From contig JBHGNT010000001.1 in assembly GCA_043228905.1 (NCBI GenBank), positions 29,760,001-29,824,000 on the forward strand: a DNA stretch of 64,000 bases. Reading direction: 5' to 3'. Positions within the stretch are counted from its first letter, which is position 1. Every line of letters starts with the position of its first letter. The stretch comes from Azolla caroliniana. Taxonomy: Eukaryota > Plantae > Polypodiophyta. Under the pieces are notes generated by a model. That model saw only the letters and a program-made list of their open reading frames with translations, ran no database searches and was not told the origin of the DNA. Below, piece by piece: positions 1 through 64,000 of this stretch. Both the position numbers and the translations under genes were made by a program.

Positions 1-137
1 TCAGTAAAAGTGACCCAATCTCCAGCACTGATCTCCACACCTTCCCCATACACCTTTACCTTGCAAGCCTTTGAGGAAATAGCATGTGTCTGTGCCTGAG
101 AATGTCCATGAGAACTTGCACGGAAAAGATTCCCACC
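1..137 (-). pseudogene. Exon of an RmlC-like cupin (Cupin_3/DUF861 type) gene with a 4-nt frameshifting insertion; runs off the window edge
   Basis: After the acceptor tgcag the minus strand reads WESFPCKFSWTFSGTDTCYFLKG, then 4 extra nt (TTGC), then KVKVYGEGVEISAGDWVTF. This resembles the plant Cupin_3 pattern W-x-x-x-P-x-KF-x-WT...TCY-x-L-x-GKVKVY...GVEI-x-AGD-x-V-x-F. Confidence 0.65.
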
Positions 138-1452
138 TGCATATCATATTTGAATGGCATATCAACAATGGATGGAAAGTAAAATGCCCAGGGAACTCCT
201 CAAATTTCTTTAAGAAAAGCTTCCCTAATGTAGGTCTGATTTGGAATGCAGGGCAAGTCAATGGCAACAATTACTGGAAAATAAAATGCCCATGGAAATT
301 TATGAAAACACCAGTCAAACATTTTCAAGGAAATACCCTCAAGCATACCTGTCGCGCAATGCATAACATTTACATAAATACCCCTCAAATCTTTCCAAGG
401 AAATACTCCCATTCTGCACCACAGAGAACGCAGGAGATCACAAATAAAACATTTGAAGAATTTTGTGAAAACTGAGGCAATGTTGCGAGGAGGATTCTCA
501 TGTGAAGAATTAGGGCTTCTTAAATTGACAAATGTTTCACTTAAAGAAAATTCTAACTTGTACACAATCATATATATCATTCTGGTTCAAGATCAATGAA
601 TGTACAGCACATCAACGACCTGAATGAAAATGTAAAAATTGTAGGCTTTACTTTACACAATTATCCCTTTCTTTTCCTTCTTCTTCAACATCTATAATAG
701 TTGATATAGGACTTCATGGAAATTAGATTAACCTAAATGATCGTACTTCCTTGGATAAACTCAGAGCAATCTCTTTCATACGCAAGTCTTTATCAGTGGA
801 ACATACATAGCACGCTCTGGATTTTTTGCATTATAATTACAATGGGGAAACAGGAAATGGAAGGGAAAGAAAGGGTTCACCACATATATGGACCTTCCTT
901 CTTCTTTTTTATAAGTTTCCAAACAATCAATCACGGAATGCCACACTTGTTCAAATCTGCATACACCTCCTCCTATAAAGGAATAACTTTGTGGTCACAT
1001 CAACTATTTTTTCATATGATGCTGACGGCTAATCAATAAAAAATGATTAGATTGAGGACGAACGCCAACGCAATTAATTAACTTCGTGTCGTCGTAAGCA
1101 ACCAATTTCCATTGTCTTTCACAATAACCTATCCATAATCGGTCGAGAACTATAGAAACGAAAGTATGGACAATGTTCCAACCTATATTATTACTTAACA
1201 CGGGAATGATGCGTGGCTTACACTGGCATCACCATTTTTCCGGCGAACTTGCCATCGTTGTTAAGTGTGAATGATGCTCATGCCATGTCACTATCGCTTC
1301 AAATTCCGTGGCGCGCACCCACCGATCTGTGTAGGACTCGATTGAGTGACTAGTCCGTCACATCCGATGATGATCGGGGGGTTCTTCTACCACGAGTCTC
1401 TAGCAGCCAACTGATACGAGCAGTAGTAGTAATGATGATTAGACCTTTTATG

Positions 1453-1496
<44 letters not shown>

Positions 1497-1772
1497 CATG
1501 AGCAGCAATTATAACTTGATTGCTTCCCACATATCGTATTAGTGTCTTAAAATTCATTGTATTCCTTTAGAACAAATATGTATCTGTAATGTTATTATTA
1601 AAAATATCCTAAAATGTCAATTATATACCTTAATTTTTGTACAATTTGATCAAGGATTGTTCCAACCTTATGAAAAACACTAAGGTTTCTAGTCAATATA
1701 AAGAGAGATACAAGGAATTTTGTATGATATGTATATATGCTTTAAACTAGCCCAGCTCGATGATAACAAACC

Positions 1773-3800
1773 TCAATCCATTTCTATGGATTGAGCACCT
1801 CGTGAAAATCCATGTTGACGAAAATTGTGGATAAAAAAGGTACCATCACGGAGGCTGGTTAGGAATATTACCCATGTCATAAAATAGAGAATGAGTAGTA
1901 ATATTAAGATCACCAAGCATACTTTAGCAACTTGAATCCAATCTTTCTTCACATATTCCAAAAGCCCGGCCTTGCAAGAATGACAATCAAAGCACAATCT
2001 CGATGGATAATTATTCCATCTAGCATGTCAGTCAGACATAATTGAAACTCGTGTTATGTTGATCCATTTTATTGGGGTGACAAATGAATACCCACATGCA
2101 ATTGGCGGCTTGCAACATCCAGACTTCAAATGGGAAACAAAAGTGTTAAGAAGTAACCACCCTCATACATAAAATGAACAAAGCATCTTTACATACTTTA
2201 TAGAGAGTATGGTACTAGTAACTAATTACCTTGACATGCTTAATTTGGATAGCTTCATTTTTATCTATTTGTGAAGAGCACAACTCACACTTTGATCATG
2301 AATCATGATATATGTACAATGGAATACAACCTTGTTTCCTAGGTTTTGGAAATGCCATATCTTATGTTTTTACATTGCATTAAGTTTATAGCGCGCAACC
2401 TAATCATAATGTTAATGTACATGGAATCTACATGTTTTGTGCTTTGTGATTATTCCTATTTGAGTGCTTGGTAGATTGCAACATGTTTCTTTATTCACTT
2501 CTCAACTCCTTTTTTACCGTTTAAATATGTATATCAGACACTATTCAAGTGAGAATAATATGATACGTTGATAACAACTGAAAAAGCTTTTTGAGAACAT
2601 TATATTTTGGTAGTAGATGGTGCATTTAACTACACTTAGTTAAGGGAATGATTAATCCCAATTGTTCAAGCTATTCAATAACATCATGGTTTGAAGATAT
2701 GGTTTTTAAAGGTAATAAGAGGACAATATGAAGGACATATATTGATTCACACATTTATTGTGTGTGTGGGTGTGCATGCACATATGTGTTGTGTTTTTGC
2801 ATACATGCAATTGTTGAATGTGTAGCTAAGTAATATGTGAAGAAACTTGACGTACACATTAGATAGACATGAAGACATGTCTTAGACCTACACCATATAT
2901 CTCACCGGGTTCATTTATAATACCTCGATGGGGGAGAGCTCCGCGGTCTCAAACTCAAGAAGTGTTGGATAGTTTTGGTCTAGAGCCACACAAATTCTAC
3001 TATCTTGGATGCACAACTTCATTTTCACCCAATTGAAGGGATCCGACACCTGGATTATTTATTCACGTTATGCCTTACGTACCAAAGGCCCTAGAAAACT
3101 ATATTTAGGGTGATTAAACTTTGAAATGTCATTGACTTCTATCTTTTCTATCCAAATGCTCTTTAGGTTTTGTTATTTCCCAAAATGCCATATAAACAAA
3201 AACAAGATGAATTCACTTGAAAAATGCCCAAATAGCATGTGTAGTTAAGAAAAAGGACCATGCATTTTTGTGAGAGCATGTTAACTTAGGGCATTAAAGA
3301 ATATCACAAAAGATATGGGCATTCAGAGATTAAAGAAAAACATAAAGGGTATTTCAGAGTTTTCTTTGATGATCAATAACCAAATAAAAATAAATTGGTC
3401 ATCTTATCCTAAAACCATTGGGAATAATCACTGACGTGATACTCTTTGAACATGTAACTTTGGCCTTTATGCCCTCCCCCACTAATAGACACAAAAAAAC
3501 CAAATAGAGTAAAACAAAATAATAGCAAGAGGAGAAAAAGAAGCATGATAAGGTATGCCCATATTAGAACGAGCTTACATTTTGTAACACCCACTGCACC
3601 AACTATTGAGGTTAAAAACAAGGTAATCCCAATGAATATGGTTGGTCCTTCCAAAAATATCAGACAATCAATATGATGTCTAAAAGCTAACCATAAACCA
3701 GCAACAATAAGCGGCACATAGAGTAATAAATTTAAGACAATTGTTATTGTTAGGATTTGAATAGATTGTGTAACTCTAGTTAAACGAGAACCCTCATTAT
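1773..3800 (-). pseudogene. Plant tetraspanin (TET) pseudogene, 3 exons (~3800-3403, ~3050-2925, ~2124-1773)
   Basis: Exon 1 has three hydrophobic segments and EYHVSDYSQWF. Exon 2 reads VSDPFNWVKMKLCIQDSRIC...LSPIE. Exon 3 starts SGCCKPP (plant tetraspanin signature) and has CFDCHSCKAG plus TM4. In-frame stops occur at 3409-3411 (TAG) and 2028-2030 (TGA), and the exon-1 donor reads AT rather than GT. Confidence 0.85.
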
Positions 3801-6401
3801 GAACTGGTTGATTCATTTTCCAATCAAACAAATGCATGCACATGTGCATTCATTTGATTGCACATGCACATTCATTTCCAATCAAATGAATGCATGCACA
3901 TCGCTAGTGTGACTAACACTTGACCAACAGTCACAATGAAACACTTGACCAACATTAGAAAATGGTTCCAAAGTTTACATTCGTGTAGTTTGCTTCAAGC
4001 TGAGAATTTTTAAACGAGTGAGAGCTTTTGAGCATGATTACATGGTAAAAGTTATCCTTGTATCTCTTTCATATTGGTAAAGCAATCCAATTCTACCATG
4101 CTTAGTAACAAGGTAATTTCAATATTCTTTGTGTATCGTTGTGGAGATGAGGTATGCATAAGTGTATCTATAACACCATTACCTAATATTGCAAGGTTTC
4201 CCAAAGGGATCGAGCCTTTTTTATTTGTTAACCTCTTTTTCATAAACTTGATACTAGGTCAGTGTACATATTCAACTTTAAATTTTGTCATTACACAATC
4301 TGAATGAAGTATACTAAATTATTTGCCAACATATGGGAGTGTTGTGAGTATTATTATTTGGTGTGTTCTACTATATTCATCACTCTTGTTTTGAAAATTA
4401 TATAGTTTTACATTATAATATGAGGTATTATCAACCAATTTGTATGTCCATGAGTCTCGGATTGCATGTGCCCGCAACAAAGATATCTCAAAGGAGCGAT
4501 AGCATTGGACAATCTTAGCTTGCCCTATAGTTTGGGACACTATTGCATGTGGAAACATTAAAAGTGATGGGAAAGTGTTAAGCATCAAAGTAATTGTGAA
4601 GAAGCCTACAATTTCATTTACTTCATAGTTTGACATTCTCTCTAGAGAAGAAATTGATGAATTGTGTTTTCAATAATATTACCAATGTGAAATGTGAAAT
4701 TCCAATAATCAAATAATTGCTGAAGGATTTTTTATGCTTTAAGTCTTAGGTCTTTTCACATATTAACAAGGTTGCCTTTATTGTGAAGTTCTTGATTTAT
4801 AGGAATAAAAGTTCCAACAATCAAGAGAATAGAAGCTAGACACTTTGATAAAAGTGAGTACATACAACCAAAGGACTCTTGGAGACACTATGAAAAAGAG
4901 GAAAGCTACAATCACACAATAATTACATGACATTAATGATTAGACCTTTTGTAGGAACTAGCATAGGACTCTAGGAGAGATACCCACAAAATAAGGAATA
5001 AGTTCGTGGAAATGTACATTACCAAGGCCTAATTTGAATTACAAGTTTGAAAGACCAGATAACAAATTCAATCTTAACATTTCACTCATTTTCCATTGTT
5101 GGATATGTTTTAACCTACATGGAAATAAAACCTTTCATTATTCACTACATTAATACAAATTTATCTCTTAGATATCTAAAACATGGGACATTTCCTATTT
5201 GTTGATCATTTTGGTGTTTAACCTTTGTAAAGTGTGAAATCAATTACCATAGATGCAACATAACAATATCCATAAATATGGTAATGTCATATTTATGGCA
5301 TACCATCTATAGTTGTATTCATATGAGACTAAATGCAAAACCAAACTCTAAAAATATATTTCAAATAGAGAACCAAAATGACATTAAGTAATAAAATACT
5401 TTAGAGAGTCCATGAGTGAGGTAACTGCAAAATGACTTAATTGAACCATTGAATTCAACATTGAATGAGAATATAATTAAACTTTCAAATCTGCTGACAA
5501 AATAAGAACACAAATGAGCTCCACCACTAACTAGTACCTCGATATCAAGGACATAATAGACCTTCAAGAACAAATACACCAATTGCATTTATTGTAGAAA
5601 CACAACATATGCAAGTGCATACATTATCAAAATTGCAAAATGACAAAATTGGCTGAATTGTATCAAATTGGGCACTCACATGGAAGAATCCCAAGATCAA
5701 ACAAATGGAAACCAAGAAAATGCACAGTTGCTGATGACCCCTACTGAAACATTACGCTTAATCCACATCTAATCCATATCATCCTTTCGTACACAATACA
5801 AACAAGTAATAGCTGCATATTATGAATTAAACATATATAGACAATCTCCAATTACAGCTATTAATATGCATTTCTCACAATTAAAATAACTTTTCCAACA
5901 ACAAAGATTTTGTTAAGACATACTGAATAGTATCACTGTTACATGCATAGACGTACAGATGATTCCTTAACAGACCATTACTCACATAGTTTCTTTAAAA
6001 AGATAAACCATGAGCAAGACAGAGAGACATTGCGAACATGTGAAATTCTAAGACACGTGTAACATACATTGTTTTAACAATTTGTTGAAGAACCCGAAGT
6101 TGTGTTCCAGGATAGAGACAGGGAATTCCTGTACACAATCTCCATTTCCATGAAGGGTAGGCCAAAAAGAAATCCTAAAAATACAATCTCCCTAACCCTT
6201 CAAATTTTACCTGGAACTCATGACTTTTTTCTTAAGTCATAAACATATCAAATAAGCCGTTAGAGCGTCAGTGGCCACATGAGCATGACCCATTTGATAT
6301 ACATTATGGTGGGACAAGTGAAAGATCAGAACATGTGAAGGGGATTTTCTATTGCGTTCATCATGACAAAATCCCCACTGAATTTCACAATGTTCAATCA
6401 A

Positions 6402-8645
6402 CTAATTAGCTTGGCTTCGGAATGCCTGTTGCAGCTGGAGGACCTGCTGTCTCTGTTCTGGAGGCAAAGAATTAATCTGTTCGTGCGTCAAATTCATAAC
6501 TTGTTGCAGCAATACCTTCTGTTGCTCTGCCTCAATAGATGCCTACATGAGAAAGGGATCATTAAAGCATCTTTTGTAGCCACAAGGGTGAAAGTGAGCT
6601 TCACATGCTTGTCTTTAGAAAGAGAGTCCTAACTTCTAGGAAAACATGCATAGGTTTCCAAATTTTAATAGAATATCCCTATCAGTACAAAATATACCAT
6701 TAAACAGGGGTACTCTAGTGGCTTTTTAAAGCTTAAGGGTATTGGAGGAAATATAGATATTTTGGTGTTTTCCCTATAATAAATAGATATAAACCTGTGG
6801 TGGTTGCAGTTGTTGAGGTTGAGATTGTGCCACCTGCTGCCCATATCCTTGAGCATGATTTAAGGGAGGTGGTGCATTGGCAGGAGCAGCTGCATAAGGA
6901 TGATGTCCAGGTGCCACATGGCCAATAGGTGCAGCTGCACTAGTCTGTGGTAAAGCCAAAGACCCACTCGATGCCATTTGTTGATTCCATATTCCTAAAG
7001 GAGCAGACCCACTAGGAGAACCTAGGCCTGGGTGTGAATGACCACCACCCAATGGTAAAATGACACTTTGTGTGTTCGCATTCATATCAAGTCGAGACAT
7101 CTGAAAAATAATGAAATTCTCATATGTATGCTTAAAATTTTAAAAAAGGGGCAAAGACTTTCTCAAACCTGAAACATATGCTGCGGCAATGGCTGATTAG
7201 GCAAAGGTGGATGGATCTGCTGGAATGGCATACCAATGTTTGTCTGAGAGCCACCTTGTTGCTGCATCAATAATAGTTGAAACATATAAAGGTGAGAGAA
7301 ACTAAGAAAACAGATACATATTTAATATAATTTTAGTCCACTGGACGCCTTGAAGCCAAATGGCTCACAAAACTGACATAACAAACAAAAGCAATACACT
7401 TGCGAACAAAAATAGGTTTTAAATCAATGTAATACTGGTTAGGAAGAATAGATATGCCATGCCTGATAAGGAAGTTGCGGATGATAAGGAGGACCTTGCG
7501 TAGGGTGAAAACCCATACCCTGTGAATGCTGATGTTGAGGCTGTGATGAAGGTCCCAAAGGCCGTGGCTGTTGTGGTAAAGGTGGTGTTGGTGGTTGCAT
7601 AGGTTGAGGTGGATGTGACTGTGGATGTTGTATCGGTGTAGATGAAGACATTGATAATGAATGTGATTGTATCATAGTGGACCGAGGACTAAGTTGCTGA
7701 TGAATTTGAATGTTTTGCTGATAAGGAAAGGAGGATTGACTAGGTTGTAATGCAGCACTTGGAGCTTGGGACAACATAGGCTGTTGTTGAAACGGGAAGG
7801 ATGATTGTACAGCTGGTGGTTGTGTTGTAGTGGTTGCTTGTCCTTGAGGCAATTGAACTTGCAGTTGTGGTAGCACTTGTGGTTGAGTTTGCAGAGGAGA
7901 TATTTGTGGAATGGGAGGAGACTGAGTTATTACAGTTCTTACTTGAGTTTGACTAGACGGCACCTGCCCCAGTGGAGCCTGTGCTGGTTGCGAAGTTTGA
8001 GCTTGCAGACTTGCAAGAGGTGACTTCATATAACAAGAAAACTAATTAGAATAGACAGTTGTCCTATGCTGCATGAAAGCTAGTTATGCATAAACGTAAG
8101 AATTGTTCGAAAGTACAACCAGCAGATGTATGAATGTGTCAATGTAACAGAAAACTAGTTTAGTTTCTCACCGTCTCTGGGGCTCTCACCATACCTAACA
8201 TTATCTGAGCCTGTAAAACAAAGAGAAAGCATTAATCAATGCCAAGAATCACAAAGATATTATGATTTACAAAGAGAAGTAAATGATTGATTAACTAGGT
8301 ATCTAGATGTTAAGCTTGATTTAATCTTAGTACTCTATTTACCTACCTGGAAAAGAGTTTTAGTTAACTGGGGGTTTGCAATTAGGATTTGGCGAGCTTG
8401 CTGTTGATTCTGATGAATCAAATCCTGCAGATACAGAAAATAAGAGATAGGCGTAGCCAGCTATAATATTTCAAGAACAAAAGCCAAAAATCACTTGCAC
8501 TTGCCTTCATCTGAGAAAGAAGCTGATATAATTGGTGCTTTGACATGTTAGCTAGGTTACTAGTTATTGTATCAGCAGTTACACTTGATGCCTCCATTCC
8601 TCCACTACCCGGTAGGCTCACAGTTCCTAAATTGGTGTCATTCAT
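6402..8645 (-). CDS. ESP1: CstF64-like protein lacking an RRM (ESP1-type): hinge domain, Pro/Gln-rich linker and CstF C-terminal domain; about 7 coding exons
   Basis: Spliced reading: NLANMSKHQLYQLLSQMK|DLIHQNQQQARQILIANPQLTKTLFQ|AQIMLGMV (hinge; exons 8645-8505, 8424-8347, 8210-8172). P/Q-rich exons follow (~8040-7460, ~7260-7170, 7100-6795). The last exon reads EQQKVLLQQVMNLTHEQINSLPPEQRQQVLQLQQAFRSQAN* with the stop at 6402-6404. I saw no RRM upstream; the start codon is uncertain. Confidence 0.8.
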
Positions 8646-9715
8646 TATAGAAACTAGGAGTAGCGGTCTACAATTGCCTTCTGACCTGCAAGCTCAAAAA
8701 ACAGTATGAAAAACCTGCTCTCATAAAACAACGATCTCAGAAAATTCTAATGCAGCACCATTAGTAGTATTTTATTGGATGAATCCTAACAAAACAATCC
8801 CTTCTATTATATGCAGGAAAACCCAAGCATATCAAAGAAAGTTAGCATGTTCCGGATTGAGGAAATTAGAGAAATGTCATTATTCTAGTATTGTGGATAA
8901 TTAAGCTGCTTTACCCTCTTTCCACCATCAAAGATTTTAAGCAAATAGAAATAATTGAAACAGAGTAAGTGTGCACCAGTTGTGTTCTCTCAGTAGGCAG
9001 ATTATAAGCTGTCATCATGCATACATATTTGGGGTAAGTTATGCATAAGTTTGCAAATGGCCCTGTGATATCATCTTATCACAGCTAGAAACTCAAACTT
9101 GATAGTGCAATTCTACCACTATAATGATAATGGAAATTTCATTAACTTGTCGTTCCCACACCATACAAAATCTGATTTCAGTTTCTCAGCCAATAAAAAC
9201 AGCAATGTAGTTCAATAACTTGAGGTTCGCATCTTACTGAAACAACTAGCAAGAGAAATATCCCATTTCCTATGACTGCATACCTAAATTGACCTGAAAA
9301 TCAAATTGGGTTACAGATTTTTTAGAATATAATGAGTGTTACATAACATAGACAGAGGTTTGCAAAAGTCGCAGATAACCTCTTTAAAAATGGAAAAGAA
9401 TTTTTTTCCATCATTGTGGTTGGATTACTGTGGAAAGATTATTGCTTTATAATTAATCAATAAGCACTATAAAGATTTTAAAAAACTTGCAGTAGGAAAT
9501 TCTGCAGAGATCTAAACAAGATAATAACATGATGTGGTGAAAAAACATAGACCTTGACAGAAAACGTCACTGAAAGATGTGGTCATACGTCCATATGACT
9601 AGACTTTCCATTTTGAATGCAACTTGTGAATGAAAGAGAATGTATTGATCTCTTGGGAAGATAAAATTATATACAAAACATGGCACACTTAAATGTATCT
9701 TTCTAAGTTCATATG

Positions 9716-9833
9716 CCTAAGTTCTTCATAGCTTGAAAGCAAATATCATATTTCACCACTCCCTTCAAGTACATACACCTAAGTTCTTCATAGCTTGATA
9801 GCAAATATCATATTTCACCACTCCCTTCAAGTA
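9716..9833. repeat. Two-copy ~62-bp tandem repeat in the ESP1-like 5' intron
   Basis: cctaagttcttcatagcttga(a/t)agcaaatatcatatttcaccactcccttcaagta occurs at ~9716 and ~9778. Confidence 0.85.
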
Positions 9834-12594
9834 TCATAAACATTTAAACTTTATGGATAGTGAAGTTTCCCAGATAAATAATATAAGCTCCATACTAAAG
9901 ATTGCCTCAAGTTAACAGAAAAGAAAATTTAATTGCAATGAAACAATACCTTAATACACAACATTCTGAACAGAAAGCAGAAAAAGTATTTGTACATATG
10001 TAGGAGGTAACTAAAGGAGTTGAATAAAAAAGTGTATTTCATATGAAGTAGCGCACATTGTTGAAAACCTAAGTATTCTCTTCTCCCAGGTTTATTTTGA
10101 TGACCCACCAGGAAAAGGAAGCTAACCAGCTTCAAAAAGGTATTTTCTGGACCTGTCCTCTGGGATGCAACAGAATTAATCTGCACTTCCAACTGTTGAC
10201 AAGAAAAAAGAGACCACGTTAGTTTTGAACAGGCTCAATATTTTGCCCAAAAAGAAGAGAAGAAAAGGCAGTGTAATCAGCCATATGTTGGTTAAAAAAT
10301 AACATGGAACAAGGACTGACTCCTAAGAAAACCAACAAAAGAGGTTGAACTTTACCACGTGTATCACATTAAAATAGAAAACGCGGTCTAACATATTAGA
10401 TTATCTACCCAAAACATTAATTTAGGCTTTTGAATAAATTTCAATGATCACACGAAGACTCCTTTTGTTACAATGTTTCAAGGAAGAGCCGTGGATTTTA
10501 GAAAGTACTGGGTTAAGTGTGATAAAATGATTCTTTCATTAAGAGATTCGGGTAGCATTACCTTAAATGTGATATGAACATTCTTTAAATCCTCATATGA
10601 TACATAATCTGAACACTCTTTAACCTGAAGGTAAGTGTATCCTAACTATATCTTAAGGTTTACATCATTACAAAAATATAGAAAAAAACGTAAAAAAGAG
10701 CTATAATTGTATCACTTCTAAATAGTTCCAATTCAACAATTAACTAGGAAAGAGAAAAAAACGTGAGGAAATACATCAATATCTAGAGGAATATCAAAGA
10801 TGTTATGTTCATGAATGAGCATGGGACATATTTTTGAGTGTTTGCTAGGTCTAGCTAGACAAATCTTTACAGGATCCAAGTTTCTGTTGTGCATCAACAG
10901 GTCTGTGTATCATGGTCACATCCTTGATCTCATTTTTACATCATATCATAATCTTGGCCCAGGGAATAAAGAGTGATTGCAAACTATACAAAAGAAACGC
11001 CGCAGCAATGGCAAAAGTGGTAGTCAAACAAACTTCAAAACTATTAGAAAAACTTCGCTGCTGAAGAACTGCTGAAGAACGGCCAGTCCCTGCAGGAATT
11101 GACTGTTTTGTCCTACAAATAAAAAAACTTAAATTCTACAAAATAGCCATATGCAACACACAGAACATTGGCAGGACCCAAGCATCAAAGACAGAACAAG
11201 GTGTATCTTTAAAACCTATACAAACCCGTATAGTTTGAAACTCCCCTCCATATAAGCTCACATCCCCATCACATCATTCTCAATTCCAATTTAAAACTGT
11301 GACTTGCATCCATGACAAAATGGAGAAAAGGAAAGTTCGCATAAATTGCGGCCATCCACACAACCCTTCAGCCTCACTTTTTCTCAATCTGGTGTCAAAC
11401 TACATTCCTCCCTCACATTGACGTTAAATAAAACTTTTAAACCTAGCCTCAGCTTCCAGCAACAGATTGATTGTTTAAACAGTGTAAATATGTGCTTTCT
11501 AAAAAGGAATCAAGATTACATCTCCTAGGCACTATTCAACTTCATAACTAATATCTAAAATCTAAGAAATAAATGAAGGTTTTTCATATAAAGATGGAGC
11601 CAGTTTAGTTGAGTCAAGGTTGGGTTACTAATCATGCTTACTCAATAGTGGCAACAAACGAAACACTCCAACACCCACATACATAATGCTGCCGAAATGC
11701 ACACAGAAAGTTTTAGAACACCCAAACTTTGTAAGCAACAACTCTCTAAGAGATAATATATCGTTTACGAATTGCTGGTTTGAACATTATTAAAATTAAG
11801 AAAAGACGAACTCATATACTGTCAAAAAACATCTCACGCTCCTATTCTATTCAACCATTTATATGGTTGTTTTCAAAGGTTTTTACATGATTTCTTTCGC
11901 ATTGTCAATTAACCCTCTCTCACTTTCTAAATAGTTTCTGAATGCTACGCTTGTAAGGAAAATGCGAACGTAATATGTCACTCTTGTGCATAATGTCTTG
12001 TTCATGTGGCGATCGAGGCCAACGTTGAGAGAAAATATCCCAGGAACTGTCGATTAAGCTCCTCACCTATATTCGTAATATAACACAACACCAACCATTT
12101 TCTTCTTTATGACCACATGAAACGAGCTGCAAATTTTATGTGAAGTTAAAATCGAAGCGTATAACTGAATCAAAATACAGAATGTATTTAACTTAAACCT
12201 AAGAATGTTTCCTTCCATTTTTCACTTTGAGGGAGAAAACAAGAATGATTTCCCGTATATCAAACACAATCTGAACAAGAAATCACCTTTATTGACGAAA
12301 GAACATAAGCTTATTTGAAAGAAGATGAAGAAAGATAGGACTTTTAGGCTAAAAAAAGAACACGTGAAAAGAACGAGAGAACGGGATACGCAGAAACGAA
12401 ATGATAATGCAGTTTAAAGAGGCTCCATGAATTTGATGCTTTAAAGGAGACGGGATCGAGGACGAACAGAAACAGGTAAACATACATTGGTTCGAAGCGA
12501 TTCGTGAGCGCGAGCATGAAACAAGAGCAGGAAACAGACCGAGAGAGAGAGAGACAGAGAGGGAGAGGGAGAGAAGGATTCTCTGTGTACTGAC

Positions 12595-12700
12595 CTTGAC
12601 GTTGACGTGTGTGTCGGGAGGGATGAAGAAAGCGATGGTTCTGCAGAAGACCGCAGAGCTGGAAATCGCGAGGGAGGGACCAGATTCGAAGAACCCTAAC
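12595..12700 (-). promoter_or_regulatory. Putative non-coding first exon and core promoter (telo-box-like AACCCTAA) of the ESP1-like gene
   Basis: GC-richer, ATG-free segment ending in the donor CAAG|GTCAGT (12595/12594), followed by a CT-rich intron start. aaccctaac lies at ~12692. It is conserved in the paralogous copy upstream of PAC2. Confidence 0.6.
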
Positions 12701-12820
12701 TGTGTATGTATATGTATGTATCATGTATGTATATATGTATGTATATATGTATGTATGTATGTATATGTATGTATGTGTGTGTGTATGTATGTATATGTGT
12801 GTATGTATGTATAATGTATG
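12701..12820. repeat. (TATG/TGTG)n microsatellite; insertion target of the MULE, continuing at 20366-20404
   Basis: Direct reading of tgtatgtatatgtatg... on both flanks of the element. Confidence 0.9.
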
Positions 12821-13160
12821 CTCGTTGCTATCCTGCACCAAATCATAAAGAGGGCTGGTGAGGGAATCACGGCCACAGACGGTGCAGGTCGCCTAGAGGA
12901 AGGTGCGTGCGATCTGCACCGTCAGATTTCGATAAGGAAGAGCGCGCGAAAAAAAAAGTTGTCAGAGGTCACCCAACTCTGAGTCGATGGTCACCCAACC
13001 CTGTCAGAGGTCACCCAACTCTGAGTCGTTGGTCGCCCAACCGAAATTGGTCACCCAACTATGACTGTTGCAAGTTGCCCAACCGTTTTAGGTCACCCAA
13101 CCCTGACAGTTACAGGTTGCCCAACCGATTGGTCTCCCAACCGTTGCAGGTCGCCCAACC
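12821..13160 (+). repeat. Left TIR plus subterminal GGTC(A/G/T)CCCAAC motif cluster
   Basis: About 160 bp of inverted match to the right end, then roughly nine ggtcacccaac-type motifs at 12967-13160. Confidence 0.9.
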
Positions 13161-13211
13161 AAATGTATCATTCCAACCAAAATCTTCAAATAAGCTTGTT
13201 AATTACCCTTA

Positions 13212-13490
13212 AAACTTACAATAACATATCAAATAGTCACAAAATTCAACCTTAAAATACTTAAAACCGACGATCTTTACCATACTTATGTTAAAACAAA
13301 TAATCATATTAAAACATAAAAGTTGAAAGTTAAAAAACATTTAAAACATAAAACGAAGAATGTAAACTTACAATAACATATCAAATAGTCACAAAATTCA
13401 ACCTTAAATTACTTAAAACCGACGATCTTTACCATACTTCTGTTAAAACAAATAATCCTGGCAAAACATAAAAGTTGAAAGTTACCAAAC
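13212..13490. repeat. Two-copy ~152-bp direct repeat 3' of the transposase stop
   Basis: aaacttacaataacatatcaaatagtcacaaaattcaaccttaaa...cttaaaaccgacgatctttaccatactt occurs at ~13212 and ~13364. Confidence 0.9.
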
Positions 13491-13492
13491 AT

Positions 13493-15157
13493 TTATGGCT
13501 CATCCGGAGATGATGGCAAGATGCGACCACAATTCTTGCAACAATCAACATTTGAGTCCCTTGATCTAAAGGTCAAGGCATCGCAATGCAAGCATCGCAT
13601 TTTATCTGTCGCACATATTGGCAACCGCCTCCTAGCTCGACTTGCGCCTCTTTGCATTTTTCCTGTGTGTGCCTTGGAAGTGTTTGGGGAGCTGCCAATA
13701 AGATCTTGTGAAATGTTGATTGATGCTCCCCTTTTTGCACCAATTGCTTGCTTACGCCCTATGGATCCACGGTCTTCTTCGTTAGTTGGTTTCGGTGCAC
13801 CTGTGTGATACACCAATGTCTCACTTGTTTCTTGAATGGACTCCATACATGCCAAAATTGTTGCACAATCGAGGGATTGTAACCCTTGCTTAAAACATTG
13901 AATAGCCCCCTCAAGCGTTTGTAATTTCGACAAACATTCCTCCACTCGTGATGTTATAGGGTTTGTCTCCTCGACTGGTTCTACCTCTGTCTCCATTTCC
14001 GTCTCTGTGAAATGGTCATTGCGCATATAGGTTGCATGATCTATAAAAGGCAATGACCCACATAGATGTGGCATGTGCCTCTCAATAATCATCCTGATGC
14101 CAAGTATATGCTTACATTTACTCGCAGGGTCGTGGCAATCACAATATGAACATTGGAGCGATACATTATACCATACATCCGGTTTTGTCAAGCTCAATAT
14201 TTTAAACCAATATCGAGGCTCGTCCACAATATGCATTGTCGCATTATTAGTTTCATACCTCTCTAGTAGCCTTTCGGCCTCTTTAAGTCTAGTTGTTTGA
14301 TCCCTACAATTTGCACGTGGTGCAAATCTACCACTCTCACATATTTCTTGTCGTTGCTTGTACCATTCAATAACAGTACCCCCGATGCAAGTGCCAGTTT
14401 GACTGTCCCCGATTAAAACATGCACAAGATCGGTAATTGATCGGTTTATCCTCCCTCTTAAGGCAGTATATTTGATAAACTGCCAATGTCTCTCCACAAG
14501 ATTGGTAGTGTCAACATGTCCGTAGTTGAACATTCTACCAAATTTGGGCCACAGTTTCCTCCACACACATGTCAAGCCACACCATCCTCCTTCTATATAT
14601 TGCCAAACACCTGGCTTGTTTGCATATTCTACCTTTAAGTCCTCACATTGGGCATTGAATGTGGATTCCGTAATGCATTGCATGAGTTGGCACATCCGAT
14701 TATAAAGGTGGTTTCTCTCACTTGCACTTACCTTTGGCAACAAGTTGTCCAACCATGCTTTTTTTGCATGGAAGTGACACAACAAAAGTCGACAATGTGT
14801 TTGCGACCTTTGCCCATTTGTAACTATCCAAGATAATCGGTCTGTTGCAACCACATTACTTATGGCATTATACGATGTCCAACTTTTATCGATGACTATG
14901 GCATTTGGCCTCACATTGGGCATCCGTGCAAATATGACTCTCAAGCAAGTTTCTAAAGCTACTTGCTCATGGTTAGACCCCTTATCAGAACTACATATCA
15001 TGTACCATAATGGGATACCAACTCCCATGGCATTTGGAGCCACAACTGCATATAATGGCAAGCCAAATTGGTTTGTTTTAAACGTGGAGTCGATTGCCCA
15101 AGAGTTGTTTATCGACAGTCGCTCACACATCTCTAACATCCATTCATCTTGGAGCAC
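13493..15157 (-). CDS. MULE/MuDR-family DDE transposase with SWIM zinc finger and C-terminal Cys cluster; N-terminus out of frame with the upstream ORF
   Basis: WAIDSTFKTNQFGLPLYAVV (D1), AIVIDKSW (D2), LLLCHFHAKKAW (CxxH), TTNLVERHWQFIK (E), CDCHDPASKCKH (SWIM), CLHC...CKNC. Confidence 0.9.
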   Translation of the reverse strand: MLQDEWMLEMCERLSINNSWAIDSTFKTNQFGLPLYAVVAPNAMGVGIPLWYMICSSDKGSNHEQVALETCLRVIFARMPNVRPNAIVIDKSWTSYNAISNVVATDRLSWIVTNGQRSQTHCRLLLCHFHAKKAWLDNLLPKVSASERNHLYNRMCQLMQCITESTFNAQCEDLKVEYANKPGVWQYIEGGWCGLTCVWRKLWPKFGRMFNYGHVDTTNLVERHWQFIKYTALRGRINRSITDLVHVLIGDSQTGTCIGGTVIEWYKQRQEICESGRFAPRANCRDQTTRLKEAERLLERYETNNATMHIVDEPRYWFKILSLTKPDVWYNVSLQCSYCDCHDPASKCKHILGIRMIIERHMPHLCGSLPFIDHATYMRNDHFTETEMETEVEPVEETNPITSRVEECLSKLQTLEGAIQCFKQGLQSLDCATILACMESIQETSETLVYHTGAPKPTNEEDRGSIGRKQAIGAKRGASINISQDLIGSSPNTSKAHTGKMQRGASRARRRLPICATDKMRCLHCDALTFRSRDSNVDCCKNCGRILPSSPDEP

Positions 15158-15837
15158 CTCAATTGAACATCTATCAACGTATCATCAACCCTATGTGCCT
15201 CTATCTTGATCACTTCTATGGGTCTAGACTTTTTATATTTCACGACACTTGTCCCCTCCATGTCAGATGGAGTTAACCTCGACACAACTTGACAACCGCA
15301 TTGGTCAATCACTGCTTTCACATACGCACTAGGGATCCCATAGTCACGAAGGTCATTGGACCAATTTCTCTTTAATTCTGTCAGAGTACCTGTCAAAGAA
15401 CGGTGCGATGCGCCACAATGTGACGCCAATACTATCTCCCTCCATTTCTCTACGTGCGTAATCTGAAGATGAGGCGATGCCTTAAGGTGTATTGCATTCT
15501 CATTCATAAGCGTGAGACGACTCTTCATGCGCCTCCATGCATGTAAATTAAGAGGTGCCCCCCTTGCGAGTGTGCTTAATATTTCAAATGTTACCGTAAC
15601 TTGACCTAATAAATCTTTAAGCATTAAATCGTACATACCTCTAGTGAACGCAATATACCTCGCCGAACAATACATGAAGGGATCAACCTCCTCCGCCTCT
15701 TCTTCGGATGAAGCCGACTCATAGTCTTCGGATGTAGACGAATCCAAGTCATCGTCGATGGTTGCGGAGTATGGTGATGCATAACCATCCTCAGAATCAT
15801 ACAAGGACGTGATTAAATCTATTTCGTTGGGATTCAT
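15133..15837 (-). CDS. Probable N-terminal part of the transposase gene: acidic N-terminus plus integrase-type H2C2 zinc-binding-like motif
   Basis: ATG-initiated 234-aa ORF overlapping the transposase ORF by 25 nt in another frame. Contains EIVLASHCGASHRSLTGTLTELKRNW...IPSAYVKAVIDQCGCQ. Confidence 0.6.
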   Translation of the reverse strand: MNPNEIDLITSLYDSEDGYASPYSATIDDDLDSSTSEDYESASSEEEAEEVDPFMYCSARYIAFTRGMYDLMLKDLLGQVTVTFEILSTLARGAPLNLHAWRRMKSRLTLMNENAIHLKASPHLQITHVEKWREIVLASHCGASHRSLTGTLTELKRNWSNDLRDYGIPSAYVKAVIDQCGCQVVSRLTPSDMEGTSVVKYKKSRPIEVIKIEAHRVDDTLIDVQLRCSKMNGC

Positions 15838-15844
15838 CTCGAAT

Positions 15845-16325
15845 GAATCTAACTAATCTGATTAAGAATCTAACTAATCTGGTTATAAGAATCTAACTAA
15901 TCTGATTATAACTGATTAAGAATCCCCCTAATATGATTAAGACTCTAACTAATCTTATTAAGAATCTAACTAATGTGATTAAGAATCCCCCTAATCTGAT
16001 TAAGAATCTAACTAATCTTATTAAGAATCTACAAAATCTGATTATAACTGATTAAGAATCTAACTAAGATGATTAAGAATCTAACTAAGATGATTAAGAA
16101 TCTAACTAATCTTATTAAGAATCCCCCTAATCTGATTAAGAATCTAACTAATCTTATTAAGAATCTACAAAATCTGATTATAACTGATTAAGAATCTAAC
16201 TAAGATGATTAAGAATCTAACTAATTTGATTAAGAATCCCCCTAATCTGATTAAGAATCTAACTAATCTTATTAAGAATCTAACTAATCTGATTATAACT
16301 GATTAAGAATATAACTAATCCTGAT
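15845..16325. repeat. ~21-bp minisatellite (aatctaactaatctgattaag variants) directly upstream of the transposase ATG
   Basis: About 20 reiterated units, with recurring variants (aatccccctaatctgattaag; ctgattataactgattaag). Confidence 0.95.
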
Positions 16326-16613
16326 TAGCTTTTAGAGATTGTGCAAAATAAGAATGTGATTAAGACGCAGAATGTGATTATAAGACAGATATTGGAGATG
16401 CAATGAGCTATGATTAAAATGACAGAGAATGGTTTAAAGTGACAGAGAATGTGATTAATTTACATGTTAAGATGACCGTTTTTCTGGCCGTTTACATAAC
16501 AGGTTGGGCGACCTGGTTGGGTGACCAAAACAAAAGATAATTAATTTTAAAAGGTTTGGGCAACCTGGTTGGGTGACCAAAACAAAAGATAATTAATTTT
16601 AAAAGGTTTGGGC

Positions 16614-17113
16614 AATACCACAACTTGCGATTGGTTTAAAACCATACATTCAGAACATCCACAATAATTGTTGGGAACAACATTTCCATTAACAAGTAAT
16701 CGCGTTTACAATACCACAACTTGCGATTGGTTTAAAACCATACATTCAGAACATCCACAATAATTGTTTGGAACAACATTTCCATTAACAAGTAATCGCG
16801 TTTACAATACCACAACTTGCGATTGGTTTAAAACCATACATTCAGAACATCCACAATAATTGTTGGGAACAACATTTCCATTAACAAGTAATCGCGTTTA
16901 CAATACCACAACTTGCGATTGGTTTAAAACCATACATTCAGAACATCCACAATAATTGTTGGGAACAACATTTCCATTAACAAGTAATCGCGTTTACAAT
17001 ACCACAACTTGCGATTGGTTTAAAACCATACATTCAGATCATCCACAATATTCAGATTGAGATAAATAATTGTTGTAAACAACATTTCCATTAATAAGTA
17101 ATCGCGATATACA
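16614..17113. repeat. 96-bp tandem repeat, 5 copies, 3' of the Ulp1-like gene
   Basis: The unit aataccacaacttgcgattggtttaaaaccatacattcagaac...aagtaatcgcgtttac starts at 16614, 16710, 16806, 16902 and 16998; the fifth copy has an insertion. Confidence 0.95.
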
Positions 17114-17214
17114 ATGAGTCGATTCTCACTATACAAAATTTTTGGGGATTCCAAAATATAGTTACAACATCAGCTCTATAGCCAAATCTGTGCTGAAAAC
17201 AACATTCCCAAAAT

Positions 17215-19216
17215 TTACAATATGGAGCCACCGGTCGCAGGTGCAAATCCTAATACCGATCGTGCCCACTCGTCCACATGAATCCGAAGTGAATCCACTT
17301 CGCGTTTGGTGAACCACATCTCTGTGCCCTGTAACCAAATATGTATAAGAACACATCTATACACAATCCACATGAACAAGGAATTGCAATTACACTTACA
17401 AAAGTCGAAGATATCCATCCTTGTAAGAACTCCCTCACCAACATTTGGATAGTCTTCATCACATAAAAGCCACAATCCCAACAATTTGGCTGTGTTGGGA
17501 TGTGCAGTACCTGATGTCGACCATTGGGCACAATGGTGTGGTCTGACGGTTCAGATGAAATTGTCCGAATCGCCAACTCTGCCATTCTCCGCATGTTGTC
17601 TGTTGCTGGTCTGTTCAATGGATCGCAGAAGACTACTTTGCTAGTTAGCTTAGAAGCTTGTTGTCGCATGGTGAACCACAAGTTCCAATGCCCATCAAGC
17701 ACGATCGGAATGAACGTAATCTCACATTGCGCAACTTTCTTAAGGATGTCTTGCTCCTTCATTGCCTGCTGGTGTAGCTGCACCCATAGTGGGTCGACGA
17801 TGGTGAAGCGTTCTGTCACCTCGAGTGGCAATGAGTATTCCATCCACAACGTGAATAAGGTCATAGTCCATGTCGATGCCATTTCACGGCTCTTGCATAT
17901 GGTCTCAAGATCTGACTCGGTAACATCAAGGGCCATATCGAGACGTGGGCAAGTTAGCTGGTACCTGAATGCATGGAAATATGTAGTTTTGAGTAGGTAA
18001 ATCACACTCCATGTCAATTAGTAAGATACTAGTTTGTATTTCACTTAAACCCTACCTGGAAAAGTGTTTATTTGGGGTTTGAATCCATAACCTTATGCCC
18101 TTGCCATGTTGAATTTGAACTATGGCCACATCCGATGCAGCGTCATCTGAATCTGATGTTAGGGAAACAACATCAGTGTTTGACTCGACCTCCTTCCGTC
18201 GGATTGGCATTTTCGGTCGTCTCCGTCTCGGTGGAGTGGACACACCACCCTCAGATGGGTTTTGACTCTCATCCACATCCGTGGACACACCCTGCGGTTG
18301 GGTGGATATCCCCGCCTTTTTACACTGTTTCACCACAATAAGACACATCTTATTATCTGAATTTTGCCAATAAACCCTCCAACAATCTGAAATGAAATCC
18401 TCACTCATACTTACATAAGAATCCAAACCAGCTGCTATCTTCTTCGTCAACATCTCCAAACGCTCATCCTTATTGGAGTCGTATATAGTCATCTCTTTGT
18501 CCATAAATCGTGCCACGAACTCTGCCTGTGTGTCAAGACGGAGTTCAGCAGGAATAGAGTTGTATTTCGAAACAACCCTAACCTTCAACTTTCGGATATA
18601 TTTTTGTCGATTTCTGTAGTACTTGATTTCCGGGTCCATGAATCTTTTGAGTGATCTTTGACGCTCATAACTGTTAAAGCATGCCCCCGGAATACCCTCC
18701 TCCTCCTCTATACGCATCCCTCGTGGTAGGACTACGTCTATTGCATGTTCTCTGCGTAAATGTGACTCCATGTCACTTTTTTTCCGATACCACCTTGGCG
18801 AGAGGCGGCAAAACTCAGTGTAGATACATGCACGAGCCTTGTTCCCATTTGCATCTCTTCCAACCTTATACAACAAGTCGGGACAAGGAGCAACTGTTCC
18901 TTCTGCACCTGTGTTACATATTTAAGATTGACATAAAGATTGGCATAAAGATTGAGATATTGCAACGACACCAAATCCACATACCATTTGGAGGAGCATC
19001 TTGGTCCATTTTGTCCCCACTCGTACACATGTCGGCTCCTCGACTTCGCCAATGTCTTCTAACGAAGACCCTTTAACAAATCACGAGTCAACATACATGC
19101 ATCAAACCCTAAACCATTCTTGGGGGAGATTGGTTCGTGACATACCTCTCTTGAGTTGGATATATATCACTGTTATCGAAATCCCACCAATCTTTGTACT
19201 TGGAGTTGGAAGTCAT
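17215..19216 (-). CDS. Transposon-borne six-exon gene: C2H2-like zinc finger and helical/basic region fused to a Ulp1/C48 (SUMO-protease-like) domain
   Basis: Phase-consistent GT-AG splicing: MTSNSKYKDWWDF...QER|VFVRRHW...APPN|GAEGTVAPCPDLLYKVGRD...ACIYTEFC...MESHLRREH...GLDSY|CKKAG...KHFS|RYQLTCPR...FIPIVLDGHWNLWF...VFCDPL...QPNCWDCGFYVMK...SSTF|GTEMWFTKREVDSLR...GSIL*. The H/D/Q/C catalytic set is intact. Confidence 0.8.
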
Positions 19217-19834
19217 CTACCACCATTCAAGTAATCAAACATTTTTTGATTTTAGTACTCAAACACACAAAATATCAAGTTTAAGCAAGCAAATCATTAA
19301 AACCAACAATCAAAATATAGATGATTAAATCAAGTTTAAGCAAGCAAATCTAGTGAACGCAAGATCATAATAAGTTTGATAGGCCTCACCTATAGTGTGG
19401 ATAAGAGTGGTTACATCCTCTTCTAGATTATGCCTTCAAGATACTGGCTGGGATTAGAGTGGCTGGAAATCAACAAAGCCTTGCCTATTAGATCCTATTA
19501 TACTTCACTTATGGTTCGCTTATCTTCTTGTCTATAGTGACTCTAAACCCTAAAGCTTAAACATGTCTATGCATCAATATGGTCCATACAATCTTGCTTG
19601 TTTTCATTATTATTAAGAAGCGATGAATATAACATTGTGGAAGATATAATAACAAGGAGCATACCTGGGAATAGTGATGGAGGAGATCGATTTGTGATGG
19701 AGGAGATCGATTTGTGCAGCCACAGACGATTTGTGATGGAGGAGCTCCCACCTCTTTCCCGGCAAACCCAACCTGTCAATCTCGTTTGAAAAAATGACAG
19801 ATTATGACAGGTTTAGGGCTTTTATAGACATCCC

Positions 19835-20365
19835 TAAAGGAGTCTCCCAACCTGGATAAACAGGTCTCCCAACTGTTTTAAAAATCAACAGTTGGGTGAC
19901 CTGCTTCTTTTATTGAGTTTGTTGGGTGACCAACTCAATATAAACTCTAAAGGAGTCTCCCAACCTGGATAAACAGGTCGCCCAACTGTTTTTAAAATCA
20001 ACAGTTGGGTGACCTGCTTCTTTTATTGAGTTGGTTGGGTGACCAACTCAATATAAACTCTAAAGGAGTCTCCCAACCTGGTTAAACAGGTCACCCAACC
20101 TATTTAAAAATAAACAGTTGGGTGACCTGCTTTTTTTTTTGAGTTGGTTGGGTGACCAAATCAACCAAAAATTTAAAAAAAAAATGGTTGGGAGACCTCT
20201 GACAGGGTTGGGCGACCGCCTGCGCAGCTTTTTTTTTGGCGCCTTCTTCCTCATCCAAATCGGACGGTGCAGATCACACGCGCCTTCTCTGAGCGACCTG
20301 CACCGTCTGTGGCCGCGATTCCCTCACCAGGCCTCTTTATGATTTGTGTCATAATAGACACGTCG
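19835..20365 (-). repeat. Right subterminal 113-bp tandem repeats (about 2.7 copies, motif-rich) and right TIR
   Basis: The unit taaaggagtctcccaacctgg...gttgggtgaccaactcaatataaactc starts at 19835, 19948 and 20061; TIR ~20200-20365. Confidence 0.9.
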
Positions 20366-20874
20366 ATAATGTATGTATGTATGTATAATGTATGTATGTA
20401 TGTACATAGAAGATATTATAGAATCATATATCATATACTATCAAAACATGAAAGCATTACTACCCATATGTATATCCAATTGTGTTGGAATCCCCGATAT
20501 CGTAAAAATTTGAACAATGTCTCCAACTCGTCATTTAGACCATTTTGAACATACTAAGGGAAAAATACCCATTGTTGAGGCCTCAAATAACAATGGGTTA
20601 AAACTTGTCGAATATCTAATAAGTGCTTCCAAATGATATGTGCTATAGGACGTTTACTGAGCCTATGTGTATTGTCCTCCAACGAAATGGTGCAAACGAA
20701 GCACTTACTTCACCCTAGTCCTCGTCTCTTTTAAGGTTGAACCTAATGGTAGCCCACTAATCATGACTTGACTCTCCCCGTATGATTACCTTTGCATGAA
20801 ATGAAAAATGGGAATGCAAACCACATTGCAATATGGTGATAACCCAATATATTGATGCCATTGCATGGTGATAC

Positions 20875-20919
<45 letters not shown>

Positions 20920-21241
20920 GGTGACCTATAACAAGTGTGTACAATGTTGTAACAACCTATCAACCCAAGGCACAACATTTGTTTCCAATGGCAAAGATTC
21001 ATCCAAGAATGGTATATCTTGTAATTCCTCCCAAATAAATCCATAATTTGGGAGAATACATAACCGTCATTTGGCATCTTCAAATTCCAACAAGCTTTGA
21101 GATTCATTATCAACCACATCTTCCAAATCTACAACCCCCAATCAAAATAAACGATTGAATTGAGATCTCGATTTCTCTTTTCCATGCCAATCCAACACTC
21201 AAGAAGAAACGAGCAATTCATTTTGTAATGAACTACAAAGG

Positions 21242-21297
<56 letters not shown>

Positions 21298-21933
21298 TAT
21301 TTATTGCACTACATCTTGGGTTCGAAACCCAATTGTCCCACCTCTCTATTACTCCATAAATATCTCTCTCACTCTCTCATTTTTGTGCGATTTACTTGAT
21401 AGTAGTTCTTGTATCTTACACATATGAGGGGTTGTGCAAGTTACTTAGCATAAGTCAAGACTTTTGCGCAAAAAAATGGGTTACAGCAAATGTAGCAAAG
21501 GCAAAGACAATCGTGATCCAAACACAACATCATATTTATGTCATCTAATTTTTATGGAAAAGACATTGAAGTATTTCTCTCTTTTTAAGTTTTTGGGTTT
21601 TGAAAAAACAACAGGTCATGGGCATGACACGATAATCAAGCATGCACAATATAATCCATTCAAGGATAATTGTGTGCATAAATAGGTGTTCGAACCCTCA
21701 AGTCTAGTGTTGCTCAAACGATGTTATACAACGAATGGGCTAGTTGCATTCACAAACAAGACTCTTCAACGCTTGGTAAAGATGATTACCTACAAAAATC
21801 ATTGTTGAAGCATGGGTAAAAGCATCTTGGATGTGAAATGGAAAAACTTCAAAACAATTGTATGTTACAAGTTATTGAAGGGTGTGAAAATTTACTTGAA
21901 TAAATACTAATATTGAGGAATCCACCAAAACCT

Positions 21934-24607
21934 ATTTATTTATTTATTTATATTTATTTAGTCAAGATTCACCGTGGTATTAATGAAAAGAAACATACAA
22001 TAAATTATAACCCTCCTACCCACATCAATCAACATGTCTAGTAGTGGAAACCCTCATGCATGGTCCTTTCAAGACAAGGGGCAGAAAAAACCATATTGGT
22101 GGAGCATATCTCCAATTTATTCTGTCCCCAAAAAAGGTGAAGACCTCTACCTTTTTCCAATATTCTCGAAATTGTTGTTGGTTGCGAAACACAACATCAA
22201 GCTCGCCATGTATTGCCTCATATTAACCTCTTAGAGTATGTAGGAGCATCAACCATATCTCCTTGACTAACTCAATCACATTCAATTTGACTTTCTGAAA
22301 TACACACTTGCATCTTGCCTTCCATAATATCCAAACTACTAAAGAAGATATCATAGACCAAACATTGTCCTCTTCCAAACAATGGATTGGTGTAGTATAA
22401 GAAGCCTCTAATAAATGTTTTCCATCAGAGAGGAGAAGAAAATCAACATAGTCCCTTTCATAATTCAGTATTTCTTAAACCAACCTTCCCCATCTCACAA
22501 AACTCATGTGTACACATGTTTACAATAAATAGGATACAAAATTCTCAACATTCTTTTCCATGTTGTCCTAGTTATATGACATACCCATAAAACATGGTGA
22601 ACCGTTTCACTTGGAAAACCACAACTGTCACATTTTAAATCATGGCAATGCCCCCTCATCCATTACTTCACAGGAATGTCGTAATGTACCAATAGCCATC
22701 TAAACAAGACAACTTTTCTAGGAATTTGCAAGGCCCATAACCATTTCCAATAAGAATTCAACCAAGAGTGTCGTACATTACCCAAGCTCCAAAATTTAGA
22801 TGTTGTTGGCGTAACAACCGCGCCTCCTTAGCAACTCTATACCCATTTTTACTAAGTACTAAAAAAATGGTATTTGCTGACCTAGCATTCCTTGTGCTGA
22901 TATGCTTTGCCATTTCCATTCGTTGGGATCCCACAAAAGTTTATCAATGGGCTTATTCTCGTAGGCCCACAATTAAAATAAGTTGTTTATATCATTTGGG
23001 TGTGGATTCAACATCCATTTTTTTTTGTTTTTCCACAATATATGAATAGACAACATACTCCCTTGAGTTACAACTTCGTGTTCCATAAGGATAGAATGAA
23101 GCCGTTCAGAATGCAAAACATTGAAATAAAGATAGTCACGAGAGTTTTTATAGCCCTTGCCCCCAACAAGACATGTAAAGATGAAAACATACCATACCAA
23201 TATAGACTACTTTGAGAAGGTTGAAAGGAATACATCATAAACACTAATGATTTTTGCATACATAATGTTTCCACCCCAAATTGTGCGACAAACCTGGGTT
23301 TTGTTTTCCATCGTCGAAGAAGAAAAATTCAACCAATTCCTTACTGATCCAGATTCTCCTTTATCAAAATCAGCCCATTTCAACCTAGTTCTTTTCCCTA
23401 ACATTCCCCCCCTCCTTTGATAAAAGCAATGGGTTCATTATGAGGGGTTGGCACAACCATTCATCCATACATGATGGTAGAGATTGAACCTAGTTATGTT
23501 TCAAATCCCACCATGCCTTCATGATACCCCTAAAAAACTTATTCTGGCGCAAAATAACAAGGGAATGATTAAAATCTCTTAAAAACCACCATTTAACACT
23601 ATATTGCCAGTTGCCACATGTAGAAGGCATAACCTTAACCATTTTGTGCCTTAAGATTTTTTTCCATGGCTCCCCACCTGGCAACAAGCCTCTTATAATA
23701 AATTTTCCCAAAAAGGCCTTGTAATAGAGGATCAATCACTACAAGACCACCCTCGTCCTTTGGAGCTGTAATAACTTTCCAAGATACTTTGGCTCTCACA
23801 TATGAACCATCTTTAGATCCCCAGAGGAAATTTCTAATAAGCCTTTGTACTTGTGATAAAGCCGAATGTGAACACAACCAAGCCAACAAAATGTACCCAC
23901 ATGGAAGCCAACAATACTTGATTGGCAACAACAACCCGACCAGTCAATGACAATTTAGTAGCATTCCAATATAACAATTTCTCCCTTATAGCAAGCAACA
24001 AAGGAGCTACATGATCTTCCGGTGAAAGGTTGATTCCTGCTTGACATCCCAAGTATCTTACAAGTTTACCATGCGGAGTTCATAGAAACCATTCCTGTGG
24101 ACACCACAAGGGGTTTATTGTGGTACTTACACAGAACCCCACCAACTTATTCCAATTAATAACAGTTCCAAAAGCATAGCAAAAAGTATCAATAGCACCC
24201 GTTGTACTCTACACATATTATTGTGAGAACCTTGCAAATACAGGGTTGTATCATCACCAATTTGACAATCCACAACTTGCTCCTTTAACCAAGTTCATTG
24301 TAGTCCTTTTATATTCTGGACATTACTTATAAGAAAACTACTAAAAGTTACTCAAATCATCAAATATAAAAAAGGAGCTAATGGACATCATTGTCTCACT
24401 AACCTCGAATTTGAAAATGCTTGGCCTACCTCTCTAGCTACTAATACCCTACTAATAGTTGAGTTTTAAAGAGTGGATACAACCGTTAGCCATTGATTAG
24501 GGAAACCTAGCTTTTCCATAGTGCCCCACAAAAAAGACCAATCTACCCTATCATAAGCCATTTCAAAATCCAACAACAAGATAGCTAAATTCTCTTTCCT
24601 TTCTTGT
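21934..24607 (-). mobile_element. Degenerate 5'-truncated non-LTR retrotransposon (L1-like RT and C-terminal region)
   Basis: Broken RT peptides LLLDFEMAYDRVDWSFLW, REKLLYWNATKLSLTGRVVVANQVLLASMW and RNFLWG...AKVSW...PKDEGGL. (TAAA)n tail at ~21934-21960. TSD aat(c/t)caccaaaacct at 21919-21933 and 24608-24622. Confidence 0.85.
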
Positions 24608-26789
24608 AATTCACCAAAACCTTTAGCAACTTAACTCTAATTTTGCACATGAAATTCTTCGAACACTATATATTTTTTAGCTAGAATAACCCTCCTCTAA
24701 TAAGCTCCTCCCATGGTTTGAGAACATTGAAAATATGCAGGGATTTTGTAGGATATTAGGTATGTTATAGTCGATTTCTAGTTTTGTTTTAGAATGCATT
24801 ATTTTCCCAAGTAGATTAGGTCTTGCTTCAACAATATATATTGTCACATTATGTTTTGTGACTCTCATATGATGTTGGTGTGAAAGGGGATCTCTAGGGT
24901 TGGGTTATCTTGTTTGACAAGGACATGATGTGTTTGATTAACTATATTGATTGCATGCTACAAAAGCCATGCCTGTAGCATATTAAGGGTTGTCTTTATT
25001 TAGGCTACAATGTGGGATGTCATTTCGGTAATGTTGTTATGGTGTATACATATATTGATTGTCAATAGCACAATTTTGAATGGTAAGTGCCCTACATATG
25101 TATTATATATAAGAGATTCCGATTCACGTTGATCTTGCATCCTAACCGCCCTCAACTTTTTTGTCAATTGCCAAAAAACACTTATACGCCTCCTTTAGTT
25201 TCATTGTTTACAAACAATAGTCTACCAATGTACCACTTTTCACAAATTTCACCTGTTTGTGCACCTTAATCTATCTTAGAACACAAAAGGTCATTGTAGT
25301 TTTGTGGATATCCAATTTGCGGAAAACGCATGATGTGCTACTTTGGCTCTTAAATTAATATTTTGGCCCATGCCATCCATGGAGTGTTTTTGCATGCCAA
25401 AACATGGATGGACTGGACCATGAATTCTACTTGCTTAGTATGTTTGGTTGTTTAGGCTAATTAACAGTAATAACTTAGCCTATATACGAGTGGAAACGAA
25501 AGAGAACAAAGATGTACAACCTATGGGCACAACCTCTTGGAGTGCATGAGCCAAATGTTTTTAAGTAGTACAAGCGTATCAATGATGTGCATAGCTTGAT
25601 CTGATGATTGCATCAATGTATTGATGAGTTATGAAGTAACAAATATTAGGTAGGAAGGAGGATGGACTAGATCTAAATCACATTGCGTGTTAAAATGCAA
25701 CATGGGAACCATTGCCTTTGCATGTCATCGAGGACTAAAACTTTAACACTCATATACAAGCTCAAAGAAATGTTTATACATGGCATAATAAACTTTTGAC
25801 ACACAAAAGCTTATAGTCTCATAATATTAGCTCATTGAAAATTGGAAATAATATACAAACACATAGTGGTGAAAGTCGTGCTTTGCACATGTAATGGTTG
25901 GTGGAAGTCTCAAGCAATCAATCTAAGGTTGCGGTCATCATAAAAAGTACCCATAGGTTTTAGTTGGAGACCATCAACAACAATCATTTGTTCCTAATAG
26001 AAAAAGGACCTTACAACTAACAATCGACGACAGTTCGGTTCGGTTCAAGAGCATCAAACTCAAAATGTTTAAACAAAAATTGAAACTTAAATTGAATGGA
26101 GCGGAACCACAAACCATTTAAACCAAAACCATTCAAGCTGAATTATTACCAAAACCATTCAAGCTGAACCCTAAAACCACAGTTTCGTGGTTTGGTCTTG
26201 GTTTTCAAGATAGGTCAAAATTCAAATATATAATTTTCAAGATTTTAAAATTTAAAGGTTCTTCCTAAAGCAGTGGTTTTGTGGTTTGGTTCAATTCCGT
26301 CACCAATTGCTACTTACAACAACAACAATATGGGATGGCGACCTTGGATGTGAGTGGCAAGCCCAGACCCAAACACAAACACAAACACAAGACAAACACA
26401 AGATTTGGTATATGACCATGGACATAAACAAGGGTTGAGCAAAGCAACCCAAATCGCGAGGCGAACAAGATGGTGTGTGTGAATGGCGAGACCCGGGTTT
26501 GGCAAGTTGGATGAGGCCCAACACACGGCAATTATCGAAACATCACAATGTGTTGGATGAACGGGCGGACAACGCGGATGGCCATCTGTGGGCATGGCCA
26601 ATCAGCAACTAGGTACGGGCGGAGAACGTGGATGGCCGGCTGGCCGGCCATCCGTGGGGGTGGTCAATCAGCAACTATATAGGTAGCTATTGCTCTGCTC
26701 TGCTCTGCTCTCTCTCTCTCTCTCTCTGTGCTAGTGGGAGTCATGTCATGACTTCCCTTTTGCTTCCAGACATGGCATGACATGGCTTT

Positions 26790-26791
26790 TC

Positions 26792-26840
<49 letters not shown>

Positions 26841-27057
26841 GTAGTCTTTCTTCTTTTGCTCTGTTTTTTGCATGCTCTTCATCGATGATCGTGGCCTCCT
26901 CTGTTCCTTCCTCTGCACTCTTAACAATCTCTGCTGGAACTGCACACACTCCTTCCAATCAGCAGCAGCACAGGTAGACCCTACTATCCCCACCATATCA
27001 AAAAAGTCACGAGGCACAGAGACAGAGACAGAGACAGAGACAGAGACAGAGACAGAG
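26790..27057. repeat. (CAT)n and (GAGACA)n microsatellites in the remorin 5' region
   Basis: catcatcat... at ~26790-26839; gagacagagaca... at ~27017-27057. Confidence 0.9.
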
Positions 27058-27384
27058 GGATGATGATGTTCTTGATGAAAAATGTAGCATTCACGTCCCC
27101 TAAAATGATAGAGAAAATGGAAGGTAATACTAACGCCTGCAAAAAGCCACGACTGTCTCCTCAAGAGAGCGAAGCTACAACCATCTTTTTGGTACACCAT
27201 ACATGTTTGAGACAGGAGCTATAGACGAAGAAGAAGAAAGAAAAGAAAAGGAGTTGGTAAAAAAAACAAAACCCAGCGAGGTAAGAAAAGGAAGGTTGGA
27301 CTCCCTTCAGATTCTGCTCGCTTCTTTACAAGACCTTTGTCATTCACAATCACATTTGCTGCTTTTCAAACCTCAGAAAACCAA

Positions 27385-29619
27385 ATGGATGTCTCTCTCT
27401 CTGGAGTATCAATGGAGAAAGCTGCATCTTTGAAGGTCGAGGAAATGGTAAACCTCTTTGAAAAAATGGATGGGAAGCCAAGCCGAGAGGTGCATCAAAT
27501 CTCGATGGACAGGATTGGATCTCCTGCCAACACAGAAGATTCGCGAGCATTGGTATCTATCCCACAATCGAGTATGCTGTCACTTCCATCTCTCTTTTGT
27601 CTAAAGGGGAGCATGCTATCTATCCAACGCAGACATAGCTATACTTAAATTTAGACATTCTTATGCTTGACACTGTCATGGTACTGTGTACATGCTATAC
27701 TGAATATCTATTCAACAACTGATTATGTCATCATTTTGATGTCTGATTTGTCTTAAAGATCATTCTATCCATCTAGCTTAGATGAAGGTATACCTAAATA
27801 CCTACTTATGCTTGACACTGTCACGGTACTAATCAGACACTGTGGTTGAATCTAGAAACTACTGTATTCGATTTCCCGTTTTGATGGAGTGATTGTGTAA
27901 AACTCAATCTTTAATGATGTGAGAGAGGGGTTTCTCCTGAACCATGATGGTTATACTGCTTATGTTTGTGACTGCTTTAGAATAGTAGAATATTGTGCTT
28001 ATGCTTCTGATTGCTTTTAGAACTTGCTTGATTAATTCCTTCATGAGTTTTACATAATTGATAATGGTAATAAATGAACATTAACGAATAAACCTGCACA
28101 TAGACTGGTAATAAACCTTCATGATAAGATGAAGTTCACACTATTAATAGTTTCTTTCCAATACATGGTGATCATAGTTCTAATGCTATGGTTCACATGA
28201 GTGACCAATGTTTGTTCACGCATCTGTAAATATGACATCTACCTTTTGTGCTTGTTTATACCATCCTAACCTACAAGTCCATCGATATAATGCATTTAAA
28301 TCACACAATTTGTTTCCTCTTGTAGCAGACAAGCTTCAAAAAGATTCGGACAAGCGTCAAAGAGATATTGACAAGGTCCAGAGAGATTCTGAGAGGGAAG
28401 GATCTCCATACAATACCTCTATGAGTGGAAGCTCGTTAAACAAAGGTCTCTTTCTCTATCTTTCTCACATTTGCGTGCATGCATTTAGAATGTTTTAATT
28501 CATGCCATCGTTCTAATTTCTAGTAACATGTAATACGAATGGAAAAGATAAAGGTTGGAGGCATATGACAAGTGCCATTAAACACATGCTAGCATTTCTG
28601 TCTATGCCTGGTTTACAATTTATTTAATTGAATGCACAAATGGTTTCTACTTGACAGATGTTGAGATGGCCAAAATAAAAAAAGAAAAGATTCTTTCATT
28701 AATAGAAGCATGGGAAGAAAGCAAGAAAAAGAGGTCCCTTTACAGGTAACCAGTGATTGCCTTTGTCTGAGAGATGAATTATTTCATAATACATGCCTTG
28801 GAAGTTTTACTTTTAAAATTTTCGTTTTTGAAATGGTGTATGATTGTGCATCCTTTGGACATACACACGCTTTTAAGAAGAGACATGATGAATATTGGGT
28901 TACTTCTACCTTTTTTGTGTCGCGTTCACATTGTATTATCTGAATAGCAATTGGGTTCAGTAGAAAAAGGAAAACAAAACGCTTTTATTGGGTTGATTTC
29001 TGTTTTTGGGATGGTTTTTCCTGGAATCATAATTCTTCTAGAGCTGGTGTTCCATCTTATTAGTGAGCTTTTATCCTATGTTGAATTTAATTGACCTTGA
29101 ATATTATCCTTCGAGTACTGTACATGCAAATGATGAGACTAAAAGATTGGGATGAACGTACGTAATATGGAACAGATATAACAAAACAATGGCAAAATTG
29201 GATGCGTGGGAGCTGGGCAAGATAGCAAGGGCGCAAGCAAGTTTGAGAACATTTGAGGTTAATAGATTTGAATTATGCACTCAAATTTTGATTTCTTGGT
29301 CAAAAAGTTGTTTTCTGATGGGATTATGTCTCTATATGGTTGGGGGGAGATGTTTAATGCTAACCCTTCCATTAGCCAGTCCTTGTCATTATGAAAGTTT
29401 TTAAAGTCACTTTGTCAGCAGGAGAGGCTGGAAAACAAACGAGCTACTTGTGTGGAGAAAACCAGTAACAAGATCGCTGTAGTTCAGAAGATTGCAGAGG
29501 AAAAGAGAGCCCTTGCTGAAGCATGCCATGGGCATGAAGTGCTGAAAGTTGAAGAAACCGCAGCCAAATGCCGAGCTTCTGGCCTCCGGCCTGGGAGTAG
29601 TTTTCTCACTTGGCGTTAG
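27385..29619 (+). CDS. Remorin-family protein, 5 coding exons
   Basis: Spliced C-terminus KILSLIEAWEESKKKRSLYR|YNKTMAKLDAWELGKIARAQASLRTFE|QERLENKRATCVEKTSNKIAVVQKIAEEKRALAEA...KVEETAAKCRASG...* matches the Remorin_C coiled-coil pattern. Confidence 0.88.
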
Positions 29620-32065
29620 TTGATTCAATAACCTGGTCCCTTGTCCTGTGGACCTCTTGGAATTTGAGCCCTTGTTTTCTTATTTATTTTGGTTCTTTAC
29701 ATTCATCATGCCTAAGGAGAAAACTCAATTGCCTATCATAGGCACCAATGGGAAACAAAAAAATAAAAGCTGATCAGTCTGAGAATATTGTATTTTCAAT
29801 TATTAATTTTACCCATGATTTTTGTATGTCCCAGAATTTGTTATACATCTAAAGGAAAACTTGTAGTTTGGGAATCTACAGCTTGGAGTTTTCGCAGTTC
29901 CAGTTGCATGCTATTATTTGAAGAAATTTCCTATGTTGCAAATTTCAAAGACATTAGATGAAGTGGTTTGGAGTCTTTTCTTTGCTTCAAGTTACAAAAC
30001 ACATTGCTGATGTTGGCCTTCTGTATGAGAGGATGTGTTAAGCACAAGTAGTTGGTATCTAATTCAAAAGTTGGCATGTTTAAAGTCTTACATGTTACAG
30101 GGTCGTGTGCATTGATGTTGTATATGACTCTAAAAATGTAAAACAATAAGAAAGTAGAATGTTTTTAGATTTGTGTTCAACAAGATCCACTGCCAATCTA
30201 TAGTGGCCATTTCTAAGAACGTTGTGTATCCAAACTGAAATAAGGTAGCATAATCAATGTCAATCTAAATCTAATTTCAAGGTCTGATCATGGGCAGAAA
30301 ATTGAAGAGACGATTTTGTGTTCCTCGTCTCTGCCGTATTTGGCGCTTCAGTTCTGTCTCTTCTTGATAGGCAGGGAGTTCCATTGATTAACGCATACCA
30401 TGATTCTTTCACATACAGGCAGGCAGTAGTGCGGTCCCCACCTCTCTTTTACTCTCTCATCACAAAAAGTAGTAGAGTCCTGACATTCCTTTCAGTAAAA
30501 CATGTTTGGGCAGTCAATTGCCTGCTGTAGTGAAATCGCAGTGGTTCCTGCTGAAAAGTGTAAAACTTACATTCATGAGATGAGAACTTCTGGAAGATAA
30601 GCACGAAAATGTCAAGAAAAATAAACTCCTTCCTTTTGGCAAAAAAATTAAGATCAAGGAAAAATAAAATTCTTTATATTAATATTTTTAATTTGATGGT
30701 GTAATGTATAAAGAGTCTTCTTGCCTACTTATTATTTGCTGCACTAGAGACACATGTAGACATGCAAAGAAGTTTAAAATGTTTAAATCCCACTACACTT
30801 TAGTGTTTCTTTTATTAATCTCAATTGCTTCAGTTTCACTTGGCTTAAGATGCTTTCTTGCGTTCTTTTGGGCTGTAATTATTCACCCATCCTTAACTGC
30901 ATCTTTATAGAATTGCATAGTGAACCAATTTGTTTATTGATAGAATTGCGTACTGAACCAATAAATCAGGCACCTTTCTACAACATGACTTGTAGGTCAA
31001 CAGAGAAATTACCCAGCCATCTAGATGTTACAACAAGACAAATAACAAAGGATCAGCATGAAACCAAATCAAAACCCTAATCCAAATTCAATCATTAATG
31101 TTGACAGCTTCAGATCTGCACTGTCAATGTTTTCAAAGTGTCACCAAATTTTAGTTTCAGTTTTATAAATAACCTATATTGCATGGTTCCAATTAACTCA
31201 TCTTGCCAATTTATGCAGAAATAGAGATAAACCACAATACGTAATGCGAATAGATGGTTCCATATTATCAGGCATTCAAGAACCTTATTTTTGGGGGTTA
31301 TTGGATTGGTATTTGCCTCTGTTATCACTCACTTTATAGAATGTAGGATGATGACTGGATAAAGTTAAGAAATCCATCTACTATAGCATAGACAAGTAAG
31401 AAGAATTTAGATGCCATCATCACATACATCAATATTACCCTCACATATTTACATCTTCGCAGTCACCATCACATGCATGTGGGACCTGCATCAGGTTCCA
31501 AGTCCAACGCTTAAGACGCTTCTAAGTTTCCTTTAACAGAGTTTCAGTAAGATTCATTGAGTTTTCACCTGTCTGCAAAAGTTACCATTACTTGGTTCAA
31601 GCTAGAGAAAGTCAAAAGAATCCTTTCTTTTCTTCCTACTTCAAGAGGAGCATGAGATGATTGTTCTCTCTTCTTTACCTTCAAACATTTCACTATCATA
31701 TGTAGTACTTCCATATACTTACATAGCAAAGATGATGTTCCAGCAATTGATAATAATGTATGAACCTTCCCTCAAAACTTCTAAGGTAGTCGTACAACCA
31801 AAATTGTATAAATTTCATATATATTTTCACTATTAATAATCTCTCAAGAAACATTAGCTCCACAAGTATGTTAAACAGTTCCAGATGAACTCAACAAGCA
31901 TGATAATTGCTAAAGAATAATCATACTCAGGTCTTAAAGGTTTTGTGGGGGGGGGGGGGCGCCCAATCTTAATAAATAACAAAATTGTTATATGCGTATT
32001 TAATAAGCGGCCATCAAGACAACCCATTCTCGCAGTTAAAGATTCATTTTTCCTACTTTGCTTGC

Positions 32066-35000
32066 CTAGTAGAAAATGGCTGGATCAGGTGGAGGACCAA
32101 AAACAGACCTCCATGAATGTGGTACAGCCCATTTAACTGGTACATACCCTACATCACAAGAGGAAATTTTATAAGTTTGAGAAGACTGCATATTAGTCTT
32201 GAGATAGTGTTTGTGCCACTTGTTTTCTATGAGAAGTCATTATATACCATCAGTTTTTGTTCGAGAAAGGAAACTTTGCAGAGCTTCCGCTAGTAGAAAA
32301 GCATCTTGAATGTTATCACCTTCTGAGCAGAAATATAGAATGCATAACACATCCAAGCCTTTAGCCTGGGAATGTAAAGAGATCATCATTTAGTTTTAGC
32401 CTGGATATATGAACACATGGTGAATATCTTCTATTAGCTTATGGGCCTACTCTAGCCTTTAGTAGCACCTAATGACGTTGTACTTTTTTGAAGCCCTTCC
32501 ATTCATATAAAGAATAAAAATACAGTCAAAAGAATAAATACATTATGATCTAAACATTTCATTTGATTTAAGAAACGTAGTATTATAATACCTTGCAGCA
32601 AGAGAACAACGATGCAAATGGTAGACTAGGATAATACATTTCATCAGTTAATTGTATCTCACGTGATTCAAGATCTTCCTCAATCTCACCGCAGGAATAT
32701 GACTCTAACAATTTCCATTCCTGTGTCAAGGGTAGAAACTGCTCCAGTTTTCTCCATCCAAGCCCTTCACATCTTTCATCTGTGCCATCAGGATTGGCCG
32801 TGGAGATGTACCTTATTGGTGAGCTGAAAATCACAGTACAAAAATGGAATTACAAACACAGAAAAAATGAATATTTCTGACAAATTCAGCACCAATAGCC
32901 ATCTTGAAGAATAACTGCATCTCTTCTCTTTACAAAGAAGGAAATTCCGCCTAACTGGAAACTTTAAAAAAAAACATATGTTTGCTGATTGCCACCATAG
33001 GAAAATGGCTAATTCTGCAGCTAGTTACAGAAAACTGTACATGAATCCATCCATACAAATACAAATATATGAAAATTTTAAGGGTAAGAGATACATACCT
33101 TCCAACATCCTGCATAGGGCGCTTGCCTGCATCCACACCTGAAAGTATGATTACTTCTTTTGTATTATTGGTAGTAGTCCATGCAGCGAGGTTTTTTGCA
33201 AATTTCAACATAGTGCCCTGTTTTTCAAAGCAATCTCAGGAGTTACAGAACCAGCATAGTCCAACTCCTAATGCACTAAACACCAATGTGTCCTTAGACA
33301 CAGACAAACAAGCAAACACAAGCTGAATATTTTCTAATGTCAAAATATTTTCTCAAAGGGCATAATCATGCCAGCCTTTACAAAAAACGAGAAGATGGCC
33401 TTTCTGGGGTAGAATATACGCCATTATTTAGAAAGCTTTCCCACATGTGAGGCCATGATTGGATAGTTAAGGATGCACGAAATTCTCGATCAAAATTGAA
33501 CAAAGCAAGAATAACTCCAGCCATGTTTCCAAACACACATATAATTAATTTAATATCTCCATTAGGTGGACATGACATTCTTTTTTCAGCAAGGCATCCA
33601 ACACCGAACTCATGGCAACAAATTAATTTGATCAGGTTCACGATACAAGAAAATATCAAAGTTTAAATTTTAGGTCAAATAAAGGATTTCAAAGCATGGA
33701 TTGTGATGCTCACAAAATCCTCATACACCAGCCAAATTAGCCAGCATATGCATATTCAATTGAAGAACACATGAAATAATAAAGCCATTACCAAACGAAA
33801 ATCCCATATTCAATAATAGCACATTTTGTTCATACCCTCAACAAGAAATAAATGCAAACACAAAGTTGTATATTTTCAAAGACCGCATAATCTCTTTCTC
33901 TTTTGTAAATGTTTGCAAGAGGGAATGGAAGATGAAGCGCCTACCCCCTACATTTGTAGAGTGGTTTCAAAGCTGCATGTGCATCATTAAGAACATGTGG
34001 TTATCAAGGCCTACTCTAGTTGGGAAGTTTCTGTCATCACACCAAGCATAAATCATAGTGATAACTGGGGTTACAGATTTGCATATATAGTTGGAAAAAT
34101 CAAAGACTATAATATAAAAAAAGAAAAAATGGCATACCTTAATTACAGGAGCTCGTTGCTGAATGATCTTCAAATCATTGTTGGCTTCATAGACTGGAGA
34201 CTCAGTTAAGTTAATATAGGATTTATTCTAATCCCTCTCTCTCTGTCTCTCTGTCTCTCTCTCTTTATATTGCATTTTACGGCTTGTTGTTACGTTTAGG
34301 GTTTCCTCTTGCTGCATTTTAGTGGTTTCATTCAGACTGAGTTTTAAAGGTCTTCTCATTCCAATGCAAATTTAAGAATCTTCTCATCCTGAGGTCCAAG
34401 ACAAAATCTAAGGCAAGGATTCTCATTCAAAGGAAAATAAAATATTTTCGCATTCTAGACAAATGAAATTGAATCTCGTAAGTTTTTCTCATTCCAATGC
34501 AAAACCAAAGATTTTTTTCATTCAAAGGCAATATCAAGGAATTTTCTCATTCAAAGAGAAAATGAATGATTTTTCTCATTCTAATGCAAACTCAAAGATT
34601 TCTCACATTAAAATGTAATATCAATGATTGTCTCAGTCTAATGCAATGAGTTTGACATAAACCAAAGAGATAGGAAAAATAGAGTAATAAATATTTACCT
34701 TCGAGAGCAACTGCGAGTTCTCCATTGTTCATATCATGGAAGGGGTCATTCCCAACACAAGGTAAGACGTGAGGGTCATCAAGATAGCCCACTTTTTGTG
34801 ATTTCCAGGATGCAATTATAAGATCCGATGCCAATTGACCTACGTTTCCAATAGAAAGCGCTGGCTGTGTAGAGAAAAAACAAGAACGAAGACTTGAGGT
34901 TTTGGATTTTATAGTTTTTTATTTGCTTTCTAGGGATTATGATCAGGATTGATGCTTAATATTTAAAAACGTTTTCTTGGTTACAGTTAAAGTTAAAATG

Positions 35001-35248
35001 ATCTAGGATTTAGGATTTGTAATTTAGGAAATAGGATTTAGAAGAATAAGCTAGGGTCTAGGATTTTAAAAGGTTTTACACAATGCATGCTTTTTAGGTA
35101 CTGTTTTAAGGTTTAGAAGTTGAGGCTTGATAAATCTTCCATGCTCCAACGTAAATGAGTTCAACTGGCTGCTTACCAGCAAAAGCGTAACAGGGGATGA
35201 TGCTGCCTTTGACTTGCAATCTTCAGCCGAGCAAGGAAAGTACTCCAT
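32066..35248 (-). CDS. PAC2: Proteasome assembly chaperone 2 (PAC2/PSMG2), multi-exon
   Basis: MEYFPC...TLLL|PALSIGNVGQLASDL...VLPCVGNDP...|IIQQRAPVIK|...VIILSGVDA...|SLPFASLFSCCK|...YFCSEGDNIQDAFLLA|...KWAVPHSWRSVFGPPPDPAIFY*. Confidence 0.92.
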
Positions 35249-35543
35249 TATTTCTTGAACGGACGACAGAGCTGCTTTCAGCTTCCGCAATAATCTTTCA
35301 GTAAGTTACAATTGTGAGTTCATGACGGTTTCACAGTTATTGTCCACAGCAACAAGTCGGATGTCCGACGTTAGCCAGCAATTACAAGCCAAGCCATCGA
35401 CACCATCATGCCCAAAATGGAAATGGCTCCATTTCTACACATCATCGAAAAGGACCTTATGTTTATAATCAACCAACCATTATGATATGAGACAAGGCAG
35501 ACAAACTTAATGTCCTCGTCCCCAACAAAATCCTTAAACATTG

Positions 35544-37651
35544 TGTTTTCTCGTACAAATAAAAAAAACTTGAATTCTGCAAAATAGCCATATACAACAC
35601 ACAGAACGGGGCAGGAACCAAGCATCAAAGACAGAACAAGGTGCTCTTTGAAACCTATACAAACCCATATAGCTTGAAACTTCCCTGCATATAAGCTCAC
35701 ATCCCCATCACATCATTCTCGTTTCCAATTTAAAACTGTGATTTGCATCCATGACAAAATGGAGAAAAGGAAAGTTCGCATAAATTGCGGCCATCCACAC
35801 TACTCTTAAGCCTCACTTTTTCTCAATCTGGTGACAAACCGCATTCCTCCCTCACACTGGCGCTTGATAAAACTTTTAAACCTAGCCTCAGCTTCCAGGA
35901 ATAGATTGATTGTTTAAACGGTGCAAATATGTGCTTTCTAAAAAGGGTTCAAGATTACAGCTGCAAAAATACAATCCATCTCCTAGGTACCATTCAACTT
36001 CATAACTAATATCTAAAGTCTAAAAATAAAATAAAGGCTTTTCATATAAAGATGGAGCCAGTTTAGTTGAGTCAAGGTTGGGTTACTAATCACGATTACT
36101 CAATAGTGGCAACAAATGAAACACTCCAACACCCACATACATAATGCTGCCAAAATGCACACAGAAAGTTTTAGAACACCCAAACTTTGTTAACAACAAC
36201 TCTTTAAGAGATAATATATAGTTTACGAAGTGCTAATTTGAACATTATTAAAATTAAGAAAAGATGAATTCATATACTGTCGAAAAACATCTCACACTCC
36301 TATTCTAATCAACCATTTATATGGTTGTTTTCAAAGGTTTTTACGTGATTTCTTTCACATTGTCAATTAACCCTCTTTCTTTTTCTAAATAGTTTCTAAA
36401 TGTTATGCTTGTAAGGAAGTTTTGAACGTAATATGTCACTCTTGGGCATAATGTATTGTTCAAATGTACTCCAGAAACTGTCTATTAAGCTCCTCAACTA
36501 TATTCATGATATAACACAACACCAACCATTTTCTTCTTTATGACCACATGAAACAAGTTGCAAATTTTATGTGAAGTTAAACTGAACCAAAATACAGAAT
36601 GTATTTAACTTAAACCTAAGAATGTTTCCTTCCATTTTTCACTATGAAGGAGAAAAGAAGAATGAATTATCTGAACAAGAAATCACCTTTATTGAAGAAA
36701 GAACATAAGTTTCTTTGAAACAAGATGATGAAAGATGGGTATTTTAGGCTAAAAAGAACACGTGAAAAGCACGAGAGAACAGGATACGCAGAAACGAAAT
36801 GATGCACAATGAATGAAATTTAATATTTTAAAGGAGACGGGATCGAGAACGAACAGAAACAGGTATATATACATTGGTTGAAGCGATCCGTGAGGGCGAG
36901 CATGAACAAGAGCAGGAAACAGACCGACAGAGAGAGGGAAACAAGGATTCTCTGCGTACTGACCTTGACGTTGACGTGTGTGTCGGGAGGAGTGAAGGCG
37001 GTGGTGGTGCAGAAGAGGGCAGAGCTGGAAATCGCGCCGAACCCTAACATATATCTGTGTGTATGTGTGTGTGTGTGTGTGTGTGTATGTACATAGAAGA
37101 TGATGGAGTTATAGAATCATATATCATATACTATCAAAACATGAAAGCATTACACTACCATATGTGTATATCCAATTGTGTTGCAATCCCCGTTATCGTA
37201 AAAATTTGAACAATGTCTCCAACTCGTCATTTAGAACATTTTGAACATCTAAGGAAAATATACCCATTGTTGAGGCCTCGAATAACAATGGGTTAAAACT
37301 TGCCGAATATCTTATAAGTGCTTCCAAATGATATGTGCTATAGGACGTTTAATGAGTCTATGTGTATTGTCCTCCAACAAAATGGTGCAAAAGAAGCGCT
37401 ACTTGACCCTAGTCCTTGTCTCTTTAAGATTGAACCTAATGGTAGTCAACCAATCATGACTCAACTCTCCGGAGTCCGTATGATTACCTTTGGATGAAAT
37501 GAGAAATGGGAATGCAAACCACATTGCAATACAATGATAAACCAAGATATTGATGTCATTGCATGGTGATACAATATATATTGTAGTGACCTATAACAAG
37601 CATGTACCATCCCGTAACCGCCTATCCACCCAAGGCACAACATTTGTTTCC
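35544..37651. repeat. Segmental duplication copy B, uninterrupted; contains the putative PAC2 promoter, first non-coding exon (~37045-36964) and part of intron 1
   Basis: Collinear with 11104-12820 plus 20366-20986, with the same donor CAAG|GTCAGT at 36964/36963. Confidence 0.95.
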
Positions 37652-38328
37652 GTTTGCTTCATAATAATTAACTGTCAATGTCCTGTCTAATCAAACTTGT
37701 TGTTCACGTGGAAATCATGAGCTTTCAAGGCATTTGTATCGATCACATGTTTTGATATGAATCAAAACATCAACCGTATGGATCAATATAGCAAAAGCCA
37801 CTTCCAAGAAGATGTTGTGTGAAATAACTTGGATGTCTAGATATTACACTCTAAATCCCCTTGGAAGAGGATCTGCGGCTAAATAAAATGTAATAAACAA
37901 GCAACAAAACTTCATTTTACCATTCTTCACAATGTCACACACCCACACCTATTACAAAGATCAGTCTGTCAAGCTGCTTCAGAAGCCTCAAAGATAGAGC
38001 AGCTTAAATTTACTCGGACTTTACCTGTCACTGGTAATATTCTCTTAAATACATATATATGATTATTATGATGCTTCTTAGAAATTAAAAGTCTGTTGTG
38101 ATATTACATCAATCAGATTGTAAACCTGTTTATACTCTTTACAGCTGTTCAGGCTAGCATTTTTGCTGTAGTGCACACAAACGATGTATCTAGCAAGAAT
38201 CACAGCTCACCTTCCCTGGGTCCATCCATAATGCTCTCTGATTTCAGACTCACAGATCATGAGGTGGATGCATGGTTATAATATATAAGGCAAAAGAGAA
38301 AGCATCTTCAAGCTGTATGATATTGGGT

Positions 38329-41300
38329 TCAAGCTAAATTAATGATGCACATTACTAGTAATGGGACTGTATTAACCACCATACTTTGAAGCTCCCTTTG
38401 TAGATTCACCAAATGCTCTCTTTTCGGAGGTCTTGCTTTGCTATGGGCATCTGCCATGCACTTAAGAACATCGGCAACTTTCAAGGTTGCAAAAGATACG
38501 GAAAAGAAGCTTGCTCCAATAGCCAAGCTAAGTACTTGGTGCTTGTCAAAAGATGCATTAATTGACAGCATTCTTGAGGCTACAAAGAACAATGAAGCCA
38601 TGCCCATGCCAGCCAATCCGATGGCAACCTGGTTTATAACACCCACAACCTGTCTCAATTTCTCTCTAGAAAGATATTGGACGCTCAAACCAATTGAATT
38701 TGGGCCAATGAACGGGTAGCTAAACATCACTTCACAAAGATGAAATGAACTCCTTTCAAACAGATCACGTGCCACCACAGATGACTTCTTTTGATTGTTT
38801 TTCCCCTTTTGCTTGCTTAGGTGACTGTTGAAAATTGGGAAGTAATCAAGCTTAACATTGGATTAATCCTGAATATTCATTGAGCTTTATGACACTCTTT
38901 GGATTCAATGTCATAGAGCTCCATAAAGCAAAAGCTAAGCTGATTTACCTTTTTGTCGTGGAGGTCATGGTCACTCGAGAAGTTGCCTCATTATTACTAG
39001 ATTCGCAAAAAACAAAACAAATAACTTTAAGTTAATAATATGACGAAAAAACAAAGTTAAATTAGAACTTAACTTTATGAATAAATAGCAAATTAAACAC
39101 AATGAATTTCGTAGAAATCCAATATGAAAACTGACAAATTTGTAACATAGATATAACTAGCTTCATAATCAAATATGTTATTAAATCACAAGAGAATGGC
39201 ATCATCAGATTGCATAGCCAGTTCACAGTAGGCCTTGATAGTGGGTTAATTAGAGATTGACTTTTGTCATTTTATATCTGCGGGTTGGGATCATAGGAAG
39301 GTACCATTAAGCAAAATTTCATTATGTCTATGAAGTTTCATTGTGTACTATTTTTTCCAAGGTTCACACGAATACATGTATCCATAAATGTAAGCACAAA
39401 CTGCATTAAGTATGTTCAGATAAATAATTACCACCGTGTAAGTGACATAGTCATATCTCCCGTTTTTGTTGAAGCATAAAATGGATCAAAAGCACTCCCA
39501 TTTTTGTGTACATCTATCCTGCTATTATTTCCGATTCTTGTGATGAGGGCATTTCCACAAAATCCAAGAGATAACCAACCCCATGAATTAGGTCTCTTTT
39601 CAGATGCTTCAAAGGCAAGCAAGTCTTTAACTTGCGATATAGACCTGAAAAAAAAGATACTCTCAATTTATAAATCACATATGTTTGATTACAGAAACAA
39701 AAAGACACACCTTTAAATTAGAAAGAATATTTGTTCCCGATAAATATAACAAAGGAAACATTAAGCATATAAGCATCTGATGAAAGAAACAAGGAAAACA
39801 CTGAATTAATGAAGCATATATGTTTCTGATTAAATAAAACCATTGACAATTCTGGTCTCCAAAAATTTAAACCAACTTGAATTATAAATCAACTTGACGC
39901 ATTAAGCATATGTGTCTAAAGACAAGGTAAACCTCAGTTTGCGAAGCATATATCAATTGATTAAAATGAGCACTCGAAATTACTGTTCCAGAAACATTTA
40001 AGCTACCCTTGATTCATACATCAAAGAACAAAGGGAACCTTATATTTATGAATTACATACATTTCTGATAAAAAACAAAGTGAACTGTCAGCTTACATAG
40101 TCTGTGTATTTTTTATTTTTAAAAAAAAAGAAAAAACTCAAAGAATCCATCTTCAAAACAATAAAACCAACCTTGATTCACACACAGAAGCTTCTTTACA
40201 AACTCCCCAGTTCTCGTAACCAATCTGTTTGAACCGATCAGACTCTGTACGGCATGCACAAGCCCTCGATGATATATTTTCAAGTTTTGAATCTTCCTCC
40301 TTCCAAGATTCGAGAAAACGCGGGAGAGACGTATCACGAACGAGCTTTCCCGAGAAAAATCCCTGATTGCAATGAGCTCTGCATTCATGAGCTATTGCTG
40401 GGGATCGCAAAGGCAATGGATAACCTGGTTGTTACAAAAGAAGGAACAAAATATCACATAAATTATTAAAGGAGGAACAAAAGAATGTTATACTAATTAA
40501 CAATTTTAAACTTAAATAATTAGAATGTAGTTATAAGCGGCTAACATTTACATATGCAACATAAGACATCTCTGTCAGCAGTACAGCATTGCATGTGAAA
40601 TGTAACTTCCGAACTTGAGACATCTCATAAATGCCTATTATAGAAATCTCTATCAAGAAACACCAACAGAACAAGGACACTAAGCATCTCCGGAATCATA
40701 CATCAAAGAAGAAAAAACTACCTTGTTGGCTTTTATCCTAAAACCCTGAATGCCTCATATGCTTCATTTGTTTTTGGGCGCAGATGACATACTTGGTTCG
40801 CTTCTACATGGAATGCCTAAACGACTATTATTTAGACACGTTTCTGAACTAACCTGTTGGAATTTTATACGAAGGGAACCATTCCAATGAAAATATATAC
40901 ATTTTATTGCAAATTCCTATACACGTGAGTGCTATCATCATTCTATAAATCTATGGAATTTAATCCTAAATACATATAAACTGTGTAGTATTTTCAGATA
41001 GTTTCTATAAATCTGCAGTATTTTCTCGTGATTTCGTAAAAAAAATGGTAATCCTAAATATTTTGACACACGAAAGGTAACCAAACACAAAAAAATGCAA
41101 TGTTTTCAGTTCAGATTAGTACAGAAGTGTTTAGAGCCAAAGACATAAAAATGGAATAAAAAGCTACATACCTGGATTAGATTCATTCTTTTCAATTTTG
41201 CTCAAATTTGAAAAGTCCTTTGATTTCACAACCCTTGACCTGCCACATGAAGATCCCTGCAAGACATGGAAAACCTGCAACATCAGGAGGGAGAGAGAGA

Positions 41301-42002
41301 GAGAGAGAGGAGCCTTCCGGATAAAACTCAAAATCAGGAAAACAAAATCAAATAACATTTTTTAATAAATTGTAGCATGTGGAAGCTGGCTCAAAAGAGA
41401 AAAAGAAAAGAATTCTCCAAATAAAATTAAAGCAAGAAAAAACCAAAACCAACGAAATCTGTCACAGATTCTACATATTCAGGTAGTGTTAGGAGGCAAA
41501 GAAACATAGGAACCCCTGTCATAACAGAAAAAAAAACATAATTCATTGCAGTTTGTTAAGGATCTTCACAGAATCTATCAGGTAAATTTGAGCAGTCAGC
41601 TAAGCTTTAACAGGAAAACCAAGTCAAAGCATAATCCATAAGAATCCTTTAAGGACAAAATACACGGAATCTATGGAGCAAATTTAAACAAGAAAACAAT
41701 AAGAAAGATAACAATACGCAGAAGCTATTAGACTAAATTGGAAGGGAAAGAACATGGGATCGATCCCACAGAATTAAACAAGGAAACATACAGACGGCTA
41801 AATTCAAACAATAAAGAACACAGAATCAATCACACAGAGCTAAACAAGAGGAGGCACAGAAGAAAAATATATTACATAAAATGAAATTAAACAAGAAAAG
41901 AAAACAAAGAATCTATCAGATGGATCGAGAGGGGGGGGGGGGGGGGGGGGGGGGTACCTCAAAGGAGGGCAAGTGATGAGCCCTGAAGCAAGGGACCGCC
42001 AT
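38329..42002 (-). CDS. Uncharacterised multi-exon protein with C-terminal hydrophobic segments
   Basis: First exon MAVPCFRAHHLPSFE|gt, internal exons near 41275-41172 and 39645-39432, and a long last exon (RDLFERSSFHLCEVMFS...VAIGLAGMGMASLFFVASRML...). The exact exon set is not resolved. Confidence 0.6.
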
Positions 42003-44540
42003 GGAAGCAGCTTGCTTCCGTCCGCGCGCGCTCTGTGGTCTCTCAGAGGTTGAGATTTTCCATGGCCAAGACGTAGAGGCTTCGGCGGCCACAAGATTAG
42101 ACGGGGACTGGGACTGGGGCTGGGGCTGGGGCACCTGTGAAGGGACCCCACCTCCTCCCTCTCTCACCCTTTTTATTTATTACATTCATCACATACATTA
42201 TCAATCATAATATATCATATTGATATATGTATGTATGTACATACATACATATTCTTGTCTATGTACATATCTAAGAGAGTGGGTGGGGTTGGGGGGGGGG
42301 GGGGGGGGGAGGACATGCTCCTTCTGGGCTGGCTTCGTGCAGCTCGGCCCTGGCGCACCCAGAAACCATTAATGGCCATGACGAGCTTTTGCATGGAATG
42401 GCACAACACTCACACTCACACACACACCCCAACATCACCTAGAGTCCTGAACCCAACATCTACCCCATGGACCGCGATTTGATTGTGAACTAGTTAGTAG
42501 TATCGTTCCTTGCAAAGGTTCGAGGCAAAGTTGCTCATGTTCGTAACCTACGAAATGTCTTGAGGCAAGTTGCTCGTGTTCTTATAACCTGCGTTATTGC
42601 CATGTGTCTCATGATTTGTTGGTACACCTGCTGGCATCATGCATCCTCTGGTGCACCTTAGATCTTTTTTTTGTTGATGACGGGCCTTGTGGACAACCAT
42701 ACAATAACAAGCAAATGGAAAATGTAACTAAGCCGCATCAACAGGGAGATTTACGACACTTCAACATGTTGACTCCCTTTAGGAATGGCAAATTAATTAC
42801 ATGATGTAGACTTTTGAGGAGCAACTCCATGGGCTTTTTAAACCATAGGTGGGGAGGTTGATGCCAAAAATGTGAAGATCAAATCAATTATATCTTGACA
42901 AAAGATGACAAATGCTACCTTTGCTTTCTAGGTTACTATTGACGAGTTTATATAATAGGTCTAAATTACACCCTACGAACATCTAGGGTATGATTTTGGA
43001 CAAAGTTGCAAGTTCCCTAAATTTCAAGTAATAACATGTGATGGTGCAAATTAGGTTCATTATTATTTCTAGGTGATCTCTTTAGTTATGGTTTGTTGCA
43101 CATTTTTTATGTATAAGGAATATATCTCGATATTTGGAATTAACCTTGGATGCAATGAGCAAATTATGCTTCCAAGTGACACTCCGTTATGTGCATTTCT
43201 AGTCAAACATTATACATTGAGTTGTTACAATGCATTTGGGCTACAAGTGCAAAGCCTTTGGGATTCATGAGAACTGCATCTTCATAATCTTTGTAGTAAC
43301 ACATCATAAAGTTATCAATGCAATGAAAGCAGCAATTAACTATGACATAGTCATTGCACATTGTAAACCAAACTTTCCAAGCCATGAAAGGGGGGTGGAG
43401 CAAAACAAAAAAAAGAATCAAGTTGAAAAGCAATATGATTGACAAACATTTTCAACAAAACTGTTGTTTTTTTATTAATTATATTTATGACTTTGGTTGA
43501 TCTAAATCTTATCAATAAATTGATAGTCCCACACATTGCCATTCTTTCTCTTCATTTATAATGTTTTCTAACATTGTTTTATCATTACACTACAAATCAG
43601 AGAAGAGACATTACAATGTTCTTTGCACCATGTATTGTTTAGTTTCTTAAAATGTATGTACAAGACACATCTAAAGGGTGAGTGTTTCAGCACAAATGTA
43701 GCGGGGAAACATTTTTGGTGCGCTTTTCTCCCTAGCAATTTGATTGACAGAAATTACAATCTATCTATACAAATGTAGTATCTCAAGTTAAAGAGATTGT
43801 AATTTCGGTTTTTGAAAGATCTCTGAAGCAAAGAAAGCACTTGCAATGACGAGAGATAATGGCTTTTATCTGTCAATAACAAGTGTGGTGAGTTCATGGT
43901 GCACAAGGTTGTGGTCTACATGCATGAAAAATTGTTGTTGCTCAATCTATTGTAACGCCTTTACTTGTGTAGCCAATGATTGACTTGAGGTAGGAGTGAT
44001 GGGGCTAAGAGAGAGAATGAAATAATGAAATGAAATGAAATGGTGTGTCTACATAAGATCATATTGACCCATTAGAGCAAAAGGTAATACAAACATCAGA
44101 TAAAAATGTGTTTGAGGGATAACTTCAAGAGATGCGAAGGATACACAATTTATAATCATCTTAAAATGGTAACCAAAATTTTACGGATACAAACTATAAA
44201 AAAATATTAGTTATGGCACACCTCTATTGTTTTGCATAACCCTCTCGAAACTAATACACTAACAATCGTGAGGATACGTGTATTTAAGAGTAGGACACAC
44301 TAAAAAATTGTTTTTATCCGAAATTTTTTGATCATAAGTGAACAAGAAAGAAGCAAAGCAGCGCAAACAGTATGACATACACCCCTGCTGATGCTTTTAT
44401 TTATCCTTTTCACTGTTTTCTTTATTTAGACATGATTCCCTCTTAACAAGCTTGGTTACACAAACTCTCATGTACAAATAACACTAATGAAGATATGTAT
44501 ATTAATCATATGAAGCACTAACAATAGGTTCTGAAAAACA

Positions 44541-46104
44541 CTATCCGAAAACTTTTGACCATAAGTACACAAGAAAGAAGCAAAGCAGTGCAAACAGTAT
44601 GACATGCACCAGGTGGTTTGAGCCTTGCTGCACTATGCTTTTATTGAGCCTTTTCATTGTGTTCTTTATACCAGCTTGGGCTTTCAAGACAGTAGATTCC
44701 TGCAAATTACATATACATCCTTGATAATAACAATAGAAATTAGAACTGTTTGATAATGGTAATTTCTAACGTTTTTCTATTCTTTTTCCTTTTTAAGGTT
44801 AGTTGATATTTTGGAGCATTGATATTTCTTTTATGTTTTAACCATTTTTTCTGGTGTACTTTTACATTTCAAACGTTTCTTAGTGCTCTTTTTAATTTTC
44901 TATCACTGTAATGCTTTCTAATACTAGTGATTTTTAGAGTTCTTGTTATGGTTTTTCAATGATTTTCTTCAATTTTGAAACAGAAACACAATCTATAAAT
45001 TATTTTCTTGTGTTTCATACCAGCTGACTGAGCAACTCATTCTGGTACTTTGCTTCAGTCTCTATCGCTAAAGCTACCTGTACATATGATAGAAACGATC
45101 ATAAGAAAAAAACTATAATCAAAACACTAAATTTGTGCATTTGCCTTAACTACAGCTCACTCAACTGCCAACTTACCCTTTTCAGATTTCCTACTCTGCT
45201 ATGAAGCCCTTCAATTTCTTCATCAACATCACCCTGCAATACATCCACTCTCACTTGCAACTGATCACTCGTTGATGCTGATGACCTGTTATTTAGACCT
45301 TGCCTATTGTACAACGAAATCTAGGTGTATCAGAGTCTTTCAGAAGTAATATATATGCACAAATGTATAGTAGTAGATATTTTATATATACGAACACAGC
45401 ATGTGTGTATATGGATATGTCTATGTATATACATGTTTATAATATTTAGACCAACATGTATATATGTATTTGTCGATGTATATGCTGATGACCTGTTATT
45501 TAGACCTTGTCTCTTGTACAACGAAAATTAGGTGTATCAGAATCTTTCAGAAGTAATATATATGCATACATATATAGAAGCAGATTTATTTATATATACA
45601 CACACATGTGAGTATATGTATTTGTCTATGAATATACATGTGTATAATACATGTATGGATGTATAATTGTGTATATATGTGCAAAAAATCGAATGTGCAC
45701 AAGGAATCTTACCAAGACCTCTGGTTTAAAGACATGATATATGTGGATTACGCTCACTTCAAATCTTCAACTTCCTGAAGTAAATCACAGATACAACTTT
45801 CTAAGTTCTTGCAATGCCATCTTTAAATTTATCCATGAGTAATACCTCCCATCTTTACCTATGTCCAATGTTAGAATGGATCTCTACATGATATGAAGGA
45901 GATGAAAAGTACAACAAATGTATTCATAAACCTTCCACAAAATAACAAAATATTTGGGTCATTATATACAATGGTTTCCATAAAGTAAACACCTCCTCAA
46001 CATTTGAGAAATGACGGAATAATTCTAAGCATGAAAAGAAAACCCAAAAGAACGCAAAGGATAGATATCAGCAAACTCCAGTATATCGATATGATTCCTA
46101 AAAG

Positions 46105-46140
<36 letters not shown>

Positions 46141-47255
46141 AGATCCAATTGCAAGAGGAAAAAGAAATCAATGCATATATCCTGATGTTGTGATGAATCA
46201 CTGGAAAAACAGAACAGTTCCTAAGGACCGCGGGGGCTGTCTCTTAATGTTAAATCTGCATCTAGATTTGATTAATTTATGCAATTCTGCATACGTAGAT
46301 GGAATTCATACAGTGAAACTGTAGTTTTGTATACATTTTCCCTATGCTTGAAACAAACCATTCAAATATTTGGCAAAAATACACCCAATGAAGAATGAAA
46401 TAAACTATTCAAATACTTTACAAAAATACAAGCTGAAAGGAAATGAACTATCCAAATACTTAACAGAAATACAAGCTGAAGGGGGATAACATCCAATCCA
46501 ATCATTCATTGACGAATTGTCACAATAAACCCCACTTCTGTAATAGTGCTGATACTGCGATAGTTAATTCCACATCTATACATAGAGCATATATATGATA
46601 GACAAACATATGCATCATATATATACGTATGTACATAAATGAATGCATCATGTACATGGGTATTTATGTATTTATGTATGTATGTATGTATGTATGTGCA
46701 TATGTACATGGGTATTTATGTATGTACGTATGTAGGTATGTAGGTGGCTATCTGCCAACTATATAATCCAATTCCCATCTTAATCTTCAAAAATATAGTT
46801 CCCAATTTGGGAAAACGTGAATATAACCCAGTCAATCACCTAGTACAAGTAGCTGTGACAAGTGTAAGGATTAGAACGTTCTGTTCCTTCCTTGCCTGAG
46901 AATTAATCCCTTAATAAGGTCAGTTAACCCTAATCCAAAATAAGGCAAAAAAAATGCAGGCGTTTTATCAATGTGTTTTTTTCCGAACAGTTTTAACCCT
47001 AATCAAAAAGAAGAGAGAAAAAAATGCACGCGCTTTGTCAATGTCTTCTTTTTCGAGCAGTTGCTGTTACTGCAGAACAAAATCAATGGCTGAAATTTGA
47101 GCAATTACATATGGAGGTTTCAATTTTACAGTCAGAGGACGTCCCTACACGCAAATCCTAACCTTAATCCTAACCCAAAAAAAACAAAACAGATTTGAGA
47201 TAACATATGAGATCAACAGAGTAGAAGAAGGCAGGATTTACTCACACGAATCCAT
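44541..47255 (-). CDS. Bet1/SFT1-like Qc-SNARE; absent from the ORF track, 5' exons uncertain
   Basis: Exons ~45232-45176 GDVDEEIEGLHSRVGNLKR, ~45077-45021 VALAIETEAKYQNELLSQL and ~44699-44541 ESTVLKAQAGIKNTMKRLNKSIVQQGSNHLVHVILFALLCFFLVYLWSKVFG* give a SNARE helix plus tail anchor with GT-AG junctions. Confidence 0.85.
45274..45655. repeat. Two-copy ~207-bp intronic tandem duplication
   Basis: atgctgatgacctgttatttagaccttg...gtacaacgaaa...taggtgtatcaga...tctttcagaagtaatatatatgca occurs at ~45275 and ~45482. Confidence 0.85.
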
Positions 47256-47340
47256 CGGACCACTGCTCCTCCTCCTCCTCCGGGAATTACATATGTTTCC
47301 AGCGTAGATCCGCATGTGCGTTCTTTTGTATGTGATTTAG

Positions 47341-47890
47341 TTCTGCTTATACACGGTACATAACGTGTGTTTTGGTCGAAGCATACGCATACGTGTATAC
47401 ATACGGTAGTAAAATACGTGCGGATGCGGATGGGTATGTATACGTACATATATATATGAGAATATGCATATGTAAATGTATGCGAATGCATATATGATAT
47501 ATATACATATATGTATATGTATATGTATGTATACGTATACAATTGTGTATACTTATGTCGATGCGCGTACGTATATATACCATATGTATGTCGATGCGTA
47601 TACACAGACAAGTATATATTTTTGTTCTGCTTATACACGGTACATAACATGTGTTTTGGTCGAAGCATACGCATACGTGTATACATACGGTAGTAAAACA
47701 CGTGCGAATGCAGATGGGTATGTATACATACATATGTATATGAGAATATGCATATGTAAATGTATGCGAATGCATATATGTATATGTAAATGTATTTATA
47801 CGTATACAATTGTGTATACTTGTGTCGATGCGGGTACGTATATATACCATATGTATGCCGATGCGTATACACAGACAAGTATATATTTCT
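47341..47890. repeat. Two-copy ~284-bp alternating purine-pyrimidine-rich tandem repeat upstream of the SNARE gene
   Basis: ttctgcttatacacggtacataac occurs at 47341 and 47625; both units end gatgcgtatacacagacaagtatatattt. Confidence 0.9.
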
Positions 47891-49111
47891 GTTTAAGAGG
47901 AGAAACACAATTAACATTGACACACTCTAGCATGGCTAAGCAGCACATACGTACATGTACAATCTTATCCGCACCACACCCTTATGGATCTAGGACATGT
48001 GTCATGTCCACCCATCGTGCTTTTGTCCCTCCCAACTGTGATGTATCTGCTTGGATTTTGAGCAAGGTTCATGATATAACTCAGACGTGTTACACTACCT
48101 CCTCTTATTGCTCCTTTCAAAACTAGAAACATGGCTTTGTTATGTCATCTGAACATAACATTGGCCCGTTATTACTTCATGACATGGTAATCCACCCCCC
48201 TTGGATAAAAATCTACAATGCATATGTTTCCCACTTTATATTATCGGAATCTCGATTAATTATCAACCACCAACCCAACCCACCACTTGTAGTAATTTGA
48301 CATTTAAAAAACAACGCTTGTGATATCTTTCACTTTGTTGATAGAGCTTCCTTTGTGGTTGCATTATATGCTCAATGAACACCCCAACAATGTCTAACAT
48401 TTTCGATAATGGATTTTTGCGTCTCCATTTTGGGGGTTTTCACATGTCATTTGTAAACAAAAGAGCAATTTCCATCATAAAAGGAATGGAACGACGTATC
48501 ACCTATTAGGATTGCAAACAAAGCAAGTACTTTCATTAGTCGAAGATAAGACACAAATTATATGCATAAAAAGTTTGTCGAAACAACCATAGTGTGTATA
48601 TACAAATTTACAATCAACAGAGTAATGCAAGCACATACAACAAATAAGAATCACAAAACCCACTATAAATTTGATACCTTGTACTTTCAAGTGAATTCTC
48701 TCTAAAATACGACACAAATTCTCTCTAAATTATGACATACTCTATCTTTCTTTCTTGAATACGTGCAACTTGTGAATTCCTATGCTTTGAGAGCATCACC
48801 ACCTAAGGTATCATGGGAACTCATTAACTAAGCAATACATTATCACCATAGATGGATTGCAGCATCAATGCTTCGGAAGATAAAACAATAGATTATTGGG
48901 GGGAGAGGACCTTGGAATGGGGTGTTGGCATCATCATGGGGTAAAAGGTCAAAAGGGGTATTTTAGGAAATAATGAGAACAGAGGGGAGGGGTATTTGAT
49001 GGGAAATAACAAAAATCCCCCCAAAGTAAAGAAAAATCAGTGTAGCGGGGGATTCAGAATTCTGTTTTTGTCCGCTTGTGTCTCTGCTCGTGGGTGTGTG
49101 GCTGTTCAGCG

Positions 49112-51915
49112 ATGAAACTATGTCTGATTTTAACGATGATGGCCATTCCCCTACTCTTCTTCAGCTCCAGATCTGTGAGAGCAGATATTCTCTCTCTCGA
49201 AGATGCTACCTTCACTGATAAGGTGCGTCTCCCCTCTCTCCCCCTTTCGGAAAAAAAACAAAGCAAAAGATGGATGTAATTCCTGCATAATGTTTCAAAA
49301 TTATTTTTTTTCTTGCAATAAATGAAAACAGGATGCAGGATTATTTTTGCATCGGATCCTCTTTTTCTTATTTGTTTCCTGTTCTTTTTAAAAATGTTTA
49401 AGAAAATAGGGCCTAGATTTATCAGATCTTCCCATTTCTAATCAGTCGGTTGAAATGTGTAAAAAATTAGAATAAAAAAAATGTTTTTCTCTCGGAGGTA
49501 AGAATTATAGGTCTTAGGGAAGGTATATTCATTATTTACTCCAGTATAGGATTTTATAGTTTGGTATAGCAATTTATCACTTTGATATGGGAATGATCAC
49601 AGTTGTATGTGAGTTGGCCACTTGCACGTATGAGTTCGTGGCTTTGATAAAGGAAGTTGCCACTTTGATATATGGATGTCACCTTGATGTCAGAATCACG
49701 AGTTTGGTATTTGAACCAGTCACTTTGATGCAGGGATTTATGATTTTTTGCTATTAGAAATTCGTAAATTTTGTAAATTCGATATAGGGATTCATTCCCT
49801 TTGATATAGGGAGTGACAAGGGTATGTGTGAGCTCACATTGCATGGCATATAGTCATGTGGTCTAGAGATTCAAGCACAGTTTTCTTGACCAGGATTATT
49901 TGGCATGGGTAAGTCTTCAGGAAGAGTCTTGCGTGAGGAACTCTTCATGGTCCATTCCTTTCCCCATAGGAACTTCACAGCCCCATGTCAAGAGATGGCT
50001 GTTCATTCGAGAATTACCGTGTATGTACATGCTTCATGCGAGTATACTAGATCATGTATTTTTCAATGTGTAATTGATAAGTGTTATGTCAGAATGCAAA
50101 GTTGTCTTAAAACTCTCTTTTATTTTTTTCATCCTTTCAGGTAAAGGAGAAGGATACCCTTTGGTTTGTCAAGTTTTGCGTGCCTTGGTGTAAGCATTGG
50201 TAAGTGATTTCTTTTTTTTGTAAAAATCGTTACCAAAGGCGGAGACTATCAATTTTAAACACCAAGTTGGACTTGAATTTGGCATCTGAGATGTTGGGTG
50301 TTCCAAATATCACACGATTATAATATAGGCCAGAACATTAACCTTTATAATTCCTCATTTTATGCTATTTGTTTTCTGTACACTATCACCCATTTGATCT
50401 GTAAGGTTAGAAGACCTTTATGCATTGGAGGAGGCAGCCTTATATACGCGTTAGTAGGATCATGAGGTGTCAAGGTCCATAGAAACATTTGTTCAGATGC
50501 TATTGATAATGACAGACATTGATAAACTCAATATGGTAGCTGACTGCTGGATACAACTAGTAGTGCCAATATCACAGAGACTGTTATGATAAACATCATA
50601 GCTTGTTAACACCAAATTGGGTCATGGCATCAACACTAATCAACTCCATGTGATGGCCTGAAGAGGCAAGCAAACCAATAAATTTGATCCTGCAAAGTAT
50701 ATGGCAACTAAAGTGATCTCAAAATTAGACACATCAGCGCCATTAGTATGGAGTAGTTCAGTGTAAGCAACATTGGAAAGAAAATGAGAAAGGATGAATG
50801 TTCATACTCCCATGATCAAAAGCAGATCAAGGAGCAATTGCAGGTCAGGAATAATTATACAGTAGGGGAACATGACTGATCATACGAGAAACAGCACAAA
50901 AAATGGTTAACATGTTCTAGTTCTACCAACATGTACCTCATAGTGCATTTATTTTGTCTCTTGTAACACTTATTCATAGTGGGGAAAAGCTGCTTTAGAT
51001 CAATATATCCAATGATTCACTAGTATACTGAGACCTTCCAGAAGATCCCCCATTTAGAAGAGAAAGTTGATACAGAAGGCACTGATAAACAAGTCAATGT
51101 ATTCTGATTGAGCCTCATGAAAATAATGCCACGATGCTGCTGTGTACATTATAATTTTGAAATACCTTTTATGATGCATTCTCAAACTAATATTTCTCTA
51201 ACATTTGCGATGAATGTTGTGGTGCACAGCAAGCAGGCTCAATCAATATGGGAAGAGTTGGGGAAAGATGTAGAAATGGAGGACAGTGTTGAGATTGCCC
51301 AAGTTGATTGTACAACAAGCAAGGCAACATGTACAAATGTGGGGATTCGATCATATCCAACATTGAAACTGTTCTACGATGGAGAGGACCATAAAACATA
51401 TAAAGGTAGTTTTTGTTATATATATTATTGTAGAGTGTCTTCTGTAAATCATTTAGAGGGCAAACATAGAAGCTCGACAATAAAACATGATACATTGCAA
51501 ACATGTGCTTTATTTGCTCAACTATAACATTGAGTGCCGTCGTAATGCATGTAGCATGTATATCAGTGAATAAGAAGGTCCTCCTTCCATTGACCTCTCA
51601 AATATCTACACTCTTCAAACTTAATGAAGATGCATATAAAGGTTCAATAAGGCTCTTTATATGCATTTCTTCAAGGTTTAAGAACCCCTACTCGGGGTGA
51701 CTCTCACATATACCACTCTGTAATCTTCATCGGAACTGCTTGTTCAAACATTAGGCTCTTTTCGTCCCGTAGAACTAATGAATCTTTAGGTGACAAAATA
51801 TTTGTGATTAGATCTTATGGTTGATGGTGTAGGAAAGCGTGACCTTGCAGAGCTAAAGAAATTTGCAATGGAAGCTGCACTGAATCTAACCAATGTAATT
51901 CATGAAGAACTTTGA
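49112..51915 (+). CDS. PDIL5-1: Protein disulfide isomerase-like 5-1 (single thioredoxin domain), 4 exons
   Basis: Signal peptide, then ...TFTDK|VKEKDTLWFVKFCVPWCKHC|KQAQSIWEELGK...VDCTTSKATC...SYPTLKLFYDG|GKRDLAELKKF...HEEL*. Has a WCKHC active site and an ER-retention-like C-terminus. Confidence 0.92.
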
Positions 51916-53591
51916 GAAATATGACGTTTGGAGAGTGGTGGCAAACTTGTGTAACTGGCATATCTTCATTTGAATGATATGCATGTAAGTTATTGTAGAT
52001 GGAACATTTTGTGAAGATCACAGCAGGCGATTTATGTAGGAGTATTGGTGAGGAAGGTGTGCTCGACTTCAGTTTTAATTTTGAGACTGATGCACTTGTC
52101 AGGATTCCATATGGGATGAGGTTGATAAAACATTAAAGGATCCAGAAATTTTGAAGTTAAAACCTACATTCTTTGAAGAGGTTATGGATGATCTTAATCA
52201 TACATTCTTTGAAGAGCTTATCAGTTATACATAGATTTATCATAAATGTTAATATTCTGGCATAACACATCATCCAATATTGCCTGCTGTGCTTGTGAAA
52301 TGACACATCATCCAATATCTTTGATGTCACTGAATTGGAACGGGTTTACTGCAATCAGAAGAAATGACGAAACTGCATGTGTTATTTTCTCAAAAAGTTA
52401 CATCTTCACAATCACATAATAGATTTGATATTTTGATGCTGAGAACAGTGCATAGTTTAAGATTGTCAGAACTTTAATCTCAGTTAAACATGATTGCTTT
52501 GGCTGTAATGTTTGTTAGCATATGTGTGGGGAGTGTTAGATAAAATCAAATGGCCACCTGACTCTCAGGAGTCCTAACTAATGTTGTTTTGAATATTAGA
52601 TTATGGTTAAATTTGCCTTGTAACCTTTGTCTAGAAGCAGGTATTTGAATATTTAAATCTGGCGATCAATACTTCTTTTGAAATTTTTGATATGTTTGAT
52701 GGTAACCCATCCAGATAATATAGCCAAAAACTCTTAAGCAAATATTGCAATTTTGGTTGGTATTGAAATAAAAAGCAATACTAAATAAGGGTCGGTAGGA
52801 CTTTTTAGGATAGCATGTGATGTATGTGAGGGTGAATTAGTATAATCAGTTTTGAATCACTGAAATCACGAGACAAGATTTACAAGATGCTATTTCACAT
52901 TGCCCAGATACATACTAGACATGAAAAAGCCTTATGGAGTGAATTGTTAATGAAATTAGTACGTTTCTAGCATAGTATGTTATAAAATAGCTAAAAGATG
53001 CTATTTAATCTTAAAAAGTTCATTAACAAAATGAGAGATTTATGATGGTCTATACGATGGTTCCTGGCCTACGGAGATAGCAAGTTCTTAAAGCAATAAT
53101 ATCTGTGTGACAAATTTGGACATACAGATTTCATGAGAACGATTGATTGATTGACACATTTGAAACTGAAGACTTTTGTGATTATATTGGACACCTGAAG
53201 ATATTTTAACTGGTTGATTTGGCTGCTGTGAAGGTTGTCTTTGCATGCAAATACTTTAAACTCACATCAAAGATGATAATTAACTTCAGACTCTAAAATA
53301 CATTCAGGCAAACGCACCATCTTTTAATTTCAATAGATGACAATCCAAAACATAAAAGCTCAACAAAAATATGTACTTTACGCTAGATATTCAAATTGAT
53401 ATGCAAGAGCTCAAACTTTCTTAACATTCTTAAACAATCTTACAATCTATATGACAATCTTCCGCTTCCCAAACCTGACACCAAAGAAAAGTTCACATCA
53501 CATATATCTATCAAAAGATTGCACATGGCCCCTAGTTTTGCAATTCCAAACTTCATCCTTGAAAAAATCTTGAAGGTTGAATTCAAGTGTT

Positions 53592-53905
53592 TAGGTCTTC
53601 ACCTATCTGTGTACGATTAACTTCCAGTAACACAGTTGTCATAACCTAAATACTCACAACTACACAGCTCACACCAATTTCAAAATTCTTCTAACCTGAA
53701 CTGATCATTCTCAACAATCAATGTTGTATTCAGATATGTGCACGGTTAAGGTCTTCACCTATATGTGTACGATTAACTTCAAGTAACACAGTTGTCATAA
53801 CCTAAATACTCAACTTCACAGCTCAACCAATTTCAAAATTCTTCTTACCTGAACTGATCGTTCTCAACAATCAATGTTTTTACTAATTTCTATTCAGATA
53901 TGTGC
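53592..53905. repeat. Two-copy ~157-bp tandem repeat, intergenic
   Basis: ggtcttcacctat(c/a)tgtgtacgattaacttc(c/a)agtaacacagttgtcataacctaaatactca occurs at ~53594 and ~53750. Confidence 0.9.
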
Positions 53906-54609
53906 GCGAATAATCAGTCCACTCATTGATGCAATCCTAACAGCGCTTAAATTGTTAAATGAGTCTAATATATTGGGTTCTTCAAATATTTGGTTTCACC
54001 AAAAAGTATATAAAACCACCATCTATGGTCAATCGATGTTGGGATAGGGCTTCAAAAGCAAAATCCGTTTGAATTCATTGATGATCAAAAAACATTTTTC
54101 AATCATCGAACACAACCATAATTTGCAGCAAATAACAGTAAGTAATAAATCGTCTGTATGAAACACCATCAGGGAATAAATACAAATCATTTGCATCAAA
54201 TGCAATGAAGTAATACATACAAATCATCTTTCTACAAACATATACCACACCAAAACACAATTTGATACATCTTAAATGCTGAAAAAACAAATGTAGAGTT
54301 TTTAGTGATATCTTTTACTATAGATAGTGGTTTAGAGATTATCTATGACTAATAAAATACTCAAGAAATTCAGTTATGGCCAATTGCTCCAACTATCTAG
54401 ATTGGTATAGAGCTACCCATACCTTCATAAAATACTCATACATGTAGTGTAAGCCCAAAATTCGAATTTCCTTTTATTTTGCTTTCTTTTGGGAATGTGC
54501 TTAGCTTTTTATCGTCTCAACCATAGAAGCCTTTCTTATAAAGATGAAGCATTATTGGGCTGTGGAAAGTGCGGAAAATACTTGAATTTTTCTGTCTGAC
54601 AGGGAGAAG

Positions 54610-57600
54610 CTAACATACCGATCGCAACAAAATGGGCCCAATCCAAGAGCCAAACATGTCACTTAAGGCAATCTGCACTTCTCCTGAGCCATGCTCACAA
54701 CTGATTAAGCTTGCAAGTAGAGGAAAAAATTGCCTCAGGTACTTCTCAAATGATGAATCTGTTAAACCACTAATTGCTTTCAAGGTAGCTATAACTAGGG
54801 GAGCTCGAGCCGCTAATTCTCTTCTCCTTGAAGAACCCAATGGAATTACCCAATTATGCTGCTTTTGTGTAATTTTTGACTGAGCAGAATTTGATGCAGT
54901 ATCCAGATATACCTGTAAGACATCTTTGCACAGTTCTACTAGCCTACTCTCAAAATCTACAATGTCGGAAAGATCCGGTTTATCTAATGGTAAATTCTGT
55001 AGTATGGTTAAGTATGCCAGATAAGACTCGTTTTCTAAGCGAAGGAACGGAGGATCTGGCAATTGAGTTAGCATTTGTAATTTCTGCAACTTCAATCGTA
55101 ATTGAGAATCTCCATTGGCTTTGTGTGAATGCACTGCAATCGCTCGTAATGTATCTAGCAAAAACATGGTATGGTTTGCTTTTAATCTACTCCCATGCAA
55201 ATTGTAAATTTCAATGACAGCCTGCAAGAAAGAATGTTCCAGTCATGACCACAAAAAATAGTCAAACAGCAAGACAATAAACATCAATCATTAGCAAGAT
55301 TACCTGCACAAGTAGTAACTGCACTGCTGTACGAGACTTCATATCAGCAATTGCAACATGTAAAGCTTTCTTAAAGTTCTGAGTTGTCTCTTCTTTTATT
55401 GAATAGTCTATCCCAAATCCATGTCGATGCATTGACTGTGACACTTGAGACTCTGCATTCTGTACAACCTTTAGAATATCAGGTAATGTCTCTATTGCAG
55501 CCTCTTTCAAGACTGTTAAAACCTCCATCCATCTTTCATCCGAAAACAGAGTTCCAGCATTGTTAATCATTCGGACAAAAGCTGCAACACCAATTGCAGC
55601 CAAACTTTGATGTGACCTCTTTATAAAGCCAGTTAGTAGCAGTAAAATTTTCCCGACGAGTGGATTGACAACCTTGTAAAACTTTACAAAGAGATCAACC
55701 ACAAGTTGCAAAGCCAAAGTGCATGTCTCATACAGCCATGCATCTACTTCAACATCATTATCATGATGAACCACACTTTCATCTTCCAGTCTTTGAAGAG
55801 AGGAATGATCCATGGCTCTGCGGACAGAGTCAAAAATTGGGAAAAGGACAGAATCAAAGACACGCTCCCATAGCCCTAGGGAAAATAGATGACCATGAAT
55901 CCGAAGAGTGTCAAACAATATATCTAAAGCACTTTTCCGAATATCAGGTCGTGGATCAAAACTCAATTCTGACAAACCTGCAAGCCATTGTGACCAGCAA
56001 ACTTCACTTCAATATACAAGACAAAAGGTATAAATCATAAACAATTTTAGCTGGCAGTGAAAGGTGTATAAATTAAGTGTTTTCAATCACACTTAAGCCA
56101 TATACAATTGCAACTGAATGACATGCGGTCTATTTCAAGCATACCACCATTATGAGGAGAAGAAGATTCATGGGATACATCTAATTGCTAGCTTCAATAC
56201 ATCTATTTACTATAACTTCTTTACTTAATAGTCTGCAAAGCCATTTATTAAAGTTAATTCCTCTTCCCCATAGACAACCTTTATAATGCCATGCAATCTC
56301 ACAGATAAAAAAAGTTTGAAATCTTTCGTTTGCCTGGATGTCTTCACATTTTACCTTCCAGACTGTTCACTGGCGAAGTATCTTATACCATTGAAGTGGT
56401 ATTTATAGGTCTCTAAGATGATAGTTCTTATTGCATCTATCATTGTGCTTCTTATCTAAATTCTCTTCTAAACACTGATGACTACTCTTCTCAACCACCT
56501 TAAAGACTCTGGTAGGTTTGACCCTCCAGAATTACCTTGTAATGCCAATGATTCCACCTATCCGTTTACTAACTCAAGTAGTTTCTATATCATTTATACC
56601 CAGCCAGTTGATAAAGTTAGATTTATGGTTTCTTGTAGATTATATACAGCCTTTGGAGTTTACTGGTTCATTATACTGAGCATCCTGGTTCAACCTAAGC
56701 TTACATTACATCCAAATTGCTCACTATCATGAGTCTTTAATACCAAATCATAAAACTTTCAACCCTCCCTAACCAATGGTCCCACAGATTCTTTTAGTTG
56801 ATAATACATCCCACTAGTGTCCATGATGATTGATACAAGGCATCATACATTGCAGAAGCCTTTGATCCCATTGAACAACAATTTTCGAAGAGCCAAAACA
56901 CTGACGGATATATTTTTACTCCAAAATGTGTTAGAATAACCAGAACACATTTGCATGATTGAATGCTTTTACATCCATAGCATATTTGAGTAACTGATAG
57001 TTTTTAAGCATTGCAGAAAATATCAGATCCAGAAGTATCAAAACAAACACAAACTATAGGGATGAGGCTGATAGCATAGGCTTGGATGACTTCACAACCT
57101 CATGTCAACTGATAAAATGATGGAATCACTTCTGTAAAACTTATCAAGTAAAAGTGAGGGAAAGAAAAGATATGAAAGTAATTGTAAACTCACCAACAAG
57201 GAGAGGAAACCAAAAATAAAGATGATCATCTTTGTCCGTGAAAGTAGGATCTGATTTAAGAGATTTGTCTTTCTCCTTATTTCTTTCAGCAGAACCAAGC
57301 TCGCCTTCAGCTAATTTTAAGGCACAAAATCTCAAGAATGCAATTGCATTCAAACTCACATCCTGATTGAATCTGCTGTTTGTAAACGCAATGAGACAAT
57401 TTACACAATCTGTAAAGGTGGTGGTTTCTGTCTCAGTTATATAGGGAAAATACTCCCGAACTACTTTTTCAATTGTCTCAAAGGCCAGTAATACAATACT
57501 TTTATGGTCATCTGTTGCTGCTGTGGTAAAAACCTGGAAAAGAGCATCTGGCAGTTGATTAGCTGACTGTCTAAATTTAGATCCATGCACAGCTGGATAG

Positions 57601-60600
57601 TAAAAAGCAAGAAAAGATGATGAAAGGAAAAGGTATCCAAAATACCTATGAGAAAATTACCATGAACATAATTTTCCAGCCCGATTTGACATTGTTTACT
57701 CTAGATAAAACCATCTGAGAGACACAACGAATGATTAGCTCTCTGATTTCAACAGCTCTGCTTTTGCGCATGACAATCACAAACGGCTTCATAAATTCAT
57801 TCTGGAAATTATAGTTTGCAAGTTCTTCACGTTCCAAAAATTTCATTGCTAGCTGCCTCAAAGAATCCATTGCAAATATGGCAATGGAAAGATTTTCAGC
57901 ACAACCAACATTAATGAAAAAGTCTGAAAGCACATTCCATATTCGTGACCAGACCAATCTGATCCGTTCCATATTAAAGTGCCTGCCGAGATGAAAGCAT
58001 GAAATGTTTCAGATGTCCTACCAATCATTCCATCAAATAGAAATGCAAAAGTAAGTTAAAAAAAAATGGCAAAGTGAGACTCTTTACGCAATCTCCACAA
58101 TCTTTGTAAGGCTAAAGACTCGGGGATCAGCTGGTGATTTTAACTCCTCCATAGACACTTTGCATAATGCCTTCACAAAATCAACAATGGCTTCACTATT
58201 TAAATTTACACTTCGTGTAAATATACGATTCATCTCTATTTGTTCAAGCATGTTGAGGTTGGAAACAAGGTTATTCATCTGTTCTGTGGTGACAACACCT
58301 GATGCCTGGCCACCAACACCAGCACTGTCGTATGAACCCCTTCGAGCAGGACCAGCATGATGTGCGCGACTAGCTCCTTTTTTCCAAAGTACAGGAAGTA
58401 CAGATGATTTCACTCCATGTTTTGATTTTTCCACTTCATGTTGTGGTGCTGCAAAGAATGTCGCATCAGGAGGGGCACCTTCACCTAATAGATGAAGGTG
58501 TTCAAAACGTGACACACAAGTCAAAATATGTTCCCATGCTTCTTGCAAGTAGTTTCCATCCTCATCTGCAATCGTAATGATAGCCTGGAAATAAATCAAT
58601 CCAAAACAAAATGAACTTATCACATCAATCCAGATTCCACCAACACTCATTCAGTCATGAAGGTCTTCACTCATTTGGAATGCCACTATCTACATTCATC
58701 ATATTGATGCCCAATTCCATGTCTTAGTTGCATGTCATTAGAATGATGATGCTCTAGCAAGAACGTGTAATTGCTCTAGCAAACAGAATCATTTCAGGAC
58801 ATCGCATACATAAACAACATTGGATTGGCATTGTAACAATTAATCATTTATGGATAGCTTTTCTGTGTATAGTGTACTACAAAACTCAATCTATCCCCTG
58901 CTGTGTCCAATTTTTATATTTTTCATACCCAAACTCCAAATGGTTTCATGCATCATAAGATGCAGATAAGATCTGCCATAGAGAGAGAATCTAACAAGTA
59001 TGGGACAAGGAACACTATACCTTGGGAATACAAGCTACGACCCCTCGCGGTGATAGCTGGTATAAAAATTGGAATAGAGTACAATTCTTGTGAGCAATAA
59101 GAGCTCTTAATAAACTCAAACAACAGTCCAAGAATCACTTTCTCATTCTCTCACAGCTCATAATCCGTCCATAATACATAGAAGTTCTCAAGGCGCTACA
59201 ATTTAATAGGGATAGAAAAGTCTATCCATTTACACCTAATTGTTTTGGAAGATGTTGAATACAGTATGTGCTTCATTTATCAAAATATTGCTCCAGTTGT
59301 AAATTTAAATTTCTGTGGATCCACTAATAAAATAAACAAATACCACACTAACATACGCACCTTTATAGCATCAATATTCTTCTGTTTTATATCTGCGGCA
59401 GAATGTAGAGATGTGAACTTAGCTAGTGAAGTTAAAAATGCATCACGCTGTGTTTGCATGCACATCACGGCCATGATGTGCACCGCAGCACGAAACCCAT
59501 CAAGACACTGAGAGATCACAACTTCATCTTCACTTTGGTCCAAAGGTACACTGAAGGCAGCAAGCATGGGCGCCCAGGAAACCTCCACCATAGGCCTTAA
59601 GATCTCAACATCAGTTGCAGCATAATATATACTTCTGCAAATTCAAGAGAAACCCATTAGAGAGGGTGCTAATTAGTTATCATTATCTAAATATGATGCC
59701 AAAAAATGAATTATTGTGCAAATTTTACTCACTCTGATTTTCCAGCCTTTGCTTTAAACTGTTCTTGCATATGGCGTATAACATCATCACTTGTTTCTAA
59801 TAACTTCTCATCGCCTCGTTTCCGAATAACAATGTTAAGTATAGCATCCAGATTTAAGATTCTATTTGTATTTGTTGGTTGTTTGTTTTGAGGAACAATT
59901 GAATCATCTTTAATCTTTATTTCATTCTTCAGTATGCGATCATAGAGCGATCCCAAGAAATCCTCAGGCAGATCCTTACCATCATCAATACCTCTGTTAT
60001 TACGAAAAAACTCTGCCTTGGACATCTGCAATTCATGTGAAAAAACTTTAACTATAAACGAATGATTGCCTATAGAATCTATATACAAATATTGGAACAA
60101 ACACATGCATGAGCATCTTATGTACATTCATACAAACATCTTTTTAACTATTGGTTAACTCTCTTCATAGCCAGTTTATAGTTTACCTGACCTATTATAT
60201 ATAGATACACATAAGCAGCTAAATTCGAATTATTCTTTGATATCACCCTTAAATTTGATGCTCTGGTTCTATTATTATTCTAATATGAGCTACATCAAGA
60301 AACATTTTCAAAGTTCACATTACTGTTGAGAAACTGTGACCTAATCAAAAAGCAATCCATGTTCAAGTTCTACTTTGAGAATGAGACACATCCATGCATT
60401 GCTCTAACCAAATATGGCCTCCCAAATTCCAAGGACGTTCATACTTACGAAGAAAGACCGTTACTAACCTTATTTTTTACCATTGGATTGTGTGCATCAG
60501 TATTTAGTAAGACCACAGAATAAGCAAGCACATAGGCTGTATCGGCACTAGTGAATGCTTTGGGGTTGCATTTACAGTATCTTTCAGCAAATTTTTCCAT

Positions 60601-63600
60601 TATTCTATCAATTTTCTGAGCTTCACCAGGTAACCTAAATCCAAAGAGTAATGCCCTCAGAGCTTCATCAAACTCCAACCCCTGGAAATTAAATGAATCT
60701 ACATAAGAGTGCATCACTCTTAGAGAGAACTCTTCATTTTCCCCTAGATAATCACCAATCATCGTCTTGTTTAAGCCTGTTGCATTTTTCAAGAATATTG
60801 CTATTTCATCTGGTGACTCTCCAACCTTCTTGGCCTTTACCAGAAAATCAATGCCTTTACGCGGTTTTCTGTTAAATAGTGAGATACCTTCCTGCACAAC
60901 AGTAAACATTTAGTTATAAATACAATTCTTTAGAAGAGAAAAGTTTGACAACAACATTCTACCCTCAAACTAATGTGTCAAAATATCAAAACTAGCTTTC
61001 AGAACCTACTTGAGATTCTCATCTGGTGTCAGTTAAAGTATAAGAAGCATAACGCTTGACAACACTCTAGATTCAAACTCAAAAGTCGATATCAAAACTA
61101 GATAGCCTTCAGAAACTATTTGAAGTTCTAATTCATAAACAAGCAAAACATAAGGAAAAAGATGCTTGACAAACATTCAGAATTCAAACTTGAAATACAT
61201 TTTTGAACTAGATGCCCTTCAGAACCCACTTGAACTTCTAGTTTGTAAGCATGACGTTGCCCAAAACATAAGGAAAAAAATGCTTAACGAAACCCATCAA
61301 ACTAGAATGTGAACATGAAAGTTCTACTTGTCATTCTAATTTATACACATGGCATTGCTCAAAACATTATACAAAAAATGTTTAACAACATTCCACAATC
61401 AACTTGAAATTGGGAATCAAACTAGAATTTGGAAGCATGTATTGCTAAAAACATAACAGAAACTATGCTTGACAATCACACTCTACACTTGATATCAACT
61501 ATCCTTCAGAACTTACTTGAAGTTCTAATTTATAGGCACGGCGTTGCTCAAATGTTGCGGCTTCTGATGTTTCGCCAACAGGTTCAACGCGAGCCTCTGA
61601 CCCCTCATGAGTTTCTTCTACCCCTTCTGCTGAACTTTCATTACCTTCTTCAAATTCATGGATCTTATGTAGGTTTGCATCTGAGATGAGAAGTTGTTTG
61701 TTCATCCAGTCACCCATTGATCTTAAGACACCTACAAGACACTTCATGGCAGAAAGCTGCAAAGTTGCATCTTGTACAGGAGTAATAGTTGTCGTTGCTC
61801 CAGGTGGAATGCCTTGCGCTGTCTTCAACAATCCATTCACCATCCTGCCATATAGAGAGTTGACAAGGAAATGACAAATTTTAAGTTCCTGATCAATTAG
61901 TATATTTCGCTTAATCAAACCTTGAGTTACAATACCAACCTCTCAAAAATGTTGGATGCATCTACATCGCAGTCATAATTAACAAATATATCTACAATGA
62001 TCTGAGAATCTAGACAAAGTTTCTCCAGAAACTTCAAAACCACTGTTTTCTGCTGAACATTAGCCTGAGCAACGTTTTCCAACACTCTGAGAACAATCAT
62101 CGGAAAAAATACACCAATCTCAGCTTTTAAACCATGTCTGAACCTTGATACTAGACTCATGAAAATTGAGCACGACAACTGGAAAATGTTCAATGTGGCC
62201 GAGGCACTGTTCTTCAACAAGGATAAGCAAAGGTATTGCTTGATTGCCACCAAAAACCTGCATAAAAGAGAATGATTGAATCATAATTTAGCTGATCTTC
62301 ACATTCTTTATACTCCTTAGAATAAGTAGCCACGCTCAATCGAAAATTCACTAACTTGTCACTTTTGCGAAAAACCTCGCCAGCATTTTCTAGCAAAATC
62401 TTCAGCAATTCTAGAGAGAGAATTTTCCCCCGCATTGATAATGGATCTCCTCCTTCTTGGGATGAAGACTTCATGGAGAGTTTACAAAGTGCCCTGAAGA
62501 CCAAAAATGCATCCCTTCGAAGCTTATTACTAATTTGTACCTCACTATCACCATCAACCTTATCGATATCTACTTCCGAAAGTTCTCCTTTTCTTTCTTC
62601 CAGAGCGCTCTTGTACATGCTTATCTCCCAATACTTAGCAGATAGCATGTCTTTATCTGAGGATTCCAAGTAGTTCGTTGGATCAACGCCTTCTACTGCT
62701 TCAGACTCAAAAGCTCCATCATGTCCCATGGATTTCAAAGCAGGAGATGGATTTAGAACCACTTCGATATCTTGCACTACTTTCGTGATGAAGCTCTGTA
62801 CAAACTGAGTGATATTGGTATCCGACACTGTGCCTTTTTCTGATGTCTCCATTAAACCTGTGACTAATATAGGCTGAACAGGAACAGTAGAAGAATCAGC
62901 TTCCATTCTTCTGAATACTATCACCAGCATCTGTATGAGAGAAGCTTTTGCAGTCGTCTGATTAACCACAACCTTGCTTCCAAGATAGATGTTATAGCAG
63001 GTTCGCACAGCTTTAAGAAGTGTTTCTCCATGAATTCTCAAGGTGACAGATGTAACAGCAGTAAGAAGTGTTCTAATGACTAGTAATTCAATGGCATCGT
63101 CTGCAAGATCATGGCATTTACATACAGCTTCCATAAGTTTGACCACAATTGCACCATTCTCCACGATGGTAGGTGTGGTTGAATCTACTTCACCTCTCAA
63201 GAATCCATGAGAAATAAGCTTCTGAACAGCGTCAAGTGAAGCTTCACTTACCTTCACGTTTCCACTCTCGCAAGAGGAGATCAAAGGCTGCAGAACGCAG
63301 GCAGCATCGTCTGGAGAGAGGTAGCGAGATCCATCAAAAATGCAGCTTGACTCCGGTGCTTTAAGCGCATTGGATTCCGATCCCGATCCGTTTCCGATCC
63401 CGCTTCCAGCAACTGCCGTCTCTGTGGGGGGGGCTAGCGAGAGCTGCGGGGGTGTGGAGAGGCGTTCGATCACGGATTTGCATTCCTGGACGAGCTTCGA
63501 GTGCTTCCTCCATGTGGCGTTTCTTGTCACTTTCTCGAGTGCTGGATTCAGGACAAGTGCGAGGGGAGAAACGGACGAAACGGGGGCCGACGTGGGAGCG

Positions 63601-63716
63601 GGAGGATCCGGTACAGGCGCAGAAAATGAAGAAGGAACGGGGGAAGGGGAAGGGGAAGGAGGAACAGAGGGAGGAGGAGGAGGAGGAGGAGGAGCTTCTT
63701 CTTCTGCTTCTGCCAT
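54610..63716 (-). CDS. BIG: Brefeldin A-inhibited guanine nucleotide-exchange protein (BIG-type Sec7 ARF-GEF), about 11 exons
   Basis: DCB/HUS regions (LRRDAFLVFRALCKLSMK; FVNYDCDV), Sec7 motif FRLPGEAQKIDRIMEKFAERY, and HDS regions (FAMDSLRQLAMKFLEREELANYNFQNEFMKPF). ATG at 63716 (MAEAEEEAPPP); stop at 54610. Confidence 0.96.
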
Positions 63717-64000
63717 GGCTGGCTGCGTCGGAGTTCTTCTGTCACATATGAGAAATTGTTGAGAGAGAGAGAGAGAGAGAGAGACTCTGAGAGATTTGGT
63801 TTTAAGATTTTTTAAAAACAAAAATATAAAAAGGGGGAGGGGTATTTTGGGAACATAATGTATGTATGTATGTATGTATGTATGTATGTATCATGTATGT
63901 ACAAAGAGTTTTGTGAGCGCTTTTTATTTTCTGTTTTTTCGGTTCATCGTAGTTTTTCCCTTGCCTTTCAGTTTTTTAAGTGCCCATCCATCCATGGACA

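What the first reader, a model, noticed from the sequence alone, without database searches (positions are those of the whole stretch)
11104..37651. Two unrelated genes share one duplicated promoter, first exon and intron
A ~2.1-kb block occurs twice in the same orientation: upstream of the ESP1-like CDS (11104-12820 plus 20366-20986) and upstream of the PAC2 CDS (35544-37651). It holds no coding sequence of either gene, only upstream DNA, a telo-box-like motif, an ATG-free first exon with a conserved CAAG|GTCAGT donor and ~1.4 kb of intron. Homology ends inside the intron, in copy A just before a candidate acceptor at ~11091. Inference: one gene acquired the other's entire 5' regulatory module (promoter capture), which could co-regulate them or go with loss of an ancestral 5' end such as an RRM exon.
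Basis: partly seen in the sequence, partly recalled or inferred. Interest (0 to 1): 0.7.

Follow-up and report, generated by a model that had tools for sequence, protein, structure and literature searches.

The report
Plant gene borrows neighbour's first exon
In a land plant, likely a fern, the proteasome-chaperone gene PAC2 is spliced from a copy of the non-coding first exon of the nearby RNA-processing gene ESP1; the 2.1-kb copy likely replaced PAC2's own promoter, which makes this a clean new case of a known kind of promoter capture.

Summary
The duplication is real: 35544-37651 matches 11104-12820 plus 20366-20986 at about 92% of aligned letters, and a later 7.5-kb Mutator element splits copy A. 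Public-run contigs show both copies in use. Exon B is spliced to PAC2 at 35434 in two studies. Exon A is spliced to an ESP1 leader exon at 10192, not 11091, and a relative's contig joins that exon to the ESP1 coding sequence. ESP1 is the donor: a relative's DNA carries the block once, at ESP1, and its PAC2-side contigs stop matching at copy B's two ends. PAC2's remaining leader has five upstream ATGs and a weak acceptor, as expected of newly exonised DNA; ESP1's leader has none. Corrections: the distal 0.56 kb looks like a dispersed repeat, exon 1 plus the intron start has a few further copies, and no RRM loss is involved. The likely route is tandem duplication then deletion; one-step templated repair fits almost as well. 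Co-regulation is untested. Promoter capture of this kind is known (LRRC37, Drosophila chimeras), so this is a new member of a known kind.

The parts
6402..8645 (-). ESP1-like (RRM-less CstF64-like) coding region, first ATG at 8645
   Evidence: Pfam CSTF2_hinge and CSTF_C; ATG and stop; joints in X20
10069..10192 (-). ESP1 non-coding exon 2, the real partner of exon A; donor at 10069 seen in a relative only
   Evidence: X8 loose end at the donor equals window 10163-10192; X20 contig covers 10067-10194 and joins to 8683
11104..12594 (-). Copy A: duplicated part of ESP1 intron 1 (whole intron 10193-12594)
   Evidence: X2 and X13 DNA contigs run through 11104 into ESP1
11773..12066 (-). Possible alternative or terminal exon inside intron 1, seen in one relative only; its AG is kept in both copies
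   Evidence: X20 contig of 346 letters, depth 53 against 6-8 nearby, with exon-1 letters as loose end at 12068; AG in A and B
12595..12699 (-). Copy A: ESP1 non-coding exon 1 with telo-like core at 12692; 5' end not mapped
   Evidence: copy-A letters (12629-12658) on an X8 contig at this exon
12821..20365 (-). Mutator-like element (MULE transposase, Ulp1 protease) inserted into the TATG microsatellite of copy A, absent from copy B
   Evidence: PF10551 and PF02902; inverted ends 12839-13000 / 20186-20346, 84% alike; 10-base direct repeat at 12811-12820 and 20366-20375, within a microsatellite
20366..20986 (-). Copy A: distal upstream part, likely a dispersed repeat, now 7.5 kb from ESP1 exon 1
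   Evidence: repeat nature seen on the B copy
32300..35248 (-). PAC2 coding region, ATG at 35248, normal-length N-terminus; 3' end not mapped
   Evidence: PF09754; five GT-AG joints within it in X6 and X8; 24 residues before the PALSIG motif against a median of 20 in 108 of 120 homologues
35177..35434 (-). PAC2 exon 2: 186 letters of leader with five upstream ATGs, then the first 24 codons; acceptor at 35434 likely recruited de novo
   Evidence: X6 and X8 contigs; uATGs at 35432, 35409, 35406, 35397, 35323; pyrimidine fraction 0.57 before the AG
35544..36963 (-). Copy B: duplicated ESP1 intron, now most of PAC2 intron 1 (35435-36963, 1529 letters)
   Evidence: joint 35434-36964 with GT-AG ends in X6 and X8; second, 92%-alike X2 DNA contig starting at 11104
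36964..37047 (-). Copy B: captured non-coding exon 1, now PAC2's 5'-most shown exon, with telo-like core at 37040
   Evidence: one 871-letter X6 contig spans 37045 to 32656 with no differences in its listed pieces
37090..37651 (-). Copy B: distal upstream part, likely a dispersed repeat
   Evidence: X13 summed depth 1732 at 37228-37451 against about 16 on flanks, with piles of loose ends

Best explanation
PAC2 transcripts are spliced from a copy of ESP1's non-coding first exon, and the 2.1-kb copy likely replaced PAC2's own promoter after this lineage split from related species. Shown: both copies exist; exon B joins PAC2 at 35434; exon A joins the ESP1 leader exon at 10192; a relative has the block only at ESP1. 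Inferred: the copied donor had lost its ESP1 acceptor, so it paired with a chance AG 186 letters upstream of the PAC2 ATG, turning former upstream DNA into leader with three short upstream reading frames that would tend to lower translation. Route, inferred at about 0.5: a tandem duplication of 11104-35543 put ESP1's 5' end in front of a PAC2 copy, and a later deletion removed the spare remorin, the native PAC2 copy and its promoter up to about 37657. A Mutator element then jumped into copy A. The confidence figure is for the capture and its direction, not for the route.
For: Joint 35434-36964 with GT-AG ends in X6 and X8, two studies; no shown contig of either continues unspliced from 35434. 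An X8 loose end at the donor equals 10163-10192, and a loose end 33 letters away equals copy-A letters 12629-12658. X20 has one 1614-letter contig: exon-1-like letters, 10194-10067, then the coding exon. X13 DNA covers ESP1 through 11104 to 12671 at single depth; its PAC2 contig matches to 35543 then has 88 unlike letters, its next contig has 367 unlike letters before 37657, and depth is zero at 35660-37003. A-B mismatch is 7.8% against about 10% for A to relatives F and H. X2 DNA holds both contexts; the B-like contig has 1309 unlike letters before 11104, which is the distance from 35543 to the CT repeat at 34235. ESP1 leader: 0 ATG in 260 letters (shuffle mean 3.8, P 0.019); PAC2 exon-2 leader: 5 in 186 (mean 3.6). 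Both junctions lack inverted ends or a target duplication; 4 shared letters lie at the left junction.
Against: Contigs cannot show a start site, so 'promoter' is inferred from the 5'-most exon. The four RNA runs are labelled RNA by guess. X6, the run that matches the window almost letter for letter, gave no contig on the ESP1 5' end, so use of exon A in the Mutator-bearing haplotype is not shown. Absence of copy B rests on one DNA run of one relative; X18 left PAC2's 5' exons uncovered. PAC2's ancestral leader was not seen, so it may already have had an upstream exon spliced to 35434. No remnant of the supposed deleted segment lies at the right junction (best hit E 0.35), so nothing favours two steps beyond orientation and the safe path it offers. 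Identity is flat across exon and intron (4.7-10.3% per 150 letters): no sign of selection on the copy. Only 6 of 22 listed runs were laid and the tables were cut.
Confidence: 0.8

Rival explanations
1. Same capture and direction, but in one step: a double-strand break just upstream of PAC2 was repaired by copying 2.1 kb from the ESP1 locus 15-24 kb away, with loss of the native upstream DNA.
For: Donor is close on the same chromosome; 4 shared letters at the left junction and about 5 unassigned letters at the right; no remnant of a larger duplication. Cis bias and microhomology are marks of gap-filling in PMC8277862 (passages).
Against: PAC2 would have had to work at once from a cryptic acceptor with no spare copy; direct orientation is required by the tandem route but only half expected here.
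Confidence: 0.35
2. A transposon (Helitron or Pack-type element) carried the block, the distal repeat being its end, and has spread the exon-1 cassette to several loci.
For: The distal part looks highly repeated in X13; X2 shows raised depth (64-133 against 36) and unlike loose ends over 12050-12674.
Against: No inverted ends or target duplication around copy B; ancestral DNA was replaced, not just interrupted; 11220-12049 shows only two contigs' worth of depth; the Mutator element is absent from B, so it came later.
Confidence: 0.08
3. Reverse direction: the block is PAC2's old 5' end and ESP1 captured it, perhaps losing an RRM exon.
For: Sequence symmetry alone allows it; relative F could have lost copy B.
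Against: Relatives F, G and H all have the block or its exon in ESP1 context; F has other DNA at exactly B's place; ESP1's leader is ATG-free and PAC2's is not; no RRM hit in the frames scanned.
Confidence: 0.04
4. Assembly artefact, or a silent duplicate that neither gene uses.
For: No long reads were available; no listed contig spans a whole copy with both flanks.
Against: Copies differ by 8% with many indels; a DNA run from another study holds both contexts; spliced contigs use exon B.
Confidence: 0.01

Closest known systems
LRRC37 promoters Cl3 and Cl8, duplicated from DND1 and BPTF (PMC3371713; passages read)
   Same: A promoter region of an unrelated gene is duplicated in front of another gene, is transcribed there, and is single-copy in outgroups.
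   Different: There the copies are about 0.7 kb, come with segmental duplication of a gene family, one from another chromosome, and add alternative promoters. Here the donor is a near neighbour, 1.4 kb of intron came along, a new acceptor was needed, and the native upstream DNA appears to be gone.
Chimeric genes from tandem duplication in Drosophila yakuba (PMC5460883; abstract and section 7 read)
   Same: A tandem duplication joins one gene's 5' end to another gene's 3' part across an intervening gene; duplication followed by deletion is described; 24 of 76 chimeras changed expression.
   Different: Those are young population variants with parental genes intact. Here the chimera is about 8% diverged, is shared by at least two labelled organisms, and no native PAC2 5' end was seen.
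Cucumber CsACS1G at the F locus (PMC7072070; passages read)
   Same: Plant tandem duplication (30.2 kb) gives a gene new upstream DNA from a neighbour.
   Different: CsACS1G keeps its own proximal promoter and gains only distal DNA made of BCAT exons and introns in reverse; the original gene remains.
Pack-TIR / Pack-MULE capture by gap filling (PMC8277862; passages read)
   Same: Local template, short microhomology, chimeric transcripts with neighbours.
   Different: Copy B has no inverted ends or target duplication; the Mutator element here sits inside the donor and postdates the copy.
CstF-77 intronic polyadenylation feedback (PMC3708835; abstract and outline only)
   Same: A 3'-end factor gene with a large early intron; here one relative shows an exon-like contig inside ESP1 intron 1.
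   Different: No poly(A) tail, feedback or conservation was shown here; seen in 1 of 4 RNA-labelled runs.

Membership tests
Promoter / first-exon capture by duplication | Non-coding 5' region of one gene duplicated in front of an unrelated gene | tested here: met
Promoter / first-exon capture by duplication | Recipient transcripts use the copied exon | tested here: met
   joint 35434-36964 in X6 and X8
Promoter / first-exon capture by duplication | Donor still uses the original | tested here: met
   X8 and X18 loose ends, X20 contig; not shown for the Mutator-bearing haplotype
Promoter / first-exon capture by duplication | Outgroup has one copy, at the donor | tested here: met
   X13; one DNA run of one relative
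Promoter / first-exon capture by duplication | Transcription starts in the copy | not testable with these tools
   contigs cannot show starts (tool note)
Promoter / first-exon capture by duplication | Recipient's expression pattern changed or tracks the donor | not testable with these tools
   no raw reads or tissue series were available
Pack-TIR / Pack-MULE | Captured DNA flanked by terminal inverted repeats and a target duplication | tested here: not met
   no inverted pair brackets 35544-37651; best bracketing pair is 13 letters at 85%
High-copy dispersed repeat | Many copies along the whole block | tested here: not met
   two contigs' depth on 11220-12049 in X2, one in X13; met only for the distal part and weakly for 12050-12674
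ESP1-like (partial CstF64) | Hinge and C-terminal domains without RRM | tested here: met
   class described in PMC3538716; clade membership against the Arabidopsis gene was not tested
Mutator-like element (12821-20365) | MULE transposase, inverted ends, 9-11-base target duplication | tested here: met
   the target repeat lies in a microsatellite, so it is weak; the 9-11 range is recalled
Intronic-polyadenylation feedback element | Poly(A) site in the intron whose use responds to the factor's level | tested here: inconclusive
   exon-like contig in X20 ends at adaptor letters, no tail; an AATAAT lies 18 letters before that end in A and is kept in B

The most novel reading that the evidence does not exclude
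The copied intron carries ESP1's own feedback switch (an alternative acceptor at 12066 and a premature 3' end near 11773, both motifs kept in copy B), so PAC2 and hence proteasome assembly would now answer to the cell's 3'-end-processing activity; and the exon-1 cassette, which has further copies in the genome, may have been handed to still other genes as a portable first exon.
Probability: 0.12. Interest if true: 0.7.

Novelty: new member of a known kind. Interest (0 to 1): 0.4.

Why it matters
It is a dated, polarised natural promoter swap between two housekeeping genes, with close relatives on both sides of the event, so one can ask directly how interchangeable housekeeping promoters are and whether a gene tolerates a new leader with upstream ATGs. 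The recipient seems to have lost its native promoter, which goes a step beyond the LRRC37 and cucumber cases. A specialist would find it neat rather than very surprising; no phenotype or expression change is shown.

Tried and rejected
No whole genome is held, so copy number was judged only from contigs. Rfam on 8000-42500 gave 10 matches, all far below their gathering scores and mostly on microsatellites or Mutator repeats: no RNA gene in the block. Pfam on 117 short frames gave only sub-cut-off, low-complexity hits: no RRM or coding remnant. The acceptor at ~11091 was rejected (pyrimidine fraction 0.43, no shown joint). A sliding comparison found no conserved island in the block. The run search listed no holder on record as RNA. 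Uncovered parts prove nothing: X6 on the ESP1 5' end, X18 on PAC2 exons 34699-35434, X6 and X8 on the B equivalent of the alternative exon. Earlier-findings look-ups by place and by two sequences returned nothing; by words, only unrelated notes. Nine literature searches listed no paper on this locus; the library lacks most subscription journals and no supplements were read.
Full report
Observation. Self-BLAST of the window finds two long direct matches, 11104-12670 to 35544-37036 and 20370-20986 to 37060-37651. Aligned letters are 92% alike with many indels; over 11104-12700 there are 115 mismatches in 1483 pairs. No third copy lies in the window. The 7.5 kb that splits copy A encodes a MULE transposase and a Ulp1 protease, has inverted ends and a 10-base direct repeat in the TATG microsatellite; it is absent from copy B, so it is likely younger than the duplication. 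The gene downstream of copy A has CSTF2_hinge and CSTF_C domains and no RRM hit; the gene downstream of copy B is PAC2. The best named PAC2 homologue is from the fern Adiantum capillus-veneris, 75% over 55 residues, so the organism is likely a fern; no genome is held.

Use of the copies. The run search listed 22 runs, none on record as RNA; I laid 6 of them, all as contigs, and the output tables were cut. On the PAC2 side, X6 and X8 (RNA by guess, two studies) both show a joint from 36964 to 35434 that skips 1529 letters with GT-AG ends, and one 871-letter X6 contig runs from 37045 to 32656 with no differences in its listed pieces. So exon B is PAC2's 5'-most shown exon. X8 also has a loose end at the same donor whose letters equal window 10163-10192 and a loose end at 36997 equal to copy-A letters 12629-12658: exon A is spliced to an acceptor at 10192, not ~11091. 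X20, a more distant relative, has one 1614-letter contig with exon-1-like letters, then 10194-10067, then the ESP1 coding exon from 8683. Against this: X6 gave no contig on the ESP1 5' end, so exon-A use is not shown for the haplotype with the Mutator element about 120 letters upstream of it.

Direction. X13 (DNA, organism F) covers ESP1 from 7901 to 10526 and from 10534 through 11104 to 12671 at one contig's depth. At PAC2 its contig matches to 35543 and then has 88 unlike letters; the next contig has 367 unlike letters before 37657; depth is zero over 35660-37003. F therefore has the block once, at ESP1, and other DNA where copy B lies. Organisms G and H also show the exon in ESP1 context. 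A and B differ by 7.8%, less than the roughly 10% between A and F or H, which fits a duplication after those splits. ESP1's 260-letter leader has no ATG (shuffle mean 3.8, P 0.019), while the 186 leader letters of PAC2 exon 2 have five (mean 3.6), and the new acceptor has a pyrimidine fraction of 0.57, at the low end of the used acceptors scored (0.57-0.86). PAC2's N-terminus is of normal length. The limit is that loss of B in F cannot be excluded from one run, and PAC2's ancestral leader was not seen.

Assembly and copy number. X2 (DNA, another study) has an 11,485-letter contig through ESP1 and copy A at 98.7% and a second contig that starts matching at 11104 at 92%, with 1309 unlike letters before it, the distance from 35543 to a CT repeat. 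Summed depth doubles from 18 to about 36 over 11220-12049. The tool warns that depth is no copy number, so these are hints. Two parts are not two-copy: 12050-12547 reaches 64-133 in X2 with loose ends that match nothing in the window, and 37228-37451 reaches 1732 against 16 in X13 with piles of loose ends. The 'upstream DNA' is thus likely a dispersed repeat, and the functional shared module is likely the core promoter, exon 1 and intron.

Mechanism. A tandem duplication of 11104-35543 would create exactly the junction seen at 35543/35544 in direct orientation, and would leave a native PAC2 copy working while the chimera found an acceptor; a later deletion to about 37657 would remove the spare remorin, native PAC2 and its promoter. 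One-step templated repair gives the same end state. Four shared letters at the left junction, no inverted ends or target duplication and no remnant at the right junction do not separate the two. I put them at about 0.5 and 0.35, transposon carriage at 0.08. Identity is flat along the block, so there is no sign of selection on the copy beyond its continued use.

RRM idea. RRM-less CstF64-like genes occur in higher plants and Selaginella (PMC3538716, passages); relative H has the same ATG-free leader joined straight to the hinge-bearing coding exons. The duplication did not cause an RRM loss.

Comparison with known cases. LRRC37 gained promoters duplicated from DND1 and BPTF (PMC3371713, passages). 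Tandem duplications in Drosophila yakuba make 5'-3' chimeras that often change expression, including duplication followed by deletion (PMC5460883, abstract and section 7). Cucumber CsACS1G gained distal upstream DNA from BCAT by a 30.2-kb tandem duplication (PMC7072070, passages). Gap-filling with cis bias and microhomology is described for Pack-TIRs (PMC8277862, passages). Nine searches listed nothing on this locus; supplements were not read. This is a new member of a known kind; its distinctive point is the apparent full replacement of the recipient's promoter.

Most novel reading. In X20 exon 1 is also joined to an AG at 12068 inside intron 1, giving a 346-letter contig at depth 53 against 6-8 nearby that ends at 11773 in adaptor letters. 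The AG and an AATAAT 18 letters before that end are kept in both copies. Human CstF-77 limits itself by intronic polyadenylation (PMC3708835, abstract only), so this could be a feedback element that PAC2 inherited. It was seen in 1 of 4 RNA-labelled runs, shows no poly(A) tail, and X6 and X8 had no cover on the B equivalent; I give it 0.12.

Verdict. Observation confirmed; capture supported with ESP1 as donor (0.8); co-regulation untested; RRM loss rejected; interest 0.4.

Noticed in passing
window 11773-12066 (-): Exon-like contig inside ESP1 intron 1 in run X20, spliced from exon 1; may be an alternative or prematurely ending isoform of a 3'-end factor gene.
   Followed up: partly
window 12050-12674: Run X2 shows raised depth and loose ends with a related purine-rich motif on both sides, suggesting a few further copies of exon 1 plus the intron start in another sequence context; not seen in X13.
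   Followed up: partly
window 8160-8554: Contigs 81-89% alike to ESP1 coding exons in X6 and X13, and matching loose ends in X20, point to a second ESP1 paralogue.
   Followed up: no
window 12821-20365: Mutator-like element carrying a Ulp1 protease and a further unassigned frame (18052-18921), with internal tandem arrays at 15845-16320, 16613-17115 and 19834-20177; the transposase frame is split near 15133-15181.
   Followed up: partly
window 22000-24700 (-): Broken frames that read like a LINE reverse-transcriptase region (recalled likeness; the one frame scanned had no Pfam hit).
   Followed up: no
window 37896-42000 (-): Spliced gene with no Pfam hit in its 177-codon last frame; its transcript contigs end only about 250 letters from the distal end of copy B.
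   Followed up: partly
window 33472-33800 and 34969-35143: PAC2 intron stretches of 327 and 173 letters that run X13 skips, so insertions here or deletions there.
   Followed up: no
window 9922-9955: A 34-letter piece matches a very deep contig (depth about 460-510) in both DNA runs, perhaps an organelle or repeat fragment.
   Followed up: no
window 1773-3849 (-), 27050-29620 (+), 49000-52000 (+), 54610-63900 (-): Neighbouring genes: tetraspanin, remorin, a thioredoxin-domain protein and a BIG/Sec7 exchange factor.
   Followed up: no

Follow-up and report, generated by a model that had tools for sequence, protein, structure and literature searches.

The question raised by this locus, a Mutator-like element (MULE) within a 64,000-nucleotide stretch of Azolla caroliniana DNA (hereafter the window), is whether the element belongs to a family that pairs a DNA-binding protease with arrays of its own binding sites to counter silencing, as an earlier note on this DNA had proposed. 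Delimited by its terminal inverted repeats (TIRs), by blastn and by a twin copy (L001), the element spans 7546 bp (12820..20365, no strand assigned) and is a non-autonomous deletion derivative of a family whose full form is ~8.1 kb long and has two genes, both represented in the window, L001 and L005. The TIRs described earlier were borne out: they lie at 12820..12985 (+) at the transposase end, where the outer 120 bp are kept across subfamilies, and at 20205..20365 (-) at the gene 2 end, placed by arm complementarity and blastn. Their arms (12823-12961 and 20225-20362) are 86% complementary, blastn aligns 164 bp between them at 84%, their size is ~140-165 bp, and the element's termini are GCTCG/CGACG. 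Both flanks carry ATAATGTAT on the + strand (12811..12819 and 20366..20374). A 10-bp target site duplication (TSD) had been read here, and the match is literal over that length, but its last G is an element base: relatives share this final base, and a MITE (L064) with these ends has a 9-bp TSD containing 1 mismatch. The element therefore runs from 12820 to 20365, and its TSD measures 9 bp. A DDE transposase, long TIRs and a TSD within 8-11 bp place it in the Mutator/MULE superfamily.

A profile search identified the MULE DDE transposase domain (PF10551, E 1.4e-9) in the window open reading frame, and likewise above cut-off in 17/17 relatives. Together with residues D443/D510/E642, a CxxH and a C-terminal SWIM-like CxC..CxH finger, this agrees with the DDE/SWIM transposase recognized previously; what had been overlooked is that the gene is broken in the window copy. 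Its N-terminal part (15159..15837, -; ATG at 15837) is 225/226 identical to the intact protein P0055, and its C-terminal part (13493..15158, -), holding the DDE core and the SWIM-like finger (residues 421-974 of the twin), is out of frame with that start codon. At 15158..15159 (-) lies the junction of a 580-bp deletion relative to L001, with GGT microhomology, which shifts the frame and eliminates residues 228-420; lost with them is a putative DNA-binding domain, CxC..HxxH and weakly FAR1-like (the FAR1 profile gives E 0.025-0.13 in 5/17 intact relatives, short of the cut-off). The comparison with L001 rules out an intron as the cause of the break. Loose ends of the intact form occur at 15158 in three of four DNA runs, and the deletion junction itself is absent among the matches listed from these runs. 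Lacking an intact transposase ORF, the window copy is not autonomous, and the proposal of a self-contained system fails for it. The named relatives are Adiantum proteins (37-53% identity), and viral and prokaryotic genome contigs yielded no transposase relatives.

The twin L001, whose transposase is intact, is 99.8% identical to the window copy. What sets the two apart is 17 substitutions across 7008 aligned bases and 8 internal indels, 7 of which fall in repeat regions and some of which possibly reflect assembly collapse. The window family has multiplied recently. In X1, contig depth is 173-305 for near-identical pieces versus about 20 for diverged pieces, which hints at several near-identical copies and is not a copy number. 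Three polyA runs contain 20, 32 and 32 reads on the element, mostly in sense orientation, in RNA that is sparse, mostly 90-99% alike (from other copies) and labelled with an organism that differs from that of the best DNA holder. No listed dataset that contains the element is recorded as RNA, which has no bearing either way.

Gene 2, on the - strand, has six exons encoding 532 aa, and its ORF is intact in the window copy. Exon 1 (19146..19216) opens with an ATG at 19216 straight after the acceptor of a 5'-UTR intron (joints 19216/19390, 19216/19665 and 17327/19145), and exon 2 (18985..19070) is in frame with GT-AG borders. Exon 3 (18415..18908) encodes a C2H2-like C-x5-C-x15-H-x4-H finger (about 18870-18745) and a helical module, with no Pfam family and no clear PDB fold; exon 4 (18056..18324), from the gene model, encodes an acidic/basic linker with, by eye, an NLS-like RRRRPKMPIRRK; exon 5 (17400..17964) encodes the Ulp1/C48 domain; and exon 6 (17215..17328) contains the stop. 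Intron 17399-17329 is seen as a GT-AG joint, and the acceptor of exon 6 in contig joints, in one run guessed to be RNA, the source of the GT-AG joints in this gene. A five-exon model was rejected, since the 90-nt in-frame intron 18414-18325 is 92 nt long in L003/L005; its borders are conserved in L015/L028. A TATA-like box (19820..19826, -), retained in L005, is apparent in the sequence just downstream of motif cluster 3 (see below).

The profile search placed PF02902 (Ulp1) in gene 2 with an E of 3.8e-8, so that the second spliced gene, with its zinc-finger-like motif and protease domain, stands as first described. Its catalytic His (17690), Asp (17624), Gln (17492) and Cys (17474) are retained in every aligned subfamily, and among PDB sequences yeast Ulp1 matches it best (E 1.1e-7), with SENP7/Ulp2 next; gene 2 is likely to encode a SUMO-type protease, as predicted from these matches. 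Having a second gene with a peptidase C48 domain and its catalytic residues, the family falls among C48/KI-MULEs in a broad sense. Judged from dN/dS values of 0.19 and 0.32, purifying selection acts on gene 2. As relatives also keep both gene 2 and the motif clusters, and family members yield a few sense-strand spliced transcripts, the expectation of conservation and expression was upheld at the level of the family.

The N-terminal module of gene 2 is conserved at its finger ligands (C 29/36, C 34/38, H 41/48 and H 41/47 in the alignment), and AlphaFold predicts a beta-beta-alpha finger followed by helices (mean pLDDT 87). Several distant relatives show, by eye, a GRP/GRR, AT-hook-like stretch after the finger, and in Adiantum P0222 the finger/helical module is fused to PF02902 too. 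Profile, PDB-sequence, Atlas and fold searches returned no family for the module, a blank that does not amount to a new fold; an Atlas match at rank 9 (16% zf-C2H2 at 0.88) is a lead only. VANC-type profile domains, which we take to be DUF1985/PMD, were absent by Pfam from 15 members (E<=5) and 10 distant relatives (E<=1), and in fold comparisons that barely covered the finger part nothing matched the module at E<=0.001 or Z>=8. A complex prediction for transposase 45-420 with the gene 2 module, in which alignments were not used, scored 0.00, a value that speaks neither for nor against an interaction.

The word GGTYDCCCAAC has 23 matches in the window, every one within the element, against 0.09 expected, a number reached by 0/100 shuffles. 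They form three clusters, with 9 and 11 copies at the two ends and 3 copies upstream of the transposase, in agreement with the short motif reported at three places. Cluster 1 (12967..13159, +) has its 9 copies in 42/22-bp units; cluster 2 (16503..16578, -), upstream of the transposase, has 3 copies in a 52-bp unit, at a site where L003-L005 have 12-13 copies in a different, 40/122/161-bp array; and cluster 3 (19863..20217, no strand), upstream of gene 2, has 11 copies, mostly in a 113-bp x 2.9 array. At the two ends of the element the words are inverted and lie directly inside the TIRs. Tandem arrays are present as claimed, in seven repeat regions rather than four, and as putative holders of binding sites they qualify in part: the 11-mer is confined to the left 42/22-bp, the 52-bp and the 113-bp regions. 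The other four are a 152-bp duplication downstream of the transposase (13212..13495), a 21-bp array with a higher-order 115/136-bp period in the transposase 5' leader (15845..16318), a 96-bp x 4.6 array with units 99% identical downstream of gene 2 (16613..17050) and a 20-bp x 3.6 array in the gene 2 5' UTR (19674..19744), none with an assigned strand; the 96-bp array contains only the half-site CCCAAC, and the 152-, 21- and 20-bp arrays have no copy of the 11-mer. A word common to these four was sought and rejected, only AT-rich 6-8-mers being common to pairs, as was an ATCA leader motif across subfamilies, which exceeded all 100 shuffles only in A/A' (3/9 leaders). The central base of the word shifts jointly in all three clusters, with TCA:TCG counts, among copies that are not independent, of 14:5 in the window and 3:25 in L005. 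As the A/G/T variants of the central CG fit methyl-CpG decay, the sites may have been methylated.

Each of five related groups is marked by a word of its own, which occurs on both strands, at the termini and in front of genes: GGTYDCCCAAC in subfamily A (23 in the window and 23 in L005), GGAGCCCGAC in B (8 in L006/L007/L008), CTAACCCGGG in C (13-15 in L009/L010), AAGTARACC in D (9 in L036) and TAGCCCGGCT in E (10-13 in L011/L012). Cross-counts between subfamilies are 0-1, except for an A-type end nested in L008, and sister subfamilies multiply their word by different tandem units. While the word switches, the outer 120 bp of the TIR remain 70-80% identical across A, B, C and E and contain a near-invariant inverted pair, GACGGTGCAG..CTGCACCGTC, which we infer to be a candidate transposase site. 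The commonest complex 10-mer attains 7-21 copies in 11/12 loci of the clades that have gene 2, and at most 4 in a sister clade where an HMM detected gene 2 in 0/11 loci, complete element L019 included; this correlation is one evolutionary contrast, in which L019 is the only complete element of the gene-2-less clade and the 10-mer filter excluded three-letter words. A GA-rich 9-mer occurs 8 times in L016. Gene 2 is absent from the L011/L012 contigs, where 3' ends are missing, despite their 8-13 motifs, and MITE L064 has its own repeated word and no gene. The loci of relatives are short-read contigs, able to collapse or mix copies.

The DNA-binding region of the transposase diverges fast across these groups (55-64% versus 83-90% for the core). 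Motif likeness follows the order A-B > A-C, B-C, and finger likeness the order B-C (57%) > A-C (52%) > A-B (46%), a proxy standing in for B; as far as these sequences tell, motif likeness fits the transposase DNA-binding region slightly better than the gene 2 finger. Trees do not separate the transposase and gene 2 as the tracker of the word.

Anti-silencing by such a protein has precedent in Arabidopsis, where KIU, a VANC-Ulp1 fusion, anti-silences cognate VANDALs (PMC13317346, in part, summarising Hoen 2006 and Sasaki 2022). KAONASHI/KIU VANDALs are described in the available part of that source as eudicot, non-TIR elements with three genes and a VANC module, whereas the window element, from a fern, is bounded by TIRs and has just two genes, one of them with a zinc-finger-like/helical module that gives no VANC-type profile match. 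It thus lacks the non-TIR ends and the three genes (vanA, vanB, vanC) of VANDAL/KAONASHI elements, and shares with them family-specific motifs in tandem repeats that differ among relatives. According to the available part of PMC5735166, VANDAL21/VANC21 and VANDAL6/VANC6 likewise combine dense short motifs, copy-variable tandem repeats and one motif per family; their words differ (YAGTATTAY, AGTTGTCC/AGTTGTAC), and VANC sites occupy introns and upstream regions, as opposed to both subtermini and one promoter in the fern. If the words of the window family are landing sites for its gene 2 protein, as is likely, the family would be a fern counterpart of the Arabidopsis anti-silencing systems.

Ulp1 domains turn up repeatedly in transposons, Mutator and Ginger among them, with a role called unknown in the literature covered, and Peptidase_C48 is recurrent among active TIR elements (PMC12973397, in part). 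Like the window family, TIR-bearing C48-MULEs of angiosperms have a second gene with peptidase C48, of unknown function (PMC4948706, in part); the accessible portions of PMC4948706 and PMC12973397 make no mention of a fern clade, such an N-terminal module or motif clusters. Since Ulp1-bearing TIR-MULEs and a VANC-Ulp1 anti-silencer were already known, the family, with its new zinc-finger-like module, is a variant on a known theme, and the concept is less novel than first implied. In Spm, TnpA resembles the proposed gene 2 as an accessory protein that binds family-specific 10-bp motifs in terminal clusters and activates cognate copies; it differs in being transposase-derived and without a protease, in a CACTA element (10.64898/2026.08.24.746577, in part). 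With its ends GCTCG/CGACG and a MULE transposase, the window element is no Spm/CACTA member, and the comparison is functional only. Muta1, a type-2 foldback MULE, and AtMu1 share with the fern family a conserved terminal motif, a subterminal 11-12-bp word and a 9-bp TSD; they are single-gene elements whose transposase binds the repeats, which in Muta1 form a regular, symmetric series, and the available part of PMC5499845 describes no internal cluster. The fern words are inverted at both ends, in unlike units (42/22 bp left, 113 bp right).

We tentatively favor, at nearly even chances, the reading in which the word is recognized by gene 2, which thereby tethers a deSUMOylase there, in the manner of VANC/KIU or Spm TnpA. 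The gene 2 protein would grip the 11-bp word of its family through its zinc-finger-like and helical module and deliver the predicted SUMO protease to the promoter of the transposase as well as to the two termini, where it may strip SUMO at the bound sites; this would relieve silencing, so that the family stays transcribed and mobile, and the transposase, provided in trans to the window copy, would read the conserved outer TIR. The word is also retained and multiplied at an internal position that is dispensable for transposition. The broader proposition that ferns evolved sequence-specific anti-silencing apart from VANC/KIU, with a zinc-finger/helical module joined to a SUMO protease, co-evolving 11-bp clusters in at least four protein-word pairs and deSUMOylation at bound sites as the anti-silencing step, we regard as less likely than not.

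A serious competitor, to which we give clearly less than an even chance, has the transposase bind the 11-mer via its FAR1/WRKY-GCM1-like domain, pairing the ends and activating its own promoters, with gene 2 acting apart from it as a helper (such as a target tether, a MURB-like transpososome cofactor or a protease deSUMOylating the transposase or repair proteins). The inverted placement of the words inside the TIRs, a DNA-binding region that diverges in step with them and the repeated word kept by the gene-less L064 all speak for it; the AtMu1 transposase alone hypomethylates and activates cognate termini, and Muta1 transposase binding increases with subterminal repeat number (PMC5499845, in part). 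Yet the gene-2-less clade, with an intact transposase and the same domain type, is without dense complex clusters, the more distant clade D keeps gene 2 and clusters together, and the outer TIR offers a separate conserved candidate site. We consider it improbable that a host factor binds the word, or that slippage in unstable subterminal DNA produced the word incidentally, the arrays being neutral and gene 2 ordinary conserved C48 cargo. The word does contain what we take to be TGACC W-box-like and CCAACC MYB-like cores, array copy number changes far faster than single bases (7/8 indels against 17 substitutions), four arrays are missing the word, and the intergenic arrays of B, C and E have no blastn match to A; however, the word switches at all sites at once between subfamilies in apparently one host group, which is unexpected under a fixed factor or drift.

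That chimeric short-read contigs or a misassembled window produced the layout is very improbable. L001 and L005 have unmatched TSDs, so that each combines ends of different copies, none of the contigs in the four DNA runs covers the whole element, and gene 2 dS (0.32-0.35) exceeds transposase dS (0.10-0.17), both against L005. These points are countered by the window copy, with both TIRs and a perfect TSD, by the repetition of the layout in separate assemblies (L001, L003, L004, L005, L009 and L010) and by 270-640-bp pieces of the element in the DNA runs with 0-6 differences.

With a 532-aa protein whose catalytic triad is intact, an intact twin and four to five subfamilies with different 11-bp words, the family is a compact test system, in which binding and protease function can be told apart by exchanging proteins between words and by mutating the catalytic site. 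Should gene 2 be what binds the word, sequence-specific anti-silencing would have arisen two or more times, from unlike DNA-binding parts combined with one kind of enzyme, and beyond flowering plants, and deSUMOylation as the anti-silencing step would explain the repeated capture of Ulp1 by transposons. If the transposase binds it, the family would be a clear natural case of transposase-motif co-diversification.

A separate trait, open to checking, is an insertion preference for (TATG)n. The literature covered, with few subscription papers and without supplements (such as the cluster tables of PMC12973397), yielded no account of the window family or of TATG targeting. The repeat scan showed that the target site is a (TATG)n microsatellite (12703..12819, no strand) that resumes at 20366-20404, and (TATG)n adjoins 12/22 junctions of relatives versus 1.0% in the background, an enrichment characteristic of microsatellite-targeting MULEs. 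Insertion into simple repeats is shared with MuTAnT (PMC4486113) and SaTar (PMC5907723), whose families, in the available parts of these sources, are mostly non-autonomous, whereas the fern family has two genes. MuTAnT targets (TA)n (PMC4486113, in part), in contrast to the TATG/CATA repeats that flank about half of the fern junctions. Ends adjoining other family members, as described for MULEs of the MuTAnT/SaTar type (PMC4486113 and PMC5907723, in part), are also seen in the fern at an L005/L008 junction.

The element is a real feature and, judged by its sequence, a Mutator-like transposon (MULE) and C48-MULE, with arms at 12823-12961 and 20225-20362 that are 86% complementary. The letters of the 10-bp target site duplication (TSD) proposed in an earlier note are indeed duplicated, but the ends of related elements have in common the terminal G/C found here at position 12820, and at the related locus L064 the same ends are flanked by a duplication of 9 bp, with one mismatch. 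The shared end base and this shorter duplication lead us to place the element at 12820-20365, with ATAATGTAT as its TSD. L064 (116-621) is itself a 505-bp MITE; it shares the TIRs of this family, has a 9-bp TSD and repeats a word of its own (GAGTAGGGCG-like).

The nearest named relatives of the transposase are from Adiantum (37-53% identity), followed by Ceratodon and Branchiostoma, which makes a fern the most likely host. On the minus strand, ORF 15837-15159 corresponds to residues 1-227 of intact 974-aa proteins and ORF 15158-13493 to their residues 421-974. Compared with L001, a near-identical locus with an intact transposase (17 substitutions in 7008 aligned bases), the window copy carries a 580-bp, frameshifting deletion in this gene with GGT microhomology, which contradicts, for this copy, the earlier suggestion of a self-contained system. 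The deleted part includes a CxC..HxxH region that scores weakly, below cut-off, as a FAR1 DNA-binding domain in 5 of 17 relatives. In three of four DNA runs, the intact form shows up as loose ends at 15158. On this sequence evidence, the window copy is non-autonomous and its family is young, with intact members. The transposase N-terminus (15837-15290; residues ~130-185 of the intact protein P0055) also holds an H-x4-H...C-x-C arrangement, kept in the Ceratodon relatives, that we take by eye to resemble the integrase-type H2C2 zinc-binding motif; the region has no Pfam match.

A second spliced gene with a zinc finger-like module and an Ulp1 domain was confirmed. Gene 2 comprises six exons with GT-AG bounds that encode 532 aa without a stop. 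One run taken as RNA contains joints that match the last intron, the first donor and two introns of the 5' UTR; the remaining introns are predicted. The third, 90 nt long and in frame, is supported by L003/L005, where its counterpart has 92 nt, and by L015/L028, where its borders are conserved. PF02902 makes up the C-terminal domain; its His, Asp, Gln and Cys are conserved from one subfamily to another, and among solved structures it comes closest to yeast Ulp1. In the N-terminal module, Cys/Cys/His/His are conserved and the predicted model (beta-beta-alpha plus helical; pLDDT 87) is confident. Of 1.84 billion representatives searched, 72 are related to it at E<=0.001; profile and fold searches assigned it to no Pfam family and gave no clear match in fold. 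The same module is fused to PF02902 in the Adiantum protein P0222, part of a cluster of six Adiantum records. In comparison with L005, the module has a dN/dS of 0.19 and the protease one of 0.32. At synonymous sites of gene 2, the window and L005 differ by 0.32-0.35, which exceeds the transposase value (0.10-0.17, L001 vs L005) 2- to 3-fold and suggests that modules were exchanged between subfamilies or that a contig is chimeric. Over the element, three polyA runs from a single study (~12 million records examined per run) yielded 20, 32 and 32 reads, most of them sense and most 90-99% alike; they show weak transcription of the family and not expression of the window copy. One contig joins the exon 1 donor of gene 2 directly to its last exon acceptor (17327-19145), either a short out-of-frame splice form or the transcript of a deleted copy.

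The word GGTYDCCCAAC occurs 23 times in the window (0.09 expected), always within the element, with 9 copies at the end nearest the transposase, 3 in front of that gene and 11 in front of gene 2. The clustering at three places noted earlier stands. Of the tandem arrays, the 152-, 21- and 20-bp ones lack the word and the 96-bp one contains half-sites only. Among 67 related loci, gene 2 lies beside the transposase, in tandem as in the window, in L001, L003, L005, L009, L015 and L028; in L004 only its last exon was found, L065/L066 contain fragments, and in L036 and L038 the two genes are convergent. The latter pair, from a distant clade, has direct rather than inverted motif clusters and a MuDR-like layout, with no TIR found within the contigs. 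A tree built from four named proteins and 30 loci, selected by length from the 67, resolves clades A/A', B, C, E, D, G and F. Clades A-E use a different word each, and cross-counts are 0-1 except for an A-type end nested in L008; clade G carries a D-like word. At L005 (104-108) and L008 (3987-3991), two assemblies show one and the same head-to-head junction between an A-type and a B-type end, which brings to mind the non-nested arrays of SaTar. The internal cluster of L003-L005 holds 12-13 word copies from different repeat units, and the central base over all clusters, in repeats that are not independent, is mostly G there versus mostly A in the window.

This concerted, subfamily-specific behavior at three separated sites argues for an element-encoded binder of the word; a host factor or drift is an improbable source of the pattern, and an artefact a very improbable one. 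Gene 2 has close to an even chance of encoding the binder. It was found in none of the 11 loci of clade F, one of them complete (L019), and there no complex 10-mer has more than 4 copies, compared with 7-21 for the most frequent one in 11 of the 12 loci from clades with gene 2 (the filter excludes three-letter words; L016 has a GA-rich word 8 times). Moreover, a separate region, the outer 120 bp of the TIR, is 70-80% identical among A, B, C and E and carries a near-invariant inverted pair. Both observations favor gene 2 over the transposase, for which a lesser but appreciable chance remains: the word is subterminal, the transposase DNA-binding region diverges fast and gives a slightly better rank fit to motif likeness, and reports on Muta1 and AtMu1 offer precedents (PMC5499845; 10.64898/2026.08.24.746577). 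If gene 2 is the reader, its product would bind the subfamily word at the three separated sites and, by analogy only, such binding might relieve silencing.

Published reports describe VANC as a protein that binds short motifs, multiplied by tandem repeats which differ from one relative to another (PMC5735166), and that resembles MAIN in structure (PMC13547354). KIU, according to such a report, fuses VANC to Ulp1 and acts against silencing, with its protease left unexplained (PMC13317346). They likewise present C48-MULEs as common across angiosperms, many with TIRs (PMC4948706; PMC12973397), and Ulp1 as recurrent in Ginger and animal Mutators (PMC2836005). The element differs from VANDALs in having TIRs, two genes and no VANC-type profile, and hence is not one of them; it may work as KIU or TnpA does. 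That it represents an independent fern anti-silencing system built on a tethered deSUMOylase is a rather doubtful proposition.

The element inserted into a (TATG)n tract. At least three TATG/CATA units lie within 40 flanking bases at 12 of 22 junctions of related loci (the head-to-head junction of L005/L008 counted once; L012, without flank, left out) and at 6 of 13 where the flank is at least 400 bases, against a background of 1.0% of 5000 40-mers drawn at random from the window, 61 of 6666 tiled across the loci, and 7 of 134 contig ends. Targeting of microsatellites by MULEs is already known (PMC4486113; PMC5907723); in the literature searched, which left Repbase/Dfam, supplements and several primary papers outside its scope, we found no description of this fern family, its module or its TATG targeting. 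A CSTF64-like host gene lies to the left (6405-12690, minus strand; CSTF_C, E 1.5e-11; CSTF2_hinge, E 3e-6) and a BIG/Sec7 gene at the right end of the window, and both, by sequence, mark the window as plant DNA. The apparent 5' region of the former, GA/CT-rich with a telo-box by eye, ends ~130 bp from the insertion, and the element therefore probably sits in its promoter. Mu elements usually prefer gene starts and, since TATG tracts lie close to the 5' ends of both flanking host genes identified in the window, the enrichment may in part reflect this preference. Further TATG/CATA tracts occur at 63858-63901, just upstream of the BIG/Sec7 gene start, 46660-46742 and 20871-20916, and such tracts may mark promoters in this genome. 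Highly repetitive DNA follows the element at 20416-21200, degraded LINE-like ORF fragments are visible by eye at 22000-24100 (no Pfam match in the two fragments tested), and 47213-47926 is a duplicated block rich in TA/TATG with long low-complexity open frames.

What the first reader, a model, noticed from the sequence alone, without database searches (positions are those of the whole stretch)
17215..19216. Intact six-exon C2H2-zinc-finger/Ulp1-protease fusion gene hidden among separate ORF calls
The ORF track splits this region into unrelated pieces, but five short GT-AG introns join them in consistent phase from ATG 19216 to TAA 17215 with no stop. The product has a C-x5-C-x13-H-x4-H finger, a charged helical region, a basic NLS-like patch (PPRRRRPKMPIRRK), SIM-like hydrophobic/acidic stretches (DVVSLTSDSDD) and a C48 domain with H, D, Q and C residues. 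Inference: a nuclear, possibly sequence-targeted deSUMOylase kept intact inside a transposon.
Basis: partly seen in the sequence, partly recalled or inferred. Interest (0 to 1): 0.75.

Follow-up and report, generated by a model that had tools for sequence, protein, structure and literature searches.

The report
Transposon finger-protease accessory gene
This is a real, spliced and conserved second gene of a plant (likely fern) jumping-gene family; it joins an unclassified predicted zinc finger to a SUMO-type protease and likely helps the element escape silencing, a known kind of cargo with a front end not found described.

Summary
The gene is real: six coding exons give an open 530-aa frame. 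The finger is C-x5-C-x15-H-x4-H, not x13.

It lies in a 7.5-kb TIR Mutator element. This copy has lost 580 bp of its transposase; relatives carry an intact 974-aa one. The gene is under purifying selection (omega 0.42, p about 1e-11). All eight finger and catalytic residues hold in 10 of 10 aligned relatives. A fern protein (Adiantum, about 25% identical) has the same finger-helix-linker-C48 layout. An 11-bp motif occurs 22 times, all in the element's non-coding parts.

Ulp1-carrying Mutator elements are known (KAONASHI/VANC-KIU and others). What I did not find described is this finger-helix front end, in a TIR element outside flowering plants. DNA targeting and SUMO cleavage are untested, and Ulp1's first clamp tryptophan is replaced. 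The only contig bridging finger to protease comes from a broken paralogue. The scan noted other Ulp1 transposons on other DNA, not this family. Verdict: new variant of a known kind.

The parts
12820..20365 (-). Whole TIR Mutator-like element (7546 bp), non-autonomous copy
   Evidence: TIRs, transposase, empty-site paralogue; full-length relatives L003 and L008
12811..12819 (+). Left copy of candidate 9-bp target-site duplication ATAATGTAT
   Evidence: Sequence; lies in a (TATG)n microsatellite, so weak
20366..20374 (+). Right copy of candidate target-site duplication
   Evidence: Sequence; the same 9-mer recurs a few bases further on
12820..13000 (+). Left TIR
   Evidence: 158 aligned nt at 89% to the right end; outer ~19 nt imperfect
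20186..20365 (-). Right TIR
12967..13159 (+). Cluster of 8 GGTCNCCCAAC motifs, left subterminal
16503..16578 (-). Cluster of 3 motifs in the spacer, upstream of the transposase gene
   Evidence: L008 has 8 in this spacer
19863..20217 (.). Cluster of 11 motifs on both strands, upstream of the finger-protease gene, partly in a 113-bp tandem repeat
13493..15837 (-). MULE transposase remnant, split into two frames by a 580-bp deletion near 15157 that removes the C-C-H-H (WRKY/GCM1-like, name recalled) region
   Evidence: PF10551 38.7 bits, cut-off 27.6; intact 974 aa in L003, L008, L009; junction with GGT microhomology; motif position
19665..19827 (-). Non-coding first exon (5' end not mapped)
   Evidence: X4 contig piece 19665-19827 and joint 19216/19665
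19217..19664 (-). 5' UTR intron, 448 nt, GT-AG
   Evidence: Joint in X3 (2 contigs), X4 (1) and X1
19146..19216 (-). Coding exon 1 (71 nt, ATG)
18985..19070 (-). Coding exon 2 (86 nt; 146 nt in L007-L009)
   Evidence: Acceptor 19071 from RNA, conserved
18415..18902 (-). Coding exon 3: finger plus helical region (alternative acceptor at 18909 adds 6 nt)
   Evidence: Both acceptors in contigs; omega 0.35
18745..18828 (-). C-x5-C-x15-H-x4-H predicted zinc finger
18056..18324 (-). Coding exon 4: linker with basic patch (18234-18193) and SIM-like stretch (18174-18142)
   Evidence: omega 0.52, p=0.052
17400..17964 (-). Coding exon 5: C48 catalytic domain (H 17690, D 17624, Q 17492, C 17474)
17215..17328 (-). 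Coding exon 6, end of the protease domain and stop
   Evidence: Joint 17329-17399 in X1, X3, X4
15845..17092 (.). Spacer with 21-bp and 96-bp tandem arrays between the two genes

Best explanation
This is the fixed, spliced, selectively conserved second gene of a TIR Mutator transposon family in a land plant (likely a fern), and its product is likely a nuclear SUMO-type isopeptidase that the predicted finger-helix module likely tethers to chromatin of the element, where it would strip SUMO from silencing or repair proteins and so favour the element's expression and spread. Shown: gene structure, splicing in the family, position inside the element, conservation of finger and catalytic residues, omega below 1, same layout in a distant fern. 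Inferred: zinc binding, nuclear import, catalytic activity, SUMO as substrate, chromatin tethering, anti-silencing effect. The most specific step, that the finger itself reads the GGTCNCCCAAC clusters upstream of both genes, is the least certain (about 0.2-0.3). This window's copy has a broken transposase, so it could move only with help from an intact copy, but it could still supply the accessory protein.
For: Open 530-aa frame. All five introns and a UTR intron spliced. Intron 3, readable in frame here, holds a TGA in L006-L010, so it is a true intron. Raw poly(A) reads: 9, 8 and 17 in about 12 million records per run, all with the first mate on +, i.e. gene sense in most stranded libraries. 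Pfam C48 above cut-off; yeast Ulp1 is the best PDB sequence match (E 0.0043 single, 3.7e-5 profile). The top 7 VIA-align rows are CE-clan proteases (best Z 9.0, rmsd 3.3, 120 aligned). CCHH and HDQC kept in 10 of 10 aligned loci. GY codon model on 5 copies: omega 0.42, 2dlnL 45.7 against omega=1; finger exon 0.35, protease 0.425, transposase 0.29. Adiantum KAI5078656.1 (P0092, 700 aa) has the same finger spacing, helices, acidic linker and C48 with H, D, Q, C (blastp E 2.5e-13 and 4.5e-9); its cluster has 6 members on 5 chromosome-scale contigs. The finger-helix model is confident (pLDDT 87.5), and 6 of 71 homologues, all distant ones, carry GRP/GRR just after the finger (the AT-hook likeness is recalled). 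The motif occurs 22 times against 0.05 expected, all inside the element and none in its genes; the same holds for L003 (21) and L008 (22). Precedent: VANC proteins bind short motifs amplified by tandem repeats in non-coding parts of their elements (PMC5735166, passages), and some carry Ulp1 (PMC13317346, passages).
Against: No test of DNA binding, zinc, location or proteolysis. Ulp1 Trp448 aligns with Glu here, and the family has GEMASTW in place of RWLND; that this Trp clamps SUMO's Gly-Gly is recalled. Structure hits do not separate SUMO, NEDD8 and ubiquitin enzymes (NopD, NEDP1, XopD and SENP5 are close), and that model is poor (pLDDT 49.5). Mutator transposases themselves bind subterminal repeats (PMC5499845, abstract) and can activate their own copies (10.64898/2026.08.24.746577, section 7). 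L006 has a finger exon only about 70% identical yet keeps the same motif. Selection is moderate: intron divergence (0.07-0.12) is about equal to dN; 0-fold against 4-fold sites is clear for W-L008 (p 3.5e-6; non-CpG 0.0027) but not for W-L006 (p 0.085; 0.22); W against L003 shows about 5 non-synonymous and 1 synonymous change. Expression is very low, many spliced contigs are deletion derivatives, no contig spans an intact full transcript, and two near-identical contigs are unspliced at intron 3 or 4.
Confidence: 0.5

Rival explanations
1. The protein is a transposition helper, not a DNA reader. The transposase's own zinc finger binds the 11-bp motif; the finger-helix module binds the transposase or a host protein, and the protease removes SUMO from the transpososome or from repair factors.
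For: The intact transposase has its own C-C-H-H region. Muta1 transposase binds its ends, and subterminal repeats affect transposition (PMC5499845, abstract). MURB binds the MURA N-terminus (PMC12973397, section 7). A repair role for transposon Ulp1 domains was proposed in PMC2836005 (passages). 19 of 22 motifs are subterminal. The motif is unchanged in L006 despite a diverged finger.
Against: Motif clusters also lie in the internal spacer, far from the ends (3 here, 8 in L008). GRP after the finger in distant homologues suggests DNA contact (recalled likeness). No interaction was tested.
Confidence: 0.28
2. The domain is a CE-clan protease with another substrate (NEDD8/RUB or ubiquitin), or a weak enzyme that mainly binds SUMO as a decoy, helped by the SIM-like stretch.
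For: First clamp Trp and the WLND motif are replaced family-wide. NEDP1 is second in VIA-align (Z 8.0, rmsd 4.1, 131 aligned) and NopD, also solved with ubiquitin, is first.
Against: Best sequence match is Ulp1, then SENP7. H, D, Q and C are kept from this family to Adiantum at about 22% identity. The VVxLT-S-D stretch is kept in close homologues.
Confidence: 0.14
3. It is a captured host gene carried neutrally (Pack-MULE passenger); it looks intact only because the copy is young.
For: This subfamily is young (99% to L001-L003, L005). dN is about equal to intron divergence. Broken copies exist (L004, L010).
Against: omega 0.42 with p about 1e-11. Same place in all three long loci with both genes across two subfamilies, plus L002 and L006. 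In open copies, exon length changes are multiples of three (60 and 3 nt) while introns shift by 1, 25 or 37 nt. Same layout in a distant fern.
Confidence: 0.05
4. It is a host gene or a domesticated gene that happens to lie between TIR-like repeats.
For: Spliced, transcribed and conserved, as host genes are.
Against: Different flanks around near-identical copies (W, L001, L003), an empty-site paralogue in the window, and a linked transposase.
Confidence: 0.03

Closest known systems
KAONASHI (KI-MULE) / Ulp1-carrying VANC (KIU) genes of Arabidopsis VANDAL elements (PMC13317346, PMC2528002, PMC5735166; passages)
   Same: Separate accessory gene with a Ulp1 domain inside a Mutator element; short motif amplified in tandem-repeat-rich non-coding regions; Ulp1 function unknown there too.
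   Different: Those are non-TIR elements of flowering plants with the ULP gene reversed to mudrA and VANC domains DUF1985/DUF287. Here: long TIRs, same orientation, no DUF1985/DUF287 hit, an unclassified finger-helix front end, and named homologues only from a fern.
ULP1-containing TIR-MULEs of melon, rice and grapevine, and CACTA-ULP elements (PMC2528002, passages; PMC12973397 section 7 lists Peptidase_C48 as recurrent in non-transposase proteins of active TIR elements)
   Same: TIR element with a ULP gene; both orientations reported.
   Different: No finger of this kind is mentioned in the passages read; supplements (e.g. Table S6 of PMC12973397) were not read and could list one.
Ginger1 and animal Mutator transposases with Ulp1 and PHD (PMC2836005, passages)
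   Same: Ulp1 paired with a zinc finger in a DNA transposon.
   Different: There the protease is fused to the transposase and the finger is a PHD; here it is a separate seven-exon gene.
Spectre MULE of aphids (PMC6446971, passage) and Spm TnpA (10.64898/2026.08.24.746577, passages)
   Same: Second ORF with a C2H2 finger (Spectre); accessory protein binding clustered terminal motifs (TnpA).
   Different: No protease reported in those passages; TnpA uses helix-turn-helix domains.
Yeast Ulp1 / SENP / NEDP1 (clan CE, family C48)
   Same: H-D-Q-C set, Pfam C48, predicted fold.
   Different: About 20% identity; WLND motif replaced by GEMASTW; substrate unknown.

Membership tests
Mutator-like element (MULE) | MULE DDE transposase | tested here: met
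   PF10551 above cut-off in the window and in L003; D, D, CxxH and E motifs
Mutator-like element (MULE) | Long terminal inverted repeats | tested here: met
   158 nt at 89%, outer bases imperfect
Mutator-like element (MULE) | 9-bp target-site duplication | tested here: inconclusive
   Exact 9-mer on both sides, but inside a (TATG)n tract; L003 and L008 show none, possibly because such assemblies merge copies
Autonomous element | Intact transposase in this copy | tested here: not met
   580-bp deletion with frame change; L003, L008, L009 encode 974 aa
Peptidase C48 / Ulp1 | Pfam PF02902 above cut-off | tested here: met
   33.9 against 20.7 bits
Peptidase C48 / Ulp1 | His-Asp-Cys triad and oxyanion Gln | tested here: met
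Peptidase C48 / Ulp1 | CE-clan fold | tested here: met
   Low-confidence model; top 7 VIA-align rows are CE-clan, best Z 9.0; Foldseek best E 3.5e-3
SUMO protease (Ulp1/SENP) | Trp clamp over the Gly-Gly motif (Ulp1 W448 and W515; role recalled) | tested here: inconclusive
   HW kept; W448 aligns to Glu in a ~20% alignment; a Trp lies 5 residues further on in close homologues but not in Adiantum
SUMO protease (Ulp1/SENP) | Cleaves SUMO conjugates | not testable with these tools
   Needs an assay
KI-MULE / VANC-KIU | Non-TIR VANDAL element | tested here: not met
   TIRs present
KI-MULE / VANC-KIU | VANC domains DUF1985 / DUF287 | tested here: not met
   No such Pfam hit at E up to 1 in the window ORFs, the homologues scanned or P0092
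KI-MULE / VANC-KIU | ULP gene reversed to the transposase | tested here: not met
   Both genes on the minus strand
KI-MULE / VANC-KIU | Short motif accumulated in non-coding regions | tested here: met
   22 of 22 motifs non-coding and inside the element; the binder is unknown
KI-MULE / VANC-KIU | Sequence-specific loss of DNA methylation in trans | not testable with these tools
   Needs transgenic methylomes
Classical C2H2 finger | C-x2-4-C-x12-H-x3-5-H spacing (recalled) and Pfam zf-C2H2 match | tested here: not met
   Spacing x5/x15/x4; no Pfam hit
BED-type finger | BED fold or Pfam zf-BED match | tested here: inconclusive
   Hairpin then helix with HLxxxH resembles BED from memory; no Pfam hit; the fold searches were filled by the long helices and the finger was not folded alone
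Pack-MULE passenger | Captured fragment varies between copies and decays neutrally | tested here: not met
   Fixed gene, omega 0.42, conserved layout in a distant fern

The most novel reading that the evidence does not exclude
Ferns evolved their own transposon anti-silencing factor, independently of angiosperm VANC. A new zinc-finger/helix domain reads GGTCNCCCAAC clusters upstream of both element genes and brings a SUMO protease to that chromatin: a sequence-addressed deSUMOylase in one small protein. It would explain why unrelated transposons keep capturing Ulp1 domains.
Probability: 0.2. Interest if true: 0.78.

Novelty: new variant of a known kind. Interest (0 to 1): 0.42.

Why it matters
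Ulp1 domains recur in Mutator, CACTA and Ginger elements, and their job is still stated as unknown (PMC13317346, passage). This family offers a compact test case: one 530-aa protein with a candidate DNA-binding domain, a candidate 11-bp site and a single catalytic cysteine. It also extends Ulp1 accessory genes to a likely fern lineage with a different front end, which points to an independent origin, and it defines a finger-helix domain with no Pfam or PDB match.

Tried and rejected
No whole genome was held, so copy number is unknown.

Word-index searches for longer, full-length relatives found none (0 of 1567 and 0 of 209 candidates). That was a false blank: a full-length fern protein surfaced through cluster membership.

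ESM Atlas gave no usable hit for the finger ORF, and a second query could not be run.

Foldseek and VIA-align on the finger-helix model found nothing clear (best E 0.44; best Z 6.3 on generic helices). The PDB profile search gave one chance-level hit. This does not show a new fold.

No RNA holder was on record among the indexed runs; that is no evidence either way.

Rejected: acceptor 19059 for intron 1 (RNA shows 19071); retention of intron 3 as coding (stop in L006-L010); an intron between the two transposase frames (it is a deletion).

The profile comparison with P0092 is circular, because the alignment holds its near twin P0067; I relied on blastp.

The site-class script stopped before L010, so that test covers 2 of 3 planned pairs. 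L011 was left out of the gene alignment (3' part only). The codon model used 5 of 11 sequences, one per distinct type.

Co-evolution of finger and motif could not be tested: no DNA was obtained for distant subfamilies.

Sasaki et al. 2022 (EMBO J) was not held; Hoen 2006 and van Leeuwen 2007 were seen only as cited.

Searches behind 'not found described': Ulp1+transposon+fern+MULE, 0 papers; Peptidase_C48+C2H2+Mutator+transposon, 0; VANC21+crystal structure+zinc finger, 0; listings showed no such family by title or abstract start. Repbase and subscription journals were not searchable.

Full report
Observation. Joining 19216-19146, 19070-18985, 18902-18415, 18324-18056, 17964-17400 and 17328-17215 on the minus strand gives 1593 nt and 530 residues with no internal stop. 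The introns are 71-91 nt, GT-AG; introns 2-5 are 32-34% G+C against 45-52% for exons 2-6. Exon 5 matches Pfam Peptidase_C48 above its cut-off, with H397, D419, Q463 and C469. The finger is C-x5-C-x15-H-x4-H at 18828-18745, not x13.

Splicing. Three raw poly(A) runs (about 12 in 100 of each read) gave 9, 8 and 17 reads, all with the first mate on +, which in most stranded libraries means RNA from the gene's strand; 4, 4 and 0 of them were 99% or more alike. Joints: intron 1 in X14 (2 reads, one start) and an X1 contig; intron 2 at both 18903 and 18909; intron 3 in X3 and X4; intron 4 in X4; intron 5 in X1, X3 and X4; and a 448-nt intron from 19664 to 19217 in X1, X3 and X4. The X1-X4 runs are RNA by guess only, but joints at GT-AG ends fit spliced RNA. 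One 1163-nt X4 contig bridges exons 3, 4 and 5. It is about 88-90% alike, lacks 7 nt in exon 4 and, going by its depth, 352 nt in exon 5, so it is a broken paralogue. Other spliced contigs with few differences are internal deletion forms, and one form joins exon 1 straight to exon 6. Two near-identical contigs are unspliced (X7 across intron 3, X3 into intron 4). So the family is spliced as predicted, but an intact full transcript of this copy was not seen.

The element. Inverted repeats of about 180 nt (158 aligned, 89%) bound 12820-20365, with ATAATGTAT on both sides. The flanks join up in a paralogue at 35544-37651 (84-85%) that lacks the element. Downstream on the same strand lies a MULE transposase in two frames. 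A metagenome scan gave 11 loci from 90 candidate stretches. L003, L008 and L009 encode a single 974-aa transposase; the window copy lacks 580 bp at a GGT microhomology and is non-autonomous. Near-identical copies have different flanks (W, L001, L003/L005), as expected of a mobile family. L001, L002, L003 and L005 are 99% alike and L007-L009 nearly identical, so the independent types are about five.

Conservation. Splice sites hold across subfamilies. Intron 3 can be read in frame in this copy but has a TGA in L006-L010. Genomic homologue ORFs down to about 27% identity lose similarity at the same point and go on with Val-Ser, the read-through of GTAAGT. L002, L003, L007 and L008 are open over the whole gene; L006 and L009 are open over exons 3-6; L004 has a stop in exon 6 and L010 is frameshifted. 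The four finger and four catalytic residues hold in 10 of 10 aligned loci.

Selection. A GY codon model on W, L004, L006, L008 and L010 gave omega 0.42 (kappa 2.4) and rejected omega=1 (2dlnL 45.7). By part: exon 3 0.35 (27.3), exon 4 0.52 (3.8, p 0.052), protease 0.425 (17.9); the transposase gave 0.29 on three copies. Caveats: introns diverge no more than non-synonymous sites; the 0-fold/4-fold test is clear for W-L008 but not W-L006; and L006 is a mosaic whose finger region is about 70% alike while the rest is 86-98%, which a single tree does not model.

Deep relatives. phmmer with the exon 3-4 ORF found 72 representatives (71 fetched), 19 with the exact finger pattern. Of 30 proteins looked up for names (two clusters were hit twice), only two clusters named an organism, both Adiantum capillus-veneris. 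One member, KAI5078656.1 (700 aa), carries the finger, helices, an acidic linker and a C48 domain with H, D, Q and C, at 26% and 22% identity. The fusion is therefore old and not an artefact of my exon joining. That the host is a fern is an inference from this; whether the Adiantum genes sit in MULEs was not tested, though six near-identical members on five chromosome-scale contigs suggest a repeat family.

Structure. The exon-3 model is confident (pLDDT 87.5, pTM 0.56): a beta-hairpin, a short helix, a helix bearing both histidines, a flexible loop, then four helices. It has no clear match in Pfam or the PDB; the finger was not searched alone. The protease model is poor, yet its best matches are CE-clan proteases. 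Yeast Ulp1 is the best sequence match, but its Trp448 aligns with Glu, and the family reads GEMASTW there. The substrate is therefore open.

A candidate site. GGTCNCCCAAC occurs 22 times in 64 kb (0.05 expected), all in the element and none in its genes: 8 at the left end, 3 before the transposase, 11 before this gene. L003 and L008 repeat the pattern. This parallels VANC targets (PMC5735166, passages) and TnpA motif clusters (10.64898/2026.08.24.746577, passages). It also fits transposase sites, as in Muta1 (PMC5499845, abstract) and AtMu1 (same preprint, section 7). The data cannot say which protein binds it.

Mechanism. Most likely the protein enters the nucleus through the basic patch, is held on chromatin by the finger-helix module, meets SUMOylated targets through the SIM-like stretch and removes SUMO, easing silencing or repair at the element (0.5; every one of these steps is inferred). 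Rivals: a transposase-bound helper (0.28), another substrate or a decoy (0.14), a neutral passenger (0.05), a host gene (0.03).

Against what is known. Ulp1 genes in Mutator elements are described in Arabidopsis, melon, rice and grapevine (PMC13317346 and PMC2528002, passages), C48 is recurrent among accessory proteins of active TIR elements (PMC12973397, section 7), and Ulp1 with PHD is fused to Ginger1 transposases (PMC2836005, passages). This element fails KI/VANC membership (TIRs, same orientation, no DUF1985/287) but may work like it. I found no description of this finger-helix-C48 gene or of a fern case in the searches listed; Sasaki 2022, Repbase and unread supplements could hold one. 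PMC6446971 and PMC12903978 were seen as passages; PMC13547354 had no hits for the terms tried. Verdict: real and conserved, a new variant of a known kind, interest 0.42.

Noticed in passing
window 11100-12819 and 20366-20990, against 35544-37651: The element sits inside another repeat; a paralogue at 84-85% lacks it and has (TG)n where this copy has (TATG)n.
   Followed up: partly
flanks of W, L001, L007, L003 (3'), L009 (3'): Several element ends abut or lie near TATG-rich tracts, hinting at a target preference; the window itself is rich in such tracts, and no control was run.
   Followed up: no
L006, window-equivalent 18900-18600: Mosaic copy: finger region about 70% alike to W, rest of the gene 86-98%, transposase start 99%. 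The finger appears swapped in from another subfamily.
   Followed up: partly
introns 1, 3, 4, 5: Introns diverge less (0.07-0.12) than synonymous sites (dS about 0.29); CpG sites explain part of it. Unexplained otherwise.
   Followed up: partly
RNA contigs X1, X3, X4 over 17300-19150: Spliced deletion forms and an exon 1 to exon 6 join are commoner than full-length forms; P0016 and P0004 look like similar deletions.
   Followed up: no
window about 15420-15290: The transposase N-terminus has an H-x5-H...C-x-C stretch that recalls an integrase H2C2 zinc domain (recalled; no Pfam hit).
   Followed up: no
window 15845-16340, 16517-17092, 19834-20172, 13212-13495: Tandem arrays of 21, 96, 113 and 152 bp fill the non-coding parts; unit numbers differ between copies.
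   Followed up: partly
L008 1-106: Another TIR-like end lies directly beside the element's 5' end.
   Followed up: no
window 22000-24500: Fragmented frames that look like a decayed LINE reverse transcriptase (by eye, recalled).
   Followed up: no
window 7439-8693, 10941-11135, 29395-29619: Host-like exons resembling CstF64, a SWEET transporter and a remorin C-terminus (by eye, recalled, untested).
   Followed up: no
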